In this document: in pieces, positions 1-64,000 of the stretch
How positions within the stretch are numbered: the first letter of the stretch is position 1
Layout of the letters: every line of letters begins with the position of its first letter
Sequence record: MN850576.1
Direction: 5' to 3' (one strand)
DNA from: Escherichia phage ime
DNA: 64,000 nt
Position numbers and translations under genes: made by a program
The notes under the pieces: generated by a model
Database searches by the model: none
The model's input: only the letters and a program-made list of their open reading frames with translations
Told to the model about the DNA's origin: nothing

Positions 1-1373
1 ATCAACTCGTCCACTGGAATAGACCCGAAATGTTTGAACACTTTGATTTTTCCAGCTTTTGCCCATGATTGGTGAATCTCTGCGTGTTCTTGATCAGTTA
101 AAAACTGGCTAGGATCTTCAACAAACTCTTTAACATCAAACCCTAACTGGTTTGCATACAAGGAGTTAATTGCTTCCTCTGGGTCCTCCTCAAGATGGAT
201 CATACATAGACGATCATCCTCTTCATAGTCATCAGCCTTCGGGCATGTTGGGTCCATTAGGTATCTTGCAATACAATGTTCCAGTTTTTTAGCTACGGTT
301 GTTTTACCGCCACCTGATGGGCCTGTAAGCATTACAAGTGTCCCCTTGTGCAAGCCTTTTAACATTTTTTGCAGTTTTGGGAACTCTGCACTGATATCTA
401 CCCCGTTGGAAGTCTTTTTCCGCAAAGACTCGATAGAGAAGTCTTCTAAGTCCGACACAGCATCAGGCACGTATTTAACAGGATGCCGGAACATGTTGAC
501 AATATCTTCCAGCTTTTTAGCCTTCAGCATGTCACGGATATCTTTTACCCCGTCAGGGTCATTTACTTCACCAGGGTATTCTACGTGGTAAACGTTATCA
601 GCCATCAAAAATGCTGCGATATTGTGCGTGGCCTCAACACCTTTAATGACGTGTTTTTGCTTCTCTACCTCGTTGGCTGCATCGTTATCCATTGCCAGCA
701 CAACTGTTCCATAGCTACGGATAAACTTCTCATTGTTTGCAAAAGTATCTACTGCGTTTGCACATCCACAGTTAATTCCAACAAAAGGTAGGCAGGGTTT
801 TCCTGCCAGATCACCACCGTTGATAACTGCATCGATCCCGTCCTGGACCTCTTTAGCCCACTGTTTCACCTTTGCCGGGGCTTTAGCATTGGTGAGAATC
901 CCTTTTACTTGTATCTGATATGCAGCCTGCCATGCTGCAATAACATCGCCTTCCCCCTCACAAACGTTAATCTGCTTACGGTTGTTAGAAGATGCACACA
1001 GCTTTTGCCCAAACATTTGGGAGTTAGCCTTTACGATCCCAACCGTCGTAAAGTGCCCACGTTGCTCTTTGGGGATCGTCCAGTCACGCTTTTTGAAACC
1101 GGACAGATTCCCGTAGCGGTCGTAATATGGGAAATATGTTGCAGTAACTGTCACACCGTCTTCTTGGGACAATGCTGATCGCACACCAAAATATTGTGCA
1201 GCCATCAGACCGATATTTTGTTGTGGGACAGGGACAATTTTAGTATTTTCTAAAACAGTCTCTACAGTTTCAACTTCTTTTTCATCACGATAGTCTCGTT
1301 TCACACTTCCCCCACTTTTATACTTAGTTGCTTTCGGGTTTGGCTCACCGAAACGGTTGTATGCAGATGCCAT
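1..1373 (-). CDS. DNA primase-helicase (TOPRIM primase + RecA-like helicase), partial; 3' end runs off the window
   Basis: Minus-strand frame open from ATG at 1373-1371 to position 1 (absent from ORF track because the stop is outside the window). My translation contains TOPRIM-like acidic motifs (CEGEGD, AMDNDAAN) and Walker A GPSGGGKT (about 300-330). Overlaps and supersedes plus-strand ORFs 346-1178. Confidence 0.75.
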   Translation of the reverse strand, partial: MASAYNRFGEPNPKATKYKSGGSVKRDYRDEKEVETVETVLENTKIVPVPQQNIGLMAAQYFGVRSALSQEDGVTVTATYFPYYDRYGNLSGFKKRDWTIPKEQRGHFTTVGIVKANSQMFGQKLCASSNNRKQINVCEGEGDVIAAWQAAYQIQVKGILTNAKAPAKVKQWAKEVQDGIDAVINGGDLAGKPCLPFVGINCGCANAVDTFANNEKFIRSYGTVVLAMDNDAANEVEKQKHVIKGVEATHNIAAFLMADNVYHVEYPGEVNDPDGVKDIRDMLKAKKLEDIVNMFRHPVKYVPDAVSDLEDFSIESLRKKTSNGVDISAEFPKLQKMLKGLHKGTLVMLTGPSGGGKTTVAKKLEHCIARYLMDPTCPKADDYEEDDRLCMIHLEEDPEEAINSLYANQLGFDVKEFVEDPSQFLTDQEHAEIHQSWAKAGKIKVFKHFGSIPVDEL

Positions 1374-1377
1374 AAAT

Positions 1378-2172
1378 TTACTTCCCATTAATTCTGCTCC
1401 TTACTACAGGCTCGTTTGCTAAGAATACGGCTTTTGCCCAGCCACGTGGTGTGAGGCTTCGGATCATCTTCGTTCTTGCACTCTTCCCACCCAGCTTGGC
1501 GTGTTGCATGGAATACCCGCTAACCGCGTCAACTATTTGCGGGACAGGTTTTGTGGCCGGGATTATAAATCCATTACCTATCCAGCCGCAAGTTATTTTT
1601 GGATAGGCATCACGTGGAGCTATAAATTCAGGAAACCAGGGGTTTACATCATCCTCCGGTAAATACCCGCCATAGTCAGAAGGATGAAAACGGTAATCAG
1701 GTTTGCGCCACAGTGTGGACATAACACCAACAGGATTCTCTACATGCCACGGGCAATCGTAAATCTCTCCCAGCTCTTCCGCAACCCGAGCATCCTTTAC
1801 AGCATTAATTTGGATCAAAGGATCCTTAGCCAGCTTTTTCTTAAAATGTGCAGCACCTGATACCGCTAAATGCGTGCACGGAGGAAATGCAAGAATAAAG
1901 TCTGGAGCTGGATACATGCAAAAAGTTTCCTGAGGGAACCATGGGTCAATCCAATAATCCACATAGTGAATGTTAGGATGATCGGTTATCACCTCTGCAT
2001 AACTGCCGTGGTCAGCACCTTCTGCATTAAAGCACAGGCACAGGTACCCAGCTTTTGCCCAGTCAATAACTGCACCACCAGACCCGTCAAATAGACTCCA
2101 CACAACACCTTTGTGGTAGTGTTCTTTGTAGATGAATTTCAATTTGCTGTCTCCTAATGCAAAAAGCCCCAC
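1378..2172 (-). CDS. DNA cytosine-C5 methyltransferase-like protein (short, no obvious target-recognition domain)
   Basis: Motif I LFDGSGG (FxGxGG), motif IV FPPC, motif VI HVENPVG (ENV). Called start 2172 is GTG inside a terminator hairpin; a TTG about 2148 after AGGAG is a more likely start. Confidence 0.55.
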   Translation of the reverse strand: MGLFALGDSKLKFIYKEHYHKGVVWSLFDGSGGAVIDWAKAGYLCLCFNAEGADHGSYAEVITDHPNIHYVDYWIDPWFPQETFCMYPAPDFILAFPPCTHLAVSGAAHFKKKLAKDPLIQINAVKDARVAEELGEIYDCPWHVENPVGVMSTLWRKPDYRFHPSDYGGYLPEDDVNPWFPEFIAPRDAYPKITCGWIGNGFIIPATKPVPQIVDAVSGYSMQHAKLGGKSARTKMIRSLTPRGWAKAVFLANEPVVRSRINGK

Positions 2173-2187
2173 CCTTTCGGGCAGGGC
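2161..2187 (-). terminator. Rho-independent terminator/attenuator (9-bp stem, GAAA loop, U5)
   Basis: Minus-strand RNA GCCCUGCCC-GAAA-GGGUGGGGC followed by UUUUU; lies between the stop of 2194..2676 and the coding start of the C5-MTase-like gene. Confidence 0.6.
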
Positions 2188-2193
2188 CTAGTG

Positions 2194-2676
2194 TTAAACC
2201 CGGATACCTATTGTATACTCGGTGGATACCAATGTCAAATCTAAATTTAAAATTTCTTGCATCTCATAATATGCGTCCAGGGTTAGATACATTTCCCCAT
2301 CCTTTTCTACATACTTGTCCAAGTGCTTGAGGCATTTCGGATAACTATCAAGTGCAGCTTTCAGGCACTCAAACTCTGTGCTGTTGATGAATCCTTCCAT
2401 CTTGGCTACCCGTTCTGGGGTAATGATAGCACTGTAGTGAGATTTAGCTTCCTGAATGCAATGGGTCCAAGCATCAACCTTCTCTTCGAAAAGTCCAAAG
2501 AACTTCTTTTTGGTGAGCTTCAGATTCTTTAAGTGCTTAAGCACTCGGTTGCCGATTACAGCCACATCACGAAACTTAAGGATCACCTTGTCGATATCCT
2601 CGCGGCCTATTTTCACAAAGCAGGCTTCGCACATTTCAGGGGCTGCGTAACCTACTTTCCACATAAAATCTGACAT
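2194..2676 (-). CDS. Hypothetical protein with Cys motif WKxGYAAPxxCExC
   Basis: 160-aa ORF; N-terminal motif MWKVGYAAPEMCEAC shared with the protein of 21230..21430. Confidence 0.55.
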   Translation of the reverse strand: MSDFMWKVGYAAPEMCEACFVKIGREDIDKVILKFRDVAVIGNRVLKHLKNLKLTKKKFFGLFEEKVDAWTHCIQEAKSHYSAIITPERVAKMEGFINSTEFECLKAALDSYPKCLKHLDKYVEKDGEMYLTLDAYYEMQEILNLDLTLVSTEYTIGIRV

Positions 2677-2688
2677 ACCGCCTTCTCC

Positions 2689-3084
2689 TTATTCCTTAAA
2701 AGCTATGATATCATAGGAACTTGCAGATGATTCTGGTGAAGAATGACTCCAGTCCAGGTCATCAGAATAGTCAGCGTACTGTGCACCACTACGTAGTTTA
2801 TATTTTACCCACTTACCTGGTGCAGGGTTTTCACCACCTTCCCATACTTCCCAGCCTTCTGGCAGGCCGTCCTGGGGATAGTCATCCACCTCACTAATAA
2901 TCTTAGGGTTTGGCACCAAGATCCCTGCAGGCTCTTCCTTCCGGATAAGTGTCCACACAACGTAGGTGTCTGAGCAGGCGCATGATAGCAAAGTATATCC
3001 ACTATTCAGAACTTCTGCAAGCTCTTTTTCAGCATCTTCCAATTTGGTTAAGTGGTATTGGATAATCTTCACACCTGTAATCAT
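2689..3084 (-). CDS. Hypothetical protein
   Basis: 131-aa ORF tightly packed between neighbours on the same strand; no recognised motif. Confidence 0.5.
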   Translation of the reverse strand: MITGVKIIQYHLTKLEDAEKELAEVLNSGYTLLSCACSDTYVVWTLIRKEEPAGILVPNPKIISEVDDYPQDGLPEGWEVWEGGENPAPGKWVKYKLRSGAQYADYSDDLDWSHSSPESSASSYDIIAFKE

Positions 3085-3389
3085 CAGAAACCTCCCACTT
3101 CTTCAGCAAATGCAGCTGCTGTCGTCGCTGCATCCAGATAGGACTCTAGTTCACGGGCTGCACGTTTGTAAATTGAGTGGCGCATATCGTTTGGCAGTTG
3201 GTGGAAGTCCACCTCTTCACCGTTGTGGTAAACATGCACATCGGTGATTTGTCTAAATCCGTAACAGTCAACATCAGAATCCCGGCACTCCGGATCTGGC
3301 AACTGAACAACTGCCTGAGCTTCCACAGTAAACATATCGTCAAGTTCGAAATCGATTTCAAAAGTGTATGGTTTATAACGTTTCATCAT
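3084..3389 (-). CDS. Hypothetical protein
   Basis: 101-aa ORF, start overlaps upstream stop (ATGA); no recognised motif. Confidence 0.5.
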   Translation of the reverse strand: MMKRYKPYTFEIDFELDDMFTVEAQAVVQLPDPECRDSDVDCYGFRQITDVHVYHNGEEVDFHQLPNDMRHSIYKRAARELESYLDAATTAAAFAEEVGGF

Positions 3390-3402
3390 TTGATTGTACT
3401 CT

Positions 3403-4728
3403 TTATTGATCAGAATTATCTTTCGTAATTAAGGTCTGGGTAAGTTTGTAATAGCGGAAGCCACCGCCACCTTGCCAGCTTGCAGACTTAGAAATACCAC
3501 CTTGATCTTCACCATCAATCACTTTTTGCAAGCGAGGGATAATATGGGTATGACAATGATCACCCAGTTCGATCAAGATCCAACGTCTTTTCATCTTGTG
3601 GGCTACAGCAGCAGTAGTTCCCGAACCGCCGAATGAATCCAATACCAAATCACCTTCTCGCGTACACATTTCGAGAATCCGCTTCAAAAGCGCTTCTGGT
3701 TTTTTTCCATTTTTGAAACTAACGCCGCCTTCATTTGCTATTCCATTCCAACTAATGTCTGTCCAAACATCAGTTATTAGTTCCGCAGGTTGCATCTCAC
3801 CGTCAATTTCCAAAAGCCTGTTGGAGTAAAAGACCATTTGCCTACCATTTGCGATATAAAATCCTTCAACATCCTCATTCGGATGTGCATAAACCTTATC
3901 CCTATCTTTCTTTGACTTCTCGATAGTTTCTTTTCTCTTTATTTTAGCGCCACCACCAATTGCAACAGATTGAAATACACGTTCTGCATTATCAATTGCG
4001 AATTGTGCTAATTCATCATCGAATGTGTCAGGCAGTTTTTTCTTAGCTTCTTTTGCATCTTTATAGCCATTGGCCTTTGCAAACGCATCGGCAATACCGC
4101 ACCACGTCCAATTTTTATAATGGTCATCCGGGTTTAATAGGTATTTGTTATATCCTGTATCATACCCTTTAGGTATATAGATTTTGTTAAGCGGTTTCTG
4201 GGTGCGATCTTTTGCATATACAAGCAAAAAGTTTGCTGTGGAGAAAACTGTGGCTCCTGTTGCCTTAAATCCCGAAGGGGAATTTGTGGTCATCGATATG
4301 GTATTTAACTGATTTGCACGACCAAAAATCTCGTCCATCAAAACTTTTAAATACGCCATTTCGCAATCATCTAAGTGAACGAATATTACCCCATCATCAC
4401 TTAGAAGATTACGAATTATTTCTAACCTATCCCTCATTAAGCCCAGCCAAATGGAATGCTCAAGGCTATCATCGTAGTGCTCAAAAGCCCTTCCAGTATT
4501 GAATGGTGGGTCTATGTAAACACATTTCACTTTGCCTGCATACTCTTGCTCTAGCGCCTTCAATGCTAATAAGTTATCTCCAAAAATCAGTTTATTATCA
4601 AAAATATCGTTTTCGGTCACTTTCTGGCTGTGGTAAGACTTGCTAGAATCTTCTAACAAAATGTGCGGCTCTAACTTTTTGCGCTCGTTTTTACCTATCC
4701 AGGTTAGTTCTAATTTGGTTTTACTCAT
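3403..4728 (-). CDS. DNA amino-methyltransferase, beta class (N6-adenine or N4-cytosine)
   Basis: Motif IV YIDPPFNTG near N-terminus and motif I DSFGGSGTT near C-terminus (IV-TRD-I order = beta class). Confidence 0.8.
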   Translation of the reverse strand: MSKTKLELTWIGKNERKKLEPHILLEDSSKSYHSQKVTENDIFDNKLIFGDNLLALKALEQEYAGKVKCVYIDPPFNTGRAFEHYDDSLEHSIWLGLMRDRLEIIRNLLSDDGVIFVHLDDCEMAYLKVLMDEIFGRANQLNTISMTTNSPSGFKATGATVFSTANFLLVYAKDRTQKPLNKIYIPKGYDTGYNKYLLNPDDHYKNWTWCGIADAFAKANGYKDAKEAKKKLPDTFDDELAQFAIDNAERVFQSVAIGGGAKIKRKETIEKSKKDRDKVYAHPNEDVEGFYIANGRQMVFYSNRLLEIDGEMQPAELITDVWTDISWNGIANEGGVSFKNGKKPEALLKRILEMCTREGDLVLDSFGGSGTTAAVAHKMKRRWILIELGDHCHTHIIPRLQKVIDGEDQGGISKSASWQGGGGFRYYKLTQTLITKDNSDQ

Positions 4729-4789
4729 CGTTTGGTGCTCTCCTTAGTTTTTGTGGGGAGGAGTGCCTCCCCTTTATACTCACATCTTA

Positions 4790-5131
4790 CTACTCAAGGT
4801 CTTCAGAGTCAAGCTCAAAAAGAATCAAACTGTGCATACCTGCAGAGAGATTAACACACCCTGCAACAATAAGGGTTTGATAGTAAGGTTCAGCACCCTC
4901 AATGTCTTCGTTAAAATCCACAACAAGGTAGTCACCTTTGTTAAAGGTGTATTTGTCCGATGTAAACGCAAAACCTGCCCAGTCCCCTACTGCAGGATCT
5001 TTATCAGTCACCTTTGTTAGCAGTAGATCTTTTTCACGAGATCTTTTAGTAAAATCGTGAATCACAACATCCTTCTCTTCAGGAGTCGGATTGCCACACA
5101 CGTAGTTAACGATATTTCTCCACAAACTCAT
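4790..5131 (-). CDS. Hypothetical protein
   Basis: 113-aa ORF; overlaps helicase stop by 4 nt. Confidence 0.5.
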   Translation of the reverse strand: MSLWRNIVNYVCGNPTPEEKDVVIHDFTKRSREKDLLLTKVTDKDPAVGDWAGFAFTSDKYTFNKGDYLVVDFNEDIEGAEPYYQTLIVAGCVNLSAGMHSLILFELDSEDLE

Positions 5132-6498
5132 ACGTCCCCCTCTTCTGCTCTGGTTTCAAAATCTTTCCTGACAATTTTGTCTAAGTCAGGGAATGTTGTA
5201 TTGTAAAACTCTACTACTCGCGGGTCAACAATAATGTCAACTTCTCTTAGGGGACGCAACAAGTTTATTCCTTGTATTGTCTTAACTCTACTCAAAGCGA
5301 CATACGTCATCCCAGGAGAGAAAGCTCCGTTCTTTCCAAGGTCTAGGTTGTAACAATCTAGCGTAAGTCCTTGACTTTTATGAGATGTTACGGCGTACCC
5401 AGATTTCAGAGGAAGTTGCTTGTATGACCCAATCACTACCCTCTCTATAAACTTCTCCATCTTCCTTTCTGCAATGTTGTATCTCTGAGAGGGCTTATAC
5501 TCGTTATTCTCCCACAACCTCTGCTCTATGTCAACCTGTGTTCCATCTTCAAGCTCTACCACCACCGCCTTGTTCTTAAATTTAACAATTGTGGCACGTG
5601 TTCCGTTAACATAATAAGGTACTTTGTGCGTCGGGTCAACATCGTTGGCGGTTATCATAACTTTCATGCCAATTTTCAACTTCATCTCCTGCTCAACTGG
5701 CAGGGTGGAGGGAAACTTACCCTTCATTTCACCAGTGTATACCTTCTCTGGGGCGTTGATGGCATCATAGAACCTTCTGTTTACTTCCTCTGCTTGTTTG
5801 TTGGTGGCGCAAATTGTGAGAGCATCTGTTGGTACACCACCTTTGTAACAGCGAGCATTAAGTTCTGCTACAACCTCTTTTATGCGACGACCCTCACGAA
5901 CACAGTTGAGCATTGTGGCAAATCGAATAGACTCCTGTCGGAACTGATCTATTAGGGCTATGTTGTGGAGGTCAAGCTCTTTCCAAGATTCGGTGTAGCA
6001 ACACAGGTCCGTATGGTAGAAGTTGAAGTAGGCTTCCTTCTCCATAGAAGAGACAACAGGAGGTGCCTGGTAAAAATCGCCAAACAATATGACCTGTATG
6101 CCTCCGAAAGGTTTGTCATTTTTTCGAAGGAAGCGGAGTTTCCTATCCATCTCTATAAACTTATCAGCACGGATCATAGAGATTTCATCGATAATTAGGA
6201 TGGTAAATGCCTTGCTTTTCAAAGGCTTTGCTGTTTTTGCCCTTATTGCGGTCCAGTCCGACTCCATGCTCACACCTGCTGCAAGATCGAATGTTCGGTG
6301 TGCTGTTGCTCCATTAACGTTTAAAGCGGCTACCCCTGTCGGGGCAACCGTTATGCAAGAGTCTCCATACATTGACTGGATCATGTTGATGAGATACGTC
6401 TTCCCACAACCTGCAGGTCCTGAAACGAAGACATTCTCACCACTCATGATTGCAATGAGGGCAGCATCTGTGCCTACGTCATACTGCCCTTTTTCCAT
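5128..6498 (-). CDS. SF1 DNA helicase, Dda/RecD/Pif1-like
   Basis: Walker A VSGPAGCGKTY, Walker B IIDEISM; 456 aa. Confidence 0.8.
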   Translation of the reverse strand: MEKGQYDVGTDAALIAIMSGENVFVSGPAGCGKTYLINMIQSMYGDSCITVAPTGVAALNVNGATAHRTFDLAAGVSMESDWTAIRAKTAKPLKSKAFTILIIDEISMIRADKFIEMDRKLRFLRKNDKPFGGIQVILFGDFYQAPPVVSSMEKEAYFNFYHTDLCCYTESWKELDLHNIALIDQFRQESIRFATMLNCVREGRRIKEVVAELNARCYKGGVPTDALTICATNKQAEEVNRRFYDAINAPEKVYTGEMKGKFPSTLPVEQEMKLKIGMKVMITANDVDPTHKVPYYVNGTRATIVKFKNKAVVVELEDGTQVDIEQRLWENNEYKPSQRYNIAERKMEKFIERVVIGSYKQLPLKSGYAVTSHKSQGLTLDCYNLDLGKNGAFSPGMTYVALSRVKTIQGINLLRPLREVDIIVDPRVVEFYNTTFPDLDKIVRKDFETRAEEGDV

Positions 6499-7703
6499 TA
6501 CGCCTCCTCGTAGATAATGTCGATGATGTTACCATCACGGTCAACTACGTATTCAATCGGATCGCCATCTTTGCGTGATTCCGGTGCTGCTACGATTTCG
6601 TAGCGGCATGCACGGCACTTAGCACTGTTGTGTTGGTATGGCACACTAACCACATCCGCAGGGTCAACCATAACCATCATTATAGTGCCATAGCCCGCTG
6701 CATACTCTTTGCTGGCGCAGTGCAGGCCATAAGAACACGCAGCTTCCGGATCATCTTCTACAAAGTTACGAGGCATGGACACAAAAGCACCCTGGTATTG
6801 TGGAACTTTACCGCTGTGCCAATCCACCCACCTGCTCCCGTTAAACTGAACCCCCTTATAGCAAATGATTCGACCATCTTCTGCAACCTGGATGTCATTA
6901 GCCTGCATGAAATCGTAGAGCATGTTCACAGATTTTGCAGACGGGTTGCGTAGCAGACGGACAAGGAATTTAACATATCGGTCGTCCAGTGTTCCATCTA
7001 CATAATCTTCCTCAATTTTCTTTGCAATGGTGGATCGCATCTCTACACCGTAGTAGTAGAGCTTACCATCTTTCATGATCAGGTTGTCTGCAAGTGTGGT
7101 GAACTCATTCTTGCGTTCCAGCCAGACAAGGATTTCACCAATTGCCTCATCATATTCCTGAACAGAAATATGGTCGAAGACTTTCTGGTAAACTTCCTCA
7201 CTTTCGCTGCGGCGAATTTCAAAAATGCCTTCGTTGCAGGTGATCTGGAGGAGTTCCCCGCAAATAACTACCAAAGGCTCGATGCTTCGAGACTGTTGCT
7301 GAGACACACTGCTCACCACTTCCAGCACCGGATCTTTGACTTCTACTAAAGGTTCTTCTGACTTGATTGCTACCCCAGTGACCCCCGCACCGTGAACAAC
7401 ACACAGTGGGTATACCACGCCCCAACGTTTAACGGAACCTTCACCTGAATCTAAGATCATGGCGTACTTACCGTTGTCTTCCAGTCCGTAGCGGAATAAA
7501 CGGGCCTCTTCGCGGGTTTCAAAATCCTCACGGGTATAGCAGACACTGTCTCGGTCAGGATCAAACAGCTCTGGGGCACCTACTGCCAGTGTCCATGTTG
7601 TAGTACCTTTCTCAATAGCACATGTGAAACCCTTCTTCTCAAGTTCTGCACGGCGGTCGCGTGCTTCTTTACGAGTTTTGAAATGTTCGTAGATGAAAAT
7701 CAT
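6498..7703 (-). CDS. rIIB: rIIB-like protein
   Basis: Immediately downstream of the rIIA-like gene; C-terminal region (SYGLHCASK...DPADVVSVPY...CRACRYEIV) resembles my recollection of T4 rIIB; AAGGAG SD before the ATG. Confidence 0.5.
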   Translation of the reverse strand: MIFIYEHFKTRKEARDRRAELEKKGFTCAIEKGTTTWTLAVGAPELFDPDRDSVCYTREDFETREEARLFRYGLEDNGKYAMILDSGEGSVKRWGVVYPLCVVHGAGVTGVAIKSEEPLVEVKDPVLEVVSSVSQQQSRSIEPLVVICGELLQITCNEGIFEIRRSESEEVYQKVFDHISVQEYDEAIGEILVWLERKNEFTTLADNLIMKDGKLYYYGVEMRSTIAKKIEEDYVDGTLDDRYVKFLVRLLRNPSAKSVNMLYDFMQANDIQVAEDGRIICYKGVQFNGSRWVDWHSGKVPQYQGAFVSMPRNFVEDDPEAACSYGLHCASKEYAAGYGTIMMVMVDPADVVSVPYQHNSAKCRACRYEIVAAPESRKDGDPIEYVVDRDGNIIDIIYEEA

Positions 7704-7713
7704 AGCTGTCTCC

Positions 7714-9696
7714 TTATTTGGTGTTATTCTTTGCGTCGATCAGTTCACGGTATTCAATCATAGCAGGAGTGTCCCAATATTTCAAGCCCACATGCTTCAA
7801 AAGTGGATATTTCTTTTCCAATCTTGCAATATAGGCCTTCCCGCACTTGACTCGGTTGGCGATTAAGATTTTGGCACGATGATTTAGCTCACTGTGCTTC
7901 CACGCGGTGTTACCTTCCCACTTGTGGAAATGTGGCCGATAATTTCCAAAATCTTGCATGGGGATAATTTTCCCTAATTGTCTATACAGGCTGTCATATG
8001 AAGTTTCATTTGCTGCGCGAGTCAGTAAGAATTTCCAGGCGTCCTCTTTCAACAAATGTTCCACATTTTTCTCTGTAACATACTGGCAATCAGGATCAGT
8101 CCAAAGCAGACGAGATTCTGATACCAGGTACAGATCTTCCCCTTCAGGAATCTGGAGTGCCGCACGCACACGGTCATAATTTTGCTGGTAGATGTTACTT
8201 AGCTGTCCCAGCCAACAACTTCCACGTTGGATATCACCCTCATAAGGAATGCAGTGCTTAATCTTCTTGAACTCTGCCTTAGTAATACGTTCACGACGGA
8301 AGTAACCATCCTTCTCAAGCTTTTTAACCCAATAACCTGGCTCGTAATGAGTTTTTGTTTCACCTTTCTTCGCAGGTCGGCGAGGGAGCTCTGATAACAA
8401 TTTGACAGTATCTGCAAAGAACGGATGGTGTGCCGCCTCTTTAAACTCTTTCACCAGATCCGTGTTCCGGCAATAGAAAACGTTGCGTCCGGTGATTTCG
8501 CTTAAGTAGTTACACTTATTTCGGTTATATTTACCATCTCCGTCGTTAAATACAAGGTATACACCTCGTAAGAACTCCGACTTTCCGTAACGAGCATAGC
8601 CTATGCGGTCTTTATTTAAGCCGCCAGCGAAAATTTCACAATCGCCTAAGTCGCCAAGCCCTGTTTCTTCCCAACGGTTCCACATAAAGTTTTTGCCGAA
8701 GATGTGTCCGAACACTCCACTATTCTTCATCATTTCACGTGCTTCTGCGGAGGTTTTTGCCGTCTCCAGTTCTGCAATAACTTCTGCCCCGCGAAGACGT
8801 ATACCTTCTTTGACAAAGGCCTCCAGGCGATCCTGGAATCCACCGTCGTCATGGCCCTCTATGGTCCATTCACGCCCAGGGTTAATATTGCAATCCCCAA
8901 TAGGAATTTCCACGCAGATTGCAGGGTAATCGGTCAATGTCTCCAGGAACTTGGAGCGGTAAGGTTGGTGACCCATCACAACACGGCTCTCATCAGAACT
9001 GGTATAACCTTTCAGGATGGTCATTTTCCAGCCATCCTTCTCGTAATGATACTGTGCCTCAACCTTGTCACCTTCTAACATCTTACTGGTCATAGGATCG
9101 GTGACGATGAACGGAAACTTCGCATAGCGTAAGCACGATGCAATAGCAGTGCGATATTTCAGGACATGCTCTTTCTTAACATGGAACTGAACTTTTACCC
9201 CGTTGTGCTCTTCAGTCTTCCGCTCACGGATCTTGGTAACGTTTGGGATACCCTGATCCAAGAACAATAGATATGTGCTTTCAACACCATTGTGCACACT
9301 GATAACATCGAAAGTGTCCACCATACTGAACGGAGCCTTTGAACCAACACCTTTATTACCTACCAGAGCGTTGCTGTTGCGCTTGGTTGACTCCCCGAGA
9401 TTCATGAAAGTGTTGCGGACCATCTCTTCTGACATGCCCAATCCAACGTCCTGCACAAAGAAGTATGGTTCAAGGTCTGTAGGAGAGTGAATGATGATCG
9501 GTACATCACCCCGTCCAGACTCAACATGGGAGTCCACAGCATTGAAGATTGGTTCACGGCAGCTTGCCAGCACCTTATCTTCGTAAATCCCTTTAATGAT
9601 TAGCCCAAAAGTCTCTTTGTTCAGAGAAATTGAGCCCCTGGTGACCTCCATATTTCCGGTCAGCACTGCTTTAGTTTCATTACTGTTTACAATCAT
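7714..9696 (-). CDS. rIIA: rIIA-like protein with N-terminal GHKL/HSP90-like ATPase domain
   Basis: N-box-like FNAVDSH and G-loop GNKGVGSKAPFS (compare T4 rIIA GGFGLGSKSPFS, recalled from memory); 660 aa. Confidence 0.65.
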   Translation of the reverse strand: MIVNSNETKAVLTGNMEVTRGSISLNKETFGLIIKGIYEDKVLASCREPIFNAVDSHVESGRGDVPIIIHSPTDLEPYFFVQDVGLGMSEEMVRNTFMNLGESTKRNSNALVGNKGVGSKAPFSMVDTFDVISVHNGVESTYLLFLDQGIPNVTKIRERKTEEHNGVKVQFHVKKEHVLKYRTAIASCLRYAKFPFIVTDPMTSKMLEGDKVEAQYHYEKDGWKMTILKGYTSSDESRVVMGHQPYRSKFLETLTDYPAICVEIPIGDCNINPGREWTIEGHDDGGFQDRLEAFVKEGIRLRGAEVIAELETAKTSAEAREMMKNSGVFGHIFGKNFMWNRWEETGLGDLGDCEIFAGGLNKDRIGYARYGKSEFLRGVYLVFNDGDGKYNRNKCNYLSEITGRNVFYCRNTDLVKEFKEAAHHPFFADTVKLLSELPRRPAKKGETKTHYEPGYWVKKLEKDGYFRRERITKAEFKKIKHCIPYEGDIQRGSCWLGQLSNIYQQNYDRVRAALQIPEGEDLYLVSESRLLWTDPDCQYVTEKNVEHLLKEDAWKFLLTRAANETSYDSLYRQLGKIIPMQDFGNYRPHFHKWEGNTAWKHSELNHRAKILIANRVKCGKAYIARLEKKYPLLKHVGLKYWDTPAMIEYRELIDAKNNTK

Positions 9697-10193
9697 TTAT
9701 TGCGCTCCTTGTAGTAGATATGGCTCCCGAATTGAGCTGTCCTCTGCATCTTTTTTGCCCATTTCGGTCGTACTTTGGTTGTATGGTAGTGTGTTGCTCC
9801 ACCTGTTATGTCCATAGCCATGTATGCAACATGGTTGTTATTATAGACCTTTAGAAGCATCTTTGCAAGACTTTTAGCGTGATCCCATGAATCTTTTTCT
9901 GTCACCTTAAAAGTTTTGCCGTGGTTTGTCCACGAAAACTGGTTAGGTTGGTAGACAATCTTTCTTATAGTGTCTGGGTATTTAGGGTGGGATTTCCTGT
10001 TTAGTGTGGCAAACCCAGATGCCAGCATACCCATCGTGCCATCTCCTCTAGCTTCCCTGTAGATATTGCATGCCAGAATGTTTTCCTTAGTATCTGATGG
10101 CTTGCAAGTATGATATACTTTTTGTTTTTGTGCTGCAACAACAGGCAGCGATAAAAGTGCGCTCAAAATAATAGCAAAGATCTTAATTTTCAC
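9693..10193 (-). CDS. Secreted cell-wall hydrolase, SleB/Hydrolase_2-like
   Basis: N-terminal signal peptide (MKIKIFAIILSALLSLPVVAAQ); motifs NIYREARGDG and QPNQFSW. Confidence 0.55.
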   Translation of the reverse strand: MKIKIFAIILSALLSLPVVAAQKQKVYHTCKPSDTKENILACNIYREARGDGTMGMLASGFATLNRKSHPKYPDTIRKIVYQPNQFSWTNHGKTFKVTEKDSWDHAKSLAKMLLKVYNNNHVAYMAMDITGGATHYHTTKVRPKWAKKMQRTAQFGSHIYYKERNK

Positions 10194-10202
10194 AATGACT
10201 CC

Positions 10203-10230
10203 AAATAGAAAATCCCCGCCGAAGCGGGGG
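10203..10230 (-). terminator. Rho-independent terminator
   Basis: Minus-strand hairpin CCCCGC-UUCG-GCGGGG followed by AUUUUCUAUUU. Confidence 0.6.
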
Positions 10231-10242
10231 AGGTCTTAGAAA

Positions 10243-10671
10243 TTAATCGTAGTGTGCCAAAATCTCTCCATCGTTGCAAGTTCCCTCTACAAAGTTATGA
10301 AGATTCATGCACTCATCTTGATAGAAGAATTTACCGCTTTTCAGCCGTAGGCCAAACAACTCCGCATCTCCACGATGGCAAGCCTCTACAAGTTCATAGA
10401 TTTCATACGGCAACTCTCCGTCGTCATGGAAGAATCCAGCCTTATCGTTGACATAAATGAAGAAATAATCACTGCTATCGCAAGCGTCCAATATTTTAAA
10501 CCAGACTTCATCTACATCTTTTTCTCGGATATCGATCACGCAAGTGGAGCTGCATTCGTACTCCTTCTCCGGCTCCTCGGTCAATACCACCAGGTAGTTT
10601 CCCCGCTTACCTACTTTAGCCATACAACCCCCCTTAAGCTTTAGCCAAAATGGCGCTAAACTCTTCACCAA
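10243..10671 (-). CDS. Hypothetical protein (likely start 10623)
   Basis: Called start overlaps the AAA+ gene by 38 nt; internal ATG at 10623 (MAKVGK...) has a strong SD (AAGGGGGG) and is the more plausible start. Confidence 0.5.
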   Translation of the reverse strand: MVKSLAPFWLKLKGGCMAKVGKRGNYLVVLTEEPEKEYECSSTCVIDIREKDVDEVWFKILDACDSSDYFFIYVNDKAGFFHDDGELPYEIYELVEACHRGDAELFGLRLKSGKFFYQDECMNLHNFVEGTCNDGEILAHYD

Positions 10672-11818
10672 ACTCTTTTACAATCTTCATCAGGTTTGGG
10701 TATGCTTTGATCAGCTGAGCAACAATCTTGTCACGCCCTTTACCGATAAGCAAGGCATTTCCTAAGGCATTAGGTTTCATCATCGCCATAAAGACTGAGA
10801 ATACAAAATCTCGGTTCTCGTCCTTGAAGTTTTCCCAAAGGAAATCGAGGAAGTTTGCCACGCAGCTGACAAGATCTTCGTCTGAGATACTTGCATTTTC
10901 CATCATATTGCGAATAGCGATACAACCTTCAGATCCAAGAATCCACAAAATGTCTGGCTGCTTAGGACCTACGTATTCTTTGCAGCCACCTGCCATAATC
11001 CGACCGATTTCCGGTAAATTACGTTTCTTGGTGTGGTAAGTCCAGATCTCTACCGCTGCAGTGTGACCAATAGCACCTTGTAGAAGAACACGGGCCATAG
11101 CGTCAGAAATAATACCGCTGTCAAAATCGTGCAAGATGTCAGATGCAGCAACCCAAGATCGTGGTGTGGCAAAAGATGGACAATTAATCTCAGCCATAGC
11201 CTCATAATTATCAATAGCTGATGGAACTCTTTTCAGATACCCAATTACAGAGGAGTGAACCCCGTTGAGGAATGCGTAGTCCTCAATAAACACCTCTGCA
11301 TTGCTTGTAACCTCTACAATGATAAAACGGTTAGCCAGAGGGGCTTCGAGCGCCGAAAGAACCGCACCATCTGTAGAACGGTTACCCGCAGCCACAAAAA
11401 CAGAACCCTTAGGGAATGCATAGGTGCCGCACTTGTGGTCAAGCATAATTTGCATTGCAACCTTTTGCAGGTAGTTATCTGCATGAGTGAGCTCATCCAG
11501 AAAGATAATTCCGCTCCAGTCAGGATCCGCAGGCCAAAATTCTGGAATTGCAAACACTGTACGTGTAGTTCCATCCGCTTCTACAGGGATAGGTAGCCCA
11601 GATAAGTCGGCAGGATCTTTATCTGACAGTCGCACGTCAACAAGGTTGTCATCTCGCTCACCGAACATATTATCAGCGATCTGCTTCATCACCTGGCTTT
11701 TACCCACACCCATTGGTCCCAAAATTAGGACAGATCGGCTATGACGTTGGGCAAACTGAATAATAGCTGGCAACTCACGGACAGTGATTTGACCACTTTC
11801 GAATACGTTTCTTGACAT
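10634..11818 (-). CDS. MoxR-type AAA+ ATPase (CobS/NorQ-like)
   Basis: Walker A LILGPMGVGKSQ, Walker B GIIFLDELTHA; 394 aa. Confidence 0.75.
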   Translation of the reverse strand: MSRNVFESGQITVRELPAIIQFAQRHSRSVLILGPMGVGKSQVMKQIADNMFGERDDNLVDVRLSDKDPADLSGLPIPVEADGTTRTVFAIPEFWPADPDWSGIIFLDELTHADNYLQKVAMQIMLDHKCGTYAFPKGSVFVAAGNRSTDGAVLSALEAPLANRFIIVEVTSNAEVFIEDYAFLNGVHSSVIGYLKRVPSAIDNYEAMAEINCPSFATPRSWVAASDILHDFDSGIISDAMARVLLQGAIGHTAAVEIWTYHTKKRNLPEIGRIMAGGCKEYVGPKQPDILWILGSEGCIAIRNMMENASISDEDLVSCVANFLDFLWENFKDENRDFVFSVFMAMMKPNALGNALLIGKGRDKIVAQLIKAYPNLMKIVKEFGEEFSAILAKA

Positions 11819-12087
11819 TAGTAAAAGTCCTCTACTTGTGTGTAAGTGTTTTCAAAGTTTTCCAAAACAGATATCACATCGAATCTGTCAATATCATACG
11901 TGACTCTCCAGTTGTACGCAACCCTTTCTGCTGTTGCCTCTTCTGGCGCTAGTCGTCTGCTGGCATAAAAGAGTGTTGGAGTACACTTTCTTGCTTGCCC
12001 TCTAACTTTCCCATAATAATATCTGTGAATATCTTTGTCAAAATTTAACTCTTTTTCTGCACGAAGTTCATATTGCTGGTATAACAT
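11818..12087 (-). CDS. Hypothetical protein
   Basis: 89-aa ORF, start-stop coupled to the AAA+ gene. Confidence 0.45.
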   Translation of the reverse strand: MLYQQYELRAEKELNFDKDIHRYYYGKVRGQARKCTPTLFYASRRLAPEEATAERVAYNWRVTYDIDRFDVISVLENFENTYTQVEDFY

Positions 12088-12131
12088 CTCTACTACTCCT
12101 TAAGCAGCATCCTTGCCGCCATTCCTGCCCA

Positions 12132-12512
12132 CTAAAATGCAGTCCGAATCCAGACAAGGTTCTTATCTGCCCAATCATAGAGGCAAGTCATTGCACTATT
12201 GAATTGCTCACACGGAGGATAATCTTCTTCCATCTGGCGCATAGCAGAGCCTTGTGGGTAAAGCTCCCGTGCTGCAAACCACGCGTCGTAGTCATCAACG
12301 GTGTCGAAGTAGTATACAACATCCTCTAACTCAGGATCGAACTTTGAACTATCAGGATCCAGTTGTTCAGGGAACTTGGAGCGTAACTTGCCAGCCACAA
12401 TACTTGCCAACTCGCTAACATGCTTATTGTCCCACTCCACTAGCTTCCCGTCTTCAGTGATGCGTCCTAACCACTGATCATGAAGGTCAACTGTTGTCTT
12501 CCACTGAGCCAT
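12132..12512 (-). CDS. Hypothetical protein
   Basis: 126-aa ORF in a same-strand array. Confidence 0.5.
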   Translation of the reverse strand: MAQWKTTVDLHDQWLGRITEDGKLVEWDNKHVSELASIVAGKLRSKFPEQLDPDSSKFDPELEDVVYYFDTVDDYDAWFAARELYPQGSAMRQMEEDYPPCEQFNSAMTCLYDWADKNLVWIRTAF

Positions 12513-12514
12513 TA

Positions 12515-12775
12515 TCAGTCCACCTCTTCTTCTCGTTGTAGTTCAAGATACCCGTAGGTCTGGACATCTTGAAGGGTGTGGAACTCCCCCCCCTCTGCCG
12601 CTAAGGCACGAACAACTTGGCACAAAACCTTATGAGGAACTTCATCCAAACCTAGATTCAGTGCAGGAAACACCTTATCTAAGTCAACAAAATAAACGAA
12701 CTGTAGCTCACCAGCTTCAAAAGGTGTATCTTCAATAAACATCTTCTCGGCATTAGTCAAGATCTGCACTTTCAT
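12515..12775 (-). CDS. Hypothetical protein
   Basis: 86-aa ORF in a same-strand array. Confidence 0.45.
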   Translation of the reverse strand: MKVQILTNAEKMFIEDTPFEAGELQFVYFVDLDKVFPALNLGLDEVPHKVLCQVVRALAAEGGEFHTLQDVQTYGYLELQREEEVD

Positions 12776-13152
12776 TATTCTACCTCCTCTTCTTTTTCTT
12801 CGGCATTAGTTTCATGGCTACCCCACTCGGGAGTTTCCACCTCGATAGTAAACTCACGCACTACACGGTAATTGCCCATGAAGCGCTCTACTTCGTCAAG
12901 GCTTATGGAGAGGCCATTGGCAACCAGGTCTGCAGCACCCTCTTCTACCAGGTAGTCCAGATTGGCTTCCAGAGCCTCAGGTTCAAACCCTGTCAATGCA
13001 ATCAGATAACCTTCCCCTTCATCAGGGAGGACAATACAGCCCAATTGATTTTCTTTAAAAAGGCAGTGACCATCATTATTGATTGGGTGTTCATTGCAGT
13101 AAATAGCTGCACGATAAGTAACTTTAGACATCGGTAAGGTCTCCTTAGGCAA
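12775..13152 (-). CDS. Hypothetical protein (likely start 13131, MSKVTYRA...)
   Basis: In-frame ATG at 13131-13129 preceded by AAGGAG; this initiation region is part of a 29-nt inverted repeat shared with 14970-14998. Confidence 0.5.
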   Translation of the reverse strand: MPKETLPMSKVTYRAAIYCNEHPINNDGHCLFKENQLGCIVLPDEGEGYLIALTGFEPEALEANLDYLVEEGAADLVANGLSISLDEVERFMGNYRVVREFTIEVETPEWGSHETNAEEKEEEVE

Positions 13153-13423
13153 TTGTCGTTTTACATTCTTGAAATTTTAACACAAGACGGTGATTGTGTC
13201 TAGTGTCTAAAAAGATTTTTTCAACCATCAGGCACACGGTATAACCGTCAATCTTGTTGACAACAAAATCTCCAGGATGAGGGAGGATGTCTCCCGGATT
13301 GGGGAAACATAGTCCACTCAGAAAGGCATCGTCAGTGGTGGACTTAATAGATTTCCACACACTGTCTGCCTGAACATGTTCACCGACGTAATATACATTA
13401 CCACATGCCTTCATCATAGTCAA
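13145..13423 (-). CDS. Hypothetical protein
   Basis: 92-aa ORF in a same-strand array. Confidence 0.45.
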   Translation of the reverse strand: MTMMKACGNVYYVGEHVQADSVWKSIKSTTDDAFLSGLCFPNPGDILPHPGDFVVNKIDGYTVCLMVEKIFLDTRHNHRLVLKFQECKTTIA

Positions 13424-14319
13424 ACCCTCGCATAAATTAAACTTGTATCAGTATACTTCTTTAATGGGTAAATATCCTGTCCATAGATGCAATCATTAAA
13501 CACCTCATCTACCCAAAGGCTACACTTATATCCCATCATTTCTAAAACACCCATCTCTTCTTCGGTAAACTTATCACCGCTCTTGCAAGATGTCAATACC
13601 TCATTCTGAACTCTTGCTACCTCGAAGCGGTTATTGGCAATATCGCTATTGGCGATCAAATACTCACCTAGAGGGTGTGCGGCATTAAAGATGCACAGTG
13701 GACGGCTGACGTAATAGTCTCCAGGTGTATAAAAATTGTTGAGGTCTTTCACTAGAACATTCTTATCAGTCACTTCATTTATAACATCATGCATATCGCA
13801 CATCTTTATATGTTTGAGGATTCCATCCCCCATCACAAAATAAAAACTTGCTGAGACACTTTCGGCATAGATCTTACTAGATCCGTTGTAGTTGTATTTT
13901 ACTCGGATGCTAACGGGGGTTTTTCCTGTCGCGTTAGCCATCATCCAAAGAAATGGCAGCTCATACTTCTCCTCTGAGGAAACAAAAGGTGAGGTAGCCA
14001 GAGATCGAAAACCTCCAGAGAAGTTGAAAGTTACAGAACCGCTCCGGCGGTATGATACCGCGTATTCTACTTTTATATCGACATACCCATTGGAATAGGT
14101 GTGTCCTTCATTATCTAAATATGTCCACTTATCAGACCCAGATACCAATCTACGCTCAATAACCTTCATCACTATAGGAATTAATGGGTTGGTACAAACC
14201 GCTTTTGAAGTAGCTTTATCATCTAAAGCCTCGTAAATTGCAGAAAGGATGTCCCCAGCTGAAAGATTGGTTGTTATGTCCTGTTTCCACCGCGTACTAA
14301 AACTGTTAAGATTTGCCAT
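13420..14319 (-). CDS. Hypothetical protein
   Basis: 299-aa ORF, first gene of the minus-strand early block; promoter-like element upstream. Confidence 0.55.
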   Translation of the reverse strand: MANLNSFSTRWKQDITTNLSAGDILSAIYEALDDKATSKAVCTNPLIPIVMKVIERRLVSGSDKWTYLDNEGHTYSNGYVDIKVEYAVSYRRSGSVTFNFSGGFRSLATSPFVSSEEKYELPFLWMMANATGKTPVSIRVKYNYNGSSKIYAESVSASFYFVMGDGILKHIKMCDMHDVINEVTDKNVLVKDLNNFYTPGDYYVSRPLCIFNAAHPLGEYLIANSDIANNRFEVARVQNEVLTSCKSGDKFTEEEMGVLEMMGYKCSLWVDEVFNDCIYGQDIYPLKKYTDTSLIYARV

Positions 14320-14359
14320 AAGTAAGTGCTCCTATGTTAGTTTTCTTTCGAATGGGTGC

Positions 14360-14388
14360 ACTATATTGTGGAGTTAGAGTAAAGTCAA
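14360..14388 (-). promoter_or_regulatory. Sigma70-like promoter (TTGACT-N17-TATAGT) for the minus-strand early block
   Basis: Plus-strand agtcaa at 14383-14388 and actata at 14360-14365 (reverse complement TTGACT / TATAGT) with 17-nt spacer, in the divergent intergenic region. Confidence 0.5.
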
Positions 14389-14395
14389 CACGTTT

Positions 14396-15439
14396 TTGAT
14401 GTTGACATCTGTTGAGACAATTGATACGATTTCTTCACTTACAGAGCACGAGAGACGACTCATGAATCTTGAAAAATATTATACACCAGAAGAGTTAGAG
14501 CGCTTGCTCAAAAAATATAGACGCAAACAGAATAACGCACGGAAACGAGATATAGAGTTCGACCTGTCATGGGAAGAATACCTCCTATTTGGTAAAAAAC
14601 TTTTAGGAGATGGAGTATGCGACTATACCCTTATACCTTTTGACATGCACACAGATGAAAACGGGCTGGGGAATCCTTTCTACCCATCTCTGGAGCGGAT
14701 AGATGATGAAGGTCCTTATGCGGTTGATAACTGTTGTGTGGTGGGATTGAGATGCAACTCTCTAAAGGACTGTCTGGTAGATAAAAAGACTGCAGTCTTG
14801 ATTAAAGACGAAACTGATCGAAAAATTGTCCAGCAGATGATGCTCCACCTGAGCGAAGAGCGTATGGAGAAATTGAAAGGTGATTATACTTTTGAAGATT
14901 TCATCTTGCAATATGGAACGGAAGAGGATAAACTAGCACTCTTTGACGAAGAAGAGGAGGAAGATATGCTACCGATGTCTAAAGTTACTTATCGTGCACC
15001 CAAGAAGCACATTTCCGACATTGTAAACGAGCCTATCACAGAAGAGATTGAAGAAATGACGCAACAGGTGCATGAAGAGGAAAAAGAGACTCAGGAGGTC
15101 GAAGAGGAGCTTACAGAAGAGGTTCCTGCACTACCTGATGATGTTGAGATTGCCAAAGCTTACACTTTCTATTGTCAAACGTTCTACGATGTAGGTATGA
15201 AAGTTGATCTGTCGTTCAGCCAATTTAAGAGTTCGTATATTCGCAAATGCTGTGCTTTAACTGGTGAACGTCTTGGAGCTGGACTTAAACCCCTGTTGGT
15301 GACCGACTGGAATAAAGGTTTCACTAAAGGAAACTTTATGGTAGTATCTCCAATTATGGAGAAAGCTATGACAGATCTTATGAAGACCACCCGCATGACA
15401 ATGACCGAGTTGGCAGGTATTTTCAAACACGTTAAATAA
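14396..15439 (+). CDS. Composite ORF: HNH-like N-terminal region, acidic linker, C-terminal domain with internal SD+ATG
   Basis: MHTDENGLGN...SLERIDDEGPYAVDNCCVV resembles an HNH (His-Me finger) motif; EEEEED linker; in-frame internal ATG at 14975 preceded by GAGGAGG. Called ATG 14396 overlaps a TTGACA hexamer, so the true start is uncertain (alternative ATG 14462). Confidence 0.45.
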   Translation: MMLTSVETIDTISSLTEHERRLMNLEKYYTPEELERLLKKYRRKQNNARKRDIEFDLSWEEYLLFGKKLLGDGVCDYTLIPFDMHTDENGLGNPFYPSLERIDDEGPYAVDNCCVVGLRCNSLKDCLVDKKTAVLIKDETDRKIVQQMMLHLSEERMEKLKGDYTFEDFILQYGTEEDKLALFDEEEEEDMLPMSKVTYRAPKKHISDIVNEPITEEIEEMTQQVHEEEKETQEVEEELTEEVPALPDDVEIAKAYTFYCQTFYDVGMKVDLSFSQFKSSYIRKCCALTGERLGAGLKPLLVTDWNKGFTKGNFMVVSPIMEKAMTDLMKTTRMTMTELAGIFKHVK

Positions 15440-15451
15440 TGACAGGGGCCA

Positions 15452-16933
15452 ATGGCCCCTTCTGGAGTTTTAATGGATAGTAGAAGTTCAGAAATCATTG
15501 CCTCGCAGAAAGATGATGCCCTGAGAATGTTGCAGGCTGCACGTATGTATCTCCTTGAAAAGCTGCCGTTTTATGGCACACTACTGTCAGGGTTGCAGTT
15601 CGTAGAAAACCACACATGGTGCTCCACCATGGCAACCGACCATAAACGCATCTATTACAGTCCTGAGTTCATTATGGGATTGGCTGATGAACGCAAGGCT
15701 ATTCTTAAGGCTTCTCTAACTGACGAGCAGTTTGAGATGGCTGAAGTTTTCTATTCCCCAAAATCTGTGAAAGAGGTGGCCTTCCTTCTGTCACATGAGG
15801 TGGGGCATATTATCTGTGATCACCTAGTCCGTGGTAAAAGCTTTGAGCCGGAACTGTTCAATATTGCTTGTGATCACGTTATCAACACAGGCCTTGTGGT
15901 TGACTTTAGCAAACCTCCTTGTGTTTTCTTCCCGAAGGGGAAAAGCACTACGTTCATGAAAGGTAAGCCTTTTGGCTTCTTAGCCAGCTGCTACTGCGAC
16001 ATGAAGTTTCATGGATGGATTGCTGAGAACGTTTATGCAGTTCTTGATAAGCAAAGAGATCAGAATAACGGTAAAAGTAAGAACGGTAAAGGTGAGAACT
16101 CTCAAAGTGATAAGCGACAAACCGATGATCACATGAGTGGGAACGGTGGCACCAGTGATAATCTTGGAAAGGCTATGAGGTATGATCAGCCACAACCTGT
16201 AATCAGCCAATCTGATAAAGATCAGGCCATGCAGGACTCTGGTGATATGCTGGAGGCAGCAATGCAAGCGTCCGGAGGCCGTTGCCCTGAGGCGGTGCGT
16301 GAGTTTGTCAAGAACAGAGGTAAGCCTGTAATCAACTATATAGACATCATTAAGCAACGTATGTTGTCTAAAAGAAAGGCCGAACTGACCTACAGAAAAC
16401 CTGGTCGCCGATCTGGGTCTTTGACCAGCACAATGCGAAAAGTTGGGGCTATAAACAAGAACCAGCACGTTATTGTTCCTGGTCGTAATCCGGAAAACAC
16501 TATAGATATTGTGGTGGCTTTAGACGTTTCTGGCTCGATCTCTCAAAGAACTTTAAAGAAAATGTTCAATGAAATCACCGGATTGTGCAATCTGTATAAA
16601 GAGTTTAAGGTTACAATGTTCTGTTGGTCAACTGAGGTTGGAGAGGTTAAAGTATACACTCGCGGCAACATAGACGAGATGGTCAACTATGAGGTCCACT
16701 CAACATGGGGCACAACAGCTGCTTGCGTGTTCGAGTATCTGGATGCCAACATACCTAATGCAAAAGATGTCATCGTCCTGACCGACCTATACTTTGAGCA
16801 TAACTTTGAACAAAAGGTTGTTGACAACAAGTGGAAAAAGTACGATACTCTATGGGTCCTCACTGAGGGGTATAATAAAAATTATATCCCGAGCTTTGGG
16901 AAAACTGTGGAATTAATCGAGTACGCTAAGTAA
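15452..16933 (+). CDS. vWA-domain protein with N-terminal HExxH metallopeptidase-like region
   Basis: HExxH motif LSHEVGHIICDH; MIDAS motif VVALDVSGSIS (DxSxS); 493 aa. Confidence 0.7.
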   Translation: MAPSGVLMDSRSSEIIASQKDDALRMLQAARMYLLEKLPFYGTLLSGLQFVENHTWCSTMATDHKRIYYSPEFIMGLADERKAILKASLTDEQFEMAEVFYSPKSVKEVAFLLSHEVGHIICDHLVRGKSFEPELFNIACDHVINTGLVVDFSKPPCVFFPKGKSTTFMKGKPFGFLASCYCDMKFHGWIAENVYAVLDKQRDQNNGKSKNGKGENSQSDKRQTDDHMSGNGGTSDNLGKAMRYDQPQPVISQSDKDQAMQDSGDMLEAAMQASGGRCPEAVREFVKNRGKPVINYIDIIKQRMLSKRKAELTYRKPGRRSGSLTSTMRKVGAINKNQHVIVPGRNPENTIDIVVALDVSGSISQRTLKKMFNEITGLCNLYKEFKVTMFCWSTEVGEVKVYTRGNIDEMVNYEVHSTWGTTAACVFEYLDANIPNAKDVIVLTDLYFEHNFEQKVVDNKWKKYDTLWVLTEGYNKNYIPSFGKTVELIEYAK

Positions 16934-16948
16934 GAGAGGAGGTTATTT

Positions 16949-17212
16949 ATGGCAACAGAGTTAAAATTTGCATCAAACCGTAAAACTAAGAAGTATCTGT
17001 CCTCAGTAGCTCCAGGCACTGTGGTGATGTTTGTTGATGAACTTGGGGATGTGAATACAGCACTTGTTGTAAAATCACATCCTGCAAACATATATGTTGG
17101 GGTATTTGACCTGTTCAGAAAGGTGTTTGTAGAACTGCCTCACAGTTTGGTTGTTACAGAAATGGATGCCTGCATAGAAATTCTTGGCGAAGTTATGGTG
17201 GAGGAACAATAA
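16949..17212 (+). CDS. Small paralog family protein, copy 1 (87 aa)
   Basis: Strong SD GAGAGGAGG; shares MAT...GTVV...VVK...FDL...LP...VTE-D...ILGE pattern with copies 2-4. Confidence 0.65.
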   Translation: MATELKFASNRKTKKYLSSVAPGTVVMFVDELGDVNTALVVKSHPANIYVGVFDLFRKVFVELPHSLVVTEMDACIEILGEVMVEEQ

Positions 17213-17475
17213 TGGCTACCAGCATTGTATTCAATTCTAAGGTGAAGAACAAAAAGCGTGCAGACAGTTTTCCGTGTGGGACCGTGGTAAGTTGCGACGG
17301 AGACGGCATTCAAAACATAGTTATGATTGTCAAAACAGGAGAACATTGTGTGTGGGGGTTCGATTTAGAAAATAATGAGTTGTACGATCTGCCGCCAAAC
17401 ATGAAAGTTACAGAGCTTGACACCAAAATTACCATCCTTGGAGAGACAAGCTATTCAAAAGAAGGAGGAGAATAA
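17212..17475 (+). CDS. Small paralog family protein, copy 2 (87 aa)
   Basis: Start overlaps copy-1 stop (TAATG); SD GGAGGA; clear alignment with copy 1. Confidence 0.65.
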   Translation: MATSIVFNSKVKNKKRADSFPCGTVVSCDGDGIQNIVMIVKTGEHCVWGFDLENNELYDLPPNMKVTELDTKITILGETSYSKEGGE

Positions 17476-17738
17476 TGACCACAAAAATCACTATCGCAGA
17501 ACCGAAAGCTAACACTCAGCCTATCGAAAAGTTTAAGTGCGGTGAGGTGGTAACATTCACACCAGATAATGAAGATGCTAAGATTTTCGCAATGGTCACA
17601 GCTGAGTGGATGTGTGACAACACCACACAGGTTCTGCGTTTTGACACCTATCTTACCGATGAAATCAGGAACGACAAGATTGTGACTGGTGTGGATACTG
17701 AGATTGTTTTCTACAAGAGCTTTTTAGAGGGTTTCTGA
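17475..17738 (+). CDS. Small paralog family protein, copy 3 (87 aa)
   Basis: Start overlaps copy-2 stop (TAATG); SD AAGGAGGAG; diverged but same pattern (CGEVV, DTEIV). Confidence 0.6.
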   Translation: MTTKITIAEPKANTQPIEKFKCGEVVTFTPDNEDAKIFAMVTAEWMCDNTTQVLRFDTYLTDEIRNDKIVTGVDTEIVFYKSFLEGF

Positions 17739-17739
17739 T

Positions 17740-17973
17740 ATGGCAAAAATTAGAAAATTATCTAGCAATCAGGTTGTGAAAGACTTCGAATCTGGAGAGA
17801 TTCTTTATGTTCGTGATGCAGATGACGAAGGTGAAGATCTCGTTATGTTGGTGGGGCACGCTGAGGACGGATGCATCCAAGCTGTTTTTCTTGAAACAGC
17901 TATGGTGCACTGGATAGAGCTGGACCTGAAAGCACGAAAACCTAAAGCAGAAATCCTGATTTACGAAGATTAA
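17740..17973 (+). CDS. Small paralog family protein, copy 4 (77 aa)
   Basis: Directly follows copy 3; weaker similarity (SGEILYV, VMLVGH). Confidence 0.5.
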   Translation: MAKIRKLSSNQVVKDFESGEILYVRDADDEGEDLVMLVGHAEDGCIQAVFLETAMVHWIELDLKARKPKAEILIYED

Positions 17974-17989
17974 CAAAAAGGAGATAGCC

Positions 17990-18439
17990 GTGTTGAGCAA
18001 ACGTGAATGCGACAGCATTAGCCTGAATTCTTATAAGAAACAATGGTTTGGGGTGGAAGTTTGCCGACTGCGGCTAGGCTCCTACCTGAACTTCGTTTAT
18101 TATGAGAGTGACAGTCGTATCGTTTCTTATGAAGTGTTCTACACTAAGAACACATTCGAACTGCGCCGTAAAGTAGATGGCGGGAGAACTACCACCCAGA
18201 ATAATTGGGAAACTATTCTGCCTCCAGATGTTATAGGAAGTCCCCTGAATGTATCTGAAGATGAAAATCTTATGGTTCATGCTATGATGGGACTTGACAG
18301 CTTAGAGCTGGCAATCTATGATATGTCCATCGAAGCAGTTAAGCTGGACTACATCGAAAACACTTTAGAGGAAGGTATCAAGAAGTTTCTCAGTGAGAAA
18401 TTAAAAGACCACTTTCATAAGGAGCTATATCTGTTATGA
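17990..18439 (+). CDS. Hypothetical protein
   Basis: 149-aa ORF, GTG start after AAGGAG. Confidence 0.5.
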   Translation: MLSKRECDSISLNSYKKQWFGVEVCRLRLGSYLNFVYYESDSRIVSYEVFYTKNTFELRRKVDGGRTTTQNNWETILPPDVIGSPLNVSEDENLMVHAMMGLDSLELAIYDMSIEAVKLDYIENTLEEGIKKFLSEKLKDHFHKELYLL

Positions 18440-18681
18440 AGACCCGTAAAGAACGTAACAAAATTTTACCTGGAGCTCTCGAACACCTGATGAAGTGCAG
18501 ATCTATTTGGCACTCTGCCAAGGAAGGGCAGAAGGTGGTTGTGGTTAGTGACAATACCAACCCGTTTGGAGATTATACCACCATGATGGCTCCATATGTC
18601 CGTGATGGCGTTGTAGAAGTGGTCCCTTACAACGGTTTGCATGAACGGCACTTTGAAAGCACTTTGCTAGTGGAGCTATAG
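18436..18681 (+). CDS. Hypothetical protein
   Basis: 81-aa ORF, coupled start/stop. Confidence 0.45.
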   Translation: MKTRKERNKILPGALEHLMKCRSIWHSAKEGQKVVVVSDNTNPFGDYTTMMAPYVRDGVVEVVPYNGLHERHFESTLLVEL

Positions 18682-18683
18682 TC

Positions 18684-19250
18684 ATGGCGGTCAATGTGGC
18701 TTACAACACAGGAAAGCTTGACAGAGACATTGGGTGTCTTGTCCTTTCAGATACAGAAGAGTATTGGGGTTATGGGTTGCTGTCAGACCCACACCCGAGC
18801 AACCTTGTATCAACAGTGCTATACCGCTACGACCCTGTGCCAACGGTACACGACAGAGACATTCACGACCTTCGGATCAAGTGTCTGGAAGATCTGCTGA
18901 ACAATGGTTGCAACGATCTGCGGGTAGCCAAGGAGAAGCTTACAAACATTCACAAAGAGGAAGTGATGAGTACCCTCAGTAAAAGATCAGTGCACAAAAA
19001 GATGATGCTGAACTTTGCAATGGGTATCTACATGGATGGGTATAAGGGAGGGGATCCGATCCTCAAGCTTCGCTGCCCGACACTGTGGGAAAGAGTGGTT
19101 GACAGTAAGGACGGTACTGCCCTGCTCGAACTCCACACTGCAGGTTGGATTTGGCGGTATGTAGACGGATACCCTCTGTGGGCATGTGGACCTGGGGAAT
19201 TTGTTGACAGACCTAGCGCGGTGGTGGACTTACTATTGCAGTTTGAATAA
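18684..19250 (+). CDS. Hypothetical protein
   Basis: 188-aa ORF. Confidence 0.5.
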   Translation: MAVNVAYNTGKLDRDIGCLVLSDTEEYWGYGLLSDPHPSNLVSTVLYRYDPVPTVHDRDIHDLRIKCLEDLLNNGCNDLRVAKEKLTNIHKEEVMSTLSKRSVHKKMMLNFAMGIYMDGYKGGDPILKLRCPTLWERVVDSKDGTALLELHTAGWIWRYVDGYPLWACGPGEFVDRPSAVVDLLLQFE

Positions 19251-19307
19251 AAAGGTGAGTTATAAGGTATTCATACACCTACCAACAATACAACAGGAGA
19301 GACTAAG

Positions 19308-19583
19308 ATGACGAAAGAAGAGGCCGACGTATTAGATTTTGCACTAGAGGCTACGCAGGAGGCTTTGGTGTTAGCTTGGAAAATGAACCAGCGTGCTGCA
19401 GAATGCAACCGCCGCATCAATGAGATCTTGGGCATGTCTATGTATGATTTCACCATGCATGCCGGAGAGATTCCTGAATTAACTGCCGAGATGAATGATC
19501 TTGACGATAAAATTAATATCATTCTGAAGACAGCAGAAACAACTCACCAAACCGCCCGTAAATTTATCAACGAGAAGGTGTGA
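19308..19583 (+). CDS. Hypothetical protein
   Basis: 91-aa ORF with SD CAGGAGAG. Confidence 0.5.
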   Translation: MTKEEADVLDFALEATQEALVLAWKMNQRAAECNRRINEILGMSMYDFTMHAGEIPELTAEMNDLDDKINIILKTAETTHQTARKFINEKV

Positions 19584-20050
19584 ATATGGACTACAGCTAC
19601 TGCGGGGAAGAAGTCCCTTTTAATTACAGCAATCTTACCACGAGCAATCCATATGAGACTCGCCACGGCACGCACATCATTGCCATCGACTTTGATGGAA
19701 CGTTTAATGCGAGCCCTTTCATCTTCTCCAGCCTGATCAGGGATCTGAAGAAGGAGGGGTGGACAGTCTACCTTGTGACTTTCCGATTCATTACTCAAGA
19801 CAATGTAGACATTGAGTATTGGCGCAAGGAGCTCGATGTTGGTGTGTTCTACACAGGTGGTGTTCAGAAGGCAGCCTACCTGGCGCAGTTTGATATCTAC
19901 CCAGATATCTGGATTGATGATTCTCCGGCATGTATTCCGGCTAAGAATCAGTTAGAGTTTGCAATGAAGGAGATTGAGTATAAGTCTGAGGCTAAGCGGA
20001 ACGGATGGCCCTTTATTATTGAAGATTACCCAGATCCTGAACCGGAGTAA
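19580..20050 (+). CDS. HAD-superfamily phosphatase (possible nucleotidase)
   Basis: HAD motif I IIAIDFDGTF (DxDGT); 156 aa. Confidence 0.55.
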   Translation: MNMDYSYCGEEVPFNYSNLTTSNPYETRHGTHIIAIDFDGTFNASPFIFSSLIRDLKKEGWTVYLVTFRFITQDNVDIEYWRKELDVGVFYTGGVQKAAYLAQFDIYPDIWIDDSPACIPAKNQLEFAMKEIEYKSEAKRNGWPFIIEDYPDPEPE

Positions 20051-20276
20051 GAGCCATGAGGCGAAGATATCATTACCTGATGTGGAAGTTATATCAAAAT
20101 GCTGCCAAAGCCTATCATATCATGTTTGGCAATGACGATCACTACATCATGTTACATCTCACCGCTATTGAGCATCACAATGAGTGGATTCATGCAATCG
20201 TGGCAGGTGATAAAGACTTTAAGTAAAGTATACCTCAAAAACGTATAGTGCGGCTTTCTAGACGGAGACTGATTAA

Positions 20277-20657
20277 ATGTGCAAGTGTAAATCCTATAAT
20301 TGGAAAGTGAAAGGTGCCAAGCATCCAAATGTTATCGTTGATGTGCCTAAAAATCTTCGTGACGGCAAAAAACGTGTGTGCCTTGATAAGTGTATGGCTA
20401 AGCCTATCATGAGTTTGTGGGCAGCAGGTTTGAAAACGCTAAACTGCTGCTGTGGTCATAACAAAGATATTCCAAGCATCATTATCCCAGAAGATGCAGA
20501 TCCTAAAGCTTATGCCAAAATACTGACCCGCTATCCCAGCACCTTCCTGATCGGAAAATGGTGTCACGATGAACTCCAATGGTGGATAGCCTATGGTAGT
20601 ATAGGCACTACTTTTGGCTTCCCAGCTTTGTCAGAGCGCTATGTCAAAGTGCCATAA
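20277..20657 (+). CDS. Cys-rich hypothetical protein
   Basis: 126-aa ORF with clustered cysteines (CKCKS, CLDKC, NCCCGH). Confidence 0.45.
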   Translation: MCKCKSYNWKVKGAKHPNVIVDVPKNLRDGKKRVCLDKCMAKPIMSLWAAGLKTLNCCCGHNKDIPSIIIPEDADPKAYAKILTRYPSTFLIGKWCHDELQWWIAYGSIGTTFGFPALSERYVKVP

Positions 20658-20666
20658 TAGAATTTA

Positions 20667-20684
20667 AGGCCTCAAACGAGGCCT
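20667..20684 (+). other. Stable stem-loop without U-tract (RNA processing site or weak terminator)
   Basis: AGGCCTC-AAAC-GAGGCCT perfect 7-bp inverted repeat directly after the stop of 20277..20657. Confidence 0.4.
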
Positions 20685-20761
20685 GTGCCTTCATAAATTT
20701 CTCCACCCTGTGCGATTGCCTTCCTGAATAAAATACCCTCTCAGATCTCTTAAAATTAAGC

Positions 20762-20790
20762 TTGACACCACCACCAGATCTATATATAAT
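20762..20790 (+). promoter_or_regulatory. Perfect consensus sigma70 promoter (TTGACA-N17-TATAAT) with AT-rich upstream region
   Basis: TTGACA at 20762-20767, 17-nt spacer, TATAAT at 20785-20790; AAAATTAA upstream. Confidence 0.7.
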
Positions 20791-20819
20791 TCTCACCAAC
20801 CAAACAGAGGAGATCGTCA

Positions 20820-21226
20820 TGGATAATCTTGCAGATGTAAATGTCGAAATTGTTAAACTAAAGTTCTTGGGCTTTCGAGACCCTTATTCTTTAACAGCCA
20901 TACTAATGGATACTCACTTCACACCAGGTAAAGAGTACACTGCCTTCCGTTATATTTGCGGAGATCACGAATCAGCTTACAGTGTGAATACAAACCTCGG
21001 CGAGGGATATTTCATCAGAGATATCACAGATCACTTGTGGGGTATGTGGGAGTTGGTGGAGGAAGAGAATAAATCCCTTCCTAAAGAGATTTGGGTGCAC
21101 ACCTTCCACACAGGTAAGTTTGGAGGTACGGAACATAAGTCTATCCACTATGATGAAGAAAGTGCCATCAAACAACAAGCTGTGCTTGGTGGATCTATAG
21201 AAAAATTTGTTAAATGCGAGGACTGA
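20820..21226 (+). CDS. Hypothetical protein driven by the consensus promoter
   Basis: ATG at 20820 preceded by AGAGGAG; the ORF-track start at 20762 is the TTG of the -35 hexamer and is rejected. Confidence 0.55.
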
Positions 21227-21229
21227 GAA

Positions 21230-21430
21230 ATGGCTGATTTTTGTAAAGATTGCTCTGAAGAGTTGTTTGGCTTTGACTGCAAAGATTTGGAAGGTCTGAT
21301 CACTGAGGATCAGTGGAAGGAAGGCTATGCAGCACCTGTTATTTGTGAAGGTTGTGGCTATACCTATGTTGACCATAAAGGTAAGCGCGTCAAGCCGTCT
21401 GAAGATGGGGCATGTTGGGAGTATTACTAA
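21230..21430 (+). CDS. Small Cys-rich (zinc-ribbon-like) protein with WKxGYAAPxxCExC motif
   Basis: CKDC...WKEGYAAPVICEGCG; same motif as the protein of 2194..2676. Confidence 0.5.
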   Translation: MADFCKDCSEELFGFDCKDLEGLITEDQWKEGYAAPVICEGCGYTYVDHKGKRVKPSEDGACWEYY

Positions 21431-21442
21431 CTATAAAAAGAA

Positions 21443-21468
21443 AGGGGCCGTTTGGCCCCTTTTTATTT
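21443..21468. terminator. Bidirectional rho-independent terminator at the convergence of plus and minus blocks
   Basis: AGGGGCC-GTTT-GGCCCCT followed by TTTTTATTT on plus and preceded by AAAAAGAAA (U-rich on minus). Confidence 0.75.
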
Positions 21469-21477
21469 ACCACCTTG

Positions 21478-24036
21478 TTAACGAGAAAAGGTTGCGTAGG
21501 CTTCTAGACGATACTGCTGGTCACCAGGGAACATAACACCTATAGAGGCTGTCCCTAGAATCCTGCCTTCCTTTCCAGACTCCATTCTGAACCCTACCCA
21601 TCCTGAACTCCTTGCAGCCTCGATGTTGTCGCTATACCCGAAAGTGGCAAGATCGTCAACACCAGCCCCAAACAGCAACTGAAGCTGACTTCTCGGAAGC
21701 CCTATAATTTCAGGAATATACGCACCAAAGTACACCATCTGCCCTACCTTAGGACCGCTGCCGTACTCCATCGGTTTGCTTGTAGAGAAAGTCTTCATAC
21801 CAGAAGTACCTGCCGGATTAGGGTATGCCCCGTTTGTTGCTGTACCTATCCACATTCTCCACTGTGGTGCCATCTGTTTGACAGTAAAAGATGTTGAAGA
21901 CGTTTTGCGCCCTGCATCATCTGTAACTACAAACTTTATGGTGACATTCCCAGTAGCTTTAAATGTTACCAGTCCTGTGGTGGCATCCACTGTTGCAATG
22001 TTGGTATTACTACTTTCCCAAGTCTTTCTAATCCCGGATACGTTGGAAGGGGTAATAGAAGGTTCCTGCATCTGCAGTTTACCACCCACAATCCCTATGC
22101 CGTTGCCCGGATTATACAGCACACCAACCTCGTCTATAATGTTCCCTGCTTTGAGACTATACTTCCTTGAGAAGTTGTAGGTTCCGTTATAAGTGTGTGT
22201 CCCTGAGAAGGTGACATCTGCCTTCCCGTAAGAGATGCAAACCAAAGCATACTTCCTGTCAGGCAACGTTTCTCCAGTCTCTGGGTGAGTTTTACCTACC
22301 TGGAACACACTCGGGTCAGTAGAGTCGTGACTATCACTAACGGAGCTTGGACCGCCCATCAACTGTGACAAACAATTCCTTACCCATGTCCAGTTATTAT
22401 CGCTGGAGAAGTCCACAGTCAAATCAAACACAACCCACTCATTTGGCTTCCACACAGGTGTTGTAATGGACTTGCCTACACCACCTCCTTGGAGTGTTGC
22501 CGACTGTTCGGTGATCAGGGCCGTATAGGCCAGAGTTCCTAAACTCAGAGTCTGGCTTGCTGTCCTCACTACCTTAGAATCAGCATCTGTGAAGTTGTTG
22601 ATGATTTGGAATGTGCCATAAGTGTTTTTACAGGTAATTCTGGCGTTCAGCGTGTCAATCTTCCTCACATCTGCCATAGCAGTGTTAGACACAGAGAAGT
22701 CAGAAGCTTTAGCTGAGTTTGCCGCAACAGCAGGATCAACGTTAAGAGTTGCGTTGAACTGACAGGCAGGGGTAACCAGCAGCTTGTTATCACCTATTTG
22801 CTTCCATGAAATACTTTGGACAGGTAGATTCCATTTAATACCTGAGAAAACTTTAGCAACCCTTGGCCCCAAAGCTCCAGTCCTGTTGTCTTTACAGCAC
22901 ATAGACATGGTGATCGTTGACGGAGTTGCCTGACCAAATAATTGCTGTGCTTTTGCAGAGGACATAGTGTAGAAATTGTCCTTAACAAACTCATCAGCAG
23001 CTAAAGATCCATCAGCTCTCCACCACTGAACCTGGTACCCTGTTTTGTCCCAACCACCGACCTGCTTCAAGTCCTCCCAGGAGATTTCTAGATCCCCAGT
23101 GGTAGGGTTGATTGCAGCAGTTCCCGGTGTTCCGGGTGACCACAATGGAATATCGAACCACGCTGGTTTAACCGACTGCACTGCGCTGGGACCTATTGCG
23201 GCAGCAAGTTGCTGGCCCATCAATACGCGAGCATCTTTCACCAGACCCCACTCGATCATAGACCCAGAGTAACCTTCTTTCTTGTAGGCTGAGGATCCGT
23301 TCAAATGGATGAGTCGGCTTGTGCCAAAGTTATGTGCTCCACCACCGTTGTCGTCTGCAAAATTGGTTATGATTCTATCCCTGATATTTTTCCATGCCCT
23401 GCCCCCAATCTCATAGTCATGGTCATAACATCTTTGCAGTGTTGTCCAGCAAATGATCGCCATCCTTCTACCATCGCTGAATCCAAAGGCCTGATCGTTA
23501 AGCTCTCTCCACAAGTAGCAGTTAGTGGTCCACATGGCCCTATGAATGTTAAACCAGTTTATAGATTTGGCTGAGTTGTCCCACTGAGTCCCAGGTAATT
23601 CAGGCCATACTGCATTAACCAGCATGTCTTCTGTTCCTGCATCAACCAAGAACCCTCTTACCTTCTTACCCATGCCTACCCTATCTTTTGCAATCCAGCT
23701 GCCAAACAATCTCAGTTTTGGACCGTAGACAACATCTTCCGGATGCTCAAAAGAAACATATTTTAGGTATATTGTAGGGTCACCATAGGTGCCATCACAA
23801 ACAGCTTTGTGCATGTTCTCGCCAAGGTCTAGACGAAGTCCTGTTACAACTTTAGACGTGTCGGTGAATTTGTCTGTTAAATCAAACTCATACCACCACC
23901 AACCTGCACCCAACAATACTTTCTTACAACGCTGTGCGTCTGTATCAGATATTCTCTTCCCCTGCAAAAGGTGAGTCAGCAAACTGATAGTGCAGAGCGA
24001 TCTCAAAAGGATGTGTGGATGTCCCGTTTTCTGCAA
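21478..24036 (-). CDS. Large virion-associated protein with C-terminal Big_2 (Ig-like) domain
   Basis: C-terminal ITPSNVSGIRKTWESSNTNIATVDATTGLVTFKATGNVTIKFVVTD matches a Big_2 pattern; called TTG start overlaps the upstream gene by 92 nt, so the true start is probably further downstream. Confidence 0.55.
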   Translation of the reverse strand: MQKTGHPHILLRSLCTISLLTHLLQGKRISDTDAQRCKKVLLGAGWWWYEFDLTDKFTDTSKVVTGLRLDLGENMHKAVCDGTYGDPTIYLKYVSFEHPEDVVYGPKLRLFGSWIAKDRVGMGKKVRGFLVDAGTEDMLVNAVWPELPGTQWDNSAKSINWFNIHRAMWTTNCYLWRELNDQAFGFSDGRRMAIICWTTLQRCYDHDYEIGGRAWKNIRDRIITNFADDNGGGAHNFGTSRLIHLNGSSAYKKEGYSGSMIEWGLVKDARVLMGQQLAAAIGPSAVQSVKPAWFDIPLWSPGTPGTAAINPTTGDLEISWEDLKQVGGWDKTGYQVQWWRADGSLAADEFVKDNFYTMSSAKAQQLFGQATPSTITMSMCCKDNRTGALGPRVAKVFSGIKWNLPVQSISWKQIGDNKLLVTPACQFNATLNVDPAVAANSAKASDFSVSNTAMADVRKIDTLNARITCKNTYGTFQIINNFTDADSKVVRTASQTLSLGTLAYTALITEQSATLQGGGVGKSITTPVWKPNEWVVFDLTVDFSSDNNWTWVRNCLSQLMGGPSSVSDSHDSTDPSVFQVGKTHPETGETLPDRKYALVCISYGKADVTFSGTHTYNGTYNFSRKYSLKAGNIIDEVGVLYNPGNGIGIVGGKLQMQEPSITPSNVSGIRKTWESSNTNIATVDATTGLVTFKATGNVTIKFVVTDDAGRKTSSTSFTVKQMAPQWRMWIGTATNGAYPNPAGTSGMKTFSTSKPMEYGSGPKVGQMVYFGAYIPEIIGLPRSQLQLLFGAGVDDLATFGYSDNIEAARSSGWVGFRMESGKEGRILGTASIGVMFPGDQQYRLEAYATFSR

Positions 24037-27000
24037 GAACTTGTTTACCTATCAGGTCGCACTTAATGATCATCACAACACGTTTGTATCCGTTTGTTAC
24101 CGGAATTTGCATGGACATGGATGTCCCATCCATGTTTGATCTCAGTGCAGTCATGATGATATAAGGGTCAACTGCATTGCCCAAAGTCTCAGGACCGGGG
24201 ATTATCTTATACTTCTTGACCTGCCCCATGATGTAGTCACTTGCGTAAGTTGCCTCATTCAAGCAAGATCCCCCACCAGGTAACTCACCAGGTCCCCAGA
24301 AAAATGCGCCGTAACAGTTGTAGAACCACTTGTTAGGATCGTATTTATTCTTGAAGGTCTGAACCTCGTTGGCCTGTTTTGTCAAGAAAACCTGCGTGTC
24401 TGTGAAGATTGCAGGGTTTACTCTCGCCTGTCTTGGAGGGTAACCTGTAGTTTGGTTAAACCACAAATTACAAGAGTAATCCCTCATATAGTCATAATCA
24501 GAGTATTTGTTTACATCTTCGTTCCAACACATGTTTAGGTTGGTACCGCCCATGCATACAATATATTCTGCGACATACTTATCACTTCTGGTAGGAATAC
24601 CTATGAACCATCTGTTAACAGGCTCATCCCAAGCTGTGCGCTCATCTTTAACGCAGATAGCAATCCAGTCATGTGTTCCTGTTTTCTTGCACACATCTCG
24701 CTTCATGCCATAGTAGAACTCTTTAGTATTCGGCTCAGGTGCATTTATCAGGTAACTCCATGCCTGATTTGCATAAGTTCCATTGGTGCGTGGATCATGA
24801 TCAAAGGCATACATGATGATCCTTTCCCCACCAAGATGTTCGCCAAGAGTAACTTTGACATTCACATCGCCGTAACCATTGCGAACAACATCCATATTAT
24901 CAATAGAGATACCTCTGGGCGTGTAGGCAATTTTCAGCGAGTTATCTTCACTAGTGCCGCCAAGTGTAATCCCTATGTTGTTTGTTGTCCCGTCGACATA
25001 TCTTACTGTAGCTTCCCAGCGTATTCCGAAATATCCTGCATCATGGCTGACAATTTTCAGTGTACGAGCTCCCGGGTGAGGTTTTCCAGGATCAGGCCAA
25101 GGGTCTGGGTGTTCGTGAACAGTCAACGACGTTCCGTTCTGCTCATTAACCTGCAACATTTTACCACCCTTGCCATTAGGATTGAACTCCCACAAGGCTT
25201 GTGTTTTCACAATATTGTCATACGTGGCGCGTCTTTGATCGTAGATCTCTTGGGTCACATCATAAGTGACTGATCCAGCATCCATTCTGTGGAGTCTGAC
25301 CATATACGATGTATCCCCTTCTACTGCAGGTTGGGTCCCATTCAGCCCAAAGTATACAGTATCGTTAACATGGAACTGCTTGTTTCTACCAACGGTATGC
25401 CACTTGCCGTTGGACGGATACGCAGGAACTATGGTGTTCCAGTTCAAAGTCCTTGTCGTGTGAGTTCTGCCTGTGCCATGCTTGTCATGATAGGTTATTT
25501 TTACAGAGTACAGGCCACGTCTGTTAACATTTCTGTTATACTGGGTAACAACAACTTCGTTGGCCCCGCCGTGGTTCCAGTTGGTGGAGAATTGGTAATT
25601 TGCATCTGTAACAACCGTACCTGCAGCATTCACCAGTTCAATCTTGTCAATGATGAACGTAGCTCCCTCTGGCTGAGGCTTCAATTTCATCTTGACCGTG
25701 TCACCAATGTAGATATTGCTAACACTACTAACACCATTAACGTCGAAAATATCATCAACGCCCCAACTGTCTACTGGGACATTTTTATACCAATTCTCAG
25801 GAACCTCTGTGAACCCCTGACTATTAAGTCTGCCGCCAAACAGGTTATTAGAGCCTGCAAAACTTCCCCTTGGGATGCCTGACCACCAAAGTTTGCCATT
25901 AACAACAGTAAAGGTCCCTAAGAAACCTTCTCTGTGGATACCCTGGAAATAAACACTTTCTGTCCAGCTTACTGGCATCCGTTGCTCGACGTATTTAGCC
26001 GTAGCCAGAGCCTGATAGTGAATAAAATTAGCCCTAGGACTGTTGTTTGCAGATTGTGCACCAATATCATTGCACAGATTGCGAGAGAAGCCACGATACT
26101 GTTTGGTGCCATTATTGAAGAAAATGCCACTTGTGCCGTATCCACGAGCCATTATCACCTCATGGGTGTAGGTGATATTTAAGGAACGCCATGTGTCATC
26201 TCCCCAGACGTCTTGCCCGTAGAATACGTTAACAAGCTGTTGGTCATCAGGTTTGTGCATCCTTTCTGTGGCTATAATTGCACCATTAGGTCCACACATG
26301 AACCCTTTCCATGTCTCGCCCACCGGGATGCCTTTAAACTGGTCAAGAGTCACATGCTCGGCTGGATAAACTAGTGTGTTTTTGCTGTTATTTCTTAAGA
26401 AATCGTAACCTGCAATCCAGAATCCGTTAGGACCACCAAAAATAACCGAGTTGTCATGCACCTCGCAGTTGATGCTTGGGTTTTTCCAAGGGCCTGTTTC
26501 AGGATTTTCCGATGTCTCGCCGATCTTTACGGGAGTTGCATGCTGATTTTTATCTACATGCAAAGATCCGTAGGTGTTGTTACCAGACCCATACAGGTTC
26601 AGTATGCCAGTGCCTTCTGCCTCTGCAATAACCCAGACAGTGTTGTTAATACCACCCATCACCTCAACAAGGCGTTCTGGGTGGGTGTCAAGGTGCAATC
26701 CTTTAACAATCTGCTCTGGGAGTGGTGTCCACTCGTTTACGCAAACATCATTACCGCCTGCCGCAGTGGATCCGATAAGACCTGCAGTGCAGCCGATGTA
26801 GAAAAACTGGTTATCAAAAGTCCGGATCACAAACGCGCGGTCTGCTCTCCACACATGATCAACATTCCAGGCTGTTTCGCTCGGATAGTTTATAGGGCTA
26901 CGATCCCCAGTGCGGCACTCTCCGAACTTGTTATAGCCAGTAATATTAAGCTGACCATCATCAAAAAGTATAGCTAAGCTATTTACATAGGATACTGTGT

Positions 27001-27112
27001 TGCTTGTACCATCACTGTTGTCTATTGGGTATGACAGAACAGCAAGTTCCTTAATTCCACCCCTCTTATCGAGGAAATGACGACCAAGTTTTAGCAAAGG
27101 GATTGGAAGCAT
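23945..27112 (-). CDS. Large tail fibre/spike-like protein with possible N-terminal RCC1-like repeats
   Basis: 1055 aa, rich in G/N/T/W/Y; N-terminal glycine-rich repeats reminiscent of a beta-propeller. Confidence 0.5.
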   Translation of the reverse strand: MLPIPLLKLGRHFLDKRGGIKELAVLSYPIDNSDGTSNTVSYVNSLAILFDDGQLNITGYNKFGECRTGDRSPINYPSETAWNVDHVWRADRAFVIRTFDNQFFYIGCTAGLIGSTAAGGNDVCVNEWTPLPEQIVKGLHLDTHPERLVEVMGGINNTVWVIAEAEGTGILNLYGSGNNTYGSLHVDKNQHATPVKIGETSENPETGPWKNPSINCEVHDNSVIFGGPNGFWIAGYDFLRNNSKNTLVYPAEHVTLDQFKGIPVGETWKGFMCGPNGAIIATERMHKPDDQQLVNVFYGQDVWGDDTWRSLNITYTHEVIMARGYGTSGIFFNNGTKQYRGFSRNLCNDIGAQSANNSPRANFIHYQALATAKYVEQRMPVSWTESVYFQGIHREGFLGTFTVVNGKLWWSGIPRGSFAGSNNLFGGRLNSQGFTEVPENWYKNVPVDSWGVDDIFDVNGVSSVSNIYIGDTVKMKLKPQPEGATFIIDKIELVNAAGTVVTDANYQFSTNWNHGGANEVVVTQYNRNVNRRGLYSVKITYHDKHGTGRTHTTRTLNWNTIVPAYPSNGKWHTVGRNKQFHVNDTVYFGLNGTQPAVEGDTSYMVRLHRMDAGSVTYDVTQEIYDQRRATYDNIVKTQALWEFNPNGKGGKMLQVNEQNGTSLTVHEHPDPWPDPGKPHPGARTLKIVSHDAGYFGIRWEATVRYVDGTTNNIGITLGGTSEDNSLKIAYTPRGISIDNMDVVRNGYGDVNVKVTLGEHLGGERIIMYAFDHDPRTNGTYANQAWSYLINAPEPNTKEFYYGMKRDVCKKTGTHDWIAICVKDERTAWDEPVNRWFIGIPTRSDKYVAEYIVCMGGTNLNMCWNEDVNKYSDYDYMRDYSCNLWFNQTTGYPPRQARVNPAIFTDTQVFLTKQANEVQTFKNKYDPNKWFYNCYGAFFWGPGELPGGGSCLNEATYASDYIMGQVKKYKIIPGPETLGNAVDPYIIMTALRSNMDGTSMSMQIPVTNGYKRVVMIIKCDLIGKQVLAENGTSTHPFEIALHYQFADSPFAGEENI

Positions 27113-27124
27113 TGTGTTCTCCAG

Positions 27125-27150
27125 ATAAGAAAACCGCCCCGTCAGGAGCG
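27125..27150 (-). terminator. Rho-independent terminator-like hairpin
   Basis: Minus-strand CCGCUCC-UGAC-GGGGCGG followed by UUUUCUUAUC. Confidence 0.45.
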
Positions 27151-27160
27151 GTTAGATATA

Positions 27161-28906
27161 TTAACGTTGTGCAATTACTACGTCTACGATATCACCAACA
27201 CCACAATACGTTAATTGCAGCAAGGTAACACTGTTAGCCTTGTTGTTAATAACAGGTGTTGCCGACAGGATAGCATACTTATCGTGCAAAGTCACGTTGT
27301 GACCTACAGCATCCTGAATTACATAGATAACCGCAGTGAATGGATAAGGTTTATCTTCCGCTGATGTCCCAGGCCACTGTCCTATTGTAAAATCCCCTTT
27401 CGCGTGAACAACATACATACTGGCCTGCCCGTTAGGTGTCCATGTCCCACTGGACGCGTCAACCTCCTCTAAATCAAAATCTACCTTTCCTGCGTGGAAA
27501 GTAGGGGCAGTAATGGTTTTACCCGCCTCAATTTCTTGAGAGGTGGTTATCTTGCCACTGGAGTTAATGCCATTACAGACAAAGTTGACATTAGAGAAGT
27601 CAGGCAACCACCCAGTCACCGTGCCGGATATTTCAAGGTTGTGAACAGAGGTGGTGCCAGTCCCTGCTGCGTTTAAACTGACATCTCCATTTACCTGCAA
27701 GTTGCGGGTAACGTTGCAGTTTTCAGAGTTTGCAGTTGTTGCAGTTAAAGTGGTTGTTGTCAGCTCGGTAATTACACCTTTGTTGGCTGTAAGCCCTTCT
27801 CCTTCAAAAGTTGCACGCTCATTGACTCTTAAGGTATTCAGAGCTATGTTTTGGATAGAGGCCGTACCTCGAATAACTACAGACCCGCCAACCTCCAAAT
27901 CGCCATTTATCAATGCATCACCAGTGCTTTCAATATAGCTAGGGTAGATCATGGTGCCATCGACAGAGTATGTTATCCCTGTAACGGTACCTGTCACCTC
28001 AAGGTTCTTAACCCTGGTGGTCCCATCTACCTGCAATGTCGGTTCGGTTGCTGCCTTCATGGCATTACCACGAATGTACACGTAGTCAAAAAAGTTATTA
28101 CCCAGACCATCAAAATGCACATCGTTATTATTAGCCACTGGTTTCCCAGAAGTTATAGTGTCAGCTATAACCCTGTGGGTGGACACTTCATGAGGTTGCA
28201 GCTCTGTACTTCTCCAGTCTGCATGCTTAGGATCGCTCCACGCAAAAGTAAGTGTAGAAGTATTTGCCGTGAGGATTAGATTCCTAAAGCGTGCAGTAGA
28301 ATCTGCCCCATTAACAGGTCCATGTAAGGTAAGGGTGCCACCAACTATAGTGTTAGCGAGTTCTGTAAGACCTTTTACCACCAAAGACCCTACAGTAACT
28401 TTCATCCCCTCCATGGCTTTAAATATGCTATCAACATAGTCAACAACAAACTCTGTGTTTGCTATGGACTCTGACTTATCGTCCATTGGAGGTGTAGGTA
28501 CTCGTGGGTCACCTTCGAACCTCGGGCTGTTAAGTTTTGCGTAGTATTTTGCCATTACTGCAGAGTCGGTATATAATCTCCAGTTTGGAGATTGTGAAGG
28601 ATCTGCTGGCATTCTAACCGGGTTAGATTTTGATGCTGCGGGAGCGTACCACCACTGAGGGCCTGTGTCCCCTTTAAACTCGTACAGCTGGTTAAAAACT
28701 GTTGTGGATGCACCATACGCCCAAGGGATCGGTGGCGTTTTAAAATAAAGGGTGTCAAGCATGGCTTTTCGTACCGTAGGGATGGTGGTCCCATCCTCTA
28801 CGACAACTTCATCCACAGCGTTACCGTTGACAACCAAGTGCAAACGTTCAGAATCAACAATTACTTGATCTACCGCCTGCTCAAAGCTTGTCATGTCTTG
28901 CGCCAT
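27161..28906 (-). CDS. Tail fibre-like protein
   Basis: 581 aa, T/N/G-rich repetitive composition typical of fibre shafts. Confidence 0.5.
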   Translation of the reverse strand: MAQDMTSFEQAVDQVIVDSERLHLVVNGNAVDEVVVEDGTTIPTVRKAMLDTLYFKTPPIPWAYGASTTVFNQLYEFKGDTGPQWWYAPAASKSNPVRMPADPSQSPNWRLYTDSAVMAKYYAKLNSPRFEGDPRVPTPPMDDKSESIANTEFVVDYVDSIFKAMEGMKVTVGSLVVKGLTELANTIVGGTLTLHGPVNGADSTARFRNLILTANTSTLTFAWSDPKHADWRSTELQPHEVSTHRVIADTITSGKPVANNNDVHFDGLGNNFFDYVYIRGNAMKAATEPTLQVDGTTRVKNLEVTGTVTGITYSVDGTMIYPSYIESTGDALINGDLEVGGSVVIRGTASIQNIALNTLRVNERATFEGEGLTANKGVITELTTTTLTATTANSENCNVTRNLQVNGDVSLNAAGTGTTSVHNLEISGTVTGWLPDFSNVNFVCNGINSSGKITTSQEIEAGKTITAPTFHAGKVDFDLEEVDASSGTWTPNGQASMYVVHAKGDFTIGQWPGTSAEDKPYPFTAVIYVIQDAVGHNVTLHDKYAILSATPVINNKANSVTLLQLTYCGVGDIVDVVIAQR

Positions 28907-28915
28907 GATTTCTCC

Positions 28916-29182
28916 TTAAGCTTTTTGCTCTTCGTTTTTAACGTGGTCAGGGTGCTGGCAACCCCACCGGAGCGAGATGAATTTGCTAATAAGCTGGGGG
29001 CAAGCTACTGAAGGCGCGTATATCCACGCATACCATTCAGGAAGCGTATCATTATACCCCATATGAATAAACACCCCAGTCATCACCGCCATGCCTATGT
29101 TCGACCATAGCTTAGATTGGGATACTTTCGTAGGGTCATCAGATGCCGCAACCAGTCCCCATAAAAACTGAGTTAGTTTCAT
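28916..29182 (-). CDS. Small membrane protein (holin-like?)
   Basis: 88 aa with hydrophobic segment NIGMAVMTGVFIHMGY. Confidence 0.4.
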   Translation of the reverse strand: MKLTQFLWGLVAASDDPTKVSQSKLWSNIGMAVMTGVFIHMGYNDTLPEWYAWIYAPSVACPQLISKFISLRWGCQHPDHVKNEEQKA

Positions 29183-29193
29183 TTACCCTCTTT

Positions 29194-30240
29194 TTAAGCA
29201 TAAGATATAGTGATCCATTGACCGTTTACAAGTTTTTGGATAGCACCTGTCCAGTAATCACCTTGATAAGGGTGTTTATAAGCGTAGTTACCAGAGCACA
29301 TCACATGTCCAGGGTAGACTCTTGACTCTCTGTAGGTGGTTTTGAAACGGTTCGCTATCCTTACATCGTCAACCCCTCTACTGGGCATAGGGACAGTAAG
29401 GTTACCACTACCGTCTGCGCTGTTACCGTTTACCCTGCGGACCACGTTTCTTCCACCAACGGTTGCATATTGGCCTCTAACGGTTTCATCGTTACAATCA
29501 ACTCTTCCACCTATTTGAGCGCTTCCGCAGGATTGTTGTCCGTTAACAGTGGCTCTTGGTATCGTGACCGCATTGGCATTTGCAGAGGAACTTTTTGCAT
29601 CGTTGCATTCAAGATTTCCTTGGATAGCCAGTCTTGCACGGTTGGCAGTTATAGCATTGAGCTTCATAGCCGAAAACACAGGCTGCCCACCAGAAGGTTG
29701 AAATCTCCAACGGAACCCGTCTATTTGGTGAGAAGGATCATCAAGGTCTGTGCCGTCAGCACCACCGATGTTGTCCATAATCCAGAAGTCCATCGTCGTC
29801 TTGTCTGGAGTTATGGTGGTATATATTGCCGCATTGTCTGTTGACGCAGATGCAAACTCGATTCTTTGAAGGCCTAAAGTTTGAGTCTGAGTCATTATGT
29901 CTCCAGACTTGTCAACATACAGATCGTCCATTTCTTCAGGCGAGTATACATTGAGAACTTGACGTGCAGCAGCTTTGTCTGGAACGTCTGCTAGATTATT
30001 AGTGACCCTTAAGAATCTATTATCCCATCCTGGGACAACATCTTCTGTTAAATGCTTTAACCACGCAGAAAGCATGTGAAGTTCAAAGTTAACAACTTCA
30101 CATGCCACTCTTTGTGTCATATCCCAACCTTTCAATCTCTCTTCTTTTTTTGGTTGAGACTTATTCAACTCTCCCGTATTTTCAAGCACAACATCCTGAT
30201 TGGCCCAAATATCAAGAGGGATAACTGGTTTAGTCATCAC
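29194..30240 (-). CDS. Tail fibre protein, paralog A
   Basis: 348 aa; paralog of 31252..32292 (shared PLDIWA/PLEIWA N-terminus, GDxMTxxxxLGLQRI, C-terminal QKLVNGQWIT-SYA). Confidence 0.6.
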   Translation of the reverse strand: MMTKPVIPLDIWANQDVVLENTGELNKSQPKKEERLKGWDMTQRVACEVVNFELHMLSAWLKHLTEDVVPGWDNRFLRVTNNLADVPDKAAARQVLNVYSPEEMDDLYVDKSGDIMTQTQTLGLQRIEFASASTDNAAIYTTITPDKTTMDFWIMDNIGGADGTDLDDPSHQIDGFRWRFQPSGGQPVFSAMKLNAITANRARLAIQGNLECNDAKSSSANANAVTIPRATVNGQQSCGSAQIGGRVDCNDETVRGQYATVGGRNVVRRVNGNSADGSGNLTVPMPSRGVDDVRIANRFKTTYRESRVYPGHVMCSGNYAYKHPYQGDYWTGAIQKLVNGQWITISYA

Positions 30241-30267
30241 GTTCTCCTGAGAAAATTCCTTAGGACT

Positions 30268-30296
30268 ATTTTAACACTTTAGGGAACAAAATGCAA
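30268..30296 (-). promoter_or_regulatory. Sigma70-like promoter TTGCAT-N17-(TGt)TAAAAT
   Basis: Plus-strand atgcaa 30291-30296 and atttta 30268-30273 with 17-nt spacer; upstream of the start of 29194..30240. Confidence 0.5.
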
Positions 30297-30326
30297 GAAC
30301 GGAGTCCTTTCCGTTCTGACCTTTGT

Positions 30327-30641
30327 TTACCTTTTACTATGCTCTACGAGCATGTGCAAAATCTTTTGTACATCGGCTCTGATGCCTGAGACATCTGTCC
30401 TGACATCCTGCTTAAGGTCGTTAATATCGGCCTCTAGCTTGCTTAACCGGGTCTCTATAACGGAATCAAGTTTATCTTTTGTAACCATACTGTTTTTCAC
30501 TAAGATGAGGTCTTTCTCCAGCTCATCCAACCTCTTGGAAATGCCTTTCCATTTGGTGTGCCACTGGTTGAAAGCCCATACACAGATCGGGACAACGGTG
30601 CCCATGCAGATACCGTACAATGCCGCCAAATCCAACTCCAC
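30327..30641 (-). CDS. Small membrane-anchored coiled-coil protein
   Basis: 104 aa with N-terminal hydrophobic helix (ALYGICMGTVVPICVWAF) and heptad-like C-terminus. Confidence 0.45.
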   Translation of the reverse strand: MELDLAALYGICMGTVVPICVWAFNQWHTKWKGISKRLDELEKDLILVKNSMVTKDKLDSVIETRLSKLEADINDLKQDVRTDVSGIRADVQKILHMLVEHSKR

Positions 30642-30652
30642 AACACCTCCTC

Positions 30653-31237
30653 TTAGAGGGTAGGTCGCTCCGGGAAGAAAATGTCAGGGGCTTTAGATGT
30701 ATCTATTTCAAGAAGTTTTACCCTGTACATTTTCAAATCTCTGATGTTACGTTTCTGGTCATCAGTAAGATCATATTCAAGGTCAATCATGTCTTGATAG
30801 GCACCAATTCTAGCAGTAGCCCAAGCAAGTTCTGTCTCTATGACACCCTCTGCCTGTTGAACAAAGAATTCATTGTCTGTGACAAATTCATCACCAACTA
30901 AACGCAAAGCGTCGTGGTGAAGCATAATGTTTTCTGGTACCTCTTCTTTTTTGGCGATAACCACACGAAGACCTGGAGCAGGCCATAAGGCATCAGGTTC
31001 TTCTGTAGATGTCTTAAGAATTCCCTTCTCGTCAACAAGTAGGAAGATACACCCTGGATTTTCTTGTCGTAATGTTCGTGACTGCACATACCAATCACCA
31101 TCATCATTACGTAAAAAATACCCAGTGTATGCGGTGTAATCCTCGACCTCTTGAGGGGTCAGCTCCTTGGTTTCCTTGTTGGAGTGGTATTCGCCAGATC
31201 CCGGTTGGTAAAGTTTAAACTCTTGAAGTATTTTCAT
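30653..31237 (-). CDS. Hypothetical protein (possible fibre assembly factor by position)
   Basis: 194-aa ORF immediately downstream of fibre paralog B. Confidence 0.45.
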   Translation of the reverse strand: MKILQEFKLYQPGSGEYHSNKETKELTPQEVEDYTAYTGYFLRNDDGDWYVQSRTLRQENPGCIFLLVDEKGILKTSTEEPDALWPAPGLRVVIAKKEEVPENIMLHHDALRLVGDEFVTDNEFFVQQAEGVIETELAWATARIGAYQDMIDLEYDLTDDQKRNIRDLKMYRVKLLEIDTSKAPDIFFPERPTL

Positions 31238-31251
31238 GCTAGTCCTCCGAT

Positions 31252-32292
31252 CTATGCATAATTAACAGTGATCCATTGACCATTTACAAGTTTTTGTAAA
31301 GGTCCTGCCCAGTAGGTTGAACCACGCATCTCTTTTTTGTCACCGAAATGCCAGCCTGTGACAACGTATCCGTTGCGGATTGGAGATTCAGAAACGCCGT
31401 CCACAAGTCTTGCACCGATTCTGATGTCTTGCACACCTGTCTGCGGGATAGTGATCGTTACATCACCGTTACCGTTAGCCGTCACTCCATTCACGGAGCG
31501 CACCACATTTCTGTTACCGACAACACAGTGCTGGCTTCTTACAACCATACTGTCACAACTTGCACCACCATTGACATATACTGACCCAGCCGTCAACTGA
31601 CTGGCCACATTACAGTTGGTGAATGTTGCTGTATTGCTGATAGTAAGGTTATTGCACCTCATGTTATCGACAACTTCAACATTGCCTACCACTTTCAACA
31701 GCGCACGATTAGCCGTGATCGCGTTAAGGTACATCAAAGTGAACTCTGGATTAATATCCGGCTGAGTTGGCTGGAATCTCCAACGAAACGCATCTACTGT
31801 AGATGTACCACCATCATCAAACGACCCGGTATTATCACTTAACCCAAAGTCGAGGGTTGTCTTATCTGGGCCAATAGTTGTCTCTATCCAAGCCTTATCT
31901 GTCTCGGCAGCTTTAAAGTTGATACGTTGCAACCCCAAGGGGCCTGTCATTGTATCACCTGTAACTTTTACATACCTGGCGTCTGCCTCTTCCTTAGTGA
32001 TAATCCCAAGGTTTCTACGGGCAACAGGAATGTTCAAAAGATCGCTCAAGTTATTATCACGTACCAGATAACGGCCTTCTTGAGCTGGGATCTGCTCGTC
32101 AGCAATGTATTTTGCCCAAGTCCCGAGCATATTGAAAATATAGTTAAGTTCTTCACATGAGGGCTTTTGACCAAGATCCCAACCTTTTCTCCACAAATCA
32201 TCAATCGGGCGTAGCCTGTTCTGTCTGTGGGTGTTAGGCAGAACCTGATCCTCCTCTGCCCAAATCTCTAATGGAAAACTAGGTTTTGACAT
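31252..32292 (-). CDS. Tail fibre protein, paralog B
   Basis: 346 aa; paralog of 29194..30240. Confidence 0.6.
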   Translation of the reverse strand: MSKPSFPLEIWAEEDQVLPNTHRQNRLRPIDDLWRKGWDLGQKPSCEELNYIFNMLGTWAKYIADEQIPAQEGRYLVRDNNLSDLLNIPVARRNLGIITKEEADARYVKVTGDTMTGPLGLQRINFKAAETDKAWIETTIGPDKTTLDFGLSDNTGSFDDGGTSTVDAFRWRFQPTQPDINPEFTLMYLNAITANRALLKVVGNVEVVDNMRCNNLTISNTATFTNCNVASQLTAGSVYVNGGASCDSMVVRSQHCVVGNRNVVRSVNGVTANGNGDVTITIPQTGVQDIRIGARLVDGVSESPIRNGYVVTGWHFGDKKEMRGSTYWAGPLQKLVNGQWITVNYA

Positions 32293-32304
32293 TTTATCTC
32301 CTGA

Positions 32305-34377
32305 TTATGAGAAGTCTGGCGGGACAACATCTTCTACATACCCTTTCAGAGCAACCTGCCCCATATGAAGCACGGTAGAATCTCTAGCGGTAACAGTGAT
32401 GCTGTCAGACATTACTTGCGGGTATGCCCACACATACTGTTTTACCTCAGGATATCTATACTCTATAGTTGCCATGTTTCCGCAAATACATCTCCATAAA
32501 AATTCTTGGTAATTCCTGGTTGGGTCGTAACCATATACCGGAGCAAGCTCTTTACTAGGAACGAACCCTGCAAGGTATTGTATTTCAGACGGTTGCCAAC
32601 CTAACTTAACGATAGGTATGTTTACAGACTCTTTTGCCTTTTCAATACCTCCCTGCATCACCCAATCGTAGCACTCGGTGCAGAAGAAATCAAGAGCACC
32701 TGCTTCCTTTTTATATTGGTCAGCAAGGTTAAGCTTTTGCGTAAGCTCGGTTTCCATAATGGTTGGGAAAAACAGCAGAGCTGTCATCTGAGCTGATGCA
32801 GCGTGTGCCTTTATTGCCTTTGAAATAGCCGCAATACGAGCGCCAAGCTTACCACGACAAAATGCTACATACTTATCGTAAACACCGCCAGTTTTAGGAT
32901 CGTCAATAGTCCCAATATCTAATGCATACTCGCCTGTCTCATCATAAAACGCCTGTTTTGTAGGGTAATCATAAATACAAGGTCTACGAGTATCGGTATT
33001 GTACCACCACCACGGTTCACCAACCTGCATAATCACTGGCAGGTTGTTTCTCATAGCGGCTGATGCAAAATTCTTAAATACTGCAGTAAGGAAATTCATA
33101 CCCTCTTCAATGGTTGGAGACAGGAGGTAGCTACAAGGTGTATACCCTGTTTTAGCGTAGTTATCGTTCCAGTCTCTTTGGGTCCATTCCAACGGGCAGG
33201 CATCGCTGAAAAGCTCAAAACTTACAGATTGCATAACGTCGAAGTTATGTCGTTTGGCATTGTACATAAAATCATCATGCCATTTATAAGCTGCAGCGTT
33301 TAGCGCTCCTGTTCTGTTTATAGACCATTGGGTTCCTGACCATGTGTAGTCATAATAATGACTCATACCAACATAATGGTTTATGGTTCCGGTATAGCCC
33401 AGACGCTTGATATTGTTCAACACCCTTAAAGGAGACACGTTCCACATATCATCATATGCGGTGCAGATCCCAACATCGTGCTCTCTCACCTGGATATTGT
33501 TAAGTTGCATCATTTTCCAGCCTGTGTCTGGCTGAAGCAGATCTAGGCGCAACTCACACTCTACATTTTCCGTTCTCGGGTCTGTGCTATTACTTACCCA
33601 GTCTTTAGGCATAAGCGGTATTAAAATCCTTCTCACCTGCCGAGGATCAACACCCATCATGCTGTTGTTCTGGTCCATCCCGACGCAGTCCTCAAAATCA
33701 ATATGAATTTCTGCAACATTCTTATCCTCTGAGATGCTGACAGCATATTGAGCTAAAGGAACATAGATGATTGTGCCATCAACAAGGTCTACAGTCATAA
33801 TCATCTTTTCAGGAGTGGAGAAGTTGCTGGCGTTGGTTATTGACATTCTGAACCAGAGCTTGGTGTTTCTCATCTCATAATGATCATCAAACCCAATGCC
33901 GAAATGGTCATACTTGTCAACTGTTTCCCAAATGCACCCAGCCATACCTCCATATGTTCTTGACACTAAACGGTTAATACAACAGTTGTTATCTGCAACA
34001 ATACAGGTACTTTCAGTCTGCTGAGTAGTTGTAACCCAATATCTTGGGTGGAACATTCTCTCCTCAACAGTATCCCAAGATATCCTGTCGAGATTCTCAT
34101 CTGAAACTATTGTACATTTCGCCCTTTGTGTTCCAATCATTACCCCTTGGGATTTTGATGAAAACTCCATAAAGAAGCTTCTTGGTAACCTGTTGGGTAA
34201 TTTGTCAACAATTTCCACGGGGATCTCAACACTGGTTGCCCCAATTGGGATAGTTACATCGCCCTCAACATGATTATAATCTCTACCAGGAACGGCAGTA
34301 TCCTGAACTGTTCGGTAATGAAACTGTGCAGCCATTGTAGAGTAATCACGGTAAGGTTTAAAAACAGCTGTTGCCAT
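32305..34377 (-). CDS. Virion-associated protein with N-terminal Calx-beta-like motif and large C-terminal domain (possible glycanase)
   Basis: N-terminal DTAVPGRDYNHVEGDVTIPIGATSVEIPVEIVDK pattern; 690 aa. Confidence 0.45.
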   Translation of the reverse strand: MATAVFKPYRDYSTMAAQFHYRTVQDTAVPGRDYNHVEGDVTIPIGATSVEIPVEIVDKLPNRLPRSFFMEFSSKSQGVMIGTQRAKCTIVSDENLDRISWDTVEERMFHPRYWVTTTQQTESTCIVADNNCCINRLVSRTYGGMAGCIWETVDKYDHFGIGFDDHYEMRNTKLWFRMSITNASNFSTPEKMIMTVDLVDGTIIYVPLAQYAVSISEDKNVAEIHIDFEDCVGMDQNNSMMGVDPRQVRRILIPLMPKDWVSNSTDPRTENVECELRLDLLQPDTGWKMMQLNNIQVREHDVGICTAYDDMWNVSPLRVLNNIKRLGYTGTINHYVGMSHYYDYTWSGTQWSINRTGALNAAAYKWHDDFMYNAKRHNFDVMQSVSFELFSDACPLEWTQRDWNDNYAKTGYTPCSYLLSPTIEEGMNFLTAVFKNFASAAMRNNLPVIMQVGEPWWWYNTDTRRPCIYDYPTKQAFYDETGEYALDIGTIDDPKTGGVYDKYVAFCRGKLGARIAAISKAIKAHAASAQMTALLFFPTIMETELTQKLNLADQYKKEAGALDFFCTECYDWVMQGGIEKAKESVNIPIVKLGWQPSEIQYLAGFVPSKELAPVYGYDPTRNYQEFLWRCICGNMATIEYRYPEVKQYVWAYPQVMSDSITVTARDSTVLHMGQVALKGYVEDVVPPDFS

Positions 34378-35063
34378 TAACCCTCCTGTCTAGTTGCGTT
34401 TACTGTAATACTTTCACAATAAATGGTTGTGGTGTCCCAATCAGGTCTTACGTCAGGAACATATAGCAAAGTAGCCAGCCCACCAACTCCGAATTGGTTT
34501 TCTTCCCATACTGATCCGAAGCCAAGAGCTGTAGAGTCCCCTTCAAAACCAAAAGCTTGCCCTTGCGATTCTGTAAGACGCAAATGACAAGGCAATGGTA
34601 GCATATCTAAGATCTGATCGATAGACTGCAATATGTCAAAGCAAGTTTTTCTAATATTTATGTCAAACCTGAAGTTGTCTCCTTTCCACGTATCGAAATT
34701 GTCTCTTCCGAACAATTGTCGCAAGGTGGAGATGACATCTTCGCGAGTCCCGCCCCTTGATGCTGCGGCCTGCTGAATAATTAGTGTGGCACGAAAATCA
34801 GCATCTGAAAGTCCATTCCTAAGAATACCAAGTTGATTACCAACTTCGTCAAGGTATCTTCCGCTGGCATTGTTAAGCAATCTTCCTTCAGCCAAACCTA
34901 CCAGCATCTTATCAACATCCTCCAACCTTTTAAGGTATACGGTTAAGAATGTGACTAAATTAACCTTCTCAGCCAGAAAATCTCCAGGCAGGTAGTCAAG
35001 ACCTCCCTGAACAAAATCTGGCAGAGTGTGGATGTGGTTAACATCCGACTTAATCTCTGCCAT
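34377..35063 (-). CDS. Tail/baseplate-associated protein (by position)
   Basis: 228-aa ORF, stop/start coupled to neighbours. Confidence 0.45.
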   Translation of the reverse strand: MAEIKSDVNHIHTLPDFVQGGLDYLPGDFLAEKVNLVTFLTVYLKRLEDVDKMLVGLAEGRLLNNASGRYLDEVGNQLGILRNGLSDADFRATLIIQQAAASRGGTREDVISTLRQLFGRDNFDTWKGDNFRFDINIRKTCFDILQSIDQILDMLPLPCHLRLTESQGQAFGFEGDSTALGFGSVWEENQFGVGGLATLLYVPDVRPDWDTTTIYCESITVNATRQEG

Positions 35064-35074
35064 ATCTCGCCGCC

Positions 35075-36565
35075 TTAAATAGTTTGTTGGAAAGTTATAT
35101 TACTTTCGTCGAGGTCAAACACCTCAGTCATGTTCGCAACAATATCGTTTGTAGTGTAAGCTTCATCAGAAGCTCCTACGGATTTAACTTGAATTACCAG
35201 TCTATTAAATCTGCCTATTGACACAGCAGCAGATGCAGCACCTACCAATTGGATATTATACAACGTATCTGCAACATCCAGTCCGTTAACAACCTGCAAA
35301 AGAGCCTCTATAATGGCATCTTTTTCGGTTGTGGAAAGCGCAGCACCGGAGTAGGTAATTCTCATATCCAGGCGGTAGGTATTTGCCTTGGAGTAATAAA
35401 TTCTTTCAGTCTGACCGTCAGATGTAGTGACATCGTAGAAAATATTACCATAAGTCCTGTTCGTACAGGCTATAGTTTGGTAAAGTGCCTGGCAGATATC
35501 CTCTGTTGCACCACCAAACACCACCACTTGAAACTTATAAGGTGGTATACCTTTCGCATCCGTTTTATCGGTGTTGTTAGAGAACACTCTTACTTTCTCA
35601 ACACCTTTCACCTCGCTTACAGCGCTAAGGATTGCAGGACGGGTAGCCTTAGATGTTAACTGTTTTGTGCTGGAAGCTCTTAAGCGATACTCTGAGTCTT
35701 TCTCAACATCCCTGCCCTCATTGAATCTTTCTCTGTTGGTAAGCTTGATAAATCCACTGGGAGTAGGTGACATTGTTGTCACGGTTTCTGCTTCTCTTGA
35801 CAGCTCACCAGCCTCGTTAGCGATAACATCCAGTGTGATAGTTCTTTCCCCTACAATCGGGGATACTCTGAAATCTACCCTACTGTTAAGTCCAACTTGA
35901 TCAAGATTCGAATTGTACCCTATCCACAACGTTCCTGTCAACATATCGATCTGAATCAAATCGTCGTTCAACAGGGTTGTATTATCGACAATGAATTGCT
36001 TAATCTCTCCGTAAAAGCTTGGCAAATCAGAAGAGTCCAGAGATTTATCTGTTAAAACCAGGCTTTTTGTTTTGATACTTCCATCTGTCTGGTTGGTAAT
36101 TTGGAAGTTGTATTTCCCAATCCTTAGGTCTGGAGCATTTATTCTGTGAGCAATAAGATTCCCTGCTACTTGCACATCGTTGCTAAGAACAAAGTTGCCA
36201 CTGTCCAGCGTATAAGTTTTGGAATCATAAATCATATTGTACGGCACAGTTGTGTTGATTGTCAACTGGCAGGTACCTGATGATTTAGAACGGCCTCTTC
36301 GGTAAATACCCTGTCTTCCAAGAAGCTCATCTAGGTAGATACCTTCTGCCCCATACAGCGTCTGTGATGCGTATACAGATGCTGCCATAAGAATAAGTTG
36401 ATACTCTCGCTCGTTGAAGATAGTGGTCAGCTTATCTGCAACGGAGTTACTCTGTACGTTGAAGTTTTCGCCAAAAGCACGGATCAGGCTTTGCTTAGTT
36501 TCAACGATTAGGTCATTTAGGGTTGGTATAACGAAACCAGCCTCTGTCAATCCATACTTAGCCAC
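35075..36565 (-). CDS. Tail/baseplate-associated protein (by position)
   Basis: 496-aa ORF, GTG start after GGAGG. Confidence 0.45.
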   Translation of the reverse strand: MAKYGLTEAGFVIPTLNDLIVETKQSLIRAFGENFNVQSNSVADKLTTIFNEREYQLILMAASVYASQTLYGAEGIYLDELLGRQGIYRRGRSKSSGTCQLTINTTVPYNMIYDSKTYTLDSGNFVLSNDVQVAGNLIAHRINAPDLRIGKYNFQITNQTDGSIKTKSLVLTDKSLDSSDLPSFYGEIKQFIVDNTTLLNDDLIQIDMLTGTLWIGYNSNLDQVGLNSRVDFRVSPIVGERTITLDVIANEAGELSREAETVTTMSPTPSGFIKLTNRERFNEGRDVEKDSEYRLRASSTKQLTSKATRPAILSAVSEVKGVEKVRVFSNNTDKTDAKGIPPYKFQVVVFGGATEDICQALYQTIACTNRTYGNIFYDVTTSDGQTERIYYSKANTYRLDMRITYSGAALSTTEKDAIIEALLQVVNGLDVADTLYNIQLVGAASAAVSIGRFNRLVIQVKSVGASDEAYTTNDIVANMTEVFDLDESNITFQQTI

Positions 36566-36598
36566 GTCACTCCTCCGGTATGAAAATCTCTACAAGGT

Positions 36599-36627
36599 AT
36601 TTTACCAAATTTTGTAACAATAGTCAA
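36599..36627 (-). promoter_or_regulatory. Sigma70-like promoter TTGACT-N17-(TGg)TAAAAT
   Basis: Plus-strand agtcaa 36622-36627 and atttta 36599-36604 with 17-nt spacer; between the terminator and the start of 35075..36565. Confidence 0.5.
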
Positions 36628-36636
36628 TCTGAGCAT

Positions 36637-36662
36637 AAAAATAAACCCCGCCGAAGCGGGGC
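36637..36662 (-). terminator. Rho-independent terminator
   Basis: Minus-strand CCCCGC-UUCG-GCGGGG followed by UUUAUUUUU, directly after the stop of the J-like gene. Confidence 0.65.
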
Positions 36663-36670
36663 TTTAAAGG

Positions 36671-39600
36671 TTAGTCGTGAGACTCGTTCCAAGGTCCCTG
36701 GAAGCTTGAGTTAGAACGACTAACGATCACAGTGGGACAGGAGATTGTGACACCTGTCACGCTAGACGTTGACCACGGTGTGTAAATCTCGACAATAATG
36801 TCTATAGTTTGTTCACCTAGACCAGTTATCCCTACCGCACACATGCCGTTGTTGTCGTTTCCGTACTTCTTACCTGCAAGGATTTGATGTCCGGCTATCC
36901 AAACGTTAAGCTGGGAGCCAGACAATGTCCCGTTTAGTTTAAAGAAGAATGTTACGTTCTTACCTTGTCCTGAAACGTTGTCCACATATCTCCACCTCCA
37001 ACGGCAAACCCTCTGCTGCGAGTTGTATACTGGAGGACAGTCACCGTAGGTTCTGTGTGCAACTATTGCACCTTCGAACTGGTTAGCACGGATAACAGAA
37101 GCTTCTACACGCCCACGGAAGGTACCTCCAGTTGCATCTATGGTACCCCTAAAGTTACCATTATTGGCATAAACATCTCCACGGAAGGTACCACTGGTGG
37201 CGTTAACTGCCCCTGTGAAGTTACCAGAACTGGCGTTGATGTTGCCTTTCACCCACACATCCATAAATTGGGCGTGCCCGTTCTTGTTAATGTACCAACC
37301 GTATTTATGGTACCCGTTGCCATCGTAGTTGTTTGACGAAATTTCTTGTGCGATCTTGGCAGAGGAGATCGTGCCATTCTCTATAAAAGCGTCTTTCAAG
37401 AACGCTTGGTTGTTCTTGATTGCGAAAGCAAGGGTTGCTGTTCCATTTCCAGGGTTGTATACCGCAAAATTGTTTGCACTAACCATGAAGTAGGATTGAA
37501 CTTGTCCTCCAGACCCCTCCATGCCTAGCTGGATACCTGCAACATACTTATTCCCTGCAGAGTCTACCTGAATCTTAGCTCCCCACTGAGCATTTATTTT
37601 ACCCTCAAGTGTTGTTACAGCTTTAGAGGTATTAGATACTGTAGCCCTGAGCTCATCAATATTACCCATTTCGTCAACAATTTCTTGTTTTGCAGAGGTA
37701 AGTTCTTGACGGATCGCTGTGGCTGTATTATTAACAAGATCAACTGTTGTACTATTAGTTTCTTGAATAGATGCTTGCAGATTGGCAACCTCTTTCTGCA
37801 CATCATCTTCCAGCTTGGTGATCTTCCCTGTAGCTGCCACCAGATCCTGCTTAATAGCTTCCGTTGTCTTATTTAGCAGATCTGTTGTTGCCTTGTTGGT
37901 TTCTTGAATAGAGGAGTTAAGTTTACTCTCAGTGTTCTTCAACTCTTCCCGCAGAGTACCTTGAGTTGCAGTTATTTGCTCACTCAATGCTTGAGTTTTA
38001 CGATTAACAAGATCAACGGTTGATCTATTTGTTGTCTCGATTAGTGACCCAAGCCTACCAGACTCTGCTGCAAGTTTATCGTCAAATGATTGCTGAGCTG
38101 CTACCAGCTTACTGTTAAGGGCAGAAATTTCTCCATTAACCCCTGTAAATTTTTCTGTCGTCTCTCTGACAACACCCTCTATTGTATCCCCAAGCTCTTC
38201 AAAAATGCTAGTAACACGGTCATTGACTGCACCAACATTTTTATCCATTTCCTTGACTGCATTATCAAGATTGGCGGTAAGCTCTTTATAAGTCTCTGTC
38301 TTTTTGAACTCAGCATCAATCTGTGGCATAAGATCTTCTATGGATGTGTAACAGTGGGCTGCACACTCCACAAAAGCAGATGAACCAAAAGCATTTGTTG
38401 TCCTGATATACCAGTAATAAATCTTATCGTTCTGCAGACCTTCAGATGTCCAAGTTGAACCAACACCCATACGAGTGGCTTTTGAAGTAACGGTTGCATC
38501 ACTGGTATCTGGCAATCTTGTCATCCCAGATGTCCAAAAGTCGTACTGGGTGCTTACACTAGCCAAGTCTCTGCTGTGCGGGATCAGGGTAATAGCAAAG
38601 TATCCCTGTTTAACTTCTACAGAAACCGGAGCCTCAGGTGCCTGAATGTTAAACTCACAGTATGCTTCTGGAGATACACCACCTTTATAAGATGTTGCAA
38701 CAACAGTGGCTGTGTAGGAACCTTTAGTCAGACCTTCAACACGGACAAACTGCTCAACTGTCTGCGCTGTCCAGACAATCTCTCCGTTTTTCCTGACCTG
38801 CACAATGTTTTGAGCATAAGTCCCAACGTTGTCCCAAGCCAAAACACCGTGAGTTACTTCTCCAGCTTGGAGAACGGAATATCTGAAGTTTTGCGGTTGA
38901 GCTACACCAGATGGAGATATCGGAATATCTACATCGCCAGAATCCGGAAGTTGCCCTGTGGCATCATTCCACTCTTTAGCATCTTGACGAAGTTTTACCT
39001 TGACACCCCCCTTTTTGGTAAACTCCCATTCAAGAACTCTCATTTCTTGGCCCACTATACCAATACTTGGGAGGTCCATTGTAACGTAACGACCAGGTTT
39101 AAATTTGAAACCTCGCATATTGCAGGTGACTTCAATAATCCTGCCAGCTCTGGCACGTCTTAGGAAGATTGCAGAAACACGCTGAGCTTGATAAGGACTG
39201 GTAACAAAGCGATAGTCTATATCGATTATCTTTCTTTCTCCATCCTTCTCTATCCACTCTGGGACAAACACTGATGGAAAATCTGTTTCAGAATACCCTT
39301 TGGTAGGACTGGTGAATCTGCCAGTTATTGTGTTGGATCTTTTGTCAAATGAGGCTTCCGGATAGATCTTGACCTCACCACAGACACAATCCTCACTCAG
39401 TGTCATTGTTGCCGGGCCATAGTATGCACCAACCAGCAAACCATACTTACCAGCTACATAGCTGAGATCTGCACCACAAGCTTTCAGCATTTCTGCCATA
39501 ATGCTTGCTGGGGCCTCATCCATGTCAAACTCACCGTTAATGGTGTAACGTCGCTCACTGGTTCCGTCAGCGTTTTTTACCGCCTCGTCGCATATGTTGG

Positions 39601-40270
39601 CAGCCTCCTTGAAGGACTCCCAGTTAATGGTTTCGTCAGGACATTTAAGGTACGTTCTTAAATAGTCTAGGATCACCAAGGCCGCGTTATTGGTATACAC
39701 CTCTTTACTGATACGAGGATCATAGCATTTTTTACCAACCTTGACAAGTGTAACGTTTGGCAACCCAAAAGGAAACTTGTTAGGGTCAAACCTGAAGCTG
39801 GCACGTAGCCAACTGATCCCTCTACCTATCATGTCGGGTGACCATGATGGGCAGTGTGTACCCATGAAAGGATCAGATGTTTTTCTGTCGTTATGTAGCT
39901 CCCACGATACCAGATCTCCATACGAGGAAATAGGATTACCGTCGATAAGTATATCTTCTATACCTTCCAGAGGGTGATTGGCAAGAACAATAGCACAATG
40001 GAGGGTTCTGTCGCTATCCTGCTCCAAAAACGCAAGCAATCCGGATGTGCGTGTCTTCCCATACACTACAGAGCAGGGTGCAGCAGAAGATCTGAGAAGC
40101 TTTTGTCTATCTTGCTGACTTCTGTAAGATTTGTTGCCCTCAAAAATCTTATCCAGAGTTCTGGTGGTAACAGTGTTCAGGCTGTCAGCCAGAGCTGCCT
40201 TGGATGCGTTCCAGTCATAACTTGAAGATCTTGCAGAAGCAACGATGTTATCAATCATTGCAATTGGCAT
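36671..40270 (-). CDS. Central tail fibre / host-specificity protein, lambda J-like
   Basis: 1199 aa; regions resembling my recollection of lambda J (NAALVILDYL...C...; YVAGIQLGMEGSGGQ...FMVSANNFAV), plus a coiled-coil segment. Confidence 0.6.
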   Translation of the reverse strand: MPIAMIDNIVASARSSSYDWNASKAALADSLNTVTTRTLDKIFEGNKSYRSQQDRQKLLRSSAAPCSVVYGKTRTSGLLAFLEQDSDRTLHCAIVLANHPLEGIEDILIDGNPISSYGDLVSWELHNDRKTSDPFMGTHCPSWSPDMIGRGISWLRASFRFDPNKFPFGLPNVTLVKVGKKCYDPRISKEVYTNNAALVILDYLRTYLKCPDETINWESFKEAANICDEAVKNADGTSERRYTINGEFDMDEAPASIMAEMLKACGADLSYVAGKYGLLVGAYYGPATMTLSEDCVCGEVKIYPEASFDKRSNTITGRFTSPTKGYSETDFPSVFVPEWIEKDGERKIIDIDYRFVTSPYQAQRVSAIFLRRARAGRIIEVTCNMRGFKFKPGRYVTMDLPSIGIVGQEMRVLEWEFTKKGGVKVKLRQDAKEWNDATGQLPDSGDVDIPISPSGVAQPQNFRYSVLQAGEVTHGVLAWDNVGTYAQNIVQVRKNGEIVWTAQTVEQFVRVEGLTKGSYTATVVATSYKGGVSPEAYCEFNIQAPEAPVSVEVKQGYFAITLIPHSRDLASVSTQYDFWTSGMTRLPDTSDATVTSKATRMGVGSTWTSEGLQNDKIYYWYIRTTNAFGSSAFVECAAHCYTSIEDLMPQIDAEFKKTETYKELTANLDNAVKEMDKNVGAVNDRVTSIFEELGDTIEGVVRETTEKFTGVNGEISALNSKLVAAQQSFDDKLAAESGRLGSLIETTNRSTVDLVNRKTQALSEQITATQGTLREELKNTESKLNSSIQETNKATTDLLNKTTEAIKQDLVAATGKITKLEDDVQKEVANLQASIQETNSTTVDLVNNTATAIRQELTSAKQEIVDEMGNIDELRATVSNTSKAVTTLEGKINAQWGAKIQVDSAGNKYVAGIQLGMEGSGGQVQSYFMVSANNFAVYNPGNGTATLAFAIKNNQAFLKDAFIENGTISSAKIAQEISSNNYDGNGYHKYGWYINKNGHAQFMDVWVKGNINASSGNFTGAVNATSGTFRGDVYANNGNFRGTIDATGGTFRGRVEASVIRANQFEGAIVAHRTYGDCPPVYNSQQRVCRWRWRYVDNVSGQGKNVTFFFKLNGTLSGSQLNVWIAGHQILAGKKYGNDNNGMCAVGITGLGEQTIDIIVEIYTPWSTSSVTGVTISCPTVIVSRSNSSFQGPWNESHD

Positions 40271-40707
40271 TAATACCTCCAGACATCAACAACTATAGAA
40301 TCTTTCATGTCGAACATAAAGACCCCTTTATCACCTTTCGCCCAAAGCTGGTTGTTCCAGAACACACCAGCGGTGAGCCCGTTCAGACCTTCGAAGATAA
40401 CAATATCGCCACGCTGAACCTGTTTAGGAGTATCTAGTCGAGTCATAAAGAGATCAAAAATAGTAGGCAGGTGTGTGGTTTTGAAACGGAGCATGCACCA
40501 TCTTTTGCTTTCCAACTCTGTTTTATACGTTCCTTCGAAGTTAGAAAGAAAATCTGTTCCGTATTGGGCATCAACACACTTAGCTGCAAAGGTGCAGCAA
40601 TCGTGGAATCCCCATTCAAAAGGTATGGTGGCCTCTTCGTCAAACACTTTCCACAATCTTTCTTGCCAATCCACTAAACGAGGGTGTGTGCTCATTAAAC
40701 CTCCCAA
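40270..40707 (-). CDS. Tail tip assembly protein (possible NlpC/P60-like)
   Basis: 145 aa; FHDCCTF and GDIVIF motifs; lies in the four-gene set preceding the J-like gene. Confidence 0.35.
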   Translation of the reverse strand: MGGLMSTHPRLVDWQERLWKVFDEEATIPFEWGFHDCCTFAAKCVDAQYGTDFLSNFEGTYKTELESKRWCMLRFKTTHLPTIFDLFMTRLDTPKQVQRGDIVIFEGLNGLTAGVFWNNQLWAKGDKGVFMFDMKDSIVVDVWRY

Positions 40708-41261
40708 ATGATCGGGCGGCTCGCCACCTGATCCACATATTTAAAAAATCTGTCATTATCGTTTCTTGAGCTGTGGCTTTCCTCCGTGTACCGATAAGGA
40801 AAACCTCTTAACCAACTGTTGAAGATGGAAGAAATGGATATGGACAAAGCACTATTCTCACCCGTCTGAATAGCCATATCTGTTATAAGGCCGTCAAACA
40901 AGCCATTGGTTGTAACAGGCAGACCATTCTCCATAGCGGTAATGTACAACGTGGCACGACACCCAGAATACTCCGTCTTCAGCAGATCACCCACATACTT
41001 AGGATCAAACCCGTTCAATGTCGCTACCACAGATCCGAAGTTGGTGGCATCTTTCTCAGACACAGCAGTTAATGTTGCTGATCCACCTATCCCTATAAAA
41101 TGTTGCCCCTCAATTACTACAACACCAGTGCCTGAGCACACCCTGACAGTTCCTGTGGGTAGCTCCAGCTTTGCAGCAATTAAGATCTCAACACCATCAA
41201 GCTCCAGCTTTTCAAGAAATAAATTATCTAACGGCGCTCTGATCATCTTAGAAATCCTCAA
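40695..41261 (-). CDS. Minor tail protein (tail tip complex, by position)
   Basis: 188 aa; position equivalent to lambda L/K/I genes. Confidence 0.35.
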   Translation of the reverse strand: MRISKMIRAPLDNLFLEKLELDGVEILIAAKLELPTGTVRVCSGTGVVVIEGQHFIGIGGSATLTAVSEKDATNFGSVVATLNGFDPKYVGDLLKTEYSGCRATLYITAMENGLPVTTNGLFDGLITDMAIQTGENSALSISISSIFNSWLRGFPYRYTEESHSSRNDNDRFFKYVDQVASRPIIWEV

Positions 41262-41838
41262 AGAAGTTGATAACTATATTATCACCTTTTTGCATAGCAT
41301 CGACTTTTTGCTTAATTTTATAAATATCTCTGATATGAAACCTACCCTTCGGGGATTGAGTTATTATCTTCATAGTGTCCCCTGCGGCAATAGGTTTTCT
41401 AAGTCTTGGAGATATGCCTATAACAGCAGACCCAACACCATCGCTACGCACTGGAGCTGTTACCACTTTCAATTCATCATTGACAGATATTTTATCCCCA
41501 GCTCTGGCTATGTCTCTGTTCGGCTCCCACCCAACCGTCTTCAAAAAATCGTCGTTACCAGTAGGCCCAAGGGCGATTGGCTCATTAGCTGTTACTGAGT
41601 GACCGTAAGTTTTAATGAGAAAGATGTTCCCATCTTTATACACCTGATCAACAAAGCTCTTAAGCTCTAGCAACTGTGACTCGCTGATATTGGAAACCGT
41701 CAAAGTGCCTTTCCAGTTAGGTGTGGCATAGGTTACTTTTTGCGTTTTACCTGTAAACGGACTTTTAAACGTAACAATATCTGCCAGCAGCTCCAATCTA
41801 ATATCTGGAAGGTATCTAGGCCTTTCCCATAAAAACAT
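41248..41838 (-). CDS. Minor tail protein (tail tip complex, by position)
   Basis: 196 aa; follows a terminator-promoter cassette. Confidence 0.35.
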   Translation of the reverse strand: MFLWERPRYLPDIRLELLADIVTFKSPFTGKTQKVTYATPNWKGTLTVSNISESQLLELKSFVDQVYKDGNIFLIKTYGHSVTANEPIALGPTGNDDFLKTVGWEPNRDIARAGDKISVNDELKVVTAPVRSDGVGSAVIGISPRLRKPIAAGDTMKIITQSPKGRFHIRDIYKIKQKVDAMQKGDNIVINFFEDF

Positions 41839-41859
41839 TGTGCCTCCAGGTTAAACAAT

Positions 41860-41888
41860 CATGATAGTTATTTTACCAGATTTTGAGT
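41860..41888 (-). promoter_or_regulatory. Sigma70-like promoter TTGCGT-N17-(TGg)TAAAAT
   Basis: Plus-strand acgcaa 41883-41888 and atttta 41860-41865 with 17-nt spacer. Confidence 0.45.
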
Positions 41889-41900
41889 TAATACGCAATA

Positions 41901-41930
41901 CAAACAAAAAGCCCCCGCCGAAGCGAGGGC
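41901..41930 (-). terminator. Rho-independent terminator
   Basis: Minus-strand GCCCUCGC-UUCG-GCGGGGGC followed by UUUUUGUUUG. Confidence 0.6.
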
Positions 41931-41936
41931 AATACT

Positions 41937-42269
41937 TTAAAGTGCTTCCAAGGTGGATACTGATGGGTCGAACATGTTCAACCTTATCGAATCTACAACT
42001 TTTCCGCTTTTAGAGATGATGTTTTCTGCATCCTCGTCCAGAGCCAGAACGTTAACATAAAACAATTCACTTTTCTCGCAAACTGGGTAGACAACCATGT
42101 TGCCAAATTCATCTTCGGCCTCATAAGTGTCTCCAGTCTCTGTGTAAATGAACCCGACAACCTCTACAAGAAGGGTGTTTTGCAACACCTCATTCTCGTA
42201 AAAGCCGATTTCGTCCATGAAACCGTTAAAATCCTCCCTGTCAGTAAATCCAAGGGTAAAAGTATTCAT
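41937..42269 (-). CDS. Minor tail protein (by position)
   Basis: 110 aa; stop/start coupled to the 1479-aa gene. Confidence 0.35.
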   Translation of the reverse strand: MNTFTLGFTDREDFNGFMDEIGFYENEVLQNTLLVEVVGFIYTETGDTYEAEDEFGNMVVYPVCEKSELFYVNVLALDEDAENIISKSGKVVDSIRLNMFDPSVSTLEAL

Positions 42270-45200
42270 TATTCAACACTCTCCATCATAAGCTGGGTGT
42301 CTGTCAGTGCAGAGTTCCAAACTCTTATGTCCTTAATATGACCAAATAAGTGTCTTTCACCTGTCGCCGTTTGACCACCAATGCGGATGAAAGCACCTCC
42401 TGCCAGGAATTCCCAAGAAGACTGCGTTTCTGAGCTCACCAGTCCGTTAGCAAAAGAGCAGGTTTTACCGTCATCTTTTATCCTGAACCCAACTTTCAAT
42501 TTACGAACTTTAGCCATCTCGTAAACACGTCTGTTTGACCCTCCAATATCACAGTATGGATAACCATCATCCGCAATATTTGTTGCAGAGCCAAATCCCA
42601 TGATAAATGCAGCACCGGATTGATGACCCTCTGTATCGATAACCCTAGGAGCTGCGTTAGGAGCTTTACCCCAACCTCTCCAGTTGGCATCCACCGTAGC
42701 AGCGATAGTGAATGGTCTAGGCGCTAAGTTATCCGTCATTGGGAATTTACAAAGATCTGCCGCCCTGGTTACAGGTGAAGATCCTGTAGGGATAAACGAG
42801 GACTCACAAGATCCTAACTCAAACTGAGGTATTGCAACGTCAACCCAATCCCCTACGGCATGTTGAGAACTCTCCGGCGGGGCAATCTGAAACTGGCACC
42901 CGATCTTTCTGTCAGAGGCCACTGCCTCAAACGTAGCAACAACCCTTGTCCAAGCAGGTCCGGCTGTTTGCCATCTCTCAGCTTTTACTTTAATTCTCCC
43001 CGCTGCACCCCCTGTTGTTTTCACTTCAAGTGTTGACAGGTTAACATAAGCATCACCTTGATATGTTGTGGTGGATCCGTCGTACATGTCGAATCTTATA
43101 CGCAGTCTCTGGTGAGCTTTACCGCCTCTTGCAATGATAGACCCAGTACAGAATTTCTCATCACCTGTTACATCGGCACCTCTGGTGGCTGGAACTACAG
43201 CCAAGTTTAACGCCGTTGTTTCTACACCGGACGTGGTGTTTACTGTAAATCTTGCACCTTTTGTGCCGTTGGTGTTTGTTACAGTGCTACCGACAGTAAT
43301 CGCCTGCTGTGCACCCCATTTACTCGGGTCTTCACTGTTAAGCATTAGGTTTGTCCTTTGCCCTTCAATAAGCAGACCATCTCTTTCAAACCGAGGCTGA
43401 TCGTTCTGAGCAGTAACCATCACACCGCGTTTAGAAAAGTATGTTGCTGTAGAAGGTCTGGAAAATACCATCTCTCCCTCACCAAGTGCAGGTTTTAAGT
43501 TGGAGGTCAAAGGTAACCAAAGATCAGGCATAACTGGGGCTGTTGTGCTTTCAGGGAAGCTTGTCCTCTTCCAAGGACTCCAAGCCATTCCACTACCAGT
43601 GTTATTATAATACCTTTCCCATGTTCCACCAAGGTACATCTTATAGATCTGAATACAGCCCGTGCCTTCGTTAGCAGAGTTTCTAAGAACAATCAGCGTA
43701 CCAGCCATCTGCTGTCCAGGCGGGTAATGTCTTTCAGCTGTAGCATTAGCATTCGCCTCTTGATGGTAGATACCTTCACGATCTGCTTTATAATCGTTAA
43801 GGTCGCTATTCCCCAGTCCTTGACCACGGTGCTGAATAACCTTGTTCCACGCTCTGTGATTTCCCTGCTCTATGGAACGAGTATACAGCTGATCTAAGCG
43901 ACCTGCTATCTGGAAAGCATAGTTCCCAGAGAATGCCACAGACAACCCGCCAACAACCATCGAACCTTCAGGTCCGTTGACGTTACCAGCCATTATTTTA
44001 GAAGGGTTGTTATTCCCGAACTGGTTGTTCCAGTCTGCACCTGTGTGGCATACAAAACCACCAGGGGCTGAGAAAGTGCCATCTTTGTTGAAGTTGTAGA
44101 ATCTGTGAGCAGAACCTACAACATCACGAACAATAACTTGACCAGCCTCTGGAGTAGATCTGAACTCTGCCTGGCCTTTGAGACCAGCACCATTACCGCA
44201 TTTAGAGGTAAACGTACCGTTAGTCAGATCCTCTGTCCCATCTGATGCACACTGGAAGCCTGCATTAGAGAATAACGCCTTTCTAGGACTGCCGTAGCAC
44301 AAATAGTCAAGACCGTCTGCCCATAACTCGACTTTTGGCATATTCATTTTGCTCATCACAGCATAGCGTTCAGCAGTACCTATATAGTGCCACTGTGTGC
44401 CGCCACCAGTGTAGAACCCTGAAGTCCCTTTGAAGTCAACAATAGGTCTGGTGTTGGTATTATTATCTCCAAGAACAGCAAGATTCAAATCTGCTGACTG
44501 GAGAGGTGCAACGAACTTAACACCGTCCTGATTGTCTGTTACAGAGCCAACCTGGTAATCTTGCTCCCTGGTAAACACCTCGACAACATTTCTACTTGCG
44601 TATATGCTGACAGGGAAAGCACGCGCCTCCGCATAGAAAGCAACATATTCTTGTTTACCCCTTGTTGGAGCAACCATCCCAAGAATTGCTTTTTCATTCT
44701 GGTAGAAATTTACTACCCCGTAGAAAGAGTCTCCTCTGTCTGTCCAACCACCAGTTCTATAGTGACACTGTAAGGTCGCACAGTTCATAGGGTCACCGCC
44801 GGATGACGATCTGGTAACTATGGTAATATCAGTGCCAGTTGCTGGAGCATAGTACGGATCTGTTCTAACGATAATTGGGTAGTATTTCCCATCTTCCATC
44901 CCTGCGGTTCTTGGCAGTGTTAAGAAGTCTTTTACACCTGCTGCTATAGGAACTTTGAACAGATTCTGAGCATCTGCTAAAGTTGTAGCCCCAGTGCCAC
45001 CTGCGGCTTGAGGTAGAGGTTCCCACTTGGCCTTCCGGTTGTTATAAACACCCCATTCCAGAGCGCCGTTACCGGATTCGTCCATCCCACCATCCCAGAT
45101 AACCATCTTGGCGGCTTTCTTGGACCCCCAGAAGCCTCTTTCTGCTCCTGAACTACGAATCCATTCTCCAAGACCCCAGTTTGTCAGCTGACCAGTAAGA

Positions 45201-46708
45201 TCCCCAACCTGCATATATTTAGGGCAGTCTAATACGCCGTCTTCGCGGAAACCTAAATATTTATGAGTTTCAGATCCTTTTGCACCTTTGTGCAGGTGGA
45301 TTGTCAGCCAAGCCTTATTGTCGTTTCTTACCTCAGAGTAGATCCTATATCCATGCTCAAGAACACCATCGGTGTTATATTTATCTCCATGGAGAATACC
45401 TGAGGCCGATTTAACATCTCCAGAGTATTGAGCTAAGTAAAGGTGCCCGAAGGCTGGCGAGTTGTTTTTACCAAGGCCAATATGAGATCTAAAGGTATCA
45501 TCGTTACGAGGTCTGACCATCGGCTGCCATGCAGTCCACTGATTTGTGTTGGCCTGATAGGTTCTCAAATACCAAACATCTACGTTAGAGAATGGATAGT
45601 ATTCCTGACGACAACCTGTACCTCCGTTAGCATTGTTCTGCCAAACAATCAAGTGACCAGCACCAGAACCTGCAGGGTAACCATTTGCCTCAGTTGCATA
45701 AGCAGTCATTGGCTGGTAGTATACACCATCCTGATTACCAGTCAAGTTATTGATATTGAAATTTGGCTCAAGGGCTGCACGTTGCTTATAGAAAGCACCG
45801 ATATTGATACGGACTCCAGCGGCATCTCTAGCCCCTGTGCCGCCTTGCTCTATAGCAAGAGGTTGCCACGAAGCTGTTTGTTGGTTCCACATACCCCAAC
45901 GGCCTGTTGCATCAAGCTGCAAGTACCCTGCCGTATTTAAATCATCTCCAGCACGGATAACTGTTCTTGTTGGGTTGTTTGCCTCTAGGCGTTTAAATTC
46001 ATCACGAAGTGCTATTCTTTTCGTTGTTGCTACACCGTTGGTTACTGCAATGGTGTACATGGCTCCGGTGGTAGCGCCACGGAAAATACCATCAACAGTT
46101 GTAGTATCACGACGAGACACCACACCGTTCAGAAATTTTTCACCAGCTGCTACAGAAGGGTAGTTGGTAGTTCTTCCCTCTTCAATAACTGCAGGGCCAA
46201 CAAAGTTATCAAGGTGAATAACATCGCCTACAGTGTGCACTGTACCAAAATCTACACGCTGTGCAAGTGCTTTGGCATCGTTAGCTGTCTGAACAGTAAC
46301 ATCCATTACATCCTGGACAGACTGCCCTTCGGCTGTCATGATCATAGATGCGCCAATGGTAGATTCCAGCTCCTCCCTTAAGGACGGGTCAGTATATACC
46401 ATCCATGCAGCGTCAGTAATCCCACCATCGGAGTACGGTGAAGACAGTGCAGGAACAGTGTGTGGAAATTCGCCTTTCCAACGCAGGTAGAGGTCTTCCT
46501 CTTCGAAGTAGGCAAAATCCATTGGGCCGTTTAACTTACCACCTTCCTTAAAGGAGATTACATGAGAAACAGTCCCATCAACATGGACAACATCGCCAAT
46601 TTTTACACGACGGGTCAGGTCTGGTTGTTGAACAACCAGGTAATCATCCTCTGTCACTGAGGTAGTGGCAGGAAGAGATTCAATTCTGACAACTTTAATA
46701 TCAGCCAT
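42269..46708 (-). CDS. Very large tail fibre / receptor-binding protein with conserved N-terminal attachment module
   Basis: 1479 aa, G/T/N/W/Y-rich; first ~100 aa are homologous to the N-terminus of 49343..50011. Confidence 0.55.
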   Translation of the reverse strand: MADIKVVRIESLPATTSVTEDDYLVVQQPDLTRRVKIGDVVHVDGTVSHVISFKEGGKLNGPMDFAYFEEEDLYLRWKGEFPHTVPALSSPYSDGGITDAAWMVYTDPSLREELESTIGASMIMTAEGQSVQDVMDVTVQTANDAKALAQRVDFGTVHTVGDVIHLDNFVGPAVIEEGRTTNYPSVAAGEKFLNGVVSRRDTTTVDGIFRGATTGAMYTIAVTNGVATTKRIALRDEFKRLEANNPTRTVIRAGDDLNTAGYLQLDATGRWGMWNQQTASWQPLAIEQGGTGARDAAGVRINIGAFYKQRAALEPNFNINNLTGNQDGVYYQPMTAYATEANGYPAGSGAGHLIVWQNNANGGTGCRQEYYPFSNVDVWYLRTYQANTNQWTAWQPMVRPRNDDTFRSHIGLGKNNSPAFGHLYLAQYSGDVKSASGILHGDKYNTDGVLEHGYRIYSEVRNDNKAWLTIHLHKGAKGSETHKYLGFREDGVLDCPKYMQVGDLTGQLTNWGLGEWIRSSGAERGFWGSKKAAKMVIWDGGMDESGNGALEWGVYNNRKAKWEPLPQAAGGTGATTLADAQNLFKVPIAAGVKDFLTLPRTAGMEDGKYYPIIVRTDPYYAPATGTDITIVTRSSSGGDPMNCATLQCHYRTGGWTDRGDSFYGVVNFYQNEKAILGMVAPTRGKQEYVAFYAEARAFPVSIYASRNVVEVFTREQDYQVGSVTDNQDGVKFVAPLQSADLNLAVLGDNNTNTRPIVDFKGTSGFYTGGGTQWHYIGTAERYAVMSKMNMPKVELWADGLDYLCYGSPRKALFSNAGFQCASDGTEDLTNGTFTSKCGNGAGLKGQAEFRSTPEAGQVIVRDVVGSAHRFYNFNKDGTFSAPGGFVCHTGADWNNQFGNNNPSKIMAGNVNGPEGSMVVGGLSVAFSGNYAFQIAGRLDQLYTRSIEQGNHRAWNKVIQHRGQGLGNSDLNDYKADREGIYHQEANANATAERHYPPGQQMAGTLIVLRNSANEGTGCIQIYKMYLGGTWERYYNNTGSGMAWSPWKRTSFPESTTAPVMPDLWLPLTSNLKPALGEGEMVFSRPSTATYFSKRGVMVTAQNDQPRFERDGLLIEGQRTNLMLNSEDPSKWGAQQAITVGSTVTNTNGTKGARFTVNTTSGVETTALNLAVVPATRGADVTGDEKFCTGSIIARGGKAHQRLRIRFDMYDGSTTTYQGDAYVNLSTLEVKTTGGAAGRIKVKAERWQTAGPAWTRVVATFEAVASDRKIGCQFQIAPPESSQHAVGDWVDVAIPQFELGSCESSFIPTGSSPVTRAADLCKFPMTDNLAPRPFTIAATVDANWRGWGKAPNAAPRVIDTEGHQSGAAFIMGFGSATNIADDGYPYCDIGGSNRRVYEMAKVRKLKVGFRIKDDGKTCSFANGLVSSETQSSWEFLAGGAFIRIGGQTATGERHLFGHIKDIRVWNSALTDTQLMMESVE

Positions 46709-46743
46709 TCTTTCTCCTGAAAGGGGGCAAACAGCCCCCTATG

Positions 46744-49341
46744 TTAAAGGTACAATCCACGGTATTGAGCATAGAGGCCCAGACCGCGAAGGATTTCGCC
46801 AGAGTGATAGCCTACCGGATCAGAAACTGCCCAGCAGCCGTTTAAAACATTATCCCCATTAATGAAGTGGTGCTTTTGCAGTAGCTTCACACAGGCCTCT
46901 ACAACAATATCTATTTGAGGTATTGTCTCTGAATACCCGCACAGACCTAGCCAGCAGCAACCTGCAAGCCATTCACCTACCACCCACATCCTGTCCCCTC
47001 TGTCTTGATAAGAATATCCCCCAGAGGTGTTAAAGTCTGTAGGCAGATTTCCTGAATGAGATGACTGGAATCTGTTGAGGAACCATGCCCATTTCTGGCA
47101 GAACAGGAACAGTCTTTCATCAACAGGTTCTTTATGTTTCTTGAGCTCATATATTGTGCGGCACGCAGCAACAAAAGATCTTGACTGGAGCTTAGAGTTA
47201 TCTACCATCTCCCACCAACCAGTCAACCCTTCATTACCTCTCTGCCATACATAACGTGAGGCAACTGGACCCTCTGTCTTAAATGTATTATTATACCAGA
47301 CTTGAGCGTCATACAGAAAGCCTATTGTATTTGACAATCTATGGCGATCTATGTTTTCTGCACCCATGCAGTAGACTGCTGGGTATTGCATGCCTGGGTA
47401 GGGCCAATTTGGCCTTTCCTCTAAGAGATAGTTTTCCTTATCTATCACCTTTCCGGCAGGGAACACACCTGGTGTGTGCCTGTATGCACCTTGCTTGTAG
47501 TTTCTAACATAGCAATCACCAACCTTAGCGGTTGATTCTGTCTTGCTTGCCATCCATACGCTAAACCAGATTAGATAAGCATCCCTATCTGCAATATAGA
47601 ATTGCGGCAGTGTGTTGACGCAATATAGATCAAACAAGCCATTACCTATCTGCCTGTCGCTTAGGGTGAAATCTACAGAGGTGAGTCCCTTAGGATTAGC
47701 AAAGAAAGGTTTAATCTCTTCTTCAGTGTGATGAGGTTGTGTCGGATCTAGTTTGAAATCTCCTAGAGTAAGAGTTTCTGTTATCCATTGTCCATTAGTG
47801 GCATATAGATCAGCATACCATAACCACCTGTCTTTGTCAAGAAATTTGACCCTTACCATCTCATCATCTGATCGATAAGTTACTGAGTTTAAAGAAATCT
47901 CTCTTCCAAAATTGAAAGTTACTTTGCCTCTTGCTATATTACAACGGGTGAAGTTGTCAGAGTGGTTGTAAATGTCAGTAGCGTACTGCATACTAACACT
48001 GGCACCACCGCTCACGGCAATATTTTCCTCTTTAGGTAAAAGGTACGGATTACCGTCTTTACCAACTACCTCTACGAAATCAGTAACCTTGGCAACTATT
48101 TCTGTTACCTCTGCCCCTCCAAAAGGAACCCCTATCCTGTACTGTTTTTTGTTATTGTTGCCATCATTAAGGATGAAATGTGGCTGGAACAGAACCCCTT
48201 CTCCTCCGAAATTCATAACAATTTCAGCATCTCTGCCTATTTTGTATGTAGTCCCTTTTTGAATTATTTCGCAAGGCTGGCGTGCGTTCATTCTAAAGTT
48301 GATATACCCGTCACTGTCTCTGCTCATGACAGGAACTGTTCCTGCAACAAGACAAGTACCGTCTGTAAACGGTGCCTTAATCAACGTGGTCTTTCTAAAC
48401 AGCTTGTCGTAGGCGTTTATATCACTGAAATTAAGCAACTTGTTGTAAGACTGTTTAAATGCGGTGTAATACTTTTCCTCACCTGTCAAGGTGTAGAGTT
48501 GATAACAAGCGTCACACCACATTTCTTCCCCGTCCAACTCTGGGGCCTGATTATCTGCAACCACGTTTATAGGATTTACAATTACAGGGGATCCAGCAGG
48601 TATCACCGATCCGCCCTGCTCTTGAGGTAATCTTACACAATAGGTCACCTTGTGGCTGCCTGTAACACCCTTATCTTGTAATTGGATTGTGCCGAACTCT
48701 ACAGACGTATGACCACTGTCGGCTATGCTACCGTTAGCCCAATAGCGGTTACCATCCCATGCTATGTACCACTCAACCCACCAACTTAATCCGGATGTTG
48801 TCCAATCTGGGTTAGCATCTGTGCCACCGTAAACATCAGAGTCTACAGTGTTTCTTCCTAACACACCGTTATACGCTTGGAATGCCTTGTCCAGGTATTC
48901 CCCCCATGTCGGAGATCCAGCTGGGATTTTTCCTCTACCGTTGGTAAAAGACACCACCACATCTTTAAACCCACCGTGTGATGGAACCCCATCTGTGGAT
49001 AGAGGGTAGTGGGACAATCTTTGCATTTTACTTTCTACGGCATATGCACCCAGAAGATGACTATTGTAAGCTTCCCAAGCATCTTTTGCCCTATCCAGAT
49101 AGAAATCGCTTTTCGATGCCCTATATGCTTCAATGTATCCCAGAATCAACACAGCTTGGGACTCATGCATTGCCCAATCATTATTTATCTTATTACCTGC
49201 CCACCCTGCAGCTATAAGACCATCAGGGTTTACTAGCTTATTTTGTGTAGGGGTGTTGGTAATACCTGTGTTGTTATCGAGGCACTTCCTGTGCCCCTCA
49301 ATCATCTGAAATACGTTATCAATGTTGTGTTGAATACGCAT
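46744..49341 (-). CDS. Tail-associated protein, possible glycosidase/depolymerase
   Basis: 865 aa, W/Y-rich; sits between two fibre genes that share an N-terminal module. Enzymatic call is weak. Confidence 0.35.
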   Translation of the reverse strand: MRIQHNIDNVFQMIEGHRKCLDNNTGITNTPTQNKLVNPDGLIAAGWAGNKINNDWAMHESQAVLILGYIEAYRASKSDFYLDRAKDAWEAYNSHLLGAYAVESKMQRLSHYPLSTDGVPSHGGFKDVVVSFTNGRGKIPAGSPTWGEYLDKAFQAYNGVLGRNTVDSDVYGGTDANPDWTTSGLSWWVEWYIAWDGNRYWANGSIADSGHTSVEFGTIQLQDKGVTGSHKVTYCVRLPQEQGGSVIPAGSPVIVNPINVVADNQAPELDGEEMWCDACYQLYTLTGEEKYYTAFKQSYNKLLNFSDINAYDKLFRKTTLIKAPFTDGTCLVAGTVPVMSRDSDGYINFRMNARQPCEIIQKGTTYKIGRDAEIVMNFGGEGVLFQPHFILNDGNNNKKQYRIGVPFGGAEVTEIVAKVTDFVEVVGKDGNPYLLPKEENIAVSGGASVSMQYATDIYNHSDNFTRCNIARGKVTFNFGREISLNSVTYRSDDEMVRVKFLDKDRWLWYADLYATNGQWITETLTLGDFKLDPTQPHHTEEEIKPFFANPKGLTSVDFTLSDRQIGNGLFDLYCVNTLPQFYIADRDAYLIWFSVWMASKTESTAKVGDCYVRNYKQGAYRHTPGVFPAGKVIDKENYLLEERPNWPYPGMQYPAVYCMGAENIDRHRLSNTIGFLYDAQVWYNNTFKTEGPVASRYVWQRGNEGLTGWWEMVDNSKLQSRSFVAACRTIYELKKHKEPVDERLFLFCQKWAWFLNRFQSSHSGNLPTDFNTSGGYSYQDRGDRMWVVGEWLAGCCWLGLCGYSETIPQIDIVVEACVKLLQKHHFINGDNVLNGCWAVSDPVGYHSGEILRGLGLYAQYRGLYL

Positions 49342-49342
49342 C

Positions 49343-50011
49343 TTAGATAGCTCCTGCGATAATCAGTGCCCCGTACCAAGTTAACCCGTTGTCGTAGGTT
49401 TCCAACTTGAAAATGTCTGTTGCACCAGCTGTAAATGTTAGGATAGGATCTCTTCCGTAGGACCATTTAACATTACCAGGCCAATAGACTTTGTTGCCGC
49501 CAGAGGTCTGAGTAATGCATACGGTTATAGTTCTCGCCACCCCTTCAAGACCTTCTGTTTGATTTTCAAAAGAGATTGTGGTATTTGAAGTTAGTCGAAC
49601 CTTAAAGGTATCCGCAACTTCAAGATCCATATCAAGCTGACCACCGATAGATCCGTAATCAACTATTCTGCCAGAAGAAGTTGCAGCAAGCTCACCAAAA
49701 ACAGACCAGGCATTTGCAGACACACCCCCAGCACCCTCTACAGTGGAGTCTGGGAGGATTATTTTAGGATAATCCCCGTTCCACGTGTAGTAGCGCTTAG
49801 TTTCTGGATCATAAGCAAAGTCCTTCTTGCTCTTAAGATAACCACCCTCTGTGAAATAGACTATTTTAGTAATGCTGAGATCGTTGACAACATCATCAAT
49901 CTTAGCCTTTCTTGTCCCATCAGTCTGGTTGACAACCAAGAAGTCATCACTCAGGACTGTTTCTGCATCTTCAAGATCTGGAATTGGTATTGTAGGATAA
50001 GCTACAGCCAT
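49343..50011 (-). CDS. Short fibre/adaptor protein with the same N-terminal attachment module
   Basis: 222 aa; LSDDFLVVNQTDGTRKAKIDDVV...FTEGG...DFAY aligns with the 1479-aa protein N-terminus. Confidence 0.5.
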   Translation of the reverse strand: MAVAYPTIPIPDLEDAETVLSDDFLVVNQTDGTRKAKIDDVVNDLSITKIVYFTEGGYLKSKKDFAYDPETKRYYTWNGDYPKIILPDSTVEGAGGVSANAWSVFGELAATSSGRIVDYGSIGGQLDMDLEVADTFKVRLTSNTTISFENQTEGLEGVARTITVCITQTSGGNKVYWPGNVKWSYGRDPILTFTAGATDIFKLETYDNGLTWYGALIIAGAI

Positions 50012-50020
50012 GATTTCTCC

Positions 50021-50737
50021 TTAGTTAACATCGATAGCACGACCAGACTGGTTGGCAATAGCCTCATCATTGGAGGTAGCAATAACACCAGAGTATTCGC
50101 GCTCATCTGGAGCAAGCGTCCAGGTATTGCGGTTAATGGTTTGTTCTGCCTCAGTCATCAGCAGATCTTTATCCTGAGTCAACAGAGAGCCTACAGGGAT
50201 CGGGTTTTCCATCTCAGGACCAGCATACTGGTTCCACCATGTGGCATCTCCGGTTCTAGGCAATCTGAAGTTGATCAGGTAGTACAGTTTATTAGCCCAC
50301 TTAATCCAACCTTCATCATCACAGAGAGAGGTTGTCCCAGAATCAGGCTGTGGGTAGGTAAACTGATCAAGACCTACAAAAGCCAGCCTTACAATCTCGT
50401 TCTCTTTGGTAACAACCTCAAAGAACGCTTGGTATGTTCTCGATCTTCGATCCATGGTAGACTGGAAGTTTACGATGTTTAGCACATCCGGCTCTTGTCT
50501 TGCCACTTCCATAATCTTGTTATCAAGAACAGTCTTCATGACCTTCTTACTGAGAAAGTCCATATAAGGGAAGCCAAACAACTCGTCAAAGTACCAGCTC
50601 CCCTTCCACGTATTAAACCTCATCCACAAGCGCTGGCGTAGACTTACCTGGTTTGAATCTATCAACTCAAGACCTTTGTCTATCGCCAAATCGCCTGTCT
50701 GTGGGTCCATCAATATATCACTATAAAGCGTAGCCAT
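50021..50737 (-). CDS. Baseplate/tail structural protein (by position)
   Basis: 238-aa ORF. Confidence 0.4.
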   Translation of the reverse strand: MATLYSDILMDPQTGDLAIDKGLELIDSNQVSLRQRLWMRFNTWKGSWYFDELFGFPYMDFLSKKVMKTVLDNKIMEVARQEPDVLNIVNFQSTMDRRSRTYQAFFEVVTKENEIVRLAFVGLDQFTYPQPDSGTTSLCDDEGWIKWANKLYYLINFRLPRTGDATWWNQYAGPEMENPIPVGSLLTQDKDLLMTEAEQTINRNTWTLAPDEREYSGVIATSNDEAIANQSGRAIDVN

Positions 50738-50749
50738 GAAAGCCCTCTA

Positions 50750-51427
50750 TTAGTGCGGTCCACTTGTCTCGCCATCAGGGCAAGAGTGGGTATGACCTTT
50801 ATATTCTGCATAGAATGAATCCAAATCCACGCCAGCAGCAGTTATAATTCTACCAGATGGGTCTATTGTAGCACCATTCATTCTGATATTCCCATCCACA
50901 GCAGCTCGCAAATTGGCAGCCCCGTTAGTGAAAGAAAACTCCCCGCTGCTGTCGCACCGTAATGTCCCACCAGGTGTTTGAAGCTCAAAATCGCCAGAAG
51001 GTGTCAGTTTAAAATAAACCCTATCATTCCATAACTCTACGTTATCAGGATCGATCTGTAAGGAGTTTGAGTCTGAATGAACAGAGGTGATTGCCCACCC
51101 TGGAAACAGGCCGTGAGTTTGTTGATCGTCGTTATTGTTTTCATTTCTCTCTGAAAACTGCAATCCTACAACATCTCCAGCCTTAATAGGGAGTGTTAAC
51201 CTTGCCTTTCCGCTGTTTGCAGACATCACCTGAATTGGAACGTCATAGATAAGAGGGTATCTCTCCACATCTCCGTCATCAAACGTAGTTTCAGCTATTG
51301 GCTGCACGGCTGCAGAAGGTATACTGTAGTCTACACTGACAACTCTGGCCCTGATACTGGTGTGGTAGTCCCTCATTATTTTTTCTATAAAAGATCTTAC
51401 AGCAGCATCTTTCCTATTTATTGCCAT
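50750..51427 (-). CDS. Baseplate spike-like protein (gpV/gp5 OB-fold-like)
   Basis: 225 aa; PIKAGDVVGLQFSERNEN resembles the P-x-GD-V-F-GD pattern of spike OB-folds. Confidence 0.35.
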   Translation of the reverse strand: MAINRKDAAVRSFIEKIMRDYHTSIRARVVSVDYSIPSAAVQPIAETTFDDGDVERYPLIYDVPIQVMSANSGKARLTLPIKAGDVVGLQFSERNENNNDDQQTHGLFPGWAITSVHSDSNSLQIDPDNVELWNDRVYFKLTPSGDFELQTPGGTLRCDSSGEFSFTNGAANLRAAVDGNIRMNGATIDPSGRIITAAGVDLDSFYAEYKGHTHSCPDGETSGPH

Positions 51428-52431
51428 TATACCTCCTCAGTTTTGTCAACAACTCCACCCACTGTTTCCCCAAGGCCAAGCTCTGTAGTGTAATCACCAC
51501 CTTCTATGGTGCCCTTATGATGCACCGTGATCACCTTATAGAAGCCTGTATATTGCTTGCTTTTAAGATAAATAGTGGACTCTGGGAGGATAGCTCCGTT
51601 AAGGCATGTGGTTACAGTAAGGCCAACATCCTCTCTCGGGTTTTTCTTTTTCTTTTTAGATGTCGAACCACCTTTGGCAGCAGCTTTAGCTTTTCGTTTT
51701 TTAGCAGGTTCTGGGTTTTTAGGGGTAGGAGATCCGTGCATCCCAGACTCTGCACTTATTTCAAACACAGAGTCTTTGAACCTTTTTCCAACCTTGGTCC
51801 AATACAAAGCCCCATCCTGAACGCTAAATGTTGAGTTGGTCAGCCTTGCAAACCTGCGGAGGTTCTCTGCAGTGTTTCCAGAGAAAGCCATAGAGTATTG
51901 CAAAGTCTGGTTTCCAAAACCAACAACCCTACCTTTTGGCAAGTTCATATCCTTCAGTAGGTCATTAAGCACAGAGTTCAGAGGTGTGCCTTTCTGATAA
52001 GATCTTGTGCTTTGGCACTTAATGATGTTCTCAGTGCCATCCCCAAAGATGAACTTAGTTTTTCTGGTAGGACCTTCCCATCTGTCTTCAACAAACTCCA
52101 CAGTTCCGGAGAATATCAACTGGTTCTCATTATCATAGCCAGCTTCAAACATAACTGCAAGGGCATCAGCCTGATGCATATCCAAGTAGTTAACTGTATC
52201 GTCAGACAGGTTGTAAACTGTCACATAACCTTTGTTTGGCTCTTTGGTATTGTCCTTTTGTATGTCAAACTCTATATTGGCGGCACCAGTGTCCGAGCTA
52301 ACTTCATAAACTCCGGAATCACTCTCCCCTTTCTTTTCAACAGATTTTGGGATATTGGTTTTTGATTTGCCGCCATGTTCTACAGGACGACCAAACAATA
52401 ATCGCCATGTTCTACGTCTGTACTCTGCCAT
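51427..52431 (-). CDS. Baseplate/tail protein with internal poly-Lys tract
   Basis: 334 aa; basic low-complexity tract PEPAKKRKAKAAAKGGSTSKKKKKNPRE encoded about 51660-51745. Confidence 0.45.
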   Translation of the reverse strand: MAEYRRRTWRLLFGRPVEHGGKSKTNIPKSVEKKGESDSGVYEVSSDTGAANIEFDIQKDNTKEPNKGYVTVYNLSDDTVNYLDMHQADALAVMFEAGYDNENQLIFSGTVEFVEDRWEGPTRKTKFIFGDGTENIIKCQSTRSYQKGTPLNSVLNDLLKDMNLPKGRVVGFGNQTLQYSMAFSGNTAENLRRFARLTNSTFSVQDGALYWTKVGKRFKDSVFEISAESGMHGSPTPKNPEPAKKRKAKAAAKGGSTSKKKKKNPREDVGLTVTTCLNGAILPESTIYLKSKQYTGFYKVITVHHKGTIEGGDYTTELGLGETVGGVVDKTEEV

Positions 52432-52811
52432 TATTCTAACCCTTGCTGTTCCTTGTAAAGATCAACCGGGGTGCCGTATACAAGTTGTAGCTCAGATCTC
52501 GCCCCAAGGTTATATCTTCCAACCCTGCCCCAATATTGATCGTCTTTAAACGACAGCGCCATCAGTCTACCTTTCGGTAAATCATCTCTGTAATGCAGTC
52601 CGTCTAAAATATCTTGACAAGCTGTTACTTTTCTGGTTACTAAAGGGCTGTCACCTACTGGACCAAGAGATAACCACCAGGACTCATCCCTCTCATTCCA
52701 TTGCATACGCATTTCATACGTTTCATTGTCTAAAACAACACGCATGGTTTGGTCAGGAAAGCCGTCAATGTCCCACACAAAGGTGATTATGCACCAATCT
52801 TTAAGCTCCAT
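52431..52811 (-). CDS. Hypothetical tail protein
   Basis: 126-aa ORF. Confidence 0.4.
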   Translation of the reverse strand: MELKDWCIITFVWDIDGFPDQTMRVVLDNETYEMRMQWNERDESWWLSLGPVGDSPLVTRKVTACQDILDGLHYRDDLPKGRLMALSFKDDQYWGRVGRYNLGARSELQLVYGTPVDLYKEQQGLE

Positions 52812-52823
52812 TATACGCTCCCC

Positions 52824-53708
52824 TTATTTCCCGTTAACTTTGTTGTAGTTTCCCTGCTCAGATGGGACTATGGTAGAAGGTCTTCCATATTCCTGATAAT
52901 ACCAATCCGCAGCCGATTGGGTAACACCGTTTTCATCTGTCCACATCATAGATTTGTATGGCTGCCACTCCTCTGCAGCGTTTGTGGATGCAGTGTCTGC
53001 GAATGCTCCTGTGTCCCTCTTGTTACCTACGTTACTACCATTCTTACAGTCGTTGACAGCACCTTTTTGTTGGGTCTTGCCTACTTTCTTAGGATTGCTG
53101 TATACAGTTGCATTAACAACCTTGTTCAAGTAGAATGTGCGGAACTCTGTAAGTTCTACATCAAAAACCATTGCAGCACCTTCACCAACAGACTTGTTGG
53201 CAGAAAGACTGGTTATGATGTAGTTCTCAAGAAGTCTCTCCTCGGTAACCAAAGAAACCAACTGTCGCTTATTGATAATCTCAGTCAAAGCCTCCAATGC
53301 AGCGCCTGGTCGCATAGATGCTGCAGGGTTTTTAGAGTCAGTATTCCTATCAATGTAGTTTTGCTCATAAATTATATGTGGGGATGTATTTACCCTACCA
53401 GTAAAAGAAAATACACCATCTTTAATTACAGCGTGGTCTGACATGGTAGATTTATCTTCCACTGCAAAACCAGTTTTATCAACAGAATGTTTGAAAGAAT
53501 AGTTCTCAACCTGGTCGAAGATAATGGCAAGATCGTTAGTAAAGTTTTTACCCTTCATCTCCGTATTGCGACCACCATAGTTAAGACCGCTGACAAACAT
53601 AGTATACTTTACATCGCTTTCAGTTTGCTGCTCTGCCTTTTCAGCCTTTGGAGATTTAACCTCTTGAGGCTTGTACAGGTCTTTTTCATCAACTATATTG
53701 CTTGGCAT
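52824..53708 (-). CDS. Hypothetical tail protein downstream of the tape measure
   Basis: 294-aa ORF. Confidence 0.45.
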   Translation of the reverse strand: MPSNIVDEKDLYKPQEVKSPKAEKAEQQTESDVKYTMFVSGLNYGGRNTEMKGKNFTNDLAIIFDQVENYSFKHSVDKTGFAVEDKSTMSDHAVIKDGVFSFTGRVNTSPHIIYEQNYIDRNTDSKNPAASMRPGAALEALTEIINKRQLVSLVTEERLLENYIITSLSANKSVGEGAAMVFDVELTEFRTFYLNKVVNATVYSNPKKVGKTQQKGAVNDCKNGSNVGNKRDTGAFADTASTNAAEEWQPYKSMMWTDENGVTQSAADWYYQEYGRPSTIVPSEQGNYNKVNGK

Positions 53709-53772
53709 AACCTCTCCAGGACACTCCTATACCATCTAGATATTGTATCATAAAATAGCTGTTTTTACAACA

Positions 53773-53801
53773 CCGATAAAATAAAGGGGGCCGGAGCCCC
53801 C
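53773..53801 (-). terminator. Rho-independent terminator after the tape-measure gene
   Basis: Minus-strand GGGGGCUCCGGCCCCC hairpin followed by UUUAUUUUAU. Confidence 0.6.
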
Positions 53802-53812
53802 TTCACAGTTTA

Positions 53813-56149
53813 TTACCAAAGGTCGGTAGACATGAAGTTGATATCTTTATTGTTCTCCCACTCAAGTTTTGCATCAAATATTTTGTTAAACTCACCCTCA
53901 TCTATTGAAATCGTGATTTTCCCATCACTGATCTCTAAAGGTAGCATTTCCATAGTTCTTAATTGAGAAGCAAAACCAGGGCCACCCGGCAACGGAAGAG
54001 TCCCGCCAGGTAAGGTGTCCAAAGGATTAACAAACCCGTTACCTCCCGATATGATATCTTTGCGAATCATATCGCTGATAGTATCCAGCTGCTGATTTCT
54101 TTCACTTAGTGGGTTGTAACGGTCATTAAATAATTCCCCGGCGCTTAGTATTGTACCGATAATGCCCAGCTTACCGAGCAGACCAACTTTGCCACCAGGT
54201 GTCTTGAGGCCACCCCCACCTTTTCCTGCCGGAGCTCCACCACCAGATCCTTCTGTAGTAGCGGCACCCGCTGCTCCAGCTGCACCCCTTAGAGAGTTAA
54301 GGAATTTAAAGGTTTTTACAAGCATGGATGCCATGACAAAACCTTTTGTTAGGGCGTTGACTACCAGCATGATGGCAGCAGCAAACCCTGCCCATTTAGC
54401 ATAGCTAAAGGTGTCATGAAGCTCTTCAGAATATTCCTTCGTCTTAGCTGTTATGAATCCCCATTTAATCCCCCATTCAAGGAAAAACATGCGGATCTTG
54501 ACTATAGTGTTGTTTAGTTCACCAACTGCCCAGTTAAGGCCTCTCACAAACCCGCTAACAAAATCACCAGAGGCATCCCACACAAATTGCAGAGTCTCAC
54601 CAGTGCGGATTAGTGTATAATAGAACTCTGTTAGTTCGTCAGACCAACGGGTGAACAGTTTCTGACGAGTCAGTTCGATGAAGGTTTTCAGTCTGTTTTC
54701 TGCCAGCACGTTAGACTTCTGCATTCTTTCATAACCAGCTGCAGATGCCTCGTTCATGTACTTAGCCACATACTTCATGATCTTGGCTGTTTTAACCTCA
54801 CCTTTCTTCATCATGTCCATGAACTGATCCATGGAGAGTTCAGAAAGACCAAAAGCCTCTTTGGTGGCCTTGATAAAAGGTTCGTATGCACCAGGCAATG
54901 CTTCAGCAAGTTGTTGCTTCAGTTCTTCGGACATTACTTGTCCCTTGCCAAGCATCTGTTGGATAGCCATAATACCGCGCTGGTATTTTACCTCATCGGC
55001 ACCATAAGCAGCAGCATACTGTGAGTATGCAGAAAACAGCTCATGCACTTCCTGATTTGTCATCTGGTTTTTGGCGTTTACCGACATCTGGGCGTAACCT
55101 TGAAGACCAGATTTGAGATCAAAACCAAGACGCATAGCCTCTTGCTGGACAAACGCAACCTCACTGTTGGCTTTGTTTGGATCTCCAGTAACAGCAGTAA
55201 GAGCAGCACTTGCCCCCTCCATCATGTGACCGGATCTGTTAACCGCAGCAAATCCAGAAAAAGCCGTATACGCAGCTGTTGCATTAATAACAGATCTACG
55301 TAAGTCTCTCATGGCATCGCCTAGTGTAAGCGTTTGGCTGGTGGCGCTTTTAAATCCAGACTGCAGCGCTGACAAGTGGGCGTTAAATGTTGACTTTTTC
55401 ATCTCCCCACGAGCAAACCTGGACTCTAACTCTGAGTATCCTGGCAAGCTTCCACGGAATCCGGCACCATACTTGGCAGAAAGTCTTATCGCGGAGTTGT
55501 AGAGGTGGGTTCTCCTTGCCTCACGATCCGACATAAGCCTATTATCCATGCCAGCCTTACCGTCCCTTCTTAGCTGTCTATGATAACGATTCATAGCGGC
55601 TGTCTGCGCTTTCACAAGATTAGGGTCGGAAGCCACACCACCCATATTAGGGTTACCGGGGATATATTTGAAAGATTTGGCATTAGCCAGAACTCTTGCC
55701 TTAGGTGCCTTATAACCACCGTAAGACACTGGTGCAGATTTGGCAGCCTTTTTGGCCTCTTTAGCTTGCTGCTGGTAGAACTTACGCATCCTAGCCATTT
55801 CTGGATTTTTAGCGGTAAGATTGCCTACAGCTTGTTTACGTCTCGCATTCTCCCTACGTTCTATTGCAGCTCTTACTGCAGCCTCTTTCTTGGCCTGTGC
55901 TACGCTCTCCCTGTGCAGCTTAGCATTTGCCTGAGATTGCTGTCTGGCAACCCGCTGCATTGTCTGCTGGGTTTTAACAGCTACCGCCTGCCATCTGCTC
56001 ATGGGGTTGGCTGAGTTAAAATCCTCACCTAGTTTCCTGAACTCCCTCCCAATACTGCGAATTTTCTCTACAGCTTTTTTGTAGGAGGAGTTCTCTATCT
56101 CAAAGCCAATCTTGTTGACTGTTGTGGCAACTATTTTGTTTGTAGCCAT
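53813..56149 (-). CDS. Tail tape measure protein
   Basis: 778 aa, A/K/Q/R-rich helical composition; immediately downstream of the frameshifted chaperone pair; SD GAGGAAACC before the ATG. Confidence 0.7.
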   Translation of the reverse strand: MATNKIVATTVNKIGFEIENSSYKKAVEKIRSIGREFRKLGEDFNSANPMSRWQAVAVKTQQTMQRVARQQSQANAKLHRESVAQAKKEAAVRAAIERRENARRKQAVGNLTAKNPEMARMRKFYQQQAKEAKKAAKSAPVSYGGYKAPKARVLANAKSFKYIPGNPNMGGVASDPNLVKAQTAAMNRYHRQLRRDGKAGMDNRLMSDREARRTHLYNSAIRLSAKYGAGFRGSLPGYSELESRFARGEMKKSTFNAHLSALQSGFKSATSQTLTLGDAMRDLRRSVINATAAYTAFSGFAAVNRSGHMMEGASAALTAVTGDPNKANSEVAFVQQEAMRLGFDLKSGLQGYAQMSVNAKNQMTNQEVHELFSAYSQYAAAYGADEVKYQRGIMAIQQMLGKGQVMSEELKQQLAEALPGAYEPFIKATKEAFGLSELSMDQFMDMMKKGEVKTAKIMKYVAKYMNEASAAGYERMQKSNVLAENRLKTFIELTRQKLFTRWSDELTEFYYTLIRTGETLQFVWDASGDFVSGFVRGLNWAVGELNNTIVKIRMFFLEWGIKWGFITAKTKEYSEELHDTFSYAKWAGFAAAIMLVVNALTKGFVMASMLVKTFKFLNSLRGAAGAAGAATTEGSGGGAPAGKGGGGLKTPGGKVGLLGKLGIIGTILSAGELFNDRYNPLSERNQQLDTISDMIRKDIISGGNGFVNPLDTLPGGTLPLPGGPGFASQLRTMEMLPLEISDGKITISIDEGEFNKIFDAKLEWENNKDINFMSTDLW

Positions 56150-56163
56150 GGTTTCCTCATAAT

Positions 56164-56198
56164 AAAAAGGGCCAGATCCCAGAAAAGGAATCCGGCCC
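56164..56198 (-). terminator. Strong hairpin plus U-tract between chaperone and tape-measure genes (attenuator?)
   Basis: Minus-strand GGGCCGGAUUCC-UUUUCU-GGGAUCUGGCCC (12-bp stem, 2 G-U pairs) followed by UUUUUAUUAU, ending about 15 nt before the tape-measure ATG. Confidence 0.5.
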
Positions 56199-56203
56199 TT
56201 AGA

Positions 56204-56568
56204 TTATCCTCTCCTGCGCTTAGCTTTCGCAGCAGCTGCGGCAGCCTTCTGCTCCCGCTCCATTTCCCTGTTTTGGACGGTATCTAGGAATTCTTCGATA
56301 TCAAGATACTCACAGAGCTTCAGAAAATACGCCATATCTGCAAGATTTAGCGATTCAAAATTTTCCCCTTTGAAATTCTTGAGCACCCTGCACCAAAGAA
56401 AGTCGAACCAGTTGAGTGAACTGTTCTTGGCTGCCCACTCACTGGCCCTCACAACAACCTTGCTTATTCCTGCTCTTCCGGAGTCTGATCCAGGTTGTTC
56501 ACCTGCTGAATCATACCCATCTGCTGTAACATCTCCAGAAGGCTTCCTAAACCGTCTTGTGTGAAAAA
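56204..56568 (-). CDS. Tail assembly chaperone -1 frameshift extension (GT-like)
   Basis: The -1 frame relative to 56464..56937 is open from the slippery site 56563-56569 to the stop at 56204; the listed ORF 56204..56452 is the tail of this frame. Confidence 0.6.
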
Positions 56569-56937
56569 ACAGCCGTAGTTAACCTCCAGAACCTTACCTG
56601 CCAGCTTAATCATCTCCAGCAGATGCCCTGCAAACACAACATCTGGGTTAAGCTTATCCACACCATCTACGGTAATATCTTCGAACAAGATTTTAAATAA
56701 CTCTTCAATAGAGCTATCATCAAGTTCTTGGAACAGGTAAGCCAGAGCAGTAGGAAGGACCTCTGCCATATTCTGACCACCAGAGATAATAGATCCACCG
56801 ATAGCACCTAGCGGGACAGCCACAATCTTACCGATTTTAGGCATGTTTTTCATTGCTTTCATCGGTCCCCAGTGGGTGATCACAAAGTTGTGCCCTGCTA
56901 AATCAATCTCTGTTGTAGGTCTAAAGTTTATAGCCAT
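56464..56937 (-). CDS. Tail assembly chaperone (G-like)
   Basis: 157 aa, directly upstream of the tape measure; contains slippery heptamer T-TTT-TTC in the zero frame near its 3' end. Confidence 0.65.
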   Translation of the reverse strand: MAINFRPTTEIDLAGHNFVITHWGPMKAMKNMPKIGKIVAVPLGAIGGSIISGGQNMAEVLPTALAYLFQELDDSSIEELFKILFEDITVDGVDKLNPDVVFAGHLLEMIKLAGKVLEVNYGCFFTQDGLGSLLEMLQQMGMIQQVNNLDQTPEEQE

Positions 56938-56980
56938 TTTATAGCATCCTTATTAGTCATGTTGTGCACCATATTTGTGT

Positions 56981-57009
56981 ATTTTACCATGATTATGGTG
57001 CATTGTCAA
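56981..57009 (-). promoter_or_regulatory. Sigma70-like promoter TTGACA-N17-(TGg)TAAAAT
   Basis: Plus-strand tgtcaa 57004-57009 and atttta 56981-56986 with 17-nt spacer; between the terminator and the chaperone gene. Confidence 0.55.
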
Positions 57010-57050
57010 TTTAACCTTTCAAGCAATTCAAGAACGTGTGTCAAAACCAT

Positions 57051-57083
57051 AAAAGCAAAAAGCCCCACCCGAAGGTGAGGCTT
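57051..57083 (-). terminator. Rho-independent terminator
   Basis: Minus-strand GCCUCACC-UUCG-GGUGGGGC followed by UUUUUGCUUUU, after the stop of 57100..57573. Confidence 0.6.
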
Positions 57084-57099
57084 ATGCTAAAGTGTGCCC

Positions 57100-57573
57100 T
57101 TAGATAATACCTGCAAGACCTGCGAGGCCAGTAAGAGCACCAGTGATGTTATCACGGTTGAGCCATGCATCCAGAATACCGATATCCCAGTCCAGCTGAC
57201 CTACTTCGGTTCCGTAAGTCAGGTCAGGCTGTTTCTGGATCCAACCAATTGTGGAAATACCAGGACCCTGGCTACCTTCCAGCAGAACTGGGAAGAATAC
57301 CAGACCAGTAATCGATGCCTGTTTCTGCCAGTCAGAAAGGTAAGCGTTCCATACAGAAGTGTTCTGCAAAGATACAGTCATAACACCAGATTGGTTACGA
57401 GACAGGGCCGCAGACATTTCGCCATCCACACCAACGTGAGGGTAGATGTTGTCTTCGTTTCTTGAAACAACGATCTTGGTGTCAGCAGCGAAGCCAGTGA
57501 CACGCTGCTGCATCAGGTACAGTTTGACCTTTTTAGGGTCATACGCATAAGGAGTTAAAATTTGAGTTTCCAT
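57100..57573 (-). CDS. Tail tube-like protein (by position)
   Basis: 157 aa between the 458-aa protein and the chaperones. Confidence 0.35.
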   Translation of the reverse strand: METQILTPYAYDPKKVKLYLMQQRVTGFAADTKIVVSRNEDNIYPHVGVDGEMSAALSRNQSGVMTVSLQNTSVWNAYLSDWQKQASITGLVFFPVLLEGSQGPGISTIGWIQKQPDLTYGTEVGQLDWDIGILDAWLNRDNITGALTGLAGLAGII

Positions 57574-57583
57574 CTAGTCTTCC

Positions 57584-58960
57584 TTATTCAGTCATTGCAA
57601 CAGCATTGGTGGATTTAGAACCAACTTTGTCCAGAAGAACGTTGATCCGGATACGAACGAAGTGCAGGGCGTTGTTATACACCAGTTCTACTTTCACACC
57701 TTCCAGAACACGAGCAGCCAACTGATTGGTTGGGATTTCTGCACGTTTAGGAACTGTGATGATCGGGTCGTAGAATACATTATTGTCTTCGTCGAAACCT
57801 GTCAGGATCGCACCATTCTTAATGCCAGTGTTGATTGGGTTGTTCATCAGGACAGACTTGATAACCGGAAGATCATCATCAGACATCTTCATGCTTAAAC
57901 CCATGTTGGAGCGACGATGCATGTACCCAAACATAGATTCTTCAGATCTGAACTTGATCCAGTGTGCAAAACGAATAGCGTCTGCATACTGACCTGAAGC
58001 ACACTTACCTTCCCAGAAAGCGCCAACACCGTTAATCATTCTGTAGAAGTTAACGTGGTTTTCCCAAATAGCCATACGCTGAGTTAAAGTCAGAGACGGT
58101 GCAATCACACCTGGCATCTGTTTTAAGTGCAAGCTGTCGCCGTAAGACGGATCGTTGGATGCCATAGCACCTATGATACCACCCTCCGGGAAGTCCTTAT
58201 CTGCACGAGGATCGTACATGCCGACACTGTCATATTGTGCAGCTTTCAGTTTGGTGGCGATGTTATTATCTTTACCAGTCACATCTTCTGCAGTAGAGTA
58301 GACATGCAGCTTGTAGTTAGCCTGAGCCCACTTAGCACATGCTTCAATGTCGGTGTGGTCTTCATGGCACAGGAAGTACCAATTGTCACGCTCAGCATTG
58401 ATCTTATCAACTACTGTAGAAGGTTTTTCAGCATTGGCGATATTTTTGATTGTATAGTTACCAGTATGGTAACCAACAGTACAGTCACCAGTGATGGTGA
58501 TAACACCATCAGCAGCCTCTACAGTGATATCGTCCAAGTTATCATCTGCTTCGATTTTAGTCTTCATTGACTCTGCAATCTGAGTTGCAGCTGTTCCACC
58601 AGAGATAGGGACTATCAAAGAGGTATTGTAGCTACCTTTTGCAATAGTCATTACGACATCGGTATCAGCTGCGGCAGCAATACCTTTAAAATCTACAGTG
58701 GTCTTTTCTTTGGCCTGTCTGCCGATCATAACGTATTGTGGAGGGAATACACCACCAAAAGCTTTTGCTGCAAACTCATACGCTGCAGAGCCTTGTGCGA
58801 AACCATCTTCCACCATCTGATCCAGCTCTGCATATACGCGAGCTCGCTCAGTAAAGTTGTTGTGGATAGCGATGAACAGGGGAGTTTCGAAACCTACAGT
58901 GTCAATAGGCTGGGTTCCGAGGTTAACTGTAACATCTACCACTTTATCTAAATATGGCAT
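57584..58960 (-). CDS. Tail sheath-like or major tail protein
   Basis: 458 aa, first tail gene after the neck genes; cannot tell sheath from major tail protein without structure or homology search. Confidence 0.4.
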   Translation of the reverse strand: MPYLDKVVDVTVNLGTQPIDTVGFETPLFIAIHNNFTERARVYAELDQMVEDGFAQGSAAYEFAAKAFGGVFPPQYVMIGRQAKEKTTVDFKGIAAAADTDVVMTIAKGSYNTSLIVPISGGTAATQIAESMKTKIEADDNLDDITVEAADGVITITGDCTVGYHTGNYTIKNIANAEKPSTVVDKINAERDNWYFLCHEDHTDIEACAKWAQANYKLHVYSTAEDVTGKDNNIATKLKAAQYDSVGMYDPRADKDFPEGGIIGAMASNDPSYGDSLHLKQMPGVIAPSLTLTQRMAIWENHVNFYRMINGVGAFWEGKCASGQYADAIRFAHWIKFRSEESMFGYMHRRSNMGLSMKMSDDDLPVIKSVLMNNPINTGIKNGAILTGFDEDNNVFYDPIITVPKRAEIPTNQLAARVLEGVKVELVYNNALHFVRIRINVLLDKVGSKSTNAVAMTE

Positions 58961-59032
58961 TTGTTTCCTCTTAATATCTGTGCACGGATATCAAACACGC
59001 AGTGTAATCATTACACTACACAATTATAACGA

Positions 59033-59584
59033 TTACTGACCACTGTCTGTAACCGCTTTACCAGAATTGGGTGAAGGGAAGTGTGTGGTTATTTCAGCCT
59101 TAATTCCCTGAAGATCCTCAAAAGCCCCAATGTCTGTTTCAACAAACCTTACGTTAAATGTCAGCATCACAGTGGCTCTATTTTCATACGTCTGCTTATT
59201 CAACGGCACTCTTTGAGGTGAGATTGTTGAATTGTTAGAGTAGGCAAAGCACGATCCCAGAGGGAAATACTTGTCATAAAACATTGGAAGGTTTATTGCT
59301 TGCAATACTCTGCTAAGTGCAGCATGTGCCCTGCCACGATAAGCTGTTAACAGATAGGTAACAGTGTAACTGTGTGTTACGTAAGCATTACCCTCCGCAT
59401 CTTGAAACTCATTATCTTCCCAAGTGGTGGGATTGATCGCCAAGGTTTGTAAAAGTACAAACTCACCTTCCGGCTTCGGTATGGTAGAGCTTTCTGCCAG
59501 AACTACAGTTCTTCCTGTGGCAACCTTGACAAGCTTAGCAATGGTTGTTTCAAGATCAGAAAAAACTTTTTCGAAAGCTTCCAT
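59033..59584 (-). CDS. Neck/tail completion protein (by position)
   Basis: 183-aa ORF. Confidence 0.4.
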   Translation of the reverse strand: MEAFEKVFSDLETTIAKLVKVATGRTVVLAESSTIPKPEGEFVLLQTLAINPTTWEDNEFQDAEGNAYVTHSYTVTYLLTAYRGRAHAALSRVLQAINLPMFYDKYFPLGSCFAYSNNSTISPQRVPLNKQTYENRATVMLTFNVRFVETDIGAFEDLQGIKAEITTHFPSPNSGKAVTDSGQ

Positions 59585-60009
59585 CAGTCTTCTCCTTCAG
59601 GCTCTTCTACCACAAAAAATCTATATCTTCCACCACCAGACGTGACATATGCATCGCATTTTAAAACGGTAAACCATTTCAAGTCACCACGGATGTCAGG
59701 CAGCTGAATTTGATCAGCCATTGCATATGTTCCTTCATCTGGACTATACAACTTGGTTGAGGAGTAAACTGTAAAAGCCTCGTACTGTCTGTCACCTTCT
59801 GGATTTATTTGAGAGGAGTAATCTTTAGCTGCCCTTCCTGTCAACGGCTGCACAACACACTCTAAGACATCAAACTCTTCATACTCAAGTTCTAACCCCT
59901 CGTTAGCAAAAGGACCACCAACTGTTTTGTTATACACTCTGTGGCGACCTTTGAATGTTTTACGGGGTATTAGCCTGTTCTTTCCTATCAGCTTATAACC
60001 TGCTGCCAC
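59584..60009 (-). CDS. Head-tail connector/neck protein (by position)
   Basis: 141-aa ORF, stop/start coupled. Confidence 0.4.
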   Translation of the reverse strand: MAAGYKLIGKNRLIPRKTFKGRHRVYNKTVGGPFANEGLELEYEEFDVLECVVQPLTGRAAKDYSSQINPEGDRQYEAFTVYSSTKLYSPDEGTYAMADQIQLPDIRGDLKWFTVLKCDAYVTSGGGRYRFFVVEEPEGED

Positions 60010-60018
60010 TCAACCCCC

Positions 60019-60498
60019 TTATTTTTGCTGTCCAATTTTAAAGGTTGCAGATTCCAGCAGCACATCGTAATGCCGCATAGCCTCGTTGAAGCCCTTCTCT
60101 TGTGCCCACTGCTCACTAACAGTAGGGTTACTAAACTGACCAGCCTCAATAACAAACTGGATAGCTTTGGCCCCTGTGTCCCCCATCTGCTTAAGAATAG
60201 CCTCTGCACTTGATCCTCTAGCCATAGCTCTCAACAATTTTTCTGTCAAGGTCTGTAGTTGAGTGCTGTGAAATGCAAAAGCTGTCTCCATGAAATTGCG
60301 AACAGGCAGCCCGTTCCAACCGAAGTTGTGAATGGCTGCCAATGTTGCCATATTTAAGCCTGACGGGTGAGGTTCGTCATAAAAGCCGTAGGTTATTGTT
60401 TTACTTTCAAGTCTCACAAGTTCTTTGTAGAAGCGATCTAAACGCTTTAGGTTGAACCTTGTTTGACATTTAACCTTTAGCATTATTATATCCCTCAC
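60019..60498 (-). CDS. Head-tail adaptor protein (by position)
   Basis: 159-aa ORF with its own promoter-like element upstream. Confidence 0.4.
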   Translation of the reverse strand: MRDIIMLKVKCQTRFNLKRLDRFYKELVRLESKTITYGFYDEPHPSGLNMATLAAIHNFGWNGLPVRNFMETAFAFHSTQLQTLTEKLLRAMARGSSAEAILKQMGDTGAKAIQFVIEAGQFSNPTVSEQWAQEKGFNEAMRHYDVLLESATFKIGQQK

Positions 60499-60504
60499 TA
60501 ATGT

Positions 60505-60533
60505 ATTTTACCACAAAGATACATCAAAAGCAA
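60505..60533 (-). promoter_or_regulatory. Sigma70-like promoter TTGCTT-N17-(TGg)TAAAAT
   Basis: Plus-strand aagcaa 60528-60533 and atttta 60505-60510 with 17-nt spacer. Confidence 0.45.
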
Positions 60534-60539
60534 CAATTT

Positions 60540-61217
60540 TTAAAAACTGCGTTTGCGTCTTGGGTGGCGAGGAGGTTGGTTATTTAGACCACTGATAGGT
60601 GTAATCCCCTGGACATCGAACGGTCCGTTGCTGTTTTCATTAAATTTAACCCGAATTCCTTCATCTACACGAACACCACCAATGATAATCATTCTGCTGT
60701 AAGCATCCAGCTCAGAATCTACATAGTCCGGGTGTGCCAGCAGCCAATCAAGGAAATCTTTCCACTGGGCGTAGGAAGATCCACCACGGATCTCTATAGT
60801 CTCATCACCTATCTTTTCCAAACGGGAAGTTATACTTGCATTACCACTAGACACTTCCTGCATCATCAGCCACCGCACAAGCTGCACAAGCACATTGTAC
60901 TTAAGCAGGGGTAGCTTATCAGGGTCTGCCGGATAATTTAGTTTCAGCTTCTCCATGTCAAGGAATGTTTTAATTACTCCGTCAGGGAGTGTTTCCTCAT
61001 CAACATTGCCAAGCAATAACCTCATAATATCAATAAGAGGTTGGTCTGGATCAGGTTCCGGAGGTACAGGATCTTCTTTTGGTGGTTCTTCTGGGGTATC
61101 GACTACACCATCATGGTTAGGCGGGGACGGGATAATCTCTTCATCTTCATACCATGCCATTTGAAAATACCTCGTAAAAATAAAGCCCCATTCCTGATTT
61201 GGAAGGGGCCTTAACAA
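60540..61217 (-). CDS. Virion protein with Pro/Glu-rich linker
   Basis: 225 aa; PEEPPKEDPVPPEPDPDQP low-complexity segment. Confidence 0.45.
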   Translation of the reverse strand: MLRPLPNQEWGFIFTRYFQMAWYEDEEIIPSPPNHDGVVDTPEEPPKEDPVPPEPDPDQPLIDIMRLLLGNVDEETLPDGVIKTFLDMEKLKLNYPADPDKLPLLKYNVLVQLVRWLMMQEVSSGNASITSRLEKIGDETIEIRGGSSYAQWKDFLDWLLAHPDYVDSELDAYSRMIIIGGVRVDEGIRVKFNENSNGPFDVQGITPISGLNNQPPRHPRRKRSF

Positions 61218-61219
61218 AA

Positions 61220-62047
61220 TTATGCCAGTGCAGCCTCAAAATCTTTCATCATATTTTGGAAAGTTTTTGCCTTACTTAAGGTAACACCGTACTCTTTAGC
61301 GAAGGCTTGAAGTGCATCTTTTGAACCACTTTTGTCATCTTCGTTGTTAAGAGCTGCGGCCTGTTTAAGGATTTCATCCTTATTCTCAATGGCTACAAAT
61401 GAGGAAGAGGATACAGTCACATCTTGCGGATCTGCTACAGTAACTTCACCGTCACCACCAGGTTCAGTAGGACCTACAGGCGGCTCCGGCTCTGGTTCAG
61501 GCGGTGGAGCTATCGTAGAGACCAGTCCAAGATTTACAACCTGAGAACGTTTCTTAGGCCACTCAATGGTGAAAGTTTGGGTATCTTCTTCATAAACAAT
61601 GTTGCATTGCTCATCGTTTATGGTCACTTTTTTAGGCATCCCTACAGGGTCCCATAGATGGCCCTCTGCCACGGAAACTTGGAAAGCAGCATCTACCTCT
61701 TTAAACACTGAAGGAGTTAGTGTGATATTGACATCCCCGCTTTGCAGTGTTAAAGTGCTTTCATCAAGGTTCTCTGTGAAGAACAGAAGAATAACACCCA
61801 TACGGATAGTTGAAATACCAGTATCAATTGGCAGGCCTGTGTGTTTTGCAATCTTCTGGAAGAAGTCTACAATCGTTCTGCATGGATAGTGAACACTGCC
61901 AATAACGAATTCTGTTGGTGGCAGAAGAGCTGATAAACCAACATTGATTTCTGGATTGTATTGTGCTAAAAATTGATAAAAACTTAACTGATTGTTGAAA
62001 ACTCTTAATAGAGGATCATACTCAACTGGATATACGACTCTCTTCAC
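61220..62047 (-). CDS. Virion protein with Pro-rich linker
   Basis: 275 aa; PPPEPEPEPPVGPTEP linker. Confidence 0.45.
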   Translation of the reverse strand: MKRVVYPVEYDPLLRVFNNQLSFYQFLAQYNPEINVGLSALLPPTEFVIGSVHYPCRTIVDFFQKIAKHTGLPIDTGISTIRMGVILLFFTENLDESTLTLQSGDVNITLTPSVFKEVDAAFQVSVAEGHLWDPVGMPKKVTINDEQCNIVYEEDTQTFTIEWPKKRSQVVNLGLVSTIAPPPEPEPEPPVGPTEPGGDGEVTVADPQDVTVSSSSFVAIENKDEILKQAAALNNEDDKSGSKDALQAFAKEYGVTLSKAKTFQNMMKDFEAALA

Positions 62048-62131
62048 GGGACACTCCTGTTAAACCCTAATAAATAAATAAAAAGGGGAGGGGAGAACCC
62101 CCTCCCCGTATGGGATGAATCACCTTAGTGA

Positions 62132-63142
62132 TTAGCCACCGTTTTTCAGAGTTACTTTAACAACCAGCTCTGGACGGGTGTTAACTGCCAGCATAGAAGT
62201 TTCAGATTCAATCTTCTCTTCACGCAGGTATGCAGAGTGTTTATACCACATATACAGTTCCTGTGCTGGGGTATTTGCTTCGTTAACATCGTCTGCCGGA
62301 GCAAAGTGCAGCTGGAACATCTGATCAATACCCATCGGCAGAATGCGAGCTTCTTTCTTAGGAATATTGCCAGAGATATCTTCGATAAAGGTGATACCTT
62401 TATGTTCGAACACACGATAAACGCTGTCCTGACCGCCAGCACCCAGACGACGACGCAGAGGTTCCTGAGCAGAGCCGTAGTAGGTGTATGCCAGCTCTAC
62501 CAGAGGGTGGTGAGTGATTGCACTGAAGAACTCAGGCGAGCACAGAGCCACGATACGGTAGCCAGCAGCGTTGTCACCAGCTTGCAGGGCGATATGCAGA
62601 CGAGCGTCTTCCAGAACTTCCATCGGGTCCTGATCTGCTTTTGCTGGATCGATTTCTACAGATTTCTGATCTACGCCCCACAGAGTGTAGTAGTCATACT
62701 GACAGGTTGTGTCACCAGGTGCATAGGATTTACCCAGAATAGCCTGGAACAGCGCTTTCTCACGCAGTGCTTCATGAGAAACACGGATACGGCGAACAAC
62801 GCGGGTTACTACGTCCTGAACAGTTTTCGGAGCATCAGGGGTGAAGTAACGACGGAAGTTCTGAACATCTGCTGCGGTGATGCCTTTGTCCAGAGGGAAG
62901 AACGGGATGTTCAGGTTTTTAACCTGAGCACGTTCACTACCCACGTAGTTACGCTCACCACCACGACGGCGTGCCGGAATGTCGGTTACAACTTCATCAA
63001 CACGCTCAATCTGAGCAATTGTTGAGGTGCCGAGACGGGTTTCGAACAGATCCATACCAGTAATCAGGCGGAATTGACGCGGAACAAGGTCCAGAGTAGC
63101 ACCTAAATCAACAATGCCAAATTCATCTTTACGAGTAATCAT
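62132..63142 (-). CDS. Major capsid protein, lambda gpE-like
   Basis: 336 aa; RRIRVSHEALREKALFQAILGKSY resembles the lambda E RRRIIMQN...AVLKGKY region as I recall it; preceded by a small D-like gene and scaffold, as in lambda. Confidence 0.6.
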   Translation of the reverse strand: MITRKDEFGIVDLGATLDLVPRQFRLITGMDLFETRLGTSTIAQIERVDEVVTDIPARRRGGERNYVGSERAQVKNLNIPFFPLDKGITAADVQNFRRYFTPDAPKTVQDVVTRVVRRIRVSHEALREKALFQAILGKSYAPGDTTCQYDYYTLWGVDQKSVEIDPAKADQDPMEVLEDARLHIALQAGDNAAGYRIVALCSPEFFSAITHHPLVELAYTYYGSAQEPLRRRLGAGGQDSVYRVFEHKGITFIEDISGNIPKKEARILPMGIDQMFQLHFAPADDVNEANTPAQELYMWYKHSAYLREEKIESETSMLAVNTRPELVVKVTLKNGG

Positions 63143-63190
63143 TTATTTCTCCAAAGTAAAACTTAAATATTTTCCCGAACAATTTATGGC

Positions 63191-63580
63191 TTACTCTTCA
63201 CCAAGAGTCTGGACCTGAATCTTGTTACCCAGAGCCTCAAGCTTGTCTAACACAGCCTGTTCTGCTTTAGCACCACCAGTTGCCAGCAATTTATCCTTGG
63301 CAAAAGTAACACCACGCACAGCAACAACCAGTTTATATTTCTTTGTGCCAAGAGGTTCAGCGATATGTACTTTACCAGCAGCGTCTGGAATTAAAGCACG
63401 ATCCACCAGAACGCCATAGGCGTCTGAACCGTCCTGATTGGCAATGCTACCATCTTTGGTCACAACCGTGCCAGCATGATGGTGCTCTGTCAGTGTAATT
63501 TCCATCTCTTTAAAATTGTAGCCAGCATCGCTAGAATCAACTTTGCCGAGCACGATATCAGAATATTGAGCGGTAATCAT
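63191..63580 (-). CDS. Head decoration protein (gpD-like, by position)
   Basis: 129-aa ORF between scaffold and major capsid genes. Confidence 0.4.
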   Translation of the reverse strand: MITAQYSDIVLGKVDSSDAGYNFKEMEITLTEHHHAGTVVTKDGSIANQDGSDAYGVLVDRALIPDAAGKVHIAEPLGTKKYKLVVAVRGVTFAKDKLLATGGAKAEQAVLDKLEALGNKIQVQTLGEE

Positions 63581-63600
63581 TTATTTCCCCCGTTAATGTC

Positions 63601-64000
63601 TTATTTGGTAGATTCTGCACGTGCACGAGCAAGTGCTTTTGCAACGTTTTCAGCAAGAATTTCTTCTGCGGATTTTGCAATATCATCCACAACAGGTTCG
63701 CCATCATTACCATGTTCAGTGGTGGCAAACTCTTCTTTGGTTTTATGCACCTCTGCTTCCAGCTCTTCAATTTTTGCTTGAGCTTTCTCCAGCATAGCTA
63801 CGATAGGTTCGTTAGCTTTTTCCAGCATGAAGTCAACCAGGGTTGCATGATCTTCTTCACCAACAAAGCTTAAAGCTTGAGCCTTAGTCAGCATTTTAGC
63901 TTTTTCAACTTCAACCTGGGCCTTGATGATTTCTTCAGCTTTACTCTGGGTTGCTTTCAGCTCTTCTACTTGCTTCAGCAGATCCAGATACTCTTTAGTT
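63601..64000 (-). CDS. Capsid scaffolding protein, partial; 5' end beyond the window
   Basis: Frame of ORF 63601..63894 stays open upstream to position 64000; coiled-coil, A/E/K-rich composition. Confidence 0.5.
   Translation of the reverse strand, partial: TKEYLDLLKQVEELKATQSKAEEIIKAQVEVEKAKMLTKAQALSFVGEEDHATLVDFMLEKANEPIVAMLEKAQAKIEELEAEVHKTKEEFATTEHGNDGEPVVDDIAKSAEEILAENVAKALARARAESTK

Follow-up and report, generated by a model that had tools for sequence, protein, structure and literature searches.

A conserved sigma70-type promoter and two small genes in an Escherichia phage of the Vequintavirus group: a probable cassette for accessory proteins

The promoter unit and its genomic setting

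The DNA analysed was a window of 64,000 nucleotides (64 kb) from Escherichia phage ime (MN850576.1). Sequence comparison of the region 20000-22500 gave 99.8% identity to the Escherichia phages nomo and Murica and 96.9% to rV5. The 99.8% identity to nomo and Murica assigns the window to Vequintavirus, here an rV5-like myovirus that infects E. coli and has a genome of ~137 kb, of which the window is a part. GC skew and ORF orientation define a plus-strand gene island at ~14.4-21.4 kb that is set within minus-strand structural genes. This island is the counterpart of the rV5 gene block 11-26, which has been proposed to form one transcriptional block with sigma70-like promoters (PMC3606486), and the unit studied here lies at its far end. 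The same island codes for a Srd-like anti-sigma factor, and a search for Rfam RNA families gave none within 14000-22000. From left to right, the unit consists of the following features.

20667-20684, plus strand: stem-loop AGGCCTC-AAAC-GAGGCCT, 10 nt past the stop codon of the rV5 ORF24 homolog
20750-20759, plus strand: A/T tract TTAAAATTAA, adjoining the -35 hexamer upstream, at the place of a proximal UP-element subsite
20762-20790, plus strand: sigma70-type promoter, with -35 TTGACA (20762-20767), a 17-nt spacer and -10 TATAAT (20785-20790)
20806-20813, plus strand: Shine-Dalgarno sequence of gene A, AGAGGAGA, 5 nt from the ATG (6 nt from its GGAG core)
20819-21226, plus strand: gene A, 135 aa, ORF25 of rV5, phrog_15992 (from ORFs and PHROGs)
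21230-21430, plus strand: gene B, 66 aa, ORF26 of rV5, phrog_2210 (from ORFs, PHROGs and homologs)
21434-21469, both strands: bidirectional intrinsic terminator, common to gene B and the convergent tail-fibre gene

Genes A and B are thus ORF25 and ORF26 of rV5 (DQ832317), and F10B_0044 and F10B_0045 of phage Gotham (MT682716). The counterpart locus in Bas54 is bas54_0042-0044; Bas54 was matched by coordinates and locus tags to phage MaxBurger (MZ501093). An earlier note on this DNA had placed the 66-aa gene exactly where it lies. For the 135-aa gene the note was right about the length and the end, and one base off at the start, since translation from 20820 gives six stop codons and the gene begins at 20819. 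B starts 3 nt past the end of A, and its Shine-Dalgarno sequence, GAGGA (21218-21222), is inside the end of A. Ratios of dN/dS of 0.02-0.11 for A and 0.06-0.15 for B show, at the level of codon comparison, that both are real genes under strong purifying selection. B occurs as two deeply diverged alleles (dS ~0.75), which differ in just 6-7 residues.

The unit is closed by a bidirectional terminator, as the earlier note had proposed. The hairpin at 21434-21469 folds on both strands, at -19.6 kcal/mol on the plus strand and -18.7 kcal/mol on the minus strand, and has U tracts on both sides. Its stem, with a GGGGCC/GGCCCC core, is 11 bp long on the plus strand and 9 bp on the minus strand and is flanked by runs of T and A. 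It is annotated in the Gotham record and, as a pair of opposed Rho-independent terminators, in the rV5 record, the ARNold call being independent. On the left, the stem-loop at 20667-20684 (-13.9 kcal/mol, z = -3.6) has a stem that is invariant in nine Vequintavirus loci and a loop that varies (AAAC, TTTT or AAAA). Having no U tract, it is missed by a terminator scan and is no canonical terminator. It may nevertheless form the left border of the unit, as a weak terminator, an RNA 3'-end stabiliser or an insulator.

Conservation and strength of the promoter

The exact consensus noted earlier is present as described. TTGACA-N17-TATAAT at 20762-20790 on the plus strand is the sole 12/12 match on both strands of the 64-kb window, and dinucleotide shuffles gave a mean of 0.05 such matches, with at least one match in 5 of 100 shuffles. 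A separate scan of the window returned nine further sites at 11/12 or 12/12, mostly intragenic, and promoter-like sites overall numbered 23, against 20.2 expected from the shuffles. The promoter occupies a 161-nt gap, which is the largest intergenic gap of the plus-strand island; it is co-oriented with gene A, the distance from the end of the -10 hexamer to the ATG being 28 nt, and transcription is predicted to start at ~20795-20798. The claim that the upstream region is AT-rich held for its proximal part, the 10 nt before the -35 hexamer (TTAAAATTAA, 20750-20759) being 100% A/T, and not for the 25 nt upstream, which are 64% A+T. By its position, the A/T tract is a putative proximal UP-element. 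Two AGATCT sites that flank the -35 hexamer were considered as an operator or Dam-sensitive element; this was rejected, since they are absent as conserved sites from the alignment of the relatives.

The position of the promoter is conserved in all nine of the Vequintavirus loci aligned, and TTGAC and the upstream TTAAAA core are invariant among them. The -10 pattern TAxxxT is kept across the nine loci, whilst the full hexamer varies: it is TATAAT in the clade of the window, TATGAT in phiWec189, SYGMH1 and Phage 203, TAGGAT in rV5, and TATTCT, with an 18-nt spacer, in DrSchubert, FV3, PDX and Bas54. The exact 78-nt promoter region, which includes the 12/12 state, was found in 15 of the 85 records with this promoter type; the other promoter type accounts for ~29 additional records. 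The Shine-Dalgarno sequence of gene A is kept in relatives with the same promoter type. In the Gotham record, the identical TTGACA-N17-TATAAT site is annotated as a promoter, predicted by PhagePromoter. Conservation across Vequintavirus and this independent annotation support the earlier identification of a sigma70-type promoter used by the host polymerase, and, judged from the sequence comparisons, the site is a functional, conserved host-type (sigma70) promoter of an E. coli phage that uses host RNA polymerase. In this conserved promoter, 12/12 identity to the consensus is a minority, lineage-specific state and not a selected special feature. The promoter, the terminator and both genes were already known, in that they are annotated in GenBank records of near-identical phages.

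The earlier note had also read the perfect match as a sign of a very strong promoter. At promoters of exact consensus, escape can become the limiting step, and in vivo the top expression was seen with one hexamer off consensus (PMC10911233). Given this limit, and since the 12/12 state is a minority state among the relatives, the perfect match is not evidence of exceptional strength and that part of the note is not supported. Strong early expression of A and B is plausible from the promoter sequence, the early timing being suggested by the reliance of Vequintaviruses on the host sigma70 RNA polymerase; a literature search found neither a transcription start nor expression timing for any Vequintavirus. 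Because the upstream genes are co-oriented and the stem-loop has no U tract, read-through from upstream promoters may contribute as well, and the promoter may not be the main driver of A and B.

Gene A, the cargo slot and the gene B family

Between the promoter and B lies a slot whose content differs between phages. It holds gene A in the window, in rV5 and in similar phages, a 109-aa gene and a 62-72-aa gene (the N-terminal module of A alone) in DrSchubert, Bas54 and ~29 other records, and four genes in FV3; many relatives lack gene A or have other genes in its place. Across the Vequintavirus loci compared, B and the terminator always come last in the unit, whatever the cargo. The slot is a mosaic of small modules that come from T1-like, T4-like and other phages and are exchanged or even joined to each other. 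Gene A is itself a fusion: its N-terminal part (~residues 7-80) is a beta-barrel module, and residues 89-135 form a micro-protein module of 45 aa at the C-terminus. Among the PHROGs, phrog_30425 matches residues 12-81, and four others match residues 91-133. DrSchubert and Bas54 have the N-terminal module as a separate protein, of 72 aa and 62 aa respectively. The C-terminal module, with the motif IWVHTF...ESA..QAVLGG, stands alone as a protein of 44-51 aa in T1-like phages (AHP42 gp72) and in the K1 podovirus vB_EcoP_K (gp19), and a Yersinia phage protein of 102 aa begins with it. A profile search with it returned 68 clusters, nearly all of 44-51 aa and on phage contigs of 44-48 kb. In FV3 gp25, the other allele of the N-terminal module is joined to the identical C-terminal module. 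The AF2 model of A has an overall pLDDT of 53, with ~70-80 for the N-terminal domain, modelled as a beta-barrel over residues 7-80, and leaves the C-terminal module unpredicted. Kinship of the N-terminal module with four tandem paralogs upstream was considered and rejected, the proteins being unrelated.

In B, the cysteines C5, C8, C39 and C42 fall in the motifs MADFCxxCS and CEGCG; they are invariant in the alignment and retained in the distant members inspected. This pattern of cysteines suggests that B is probably a zinc-binding, four-Cys protein. B is 60% identical over 58 residues to T5.062 (T5p060), which sits in the tRNA-rich early region of T5, and ~70% identical to proteins of Felixounavirus and Felix O1-like phages (Felix O1 p023/p024-like). 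Homologs were found in 835 phage records, including Pseudomonas phage PaMx41 and a Stenotrophomonas phage, and an exhaustive profile search gave 1,102 clusters at 50% identity, 463 of them at E <= 1e-10. The clusters are mostly standalone proteins of 56-100 aa with the motif at the N-terminal start. An additional C...C...H motif, missing in the Vequintavirus/T5/Felix O1 branch, is present in many of the longer members inspected. Domain fusions in the long members were considered as a functional clue and discarded: the ten longest proteins (145-244 aa) were free of Pfam domains and have tails that are either variable or acidic.

The AF2 model of B (pLDDT 80) had no fold match in the PDB, B fell into no Pfam family, and it matched no described zinc-finger family by sequence or fold. 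With A, B and the proteins of the neighbouring genes as queries, Pfam, NCBIfam, PADLOC (a resource on defence systems) and PDB sequences yielded no significant match, PADLOC returning zero hits, and the PHROGs of both proteins are function-unassigned families. In T5, the B homolog lies beside a tRNA cluster and an HNH endonuclease; in Felix O1-like phages the neighbour is a Macro-domain protein, and PaMx41 and one metagenomic contig have replication genes there. Since these neighbours vary between phage groups, gene context gives no lead, and homology carries over no mechanism, neither T5.062 nor the Felix O1-like proteins having a known function. A literature search for T5.062, for peptide strings of A and B and for phrog_2210 returned nothing. 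The idea that the T5st0 deletion removes the B homolog proved wrong, the junction being at 33.67 kb and T5p060 being kept.

Interpretation and comparison with known systems

Gene essentiality in Bas54 has been mapped by transposon sequencing in the HIDEN-SEQ preprint (10.1101/2025.11.20.689424). The B ortholog, bas54_0042 (59 of 66 residues identical), was hit at 9/9 TA sites and classed as non-essential. The ortholog of the N-terminal module of A, bas54_0043, was hit at 15/19 sites and placed in the class 'reduced fitness', whilst the remainder of the island (bas54_0044 to 0056), anti-sigma factor included, was non-essential. In the one comparison covered, of K-12 with a clinical isolate, bas54_0042-0044 were not depleted (log2FC 0.12 to 0.47, q = 1; for bas54_0042, log2FC 0.12, q = 1). 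These data show, for the Bas54 ortholog, that lytic growth on E. coli K-12 does not need B. They argue against an essential role in host takeover and, with few hosts covered, lend no positive support to a role in anti-defence.

The reading that we favour, with a probability of about 0.8, is that the locus is an ordinary, self-contained cassette, which host RNA polymerase reads and which encodes accessory proteins that the phage can do without. The unit would run from the stem-loop to the sigma70 promoter with its A/T tract, a short leader with a strong ribosome binding site, the cargo slot, B and the terminator. The E. coli sigma70 holoenzyme would recognise the promoter directly on the incoming DNA, and A and B would consequently be made from early in infection. 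The cargo slot would here be filled by the fusion gene A, with B translated right after it, and the terminator would also end the convergent tail-fibre gene. Because the genes sit in a variable accessory slot, a conditional accessory role is possible. With low confidence, A and B may be small proteins that act by binding or modulation, in particular hosts or conditions only, and B, with equally low confidence, may be a module stabilised by zinc, whose conserved partner would be a host factor or a nucleic acid; the searches run gave no family, fold or context evidence tying either protein to any activity. The finding as first stated matters little, since a sigma70 consensus promoter is expected in a coliphage that depends on host RNA polymerase.

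It is possible, but on balance doubtful, that A and/or B are anti-defence proteins, that is, small early inhibitors of some bacterial immune system. Accessory and counter-defence genes typically occupy mosaic, variable slots of this kind, behind a conserved promoter, and the A and B modules are horizontally common to unrelated virulent coliphages. The whole island is dispensable on K-12 in the Bas54 data, and if both K-12 and the clinical isolate were without the cognate defence system, dispensability there would be explained. In the same data, the island neighbour bas54_0055 (DUF2201 peptidase/VWA) was depleted in the clinical isolate along with MoxR. However, bas54_0042-0044 gave no sign of a conditional requirement in that single comparison, and the anti-defence genes reported for Bas54 in the preprint are instead 0063 (MoxR) and 0140. 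B is also unusually conserved (dN/dS 0.06-0.15; 60-70% identity between rV5-, T5- and Felix O1-like phages), whereas counter-defence genes usually evolve fast. Vequintavirinae are exceptionally sensitive to restriction-modification systems according to the BASEL paper (PMC8594841), neither the A nor the B sequence occurs in the supplements of an accessory-gene screen, and a retron-trigger study on Bas51 implicated the Dam methylase and not the A/B genes.

The conservation of the B family across unrelated virulent phages, despite its dispensability on K-12, is the one point that stays unexplained. A speculative and rather unlikely answer is that the family has a new fold and hits one conserved bacterial factor that is relevant only in certain hosts; such a protein may, for example, be a conditional counter-defence factor or a modifier of host physiology. 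B is tiny, widely distributed and under strong conservation, which makes it well suited to the definition of a new protein family and a cheap target for structural and interaction work.

We consider it improbable that A and B are host-takeover factors needed for infection, such as inhibitors of RNA polymerase, the nucleoid or replication, made at very high levels. The promoter does look strong and early and the proteins are small, the Srd-like anti-sigma factor is in the same island, and T5 encodes small RNA-polymerase-binding proteins (PMC7472727). Against this, the transposon data have the B ortholog of Bas54 as non-essential and the slot cargo as tolerant of insertions, with 0043 at 'reduced fitness', gene A is lost or swapped in many relatives, the perfect consensus varies among them, and neither A nor B matches a known takeover protein. 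The suggestion in the earlier note that such genes are host-takeover or anti-defence factors thus gained no positive support, either from the 9/9 TA sites hit in bas54_0042 or from the undepleted bas54_0042-0044 in the one clinical-isolate comparison covered.

The Ogr protein of P2 and the Delta protein of P4 provide the analogy of a small zinc-finger transcription regulator. By this analogy, B would act on the adjacent late tail-fibre operon, which we regard as similarly improbable. The two conserved CxxC pairs fit such a role, as does the fact that, in Vequintavirus as well as one metagenomic contig, B is always the last gene and adjoins a convergent module of structural or tail-fibre genes. 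However, the T5-like, Felix O1-like and PaMx41 homologs lie among tRNA, early or replication genes, away from late operons; B shows no sequence or fold similarity to Ogr-type or other DNA-binding zinc fingers; and, in the Bas54 data, B is non-essential whereas several tail and baseplate genes are essential. Least credible of all is that the promoter match is a functionless chance sequence, A and B being transcribed only by read-through: the 5 in 100 shuffles with a perfect match, the lack of an excess of promoter-like sites and the non-canonical nature of the upstream stem-loop as a terminator would allow it, but the site is in the largest gap of the island, in the right orientation and ~30 nt from a strong ribosome binding site, and TTGAC and the A-tract are invariant in 9/9 relatives though flanks and cargo differ.

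Parts of the accessory cassette that we favour, with its host-read promoter, can be set beside known systems. The N-terminal module of A resembles SH3-like small beta-barrels (FeoA, the DtxR C-terminal domain, Bas11 Gp54 and PDB 9axb) with weak scores and 13-18% identity, and such matches of a moderately confident model justify no functional inference. For B, the comparison is with T5.062 and the Felix O1 p023/p024-like proteins, which equal it in length, share its motifs and are found among small early-region genes.

The PeSL (promoter-early stem-loop) cassettes of T4-type phages occur in many copies per genome and mediate recombination between the copies. Arbiol, Comeau and Krisch reportedly described them in 2010 as a stem-loop and an early sigma70 promoter flanking shuffled small early genes. 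The window shares with these cassettes a stem-loop and a predicted early promoter beside variable small genes, and for some of the slot's cargo genes the annotation of relatives notes similarity to RB49 and Phi1 proteins. A repeated PeSL-like element was nevertheless rejected: in a search that covered 64 kb of the ~137-kb genome, the element was single-copy in the window (<=3 mismatches), with no repeat family, and the stem-loop/promoter unit therefore fails the repetition that defines the PeSL family.

The early promoters N25, P25 and P26 of T5 and A1 of T7 are recognised by the host sigma70 holoenzyme. Like the promoter of the window, they have near-consensus hexamers, a 17-nt spacer and an A/T-rich stretch upstream of the -35 hexamer. 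Their strength has been measured and their starts mapped, whereas the promoter of the window and its start are predicted from sequence; these best-studied strong phage promoters are, unlike it, not 12/12 matches.

Among the published Vequintavirus loci, rV5 differs from the window in its -10 hexamer (TAGGAT) and in that its record has no promoter annotated there, and Bas54, DrSchubert and FV3 differ in the TATTCT promoter variant with the 18-nt spacer and in the other cargo genes that precede B. Orthologous genes, the position of the promoter and the terminator are common to the window and to the loci of rV5, Gotham and Bas54.

Surroundings of the consensus promoter

Two kinds of element lie around the consensus promoter, the TTGACA-N17-TATAAT sequence ahead of genes A and B:

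20667-20684, plus strand: stem-loop directly 3' of the ORF24 homolog, the gene upstream of the promoter
20744-20749 and 20776-20781, plus strand: two AGATCT palindromes, one on either side of the promoter's -35 hexamer

Across nine Vequintaviruses the stem of the stem-loop is identical while the loop differs, and there is no U tract at this site; the element may be a weak terminator, an RNA stabiliser or a processing site. The palindromes are 32 nt apart and each contains a GATC Dam site. Relatives do not conserve the pair, so it is probably incidental.

Window positions 20000-22500 of this E. coli Vequintavirus are matched by 15 records labelled 'Campylobacter phage' (host C. jejuni), among them MG065635, MG065654 and MG065666, several of them with identities of at least 99%. 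C. jejuni seems a doubtful host assignment for these records.

Genes of the plus-strand island and the lateral tail fibre

15452-16933, plus strand: 493-aa protein that combines a putative metallopeptidase domain (DUF2201_N) with a VWA-like domain (DUF2201)
16949-17973, plus strand: four small genes in tandem (87, 87, 87 and 77 aa)
21478-27112, minus strand: large gene for the lateral tail fibre, encoding intimin/Ig-like domains and present as two overlapping ORFs
23945-27112, minus strand: tail-fibre ORF of 1055 aa
21478-24036, minus strand: tail-fibre ORF of 852 aa

The ortholog of the 493-aa protein in Bas54, bas54_0055, is reported in a transposon sequencing preprint (10.1101/2025.11.20.689424) as significantly depleted in a clinical isolate (log2FC -2.2, q = 0.009), together with the MoxR ATPase bas54_0063, which the preprint describes as an anti-defence gene. 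The four tandem small genes, with 15-38% identity to the first of them, look like diverged paralogs, and a Pfam search with all four gave no match. When compared with the N-terminal beta-barrel module of gene A, they proved unrelated to it.

The counterpart of the tail-fibre gene in Gotham is a single unbroken gene of 5637 nt. Sequence comparison places a 2-nt (AT) deletion relative to Gotham at ~23959, and it is because of this deletion that the gene is read as two ORFs; the frameshift could be genuine or could stem from an error in sequencing. In Bas54 the orthologous gene is listed as non-essential on K-12 by the same preprint (10.1101/2025.11.20.689424).

Repeated hairpins and divergent promoter-like sites

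10202-10230, 36634-36662, 41901-41929 and 57049-57074: four copies of a hairpin motif, CCCCGCCGAAGCGGGG, flanked by A-rich sequence
14360-14430, minus strand: promoter-like TTGACT-17-TATAGT
14360-14430, plus strand: promoter-like TTGACA-17-TACGAT

The hairpins probably form a family of intrinsic terminators serving minus-strand operons. The two promoter-like sites point apart at the start of the plus-strand island, an arrangement that agrees with the bidirectional promoters described for rV5 (PMC3606486), which separate its genes 10 and 11 and lie upstream of the Srd-like anti-sigma gene.

Follow-up and report, generated by a model that had tools for sequence, protein, structure and literature searches.

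The fibre cluster of Escherichia phage ime encodes a small predicted membrane protein, gp29, whose family also lies inside the lysis cassettes of other phages, which makes gp29 a testable candidate for the missing holin of the rV5-like phages. This is the only new point; the fibre duplication at the same locus is already textbook knowledge for the rV5-like group and offers nothing new. The phage is an rV5-like Vequintavirus, and its short-tail-fibre locus combines two paralogous fibres and a single chaperone with what appears to be the remnant of a membrane module.

The locus and its transcription units

The window analyzed (64,000 nucleotides of sequence record MN850576.1) matches rV5-type phages at 99.5% DNA identity across 7.5 kb, with agreeing annotations. 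Five closely spaced open reading frames on the minus strand, of 346, 194, 104, 347/348, and 88 aa, are rV5 gp33, gp32, gp31, gp30, and gp29, respectively (Table 1). A first-pass annotation of the sequence had described a fibre pair with small membrane-type genes interleaved, and that description stands: all five frames are present, and the fibres are true paralogs. The length of 348 aa that it gave for one fibre is obtained from a GTG at 30240; public records start instead at the ATG at 30237, giving 347 aa. The 88-aa gene (29182..28916) falls just beyond positions 29194 to 32292, the range then noted.

Table 1. Features of the short-tail-fibre locus
Feature	Position	Strand	Basis or remark
gp33-type short tail fibre, 346 aa	31252..32292	-	phrog_4465, E=1.8e-171; adjoins chaperone gene
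gp32, tail fibre assembly protein (chaperone), 194 aa	30653..31237	-	Pfam Caudo_TAP, PF02413
gp31, 104 aa; N-terminal TM helix and ~75-aa coiled coil	30327..30641	-	phrog_5345, E=1.1e-48
gp30-type short tail fibre, 347/348 aa	29194..30240	-	phrog_4465, E=5.4e-166; extra, more divergent paralog
gp29, 88 aa; predicted hairpin membrane protein, candidate holin or holin partner	28916..29182	-	phrog_1322, E=2.7e-32
gp28, tail fibre protein, 581 aa	27161..28906	-	phrog_4549, E=1.2e-250; annotated lateral tail fibre with glycosidase domain; final gene of late unit gp30-gp29-gp28
Late-promoter-like motif TGGTAAAATA, upstream of baseplate gene	36598..36607	-	Motif match; corresponds to rV5 P036
Terminator-like hairpin directly 3' of gp31	30296..30317	-	8-9 bp stem, then UGCAUUUUGU
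Late-promoter-like motif TGTTAAAATA, upstream of gp30	30267..30276	-	Counterpart of putative late promoter P030, rV5 Table S4
Intrinsic terminator closing the gp30-gp29-gp28 unit	27132..27153	-	9-bp stem with 6 GC pairs and T-run; sequence same as rV5 t028, Table S4

The late-promoter-like motif TGKTAAAATA occurs five times within the window, each time on the minus strand, whereas 0.51 occurrences would be expected. The hairpin 3' of gp31 folds at -17.5 kcal/mol (z=-3.6), and none of 200 shuffled sequences was equally stable. These elements would divide the genes into two late units. The first would run from the gp36 promoter through gp36 (baseplate), gp35, gp34, gp33, gp32, and gp31 to the hairpin; the second would start at its own late promoter and carry gp30, gp29, and gp28 (lateral fibre) as far as the terminator.

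Two paralogous fibres and one chaperone

It is all but certain that gp33 and gp30 are short tail fibres and gp32 a fibre chaperone, an arrangement already described in rV5 in 2013 (Kropinski, PMC3606486) and 2021 (Maffei, PMC8594841). The two fibres align over their full length with about 42 to 43% identity (BLASTP, E=1e-95). In the first-pass annotation they were said to have conserved termini and a divergent center. Pairwise alignment bears out the first half of this statement, since conservation extends over the first ~30 and the final ~20 residues, with 82% DNA identity across the terminal 62 nt; however, the center is the best-conserved block (residues ~100 to 200, 50 to 67% identity), and it is also the longest. 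Divergence is found at residues ~40 to 80, ~200 to 245 (with indels), and ~285 to 325.

Both N termini match the short tail fibre (STF) of Pectobacterium phage phiTE (PDB 9cuy): residues 1 to 108 of gp33 align with the N-terminal baseplate attachment region of the phiTE fibre (E=1.4e-19), and gp30 matches with E=2e-8; residues 3 to 92 of the phiTE STF make the attachment to wedge monomers (PMC11972413). At the other end, residues 286 to 343 of gp33 match the C terminus of protein S, a tail fibre protein of phage Mu (PDB 5yvq, E=1.7e-6), whereas the match of gp30 to the same structure was below significance, not reaching E=0.01, although gp30 has its last 20 residues in common with gp33. Judged by sequence similarity, gp33 is the resident ortholog and gp30 the extra copy, because gp33 scores higher than gp30 against the fibres of other genera, in which the gene is single-copy (295 and 248 bits versus 219 and 168 bits). 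In other Vequintavirinae genera, the slot of gp30 is occupied by a phrog_7451 membrane protein of about five helices.

Alternative receptor specificities, which the first-pass annotation also suggested, had been put forward for rV5 gp30 and gp33 in 2013 (PMC3606486), and the BASEL study reported that allelic variation is absent in both paralogs (PMC8594841).

The small membrane-type proteins had been offered as possible fibre chaperones. That role falls instead to the 194-aa gene, which had been left without an assignment: gp32 matches Caudo_TAP over residues 121 to 192 with 45.7 bits (E=9e-12), against a gathering cutoff of 22.1, and matches phrog_136, "tail fiber assembly protein," with E=2.2e-36. 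Its counterparts in CarlMeissner, LL12, and rV5 are annotated as tail fibre chaperone or assembly protein. The gp32 gene begins 15 nt past the gp33 stop codon, and this order is kept in six other genera.

A membrane module in the fibre operon

The gene order STF-TFA-gp31-like-X-gp29-like-fibre, in which X is a membrane protein of about five helices, is found in CR3, a Seunavirus-like Salmonella phage, Mydo, W70, SSBI34, and Hena1. In CR3 and Mydo, X is translationally coupled to the gp31-like gene by an ATGA overlap; it was not found in the window or in rV5-like phages. Based on this comparison of gene orders, gp31 and gp29 are seen as the remnant of a three-gene membrane module (gp31-like, X, and gp29-like) in the fibre operon of the subfamily, and in Vequintavirus the additional fibre gene, which carries a promoter of its own, is seen as having taken the place of X. 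Virion mass spectrometry of CB7 detected the fibre proteins CB7_31 and CB7_36 and does not list CB7_32 to CB7_35 (PMC7344957); here gene order alone identifies CB7_33 to CB7_35 as gp31-like, X, and gp29-like, so that in this one relative the counterparts of gp31 and gp29 would not be virion components.

gp29 as a candidate lysis protein

The first-pass annotation treated both small proteins as membrane proteins. The 104-aa protein has a clear hydrophobic helix; the hydrophobic segments of the 88-aa protein are weak (KD19, ~1.0), and rV5 Table S3 gives no TMD for gp29 (TMHMM/Phobius). An AlphaFold2 model of gp29 built on a 51-sequence alignment places two TM-length helices, residues 22 to 43 and 49 to 73, as a hairpin, with modest confidence (mean pLDDT, 62). 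A whole-library profile search gathered 60 representatives of the family, which have in common a core motif and charged C-terminal tails (mean, 23 residues with ~4 K/R and ~4 D/E). The hydrophilic tail of gp29 itself, with 17 residues, 3 K/R, and 3 D/E, is charged as well, though not net basic. Charges in the family are +1.5 ahead of helix 1 and -0.7 in the loop, and the topology that its sequences suggest is N-in/C-in.

RefSeq and PHROGs call phrog_1322 "membrane protein," and PHROGs files it under "moron, auxiliary metabolic gene and host takeover." gp29 matched none of the Pfam and PHROG holin families and did not match Pfam DUF2644 (PF10841) even at an E value of ≤10. PF10841 does match 7 of 57 family representatives (best E=6.3e-5), and a precomputed PF10841 match is attached to some of the relatives in databases; by sequence, the family would be related to DUF2644 remotely at best.

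The evidence on function comes from other phages. In five independent contexts (L014/L015, L017, L022, Ralstonia phage RS138, and Pseudomonas phage Bise), a phrog_1322 gene has the endolysin gene on one side and spanin genes on the other, and an independent PHROGs check assigned the members in these contexts to phrog_1322 with E values of 1e-19 to 1e-23. The Bise protein aligned with the gp29 family at 99.6% in hhalign, with 0% for a reversed control. In L017, two other multi-TMD proteins are encoded upstream of the endolysin, so that the phrog_1322 protein of this locus might have an accessory role and not be the holin itself. The phrog_1322 gene of T4-like contigs stands alone in the replication module and is uninformative on lysis.

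In the phage studied here, gp29 is not adjacent to an endolysin gene but lies within the fibre operon, and in the close, nearly identical relative LL12, tens of kilobases separate the gp29 homolog from the endolysin gene and likewise from the spanin genes. The LL12 endolysin (its gene is outside the window) is lambda-R-like and soluble; because it has no signal or SAR segment and the spanins are encoded elsewhere, a holin is needed. The holin of these phages has been reported as unidentified or merely guessed (PMC6658697, PMC3606486, PMC7344957, PMC9862379), and rV5 gp129 (PMC3606486) and CB7_82 (PMC7344957) have been proposed as other candidates. Given the family's place in lysis cassettes, the soluble LL12 endolysin, the spanins encoded elsewhere, and the unassigned holin, gp29 is most likely a lysis protein. 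By this guilt by association, a lysis-related role is probable; that gp29 is the holin proper has somewhat less than an even chance. The holin half of the earlier suggestion that the small proteins are holin- or spanin-like thus gains support, for the 88-aa protein, from the lysis-cassette positions of its homologs, while a spanin role for the 104-aa protein is unlikely.

It can also be envisioned that gp31 and gp29, with X in relatives, are inner-membrane helpers in the morphogenesis of the short tail fibre or baseplate and are then left behind. In every Vequintavirinae genus examined, as well as in Aeromonas phage phiA047, the gp31-like gene is always directly 3' of the STF and chaperone genes, with a weakly related protein after these two genes in phi92-like phages; the gp29-like gene is always within the baseplate/fibre cluster in the Vequintavirinae, phiA047, and phi92-like groups; the genes are closely spaced or overlapping in a late structural operon; and the unlisted CB7_32 to CB7_35 would fit assembly factors (PMC7344957). 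However, the gp29 family also occurs without fibre neighbors, in Mu-like endolysin-spanin intervals and T4-like replication modules; a dedicated chaperone, gp32, is already there; and synteny in a conserved structural module can reflect hitch-hiking. The T4 holin gene t likewise adjoins fibre genes 37/38. We regard a morphogenetic role as unlikely.

Still less probable is that gp29 and gp31 are host-takeover or superinfection-exclusion morons that alter the envelope and block injection by related phages. Models for such a role are T4 Imm and T5 Llp, the latter encoded beside a receptor-binding gene, and gp29 and gp31 are small inner-membrane proteins adjoining receptor-binding genes; the PHROGs category of phrog_1322 agrees with it, as does, loosely, the position of the family member of the T4-like contigs beside the DNA polymerase gene, as for T4 imm. 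That member, however, is antisense to early genes and on the opposite side of gene 43 from imm, and gp29 has no homology to T4 Imm (hhalign, 0.2%). PADLOC gave no matches except a weak coiled-coil match of gp31 (JetC, E=0.0038). Moreover, exclusion proteins act early, whereas the genes here share the orientation of the late structural genes, the sole nearby promoter is late-type, and gp29 and gp31 are conserved core genes throughout the subfamily rather than sporadic morons.

gp31, a predicted membrane-tethered coiled coil

The hydrophobic helix of gp31 spans residues 5 to 23 (KD19, 1.91) and is followed by a heptad-rich charged region; rV5 Table S3 lists the protein as "membrane protein, 1 TMD." The N-terminal flank, MELD, has no K/R and the C-terminal flank has 4 K/R in 15 aa, a pattern repeated in seven homologs, and the predicted topology is single-pass, N-out/C-in. 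We detected no homology to any lysis protein (Pfam, hhalign), and gp31 and two homologs did not match Pfam DUF2730 (PF10805) at an E value of ≤1. Against Mu gp25, hhalign returned a probability of 5.3%, which controls place at noise level. In a coiled-coil control, a reversed sequence outscored the real ones, so that weak coiled-coil matches are to be read as noise. A role for gp31 as a lysis regulator is put forward tentatively, and the balance is against it.

That gp31 is an i-spanin-like or Rz-like component acting on the outer envelope is very improbable: its N-terminal TMD and coiled coil have the general shape of a spanin, and its phi92-like counterpart weakly matches a PHROG annotated as Rz-like spanin (E=5e-4), but such matches are at noise level, the gp31 charges predict the opposite of the N-in/C-out orientation expected from the LL12 i-spanin, no lipobox or lipoprotein frame was found within or adjoining gp31 among the window's open reading frames, and a complete i-/o-spanin pair with a lipobox adjoins the terminase gene in LL12, rV5, and CB7.

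Proposed mechanism and implications

Taken as a whole, the explanation that joins the fibre locus to a lysis role for gp29 is probably correct. The N-terminal domain common to gp33 and gp30 would plug either fibre into the wedge, as in the solved phiTE baseplate, and a single chaperone of the Mu gpU/lambda Tfa type, gp32, may fold both through their common extreme C terminus. The divergent blocks in the distal half could then let gp33 and gp30 read different features of the LPS core. Late in infection, gp29 would build up in the inner membrane and eventually permeabilize it, giving the soluble lambda-R-like endolysin access to the wall; gp29 would thus be the so far unassigned holin of these phages or would work closely with that holin. 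More speculatively, gp31, tethered to the membrane and probably with a cytoplasmic coiled coil, might serve as a timing or regulatory partner of gp29.

rV5-like and related phages are common candidates for therapy and biocontrol, and gp29 offers one specific, small, conserved holin candidate backed by comparison with unrelated phages. If it is confirmed, annotation libraries would gain a new holin family that is now labeled just "membrane protein" or "moron," there would be an explanation for three orphan membrane genes that are conserved in fibre operons throughout the subfamily, and swaps of tail fibre cassettes in these phages may also move or delete lysis genes. A broader reading, that phrog_1322 is an unrecognized, widespread holin family with gp31-like proteins and X as membrane-bound timing partners, is rather doubtful. 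Were it true, it would supply the missing holin for the Vequintavirinae, phi92-like phages, Aeromonas Plateaulakevirus, Menderavirus-type T4-like phages, and some Mu-like phages; the lysis clock would be carried in the tail fibre operon, and in Vequintavirus a second receptor-binding fibre would have taken the place of one regulator, X.

Comparison with known systems

The genes for gp30, gp33, and gp32 are the same here as in rV5, with ~99% DNA identity and no gene differences. What is new relative to the rV5 papers is that gp33 is the resident fibre and gp30 the extra one, preceded by a separate late promoter and located where other genera have a gene for a membrane protein. Homology to the phiTE STF covers the N-terminal ~85 to 108 residues of gp33 and gp30; unlike them, the phiTE fibre is a single-copy protein of 554 aa that includes Ig domains and a long coiled coil. 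The likeness to Mu lies in the last ~60 residues of gp33, which match the gpS C terminus, and in the chaperones, both of the Caudo_TAP superfamily, but at 504 aa gpS is much longer than the 346-aa gp33. Mu alternates its fibres by an invertible S/U-S'/U' switch; the arrangement here is instead a tandem duplicate with expressed paralogs.

gp31 is reminiscent of the Mu "releasin" gp25 (DUF2730; PMC9239132). It is of the same length class (104 and 99 aa) and has an acidic N-terminal tip, one N-terminal TMD, a predicted N-out/C-in topology, and a coiled-coil body; the gp25 charge pattern is matched by all eight gp31 family members, their topology being predicted. In the Mu-like phage Bise, a protein of gp31 architecture comes after the gp29-family and Rz-like genes. 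In contrast, homology between gp25 and gp31 is undetectable, DUF2730 is reported solely in transposable phages and within five genes of the endolysin, and the LL12 endolysin is soluble, not SAR, and in the LL12 record is encoded ~49 kb away from the gp31 homolog.

For gp29, the closest parallel is with class II holins and pinholins such as S21 of phage 21, which have two TMDs and an N-in/C-in topology. gp29 differs from them in having no match to annotated holin families, no dual-start motif, a C-terminal tail that is not net basic, and a gene away from the endolysin. It resembles them in its small size, its predicted two-helix hairpin with weakly hydrophobic helices, its hydrophilic charged C-terminal tail, its predicted late expression, and the position of its homologs beside endolysin and spanin genes.

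Identity and gene layout of the locus

A 7.5-kb query around the locus matched 118 phage records; in 110 of these the match covers 80% or more of the query, and identity reaches 99.5% in the best one. The matching records belong to Vequintavirus phages (rV5, LL12, Murica, and CarlMeissner, for example); therefore, the genes are rV5 gp33, gp32, gp31, gp30, and gp29, and these names agree with the rV5 gene table and with the CarlMeissner and LL12 records. All five ORFs lie on the minus strand with 10 to 15 nt between neighbors; only the gap between gp31 and gp30 is longer (86 nt). Among the records that match window positions 27000 to 34500, which are E. coli rV5-type sequence, 16 in GenBank carry the name "Campylobacter phage" (MG0656xx series), with gp31 and gp29 proteins that are 99 to 100% identical in examples; these appear to be coliphage genomes that were mislabelled or entered as contaminants.

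Coordinates of features in the window and in the phage loci compared
Feature	Location	Strand	Length	Remark
gp34	32305-34377	-	690 aa	Between baseplate protein gene and first short fiber
gp33	32292..31252	-		First short tail fiber
gp32	31237..30653	-	194 aa	Tail-fiber assembly protein
gp31	30641..30327	-	104 aa	Membrane-anchored, heptad-rich protein
Stable hairpin	30317..30296, in the 86-nt gap before gp30			-17.5 kcal/mol, z = -3.6
Motif TGTTAAAATA	30276..30267, in the 86-nt gap before gp30			Listed for rV5 as putative late promoter P030
gp30	30240..29194	-	348 aa	Second short tail fiber, mechanical ORF from GTG 30240
gp30 start codons	30237-30240	-	347 aa from ATG	ATG of public records lies 3 nt downstream of GTG
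gp29	29182..28916	-	88 aa	Candidate lysis protein
Lateral-fiber gene	21478-27112	-		Split around 23958
Lateral-fiber ORF 1	27112..23945	-	1055 aa
Lateral-fiber ORF 2	24036..21478	-
X, CR3 (L003)	5336-5794			Annotated start appears too far downstream
X, Mydo (L008)	3812-4285			Annotated start appears too far downstream
gp29-like, Hena1 (L011)	~4300-4552			Annotated start appears too far downstream
LL12 small protein (L013)	6122-6328		68 aa	Directly downstream of endolysin
Coiled-coil protein (L014)	7978-8196		72-73 aa	C-terminal TMD
Coiled-coil protein, RS138 (L025)	4520-4741		72-73 aa	C-terminal TMD
Coiled-coil protein, Bise (L026)	4234-4512		92 aa	N-terminal TMD; position of Mu gp25
phrog_1322 ORF, Moby (L027)	3880-4235			Extra N-terminal helix; lacks annotation

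Two features of the flanking regions are recorded here. The gp34 product carries a Calx-beta domain together with the N-terminal and TIM-barrel domains of "non-contractile tail sheath protein" (PF23844 and PF23845; E = 4e-80), and no gene occupies its position in the other genera compared. The giant lateral-fiber gene, which encodes an unsplit protein of 1878 aa in rV5 (gp27) and LL12 (gp26), is interrupted where 2 nt present in LL12 are missing (CTCTT--CCCCTGC versus CTCTTATCTCCTGC); the split may reflect an error in sequencing, a genuine truncation, or a site of frameshifting.

Two short tail fibers and one assembly protein

The gp33 and gp30 proteins both belong to phrog_4465 and align end to end (43% identity, E = 1e-95); the paralogous fibers and interleaved small genes described in the first-pass annotation are real. 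Its picture of conserved ends and a divergent middle held only in part, since sliding-window comparison revealed a mosaic in which the best block is central (residues 100 to 200, 50 to 67% identity). Identity is about 50% over residues 1 to 30, about 27 to 30% over residues 40 to 80, about 27% with indels over residues 200 to 245, 50 to 57% over residues 250 to 280, and about 27% over residues 285 to 325; the final 20 residues are nearly identical, and the DNA is alignable over the last 62 nt only (82%). The fiber N termini match the phiTE short tail fiber (PDB 9cuy; E = 1.4e-19 and 2e-8), of which residues 3 to 92 form the joint to the baseplate wedge in the cryo-EM structure of this Pectobacterium phage (PMC11972413), and a match to Mu tail fiber protein S covers the last ~60 residues of gp33. 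The ATG start of gp30 is better spaced than the GTG from an AGGAG ribosome-binding site.

The chaperone role that had been offered for the small membrane proteins instead falls to gp32, which was left unassigned in the first-pass annotation and is a Caudo_TAP tail-fiber assembly protein above the Pfam threshold; a sequence search of the PDB gave no meaningful match for it. We infer that this single chaperone serves both fibers via their common C-terminal tip. The fiber duplication and the chaperone are already published features: Kropinski et al. described the two rV5 paralogs (42.3% identity) and put forward the recognition of two LPS chemotypes (PMC3606486). The new elements are one defined gene that can be tested as a holin candidate and the finding that the fiber operon contains a conserved membrane module.

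The single-copy fibers of other genera score higher against gp33 than against gp30 (295 and 219 bits, respectively, for the Seunavirus-like fiber; 248 and 168 bits for that of Mydo), and gp33 is about as close to them as it is to gp30. These scores mark gp33 as the resident ortholog and gp30 as an old extra copy, either faster-diverging or acquired. The sequence TGKTAAAATA occurs five times in the window, compared with 0.5 expected, always on the late-gene strand, and the gp30-gp29-gp28 unit (gp28 being the downstream lateral tail fiber gene) closes at the terminator named t028 in rV5.

A conserved membrane-protein module in the fiber operon

In Certrevirus CR3, a Seunavirus-like Salmonella phage, Mydo, W70, SSBI34, and Hena1, the gene order is baseplate genes, one fiber, chaperone, gp31-like, X, gp29-like, and large fiber, where X stands for a polytopic membrane protein (phrog_7451) about 128 to 157 aa long. 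The gp31-like gene is constantly placed after the chaperone gene and is translationally coupled to X in relatives; the true start of X overlaps the gp31-like stop codon as ATGA in CR3 and Mydo. Aeromonas phage phiA047 retains the fiber, chaperone, gp31-like ... gp29-like order, and phi92-like phages have the gp29-like gene upstream of a baseplate gene and a chaperone followed by a weakly related TMD-plus-coiled-coil protein. The gene order in relatives therefore makes the small proteins part of a conserved membrane-protein module inside the fiber operon. X was found in 110 phage records, with no rV5-like Vequintavirus among 30 sampled rows, and is absent from the window; in Vequintavirus, a second fiber gene with its own promoter has replaced X.

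The annotated starts of X in CR3 and Mydo and of the gp29-like gene in Hena1 appear to be too far downstream, and the longer ORFs have an extra hydrophobic N-terminal segment. CB7 has the only virion proteome among relatives carrying the module; the flanking fiber proteins were detected and CB7_32 to CB7_35 are absent from the list (PMC7344957). Gene order is the only basis for equating CB7_33 to CB7_35 with gp31-like, X, and gp29-like.

gp29 as a candidate lysis protein

The gp29 family is compact (60 clusters in a profile search of 1.84 billion representatives), with the common core SHTKxWSNxG...T..F / Y..VA....SK....K.G, a short acidic loop, variable charged tails, and an extra N-terminal helix in some members. 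Such a helix occurs in the phrog_1322 ORF of Stenotrophomonas phage Moby, over which the opposite-strand CPT_Moby_033 is annotated and directly after which a same-strand terminator is annotated. Pfam DUF2644 was touched by 7 of 57 family representatives and was not matched by gp29 of the window. The hydropathy of gp29 is weak, and the rV5 authors list no TMD; an AlphaFold2 model of modest confidence (pLDDT 62) is a two-helix hairpin, and the charges favor a predicted N-in/C-in topology. Neither gp29 nor gp31 had a meaningful match in sequence searches of the PDB, and an NCBIfam search gave nothing useful. A T4 Imm-like identity for gp29 was rejected; the sole match to PADLOC defence/exclusion families was a weak coiled-coil one, to gp31.

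Family members sit beside lysis genes in several phages. One metagenomic phage, which is Mu-like, has its member between a VanY/M15 endolysin gene and a Phage_lysis (Rz) gene; in a second contig the member is flanked by a CHAP-type protein and an i-spanin/LysC pair, and in a third by an M15 endolysin and a TMD protein. Two cultured Mu-like phages, Ralstonia RS138 and Pseudomonas Bise, show the same arrangement, with the member upstream of an Rz or Rz-like gene; the preceding gene encodes an M15 endolysin in Bise, whereas the RS138 product has no Pfam match and carries only the annotation "virion protein." All these members match phrog_1322 (E = 1e-19 to 1e-23), and the Bise protein scored 99.6% against the gp29 family profile (reversed control, 0%). 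Nine T4-like contigs or phages carry the family member as a lone gene that runs antisense to the replication genes, a position that is uninformative, as is the failure to find a T4-type late promoter (TATAAATA) upstream of it.

A holin is wanted because the LL12 endolysin is soluble and lambda-R-like, with no signal or SAR segment, and the i- and o-spanin genes adjoin the terminase gene. For the rV5-like phage EdH4, knockdowns in the CRISPRi-ART paper covered just the capsid and rII genes. Elsewhere in the literature on the subfamily, a holin is either merely guessed at (rV5 gp129 and CB7_82) or not proposed (PMC3606486, PMC7344957, PMC9862379), and the Mydo and Moby genome announcements make no statements on lysis. 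Taken together, the cassette positions of relatives, the soluble endolysin, and the spanins encoded elsewhere make gp29, on comparative grounds, the leading candidate for a lysis protein, and the holin-like role proposed for it in the first-pass annotation gains support. It is atypical for a holin in its weak hydrophobicity and a tail without net basic charge, and an accessory or antiholin role is possible because one cassette also holds other holin-like genes. The LL12 small protein has a signal-peptide or lipobox-like N terminus (...FMAACLACG...) and has no relation to gp29-family proteins (hhalign, 0.1%).

gp31 and its resemblance to known membrane proteins

One clear N-terminal helix precedes a heptad-rich body in gp31, and all eight family members have an acidic N-terminal tip without K/R and four K/R after the helix. 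An N-out/C-in topology is predicted, which is only moderately reliable given such short N-terminal tails. A spanin, as had been suggested for this protein, is very unlikely given the predicted topology, the lack of a partner gene, and the complete spanin pair elsewhere. Its fixed place behind the chaperone gene and the coupling to X in relatives fit either a lysis regulator or an assembly factor; we lean weakly toward the former because the constant neighbor, gp29, appears to be lysis associated.

A few genes downstream of their gp29-family gene, Mu-like phages also encode a small coiled-coil protein with a membrane anchor; those of Bise, L014, and RS138 had no match to Pfam DUF2730, and the Bise protein had no similarity to gp31 (0.5%). 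Homology of gp31 to the Mu gp25/DUF2730 releasin was likewise rejected: there was no Pfam match, and the hhalign value of 5% is noise because controls give such values, a reversed-sequence control having outscored the real comparisons. The predicted topology of gp31 is nonetheless like that of Mu gp25 and opposite to that of the LL12 i-spanin, and the likeness to the Mu releasin in length and architecture is striking; we retain it as an architectural analogy only.

Follow-up and report, generated by a model that had tools for sequence, protein, structure and literature searches.

The closest described precedent for the sites reported here comes from coliphage rV5, for which Kropinski et al. 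(2013, Virol J 10:76, Table S4C; PMC3606486) listed putative late promoters sharing the motif TggTAaAAtA, with accompanying terminators t041, t049 and t052, and considered the motif either as sigma-70 promoters or as a phage-specific late class read by a reprogrammed polymerase, for which the T4 late promoter TATAAATA served as the model. The papers on rV5 and CB7 (PMC3606486, PMC7344957) state that phages of this group carry no gene for an RNA polymerase, and the early promoters of the group have been described as sigma-70-like, both in rV5 (Table S4A) and in the Certrevirus phages CB7 and CR3, where they follow the form AAAA-N3/4-TGTTGAC-N17/19-TATAAT (PMC7344957). The searched literature yielded no transcription start sites, timing or in vitro results for the Vequintavirinae and no transcriptomic data for the genus Vequintavirus or the subfamily; its sole RNA-seq paper mentioning the group concerned a T5-like phage. 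Two further systems invite comparison: the galP1-type extended -10 (TGn) promoters of E. coli, in which the TG is contacted by sigma region 3.0 and the -35 element is dispensable, and the late promoters of T4, which are read by gp55 together with gp33 and the gp45 clamp.

The window analysed here, a 64,000-nt stretch of Escherichia phage ime (MN850576.1), is that of a Vequintavirus, an rV5-like coliphage with 98-99.8% identity to sequenced relatives (98.0% to rV5, NC_011041, across 8.5 kb); scans of the window for Rfam families and for tRNAs returned no match. An earlier note on this DNA had claimed five minus-strand sites of the form TTGnnn-N17-TGnTAAAAT, and all five are present, the spacer being 17 nt in each and a TG lying one base 5' of the -10 hexamer. 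Four were placed correctly, and the fifth, given as 41860-41888, is a 10-nt slip for 41870-41898; the description of their -35 elements as near-consensus was too generous, three of the sites sharing only TTG with TTGACA. Under their rV5 names, the sites are P056 (60505-60533, TTGCTT-N17-(TGG)TAAAAT-A), 5' of the Neck1/tail-completion gene (60019-60483); P051 (56981-57009, TTGACA-N17-(TGG)TAAAAT-A, an 11/12 match plus TG), 5' of the tail assembly chaperone gene (56464-56937); P040 (41870-41898, TTGCGT-N17-(TGG)TAAAAT-A), 5' of a distal tail/tail fibre gene (41248-41838); P036 (36599-36627, TTGACT-N17-(TGG)TAAAAT-A), 5' of a baseplate wedge gene (35075-36565); and P030 (30268-30296, TTGCAT-N17-(TGT)TAAAAT-A), 5' of the short tail fibre gene (29194-30237). 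A sixth member of the class, absent from the earlier list, occupies 53742-53770 on the same strand (TTGTAA-N17-(TGA)TACAAT-A), 5' of the tail-tube-initiator/baseplate genes (52824-53708). The sites stand 20-45 nt 5' of the start codons.

Comparison with Table S4C placed the five sites at the same junctions as their rV5 namesakes, three being letter-identical and P030 and P040 differing by one spacer base each. P036 and P051 also appear in the sigma-70 list of the rV5 paper (PMC3606486), and the RefSeq annotation of NC_011041 carries the latter as 'Sigma70-type promoter; P51'. The five sites were therefore already known, having been published in 2013 as putative late promoters of rV5, and the present result is a rediscovery that adds little as discovery. 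The rV5 paper aligned the -10 region alone, and the -35 TTG at 17 nt, the conservation across genera and the fusion with terminators went unremarked; the present analysis contributes the geometry of the -35, the conservation between genera, and corrections to one site and to one coordinate. The corrected site is P048, for which the published MEME placement was rejected in favour of TGATACAAT, 20 nt downstream (-10 at 53742-53747), the published motif instance falling on the -35 as read here. P055 (59603-59612, TGGTAGAAGA) was rejected as a member, being inside coding sequence and lacking the final -10 T. An operator role for the 8-bp inverted repeat that surrounds the P051 -10 was also set aside, the left arm of the repeat being variable among close relatives.

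In the window, TTG-N20-TAAAAT occurs five times against 0.95 expected, with at least five matches in 0/100 shuffles. TAAAAT by itself (57 versus 49.7 in shuffles) and TGnTAAAAT by itself (7 versus 3.9) are not enriched, so that the signal lies in the combined pattern. Only two of the six sites were caught when the late block was scanned for the generic sigma-70 consensus, a scan that showed no enrichment relative to shuffled sequence (34 versus 33.5; 36 versus 32.3) and was set aside as uninformative. The earlier note held that its proposal would fail if the motif were equally frequent within coding sequence; all five sites were found in intergenic gaps, which make up about 2% of the late block, and are co-directional with the genes. 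The full-genome motif search that it had called for was run on the complete genome of a close relative and returned eight TTG-N20-TAAAAT sites, all of them non-coding, co-directional and carrying the TG, with seven of the eight in the late-direction unit. No 7-mer is more enriched than TAAAATA in the late-strand intergenic gaps of seven Vequintavirinae, where it ranks ahead of terminator words, with 18 of its 41 occurrences falling within 3.7% of the sequence.

Of 373 aligned intergenic columns, 41 vary within the genus, compared with 0 of 33 core positions (-35 TTG, TG and -10). Across genera the sites keep their places at the neck and baseplate-wedge junctions and after the tape-measure gene, amid intergenic sequence that has otherwise diverged. 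An orthologue of P056 is present in all six other Vequintavirinae examined, and orthologues of P036 occur in KB57, Hena1, CR3 and LTH01. Counterparts of the 53742 site (TGnTAAAAT/TAAACT) lie 3' of the tape-measure gene in KB57, Hena1, CR3, LNA4, TH18 and LTH01, with a further counterpart in the phi92-like phage alia. P051 is confined to the genus Vequintavirus among the relatives compared. The motif is thus directly observed, as are its geometry, its conservation and its restriction to late intergenic gaps, and, as read from the sequence, the late sites are genuine, non-random promoter-like signals of the structural-gene block.

The geometry of these promoter-like sites is that of a canonical sigma-70 extended -10 element. 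All six window sites have TG one base 5' of the -10 hexamer (TGG in four, TGT and TGA in one each), a TAnnnT hexamer retaining T-12, A-11 and T-7 (TAAAAT in five, TACAAT in one) and TTG at a 17-nt spacer. Among 30 intergenic TGnTAnnAT sites from seven phages, many of which are orthologues and hence non-independent, TTG was found at spacer 17 in 17 and at spacers 13-16, 18 and 19 in none; the -10 is TAAAAT in 24 and TATAAT in none, and the next base is A in 23. The rest of the late -35 is degenerate, often TTGCnn, and the Certrevirus-like clade has TTTTAA, TTTTTT or ATGACT at this position, indicating that the -35 contact is not universal. The TG, the TAnnnT, the weak or partial -35 and the 17-nt spacer are shared with the extended -10 class of E. 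coli, whereas the host promoters are far less uniform than the phage sites, with their TAAAAT followed by A, and the use of the phage sites by sigma-70 is putative. With T4 late promoters they share a short A/T-rich -10-region element common to structural-gene promoters, the analogy drawn in the rV5 paper (PMC3606486). However, TGnTAAAATA differs from TATAAATA, which is absent from the late intergenic gaps of the window examined, and where a T4-type promoter is without a -35 element, TTG is conserved here at 17 nt.

The emphasis is reversed in the early promoters of the Vequintavirinae, which resemble the late class in occurring in the same phages, in their presumed polymerase and in a 16-18 nt spacing. 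Located in early and replication gene units, they have a near-invariant TTGACA and a variable -10, with 20 different -10 hexamers among 37 sites and a TG in only 12 of the 37, whereas the late class belongs to the structural block and has a strong -10 and a weak -35. The TATAGT site that the earlier note had grouped with the late motif, at 14360-14388 on the minus strand, exists and corresponds to rV5 P010 (PMC3606486), but it does not belong to the class: reading TTGACT-N17-TATAGT without the TG, it belongs to a divergent pair of early-type TTGACA promoters whose other member, P011, lies on the plus strand (14402-14430, TTGACA-N17-TGA-TACGAT).

Seven hairpins of -16.5 to -26.1 kcal/mol have the features of terminators, namely a G+C-rich stem, a U-tract, placement on the gene strand and a position after a stop codon. 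Five of the six late promoters lie directly behind a hairpin, four behind strong terminators and one behind a weaker one, all on the minus strand. The rV5 terminator t052 (57060-57083, -21.4 kcal/mol, z -6.5) is 3' of the tail tube gene and 50 nt 5' of the P051 -35; t049 (53783-53803, -20.6 kcal/mol) is 3' of the tape-measure gene and 12 nt 5' of the -35 of the 53742 site; t041 (41911-41930, -16.9 kcal/mol) is 12 nt 5' of the P040 -35, and its T-tail extends into the promoter; and a terminator at 36643-36664 (-16.5 kcal/mol), annotated likewise in phage Murica, is 3' of the 1199-aa lateral tail fibre gene and 15 nt 5' of the P036 -35. The weaker hairpin at 30296-30317 (8 bp with an interrupted U-tail, -12.8 kcal/mol, z -3.1) has as its final base the first T of the P030 -35. 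The claim that most sites sit just downstream of a terminator hairpin thus held, with strong hairpins at 36599, 41870 and 56981 and the weaker one at 30268; none was seen upstream of the 60505 and 14360 sites.

Four minus-strand terminators have no promoter downstream: t028 (27132-27153, -14.9 kcal/mol), 5' of the last long tail fibre gene; the strong t050 (56167-56200, -26.1 kcal/mol), between the chaperone and tape-measure genes; a terminator-like hairpin at 61184-61210, 5' of the tail capping gene, a junction at which other genera carry ATGACA-N17-TGATAAGAT; and t060 (62085-62107), 3' of the major capsid gene. Genes downstream of these must depend on read-through, and the block is consequently not cleanly divided into independent units. 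The suggestion that it is cut into separately initiated units is therefore supported by the repeated terminator-then-promoter junctions, but not in the sense of cleanly independent transcripts.

The late sites are probably sigma-70-type extended -10 promoters used by the host RNA polymerase, restarting transcription after terminators. Via sigma regions 2.4, 3.0 and 4.2 the holoenzyme would bind the core TGnTAAAAT-A together with the partial -35, a TTG at a distance of exactly 17 nt, and transcription would start approximately 7 nt downstream of the -10, so that a short leader of some 15-40 nt would precede the opening gene in each sub-module of the structural block, namely the neck, the tail chaperones, the baseplate and the sets of tail fibres. 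At five of the six sites the terminator T-tail extends into the -35 or upstream region, so that each junction may halt part of the incoming transcription and restart it at a locally set level, with expression behind a promoterless terminator proceeding via read-through. Initiation at the motif, the form of the polymerase and the timing are here inferred, and the label 'host-like' given to these promoters earlier was an overstatement, use by the host being presumed from their sigma-70 geometry. The sequence of P051 comes close to a perfect sigma-70 promoter, from which unaided host polymerase should fire from the start of infection, a poor fit to 'late', and the uniformity of the -10 beyond the needs of sigma-70 hints at an extra specificity determinant.

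Such a determinant is central to a tentative and rather unlikely alternative, that these are dedicated late promoters at which the host polymerase is reprogrammed by a phage protein (a sigma appropriator, an activator or a small divergent sigma) reading TGnTAAAATA. The near-confinement of the motif to the structural block would fit such a factor, as would its greater uniformity compared with the early class, with TATAAT never used and A conserved at -6, and a -35 that is degenerate and missing in one clade; the phage also encodes many small early proteins without assigned function. The opposition between a perfect TTGACA with a variable -10 in the early class and, in the late class, a strong extended -10 combined with a weak -35 fits a disabling of -35 recognition late in infection, and extended -10 promoters resist T4 AsiA. 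However, a TTG fixed so strictly at 17 nt speaks for continued contact of sigma region 4 with the DNA, and the retention of the motif in phages of Escherichia, Klebsiella, Erwinia and Cronobacter is also compatible with a conserved host sigma-70. Searches at the sequence level, with fold-level relatives outside their reach, found no gp55 homologue: a tblastn search of a close relative's complete genome with T4 gp55 gave a best E-value of 0.59, and a collection-wide search placed only T4-like phages among the best 40 of 2026 records. No gp33 or gp45 is reported in the rV5 paper (PMC3606486). Candidate factors fared no better, gp11 being rejected as an Srd-like anti-sigma (an HNH-endonuclease PHROG fits far better than Srd, Srd/decoy matches are weak and there is no Pfam match) and bas48_0220 of phage CarlMeissner, the only protein annotated as a 'putative transcriptional regulator', being rejected as a late activator (weak HTH; best PHROG 'replication initiation protein', in line with its best matches to replication-initiator families). 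The T4 MotA box, TGCTTtA, is centred at -30, 12 +/- 1 nt from the -10; TTGCTT, found only at P056 and its orthologues, was rejected as such a box on spacing, since at the -35 with a 17-nt spacer it is about 2-3 nt too far upstream. It is accordingly put forward as speculation, and judged unlikely, that TGnTAAAAT-A and the TTGACA class form an early-to-late switch of the Vequintavirinae in which a phage protein unrelated in sequence to T4 gp55 would retarget or appropriate the host polymerase.

An action of the element as RNA, as an A/U-rich RNase E-type processing, stability or translation-enhancing site in a read-through transcript, would suit its position, with stable hairpins just 5' of it and start codons 20-45 nt 3', and the promoterless terminators imply that read-through occurs. 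This is nevertheless highly improbable, as it leaves unexplained both the exact 17-nt TTG, with no neighbouring offsets tolerated, and the TG one base 5' of TAnnnT, and P056 has no nearby hairpin and the window no Rfam match. Chance resemblance in A/T-rich intergenic DNA, with which the flat generic scan and the unenriched TAAAAT agree, is effectively refuted by the combined-pattern enrichment, the purely intergenic co-directional placement, the position conservation across genera and the invariant core.

Phages of the rV5 type find wide use in E. coli O157 typing and biocontrol and in phage-therapy collections. Their putative two-class promoter grammar, TTGACA-driven early and extended -10 TAAAAT-driven late, with the late promoters fused to terminators, provides a testable map of late transcription units along with a collection of compact insulator modules, each a terminator joined to a promoter. 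The motif is near-confined to structural-gene junctions in at least five genera.

Of the six promoter-like sites proposed in an earlier note, the five with a TAAAAT -10 hexamer were all present on the minus strand, at 30268-30296, 36599-36627, 41870-41898, 56981-57009 and 60505-60533 (P030, P036, P040, P051 and P056 in rV5 nomenclature), the third lying 10 nt away from its original placement at 41860-41888. In all five, TTG stands exactly 20 nt before the hexamer, giving a 17-nt spacer after the -35 hexamer, and TG lies one base ahead of the -10; all are located in the structural block's few intergenic gaps, in the same direction as the genes. TTG-N20-TAAAAT occurred five times against 0.95 expected, a count reached in 0 of 100 shuffles. 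There was no significant enrichment in the window of TAAAAT alone or TGnTAAAAT alone, and zero excess of sites in a generic sigma-70 scan, so the signal resides in the specific combination and its placement. The original observation is correct and clearly non-random. Listing of every late-block gap revealed an additional minus-strand site of the same build that had been missed, TTGTAA-N17-TGA-TACAAT at 53742-53770, which immediately follows the tape-measure terminator. The remaining proposed site, TATAGT at 14360-14388, is present but belongs to another class, without TG; it is back-to-back with a plus-strand TTGACA-N17-TGATACGAT at 14402-14430, and the pair is placed where two non-structural gene units diverge.

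By sequence identity, the window is assigned to an rV5-like coliphage of the genus Vequintavirus, subfamily Vequintavirinae, with a 12-kb piece sharing 99.2% identity with phage rV5_ev146 and 98-99% with more than 100 other records, and an 8.5-kb piece sharing 99.8% with phage Alma and 98.0% with rV5. Mapping onto the annotated relative CarlMeissner placed the structural module on the minus strand, running from 64000 to 21478, in the order scaffold, decoration, major capsid, neck, tail sheath/tube, chaperones, tape measure and baseplate, followed by an extended tail-fibre series, and PHROG searches of the first gene behind each site agreed with this assignment. A genome-wide motif search, named as a check in the earlier note, was conducted on the complete CarlMeissner genome, assembled from four fetched pieces (98.7% identity to the window over 12 kb). 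All eight TTG-N20-TAAAAT sites in the 137.6 kb were non-coding, co-directional with genes and TG-extended, and seven were in the late-direction unit, six of those within the structural module, including one that precedes the prohead protease gene, immediately beyond the window's edge. The only TTG-N17-TGnTAAAAT-A site not in the late-direction unit (CarlMeissner 75241-75269, outside the window) sits downstream of the DNA polymerase gene, where it occupies a gap between small genes. In CarlMeissner non-coding DNA outside the structural module there were 37 TTGACn-N16-18-TAnnnT sites, most of them in the early and replication units. These early sites and the late class differ in emphasis: in the early class TTGACA is almost invariant, the -10 takes 20 different forms and 12 of the 37 sites carry TG, whereas in the late class (30 sites across seven phages) TTG is followed by anything, the hexamer is TAAAAT in 24 of 30 sites and TATAAT in none, A follows it in 23, and TG is present in all 30 by selection of sites.

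Folding confirmed intrinsic terminators on the minus strand at 36643-36664, 41911-41930, 53783-53803 and 57060-57083 (-16.5 to -21.4 kcal/mol) and a weaker hairpin at 30296-30317 (-12.8 kcal/mol); all five precede a -35 at a distance of 0-50 nt. In four of the five cases the T-tail runs directly into the -35 region (0-15 nt), the gap at P051 being 50 nt. No terminator was found upstream of P056, and minus-strand terminators at 27132-27153, 56167-56200, 61184-61210 and 62085-62107 have no promoter behind them, so that the genes behind these need read-through. The claimed pairing of promoters with terminators is thus frequent but not a rule. Division of the block into separately initiated units by host-like promoters is a reasonable interpretation but only partly supported: insulation between the units is incomplete, one of the proposed sites falls in another class, and the host-like character of the promoters is putative.

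Comparison with the structural blocks of LNA4, KB57, Hena1, CR3, TH18 and LTH01, other Vequintavirinae with tail-sheath identities of 51-60%, identified TAAAATA as the commonest 7-mer in late-strand intergenic gaps (18 of 41 occurrences within 3.7% of the sequence), followed by words of GC-rich UUCG-loop terminators. Of 30 intergenic TGnTAnnAT elements, 17 had TTG at a spacer of exactly 17 and none had it at spacers of 13-16, 18 or 19, these neighbouring spacers serving as a control for T-rich terminator tails. Three junctions kept their position across genera, namely those preceding the neck and baseplate wedge genes and the one following the tape-measure gene; P051 was restricted to Vequintavirus, and neither P040 nor P030 had an identified counterpart in the other genera examined. 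Members of the Certrevirus-like clade have TTTTAA, TTTTTT or ATGACT at the -35 position, indicating that the core shared by all is the extended -10 and that the TTG at -35 is a common accessory. Within the genus, alignment of three junctions in 8-11 genomes showed variation at 41 of 373 columns and at 0 of 33 core positions (chance probability ~0.02).

For rV5 itself, these putative late promoters have been published before. Table S4C of Kropinski et al. 2013 (PMC3606486) lists exactly the same five TAAAAT sites, and the authors likened the motif to the T4 late promoter while noting the absence of gp33, gp45 and gp55. Their sigma-70 list also includes P036 and P051, their P010 is the TATAGT site, and t041, t049 and t052 (41911-41930, 53783-53803 and 57060-57083) are among their terminators; P51 is annotated in the RefSeq record as a sigma-70-type promoter. 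Two of the eight published instances were not upheld: P048 is aligned on what reads here as the -35 hexamer, and P055 falls in coding sequence and lacks a proper -10. The later literature searched contained no mention of the motif and no transcript mapping for the rV5-like phage group. The present analysis adds the -35 geometry, cross-genus conservation, the fusion to terminators and one further site, and corrects one site and one coordinate.

The sigma-70 holoenzyme recognises TTG at -35, a 17-nt spacer, TG at -15/-14 and TAnnnT, and the geometry of the late sites matches this pattern. Given this match, the lack of an RNA polymerase in the phage group as reported in the rV5 and CB7 papers (PMC3606486, PMC7344957) and the absence of any gp55-like sigma detectable by tblastn, the most economical reading is that host RNA polymerase would use the late sites directly, with each terminator-promoter junction resetting the level of transcription ahead of the structural sub-module that follows. 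However, direct host use leaves unexplained both the timing and the uniformity of TAAAAT-A, the consensus TATAAT never being used. A phage factor favouring extended -10 promoters late in infection, such as one disabling -35 recognition as T4 AsiA does at -35-dependent promoters, is a possible but less likely alternative, and no candidate emerged. The late element is unlikely to act at the RNA level, in processing or translation, since such a role would not call for a TTG at a fixed 17-nt distance.

The rV5 paper (PMC3606486) and the BASEL annotation label gene 11 (14396/14450-15439, plus strand) an Srd-like anti-sigma factor. This role is doubtful, as its best match, PHROG 3118 'HNH endonuclease' (8e-113), is much better than the weak ones to 'decoy of sigma70' (3e-15) and Srd (3e-10); there were zero Pfam matches. 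The sole annotated regulator was set aside as a late factor, since it resembles a replication initiator.

Several further features were observed at or near these junctions. The post-tape-measure junction (window 53742-53803) recurs in another subfamily, in the phi92-like coliphage alia of the Stephanstirmvirinae, where a terminator and then TTGACA-N18-TGATAAAAT directly follow the tape-measure gene (fetched sequence L031, 11802-11916). Two extended -10 elements stand in tandem, as TGCTAAGAT-aa(t/c)g-TGGTAAAAT, in the P056 orthologues of Seunavirus, Mydovirus and Henunavirus (L003 ~6241-6262; L004 43035-43014; L005 5585-5606), with a third TGGTAAAAT further upstream in Hena1. Outside Vequintavirus, the tail tube-chaperone gap (L010-L019, ~520-570) contains a conserved nested hairpin, e.g. 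cgtgtgccacatggacgtggcctttcacacacg, which may be an attenuator; Vequintavirus has a terminator and P051 in its place. The P051 -10 is flanked by an 8-bp inverted repeat, TGCACCAT...ATGGTGCA (57002-56995 and 56972-56965, minus strand), and a third ATGGT copy overlaps its TG extension; an operator role is doubtful, given the variation of the left arm among close relatives (L007, L008, L025). Elsewhere, three tandem 87-aa ORFs at 16949-17738 (plus strand) fall into phrog_10698 (two) and phrog_12861 (one), neither with an annotated function. The last lateral tail-fibre gene (21478-27112, minus strand) is split near 24000 into two overlapping ORFs at 21478-24036 and 23945-27112 by a frameshift: 2 nt are missing compared with the undivided 5637-nt gene of CarlMeissner, which reflects either a pseudogene or a sequencing error. 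At 60481-60490 (minus strand) there is a 3-nt insertion (ATAATAATG versus ATAATG in seven related genomes) at or just before the Neck1 start codon.

Follow-up and report, generated by a model that had tools for sequence, protein, structure and literature searches.

A shared anchor module, a putative adaptor and a six-hairpin glycosidase-like protein in the tail fibre locus of an rV5-like Escherichia phage

Identity and organization of the locus

We examined a receptor-binding gene cluster in Escherichia phage ime (MN850576.1), and in particular whether two of its products, which share an N-terminal module, are both fibres flanking a possible glycan-degrading enzyme, as the original prediction had it. 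The window, i.e. the whole stretch of 64,000 nucleotides that was analysed, belongs to an rV5-like Vequintavirus, with 99.8% identity to phage vB_Eco_Alma and 95-99.8% nucleotide identity to rV5-like phages. The three ORFs lie exactly where they had been placed, all on the minus strand, at 42269-46708 (1479 aa), 46744-49341 (865 aa) and 49343-50011 (222 aa), and are orthologues of rV5 gp41, gp42 and gp43, respectively, all of which have been found in virions (PMC3606486). In a nucleotide comparison, at least 80% of the 7.7 kb block was covered in 72 records, and 120 of the 122 matching records were 90-99.8% identical to it. The gene order is identical to that of phage CarlMeissner, placing the cluster in the rV5 gp41-gp43 orthologous block, which follows the spike and sheath-initiator genes as in other rV5-like genomes.

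The multivalent adsorption apparatus that had been proposed from these genes is correctly recognized, yet it has already been published for rV5/phi92-type phages (PMC8594841, PMC13450770); genes and apparatus having been described, neither is a new inference. As first stated, the observation is an ordinary one, the phage and the Pfam domain being known and the glycosidase having been predicted before; the phi92 homologue gp141 is listed as a “glycosidase” (PMC5380687). We found no description in the literature of the adaptor-cargo cassette considered below.

A shared N-terminal anchor module

Homology between the N-termini of the 1479-aa protein and the 222-aa protein, noticed earlier from the letters alone, is confirmed: pairwise BLASTP aligns residues 7-105 of the former with residues 8-105 of the latter at 38 identities out of 99 (38%) with 1 gap (E=2e-18). 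Homology ends at about residue 105, every other BLASTP segment between the two proteins having E>2. When either N-terminus was compared by phmmer with all six-frame ORFs of the window, it retrieved only the other protein (E about 1e-18), and no further carriers of the module were found.

The shared region is bipartite, consisting of an N-terminal peptide of ~45 aa with the motif LP..T.V...D[YF]hhV.Q....T[RK]K, followed by a Tail_spike_N domain (PF18668) at residues about 46-105. Both domain matches exceed the gathering score of 25 bits: the 1479-aa protein scores 40.4 bits at aa 46-103 (E=3.1e-10), and the 222-aa protein 41 bits at aa 51-105 (E=2.1e-10). On the minus strand, the whole module of the fibre (aa 1-105) occupies 46394..46708, while in the small gene the peptide (aa 1-45), delimited by alignment with the 1479-aa protein, the gp140 homologue of the phi92-like phage alia and the Roscha1 adaptor, occupies 49877..50011, and the PF18668 domain (aa ~46-105) 49697..49876. 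In the phi92-like gp140 homologue and in a Kolesnikvirus adaptor, the peptide is present but PF18668 is missing. An HMM built from the four peptides (222-aa, 1479-aa, alia gp140 homologue and Roscha1 adaptor) matches the protein at the gp143 position of alia (E=1.7e-4), so that in alia, too, the gp140 homologue and the gp143-position protein have this peptide in common.

A common attachment function is plausible because the shared module joins unrelated downstream parts. PF18668 was defined on CBA120 TSP1 and G7C gp66, and in the PDB this region of the 222-aa protein matches N-terminal sequences of several tail spikes, among them CBA120 TSP1/3/4 and G7C gp63.1. The logic of CBA120 (TSP1-4) and G7C (gp63.1/gp66), in which several receptor-binding proteins with common N-terminal modules are hung on one another or on the baseplate, would be shared here; their cargo, however, is a trimeric beta-helix spike, whereas the cargo here is probably a monomeric alpha/alpha barrel. 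The idea of one attachment domain borne by different distal modules thus stands as far as a recognized tail-spike/tail-fibre module is concerned, but not in counting the 222-aa protein as a second fibre.

Fold and putative activity of the 865-aa protein

The 865-aa protein (46744..49341, minus strand) represents the rV5 gp42/phi92 gp141 family of 367 clusters at 50% identity, for which neither a Pfam model nor a solved structure exists; the protein itself yielded no Pfam match and no PDB sequence match. Structure prediction models it as an (alpha/alpha)6 six-hairpin barrel, conforming to the superfamily fold, with two beta-rich insertions of about 450 residues in total. The predicted fold is therefore glycosidase-like and not a purely structural fibre fold, which would have spoken against an enzyme. 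E60 and D270, conserved in 91-94% of 124 relatives (50% clustering), are candidate catalytic residues, which the model places at the N-termini of barrel helices; Q62, Q680 and R721 are also conserved in the family. Fold and conserved acidic residues are thus consistent with the suggested glycan-degrading role, but no glycoside hydrolase (GH) family could be assigned.

Profile matches on the hairpin motif of the family were to GH76 (E=1e-5) and cellobiose 2-epimerases (E=3e-4), and a Pfam scan of 47 members, relaxed to E<=10, yielded no more than isolated weak matches to GH76, GH47 and GH127, with none to GH8 or GH48 in any member scanned. By eye, the family motifs TTEGQ, A-x-D-A-E-x-W and YDAQ look like TSEGQ, ASDGDVW and YDAIR of BcsZ. 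Membership in GH8/GH48 (clan GH-M) was nevertheless rejected, since the hhalign E values were non-significant, 0.17 against BcsZ and 0.4 against a GH8 profile of 7 sequences (BcsZ of E. coli plus six GH8 genes from plasmids), and the registers of the two comparisons were inconsistent with each other. Identity to six-hairpin (alpha/alpha)6 hydrolases (clan GH-M GH8/GH48; GH76, GH88/GH105, GH9) is only 9-13%, and, compared with those families, the barrel is interrupted by the beta-rich insertions and has no significant family-level HMM or profile match, leaving the glycosidase role putative. The layout of a trimeric beta-helix tailspike depolymerase, with a parallel beta-helix catalytic domain after an N-terminal anchor, was not found. 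A literature search for “six-hairpin” with phage tails returned nothing relevant, an Alteromonas “chaperone cap” paper concerning a different module.

It is possible, though in our opinion doubtful, that the protein is a non-catalytic structural or lectin-like part, such as the arm of an L-shaped lateral fibre, in which the six-hairpin fold serves as a scaffold or glycan-binding module. Besides the lack of a significant GH assignment, this would agree with the presence of a six-hairpin domain in the SSV19 tail protein VP4, with the scaffold-like fusion of relatives to receptor-binding domains (N4 gp65-like, Ig-like, glycine-rich), and with the fact that the arm of phi92 fibre I is still without an assigned protein. 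However, the conservation of E60 and D270 at the helix N-termini, together with Q62, Q680 and R721, is a pattern seen more often in active sites than in scaffolds, and the family is repeatedly combined with carbohydrate deacetylase/esterase domains, namely an N4 gp65-like NCTSP in P0039 and P0021 and a GDSL/SGNH domain in P0058. If activity of the glycosidase-type barrel were confirmed, the family would constitute a new family of virion-associated carbohydrate-active proteins.

The 222-aa protein as a putative adaptor

The 222-aa protein (49343..50011, minus strand), which matches phrog_7760 over its full length (E=8e-120), had been taken for another fibre, bearing a distal receptor module of its own and merely flanking the enzyme. 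Its C-terminal domain (aa ~112-222; 49346..49678, minus strand) proved instead to be nearly invariant and linked to the 865-aa protein. The protein is 98-100% identical in more than 100 Vequintavirus records, and both it and the 865-aa protein are at least 95% identical across Vequintavirus, where it is the fibre tip that varies instead. Relatives were gathered by exhaustive HMM search and by tblastn against phages, word-index searches having given only 6 and 4. In nine unrelated lineages (Vequintavirus, Justusliebigvirus, Asteriusvirus, Rosemountvirus, Melnykvirinae, Kolesnikvirus, Schitoviridae, Grimontviridae and one Vibrio phage), the gene immediately upstream of the 865-aa homologue is a small one, and only the C-terminal ~100 aa of its product are conserved. 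In 66 of 67 testable IMG/VR viral contigs, the gene that adjoins an 865-aa homologue on its upstream side ends with this C-domain, and the arrangement recurs in all 12 of 12 other loci; the stop and start codons of such pairs usually overlap. The IMG/VR loci had not entered the profile, and neither had Yersinia phage ISAO8 and Salmonella phage SeKF_13, which have the pair, or a Burkholderia prophage, which scores E=3e-19.

The N-terminal parts of these small proteins, on the other hand, vary, carrying PF18668, the T7 tail-fibre N domain PF03906, the tail-collar fibre N domain PF12571, SPRY, or no domain. In the T7-like phages Atoyac15 and ISAO8, the tail-binding domain is found only in the small protein, and the big protein comes next, in the gp17 slot. 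Where members of the big family occur without an adaptor, they are directly fused to a lambda gpM/Dit-like domain, PF05939 (8 of 47 members), or to a J-like Phage-tail_3 domain. A C-domain that is conserved, adjoins the 865-aa homologue and is joined to different N-terminal domains is the pattern of adaptor and cargo, and since it is nearly invariant in Vequintavirus and kept across very different hosts, the 222-aa protein is better understood as one half, the adaptor, of a two-gene cassette with the 865-aa protein. Its N-terminus would mount on the tail, and its C-terminal domain is proposed to dock the 865-aa cargo. Among 154 proteins scanned, no Rosetta-stone fusion of the C-domain to the big family was found, the sole match, P0068, being a 293-aa fragment. 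The N-terminus is poorly modelled in the predicted structure, and the C-domain shows weak fold similarity to the N-terminal region of TSP4 and to T4-type gp9, with no confident T4 gp10-like docking domain. The BASEL label of the protein, “sialidase domain protein”, was not borne out, as no sialidase/endosialidase catalytic domain is present.

The same observations bear on the view in which the 222-aa protein forms a short fibre in its own right, with the C-domain as its receptor tip, the 865-aa protein attaches by itself, and adjacency merely reflects a common morphogenetic operon. A receptor tip would be expected to vary with host, but the invariant residues of the C-domain are kept across phages of E. 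coli, Vibrio, Aeromonas, Stenotrophomonas, Erwinia and Burkholderia, quite apart from its near-identity inside Vequintavirus. Furthermore, in adaptor-containing loci the big family lacks a recognizable anchor domain, in the T7-like phages the big protein has no other route to the tail, and the partner adjoins the big gene on its upstream side in the 66 of 67 and 12 of 12 loci given above. We therefore regard this view as unlikely, and the protein is probably not an independent fibre, judging from these sequence comparisons. That it is an assembly chaperone of the 865-aa protein, absent from the virion, would suit the tight translational coupling and strict co-occurrence of the two, but is very improbable, as its direct orthologue of the same size, rV5 gp43 (222 aa), is among the proteins that mass spectrometry revealed in purified virions (PMC3606486), and a chaperone would not need virion-attachment domains such as PF18668 or, elsewhere, the T7 tail-fibre N domain.

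The proposed adaptor and cargo resemble the appendages of podoviruses such as K1E/K1-5/SP6, with endosialidase or lyase spikes, and the Klebsiella KP32-type anchor-branch system (PMC6872550), in which a small T7-type tail-binding protein carries a separately encoded enzyme, exactly the layout of Atoyac15 and ISAO8. The ~100-aa docking domain and the cargo fold nevertheless differ from theirs, and, unlike the podovirus systems, the present cassette serves again on the tails of myoviruses, podoviruses and prophages, a swap of the adaptor N-terminus being the only change. Taking all parts together, we lean, with modest confidence, towards an rV5-type cluster in which a shared anchor serves both the fibre and a 222-aa adaptor with its 865-aa glycosidase-type cargo, and in which the fibre tip is a swappable cassette.

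Relation to phi92 and related loci

The genes correspond to the “nanosized Swiss army knife” tail-fibre loci of Vequintavirinae (rV5 gp41-gp43) and Stephanstirmvirinae (phi92 gp140, gp141 and gp143), and the phi92/rV5 loci are likewise placed directly after the sheath-initiator gene. In alia, the 865-aa protein has a 35% identical counterpart at the gp141 position, and the gp140 homologue has both the anchor peptide and the C-domain in common with the 222-aa protein, although phi92 gp140 differs from the latter in lacking PF18668. The publications on rV5 and phi92 neither assign gp140/gp141 to a fibre nor present them as an adaptor-cargo pair; which genes make which lateral fibre is still unclear (PMC8594841), and a 2026 cryo-EM study of phi92 assigned no protein to fibre II or to the fibre I arm (PMC13450770). 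Should the adaptor-cargo reading hold, the pair is a testable candidate for the density of fibre II or of the fibre I arm, and the reading would account for two conserved “fibre” genes that never vary with host. It would also provide a portable two-gene module, a docking domain with a glycosidase-type protein, movable between phage chassis by exchange of the adaptor N-terminus. The rV5-like and phi92-like phages are among the commonest coliphage isolates and, because of their broad host recognition, are candidates for therapy.

A more far-reaching and distinctly speculative reading, which we would not expect to hold in full, is that the pair is a widespread undescribed plug-in, made of the ~100-aa docking domain and the six-hairpin glycosidase, which is fitted to myo-, podo-, siphovirus-like prophage and jumbo tails by changing the adaptor N-terminus, forms phi92 fibre II or the fibre I arm, and, as a hydrolase, works alongside the N4 gp65-like deacetylase fibre on a conserved exopolysaccharide, e.g. 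the N4 glycan receptor. Hydrolase and deacetylase are paired in this proposal because they are fused in some phages and adjacent in phi92.

The long tail fibre and its exchangeable tip

The 1479-aa protein (42269..46708, minus strand; phrog_6578, tail fibre) is an allele of rV5 gp41. Its residues 1-1048 are 87-97% identical across Vequintavirus, but the whole allele occurs in only 34 records, other Vequintaviruses diverging after residue 1048. The shaft contains two knob-like segments, at aa ~324-408 (45485..45739, minus strand; phrog_5481 match at 257-399) and aa ~969-1050 (43559..43804, minus strand; phrog_6614 match at 963-1048), which are 39% identical in a direct comparison (E=5e-13), while self-BLAST of the whole protein gave no internal repeat at E<1e-3.

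The remainder, aa ~1047-1479 (42272..43570, minus strand), is an exchangeable, lectin-like tip that travels with a downstream gene for a 110-aa protein (41937..42269, minus strand), whose start overlaps the fibre stop (TAATG). Side or lateral tail fibres of T1-like, T5-like, JenP1-type, Dhillonvirus and lambda-variant phages have C-termini that share 28-46% identity with the tip; aa 1080-1322 match the RcGTA head spike fibre Rcc01080 in the PDB (E=1.9e-7), and a match to the ConA-like Laminin_G_3 is below threshold. In tunus, VSe12, Lambda_4B5, PeterMerian and others, the gene for a fibre with this tip is directly followed by one for a homologue of the 110-aa protein; tip and small gene co-occur in unchanged order in T1-like, T5-like, lambda-like and Dhillonvirus genomes, while the small gene is absent from HeinrichReichert, which has an alternative fibre allele. 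The rV5 gp41 allele, by comparison, has 1272 aa and an endosialidase-type chaperone domain. A swappable tip with a cognate small downstream gene is also the arrangement of lambda Stf/Tfa-type and T5/T1-like cassettes; unlike the Stf/Tfa-type partners, the 110-aa protein belongs to phrog_1361, of unknown function, and matches no Pfam family. It is likely a tip-specific assembly factor or accessory, a chaperone role being suggested solely by its downstream position and co-transfer with the tip.

Two hairpins were noted on the minus strand. The 35-nt spacer separating the 865-aa and 1479-aa genes contains, as read from the sequence, a GC-rich hairpin, GGGGGC-TGTTT-GCCCCC followed by TTT (46723..46739), which may be a partial terminator or an RNA-stability element; it was not called by the terminator scan, which needs 5 T residues. 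An intrinsic terminator-like hairpin, with an 8-pair stem including 7 GC pairs followed by TTTTTG, lies 3′ of the 110-aa gene (41911..41930) and ends the transcription unit.

The cluster and its shared N-terminal anchor

The cluster comprises three minus-strand ORFs, 42269-46708 (1479 aa), 46744-49341 (865 aa) and 49343-50011 (222 aa), with the boundaries given in the original prediction, which took the first and third for fibres sharing an N-terminal module on either side of a possible depolymerase. Homology of the two N-termini is confirmed, as BLASTP, phmmer, Pfam and solved structures agree: residues 7-105 of the 1479-aa protein align with residues 8-105 of the 222-aa protein at 38% identity (E = 2e-18), the sole significant segment in BLASTP, both N-termini match PF18668 (Tail_spike_N) above the Pfam gathering score, and both match the N-terminal parts of tail spikes of known structure. 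The module is a known domain, PF18668, defined on CBA120 TSP1 and G7C gp66, and its reading as a shared anchor was right. A phmmer search of all six-frame ORFs of the window revealed no third carrier. The shared region consists of two parts, a peptide of ~45 aa followed by the PF18668 domain; the peptide occurs without PF18668 in a phi92-like gp140 homologue and in one Kolesnikvirus protein, and its HMM also finds a protein at the phi92 gp143 position in the phi92-like phage alia (E = 1.7e-4).

The cluster itself is an already known one. A megablast search of phage genomes with 42269-50011 retrieves 122 records, of which all except two have 90-99.8% identity. Almost all of the 122 come from rV5-like Escherichia phages (genus Vequintavirus); vB_Eco_Alma is the closest, with 99.8% over the full length. 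The rV5 orthologues gp41, gp42 and gp43 (222 aa) are among the virion proteins detected in that phage, and the N-terminus of gp43 had already been likened by HHpred to that of a tailspike (PMC3606486). The BASEL phage CarlMeissner carries this block after its genes for tape measure, tube initiator, hub, spike and "baseplate protein"; there the 222-aa product is annotated as "sialidase domain protein", the 865-aa product as "lateral tail fiber protein with glycosidase domains" and the 1479-aa product as "lateral tail fiber protein". About 18-25 GenBank "Campylobacter phage" records (MG0656xx) share up to 97% identity with rV5-like phages of E. coli in this block, and their host label looks doubtful.

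A proposed small adaptor paired with a large cargo

The C-terminal domain of the 222-aa protein, which pairs with the big gene across lineages, argues against taking this protein for a fibre in its own right. In tblastn searches of phage genomes, the records retrieved with the 222-aa and 865-aa proteins (535 and 524) overlapped almost completely and shared one genus profile, and in distant phages the match to the small protein was limited to residues ~110-222, adjoining an 865-aa homologue. We compared nine lineages (rV5-like phages, phi92-like alia, jumbo phage phAPEC6, Rosemountvirus SE13, T7-like Atoyac15, Kolesnikvirus Roscha1, schitovirus Philippe, Grimontviridae PKM.Hi.22.6 and Vibrio phage D528): in all nine, a gene of 157-283 aa runs up to the big gene, its end overlapping the start of the latter or lying only a few bases from it, and conservation is confined to its last ~100 residues, with eleven invariant positions. 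A profile of this C-domain, applied to loci outside those used to build it, recognized the C-terminus of the gene directly upstream of the big gene in a Burkholderia prophage (E = 3e-19), in Yersinia phage ISAO8, in Salmonella phage SeKF_13, and in 66 of 67 testable IMG/VR loci. In phAPEC6 (locus L002, MK817115) the C-domain is encoded by a 178-aa unannotated ORF at 5460-5996, directly upstream of the 929-aa homologue gp314c, where the deposited annotation has just a 42-aa ORF.

The N-terminal parts of the small proteins vary, being PF18668 in the window, the T7 tail-fibre N domain in Atoyac15, and elsewhere a tail-collar fibre N domain, SPRY, or nothing recognizable. In T7-like phages the big protein is devoid of an anchor domain, and the small protein alone has predicted tail-binding capacity. 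Where the adaptor is missing, members of the big family carry a direct fusion to a lambda gpM/Dit-like domain (8 of 47) or to a J-like protein. Within Vequintavirus, the 222-aa and 865-aa proteins are each at least 95% identical, unlike the fibre tip. Judging from these sequence comparisons, the separate-fibre view is probably wrong, and an adaptor for the 865-aa cargo is the better reading of the 222-aa protein; such a cassette of adaptor and cargo, and the range of phage families that carry it, exceed the literature searchable here.

The C-domain may dock other cargos as well, since in two phages the gene after it is not a member of the six-hairpin (865-aa) family. In Microcystis phage Mel-JY34 (locus L094), a protein at 4027-4830 ends in the C-domain (E = 8e-23) and is followed by a 288-aa protein; in Pseudomonas phage DT01 (locus L095), a protein at 4195-4782 with the same ending (E = 1e-12) is followed by a 396-aa protein, beyond which lie ConA-like lectin proteins.

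The 865-aa protein as a candidate enzyme

The 865-aa protein matched no Pfam family and no PDB sequence, and an exhaustive profile search placed it in a family of 367 clusters at 50% identity. Its AF2 model (pLDDT 65, from a shallow alignment) has helical hairpins at 59-97, 269-306 and 663-861, broken up by beta-rich inserts at 108-247 and 330-617. A 47-sequence family profile matches GH76 (E = 1e-5) and cellobiose 2-epimerases (E about 3e-4), both matches being confined to the repeated hairpin motif. Among 124 full-length relatives, E60 (91%), Q62, D270 (94%), Q652, Q680 (98%), R721 and E849 are conserved, with E60 and D270 modeled at helix N-terminal ends. Support for the predicted depolymerase extends no further than the fold and these acidic residues; an enzyme is plausible but unproven. 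Assignment to GH8, which a by-eye likeness to the GH8 motifs of BcsZ had suggested, was lost in profile-profile comparison, and no family member matches Pfam GH8 or GH48. A review table already classes phi92 gp141 as a glycosidase (PMC5380687), and S144 ORF17 was previously noted as hydrolase-like (PMC7432712).

Two independent relatives, P0039 and P0021, are fused at the C-terminus of the family part to NCTSP_N and the TIM barrel of the N4 gp65-like deacetylase, the same architecture as in phi92 gp142, a proposed NGR-binding protein (bioRxiv 10.64898/2026.04.02.716166), and in the 690-aa protein of the window (32305-34377, minus strand; Calx-beta, NCTSP_N and the TIM barrel of the N4 gp65 non-contractile sheath/deacetylase). 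In phi92-like phages the genes for the 690-aa counterpart and the 865-aa homologue are adjacent, and another relative carries a GDSL/SGNH esterase. The fusions to deacetylase or esterase suggest that the six-hairpin barrel protein may act on the same glycan as the deacetylase. In the 2026 phi92 cryo-EM paper, fibre II is not identified, fibre I is inferred for its distal part only, and gp141 is unmentioned.

A 502-aa "proximal tail fibre subunit/tail protein" lies just upstream of the adaptor in Roscha1 (locus L008, 4978-6483) and SeKF_13 (locus L093, 2491-3996). One beta-sandwich domain of this protein recurs in the 865-aa family (E about 1e-38 over profile positions 470-621), and the insert is thus mobile in its own right; phrog_23426 matches the shared stretch, aa 482-580 of the 865-aa protein.

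The fibre tip and neighboring tail genes

Residues 1-1048 of the 1479-aa fibre are conserved across Vequintavirus, and the fibre has two knob-like repeats (324-408 and 969-1050, 39% identical). Residues 1047-1479 are 28-46% identical to lateral or side fibres of T1-like, T5-like, JenP1-type, Dhillonvirus and lambda-variant phages; the RcGTA head-spike fibre is a further match to the tip (E = 1.9e-7), and a ConA-like lectin domain gives a sub-threshold one. A 110-aa gene (41937-42269) overlaps the stop of the fibre gene, lies directly downstream of the same tip in other phage families, and is missing from the alternative Vequintavirus fibre allele. Since this gene travels with the tip and is followed by a strong terminator-like hairpin (41911-41930), the functional unit reaches about 360 bp beyond the originally predicted left boundary.

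A lambda-like tail-tip gene set lies within the myovirus baseplate cluster (36671-41838, minus strand), with a "distal tail protein" (196 aa, phrog_1302), a tail protein (188 aa, phrog_2048), an annotated cell wall hydrolase (145 aa) and a J-like protein (1199 aa; PF09327 Phage_Tail_Tip and Ig_J domains); no such set occupies the corresponding position in alia. Two short tail fibre genes on the same strand (29194-30240 and 31252-32292; ~347 aa, both phrog_4465) are paralogues and enclose a tail-fibre assembly gene (30653-31237, phrog_136), and the two fibres match rV5 gp30 and gp33, described as T4 gp12-like (PMC3606486).
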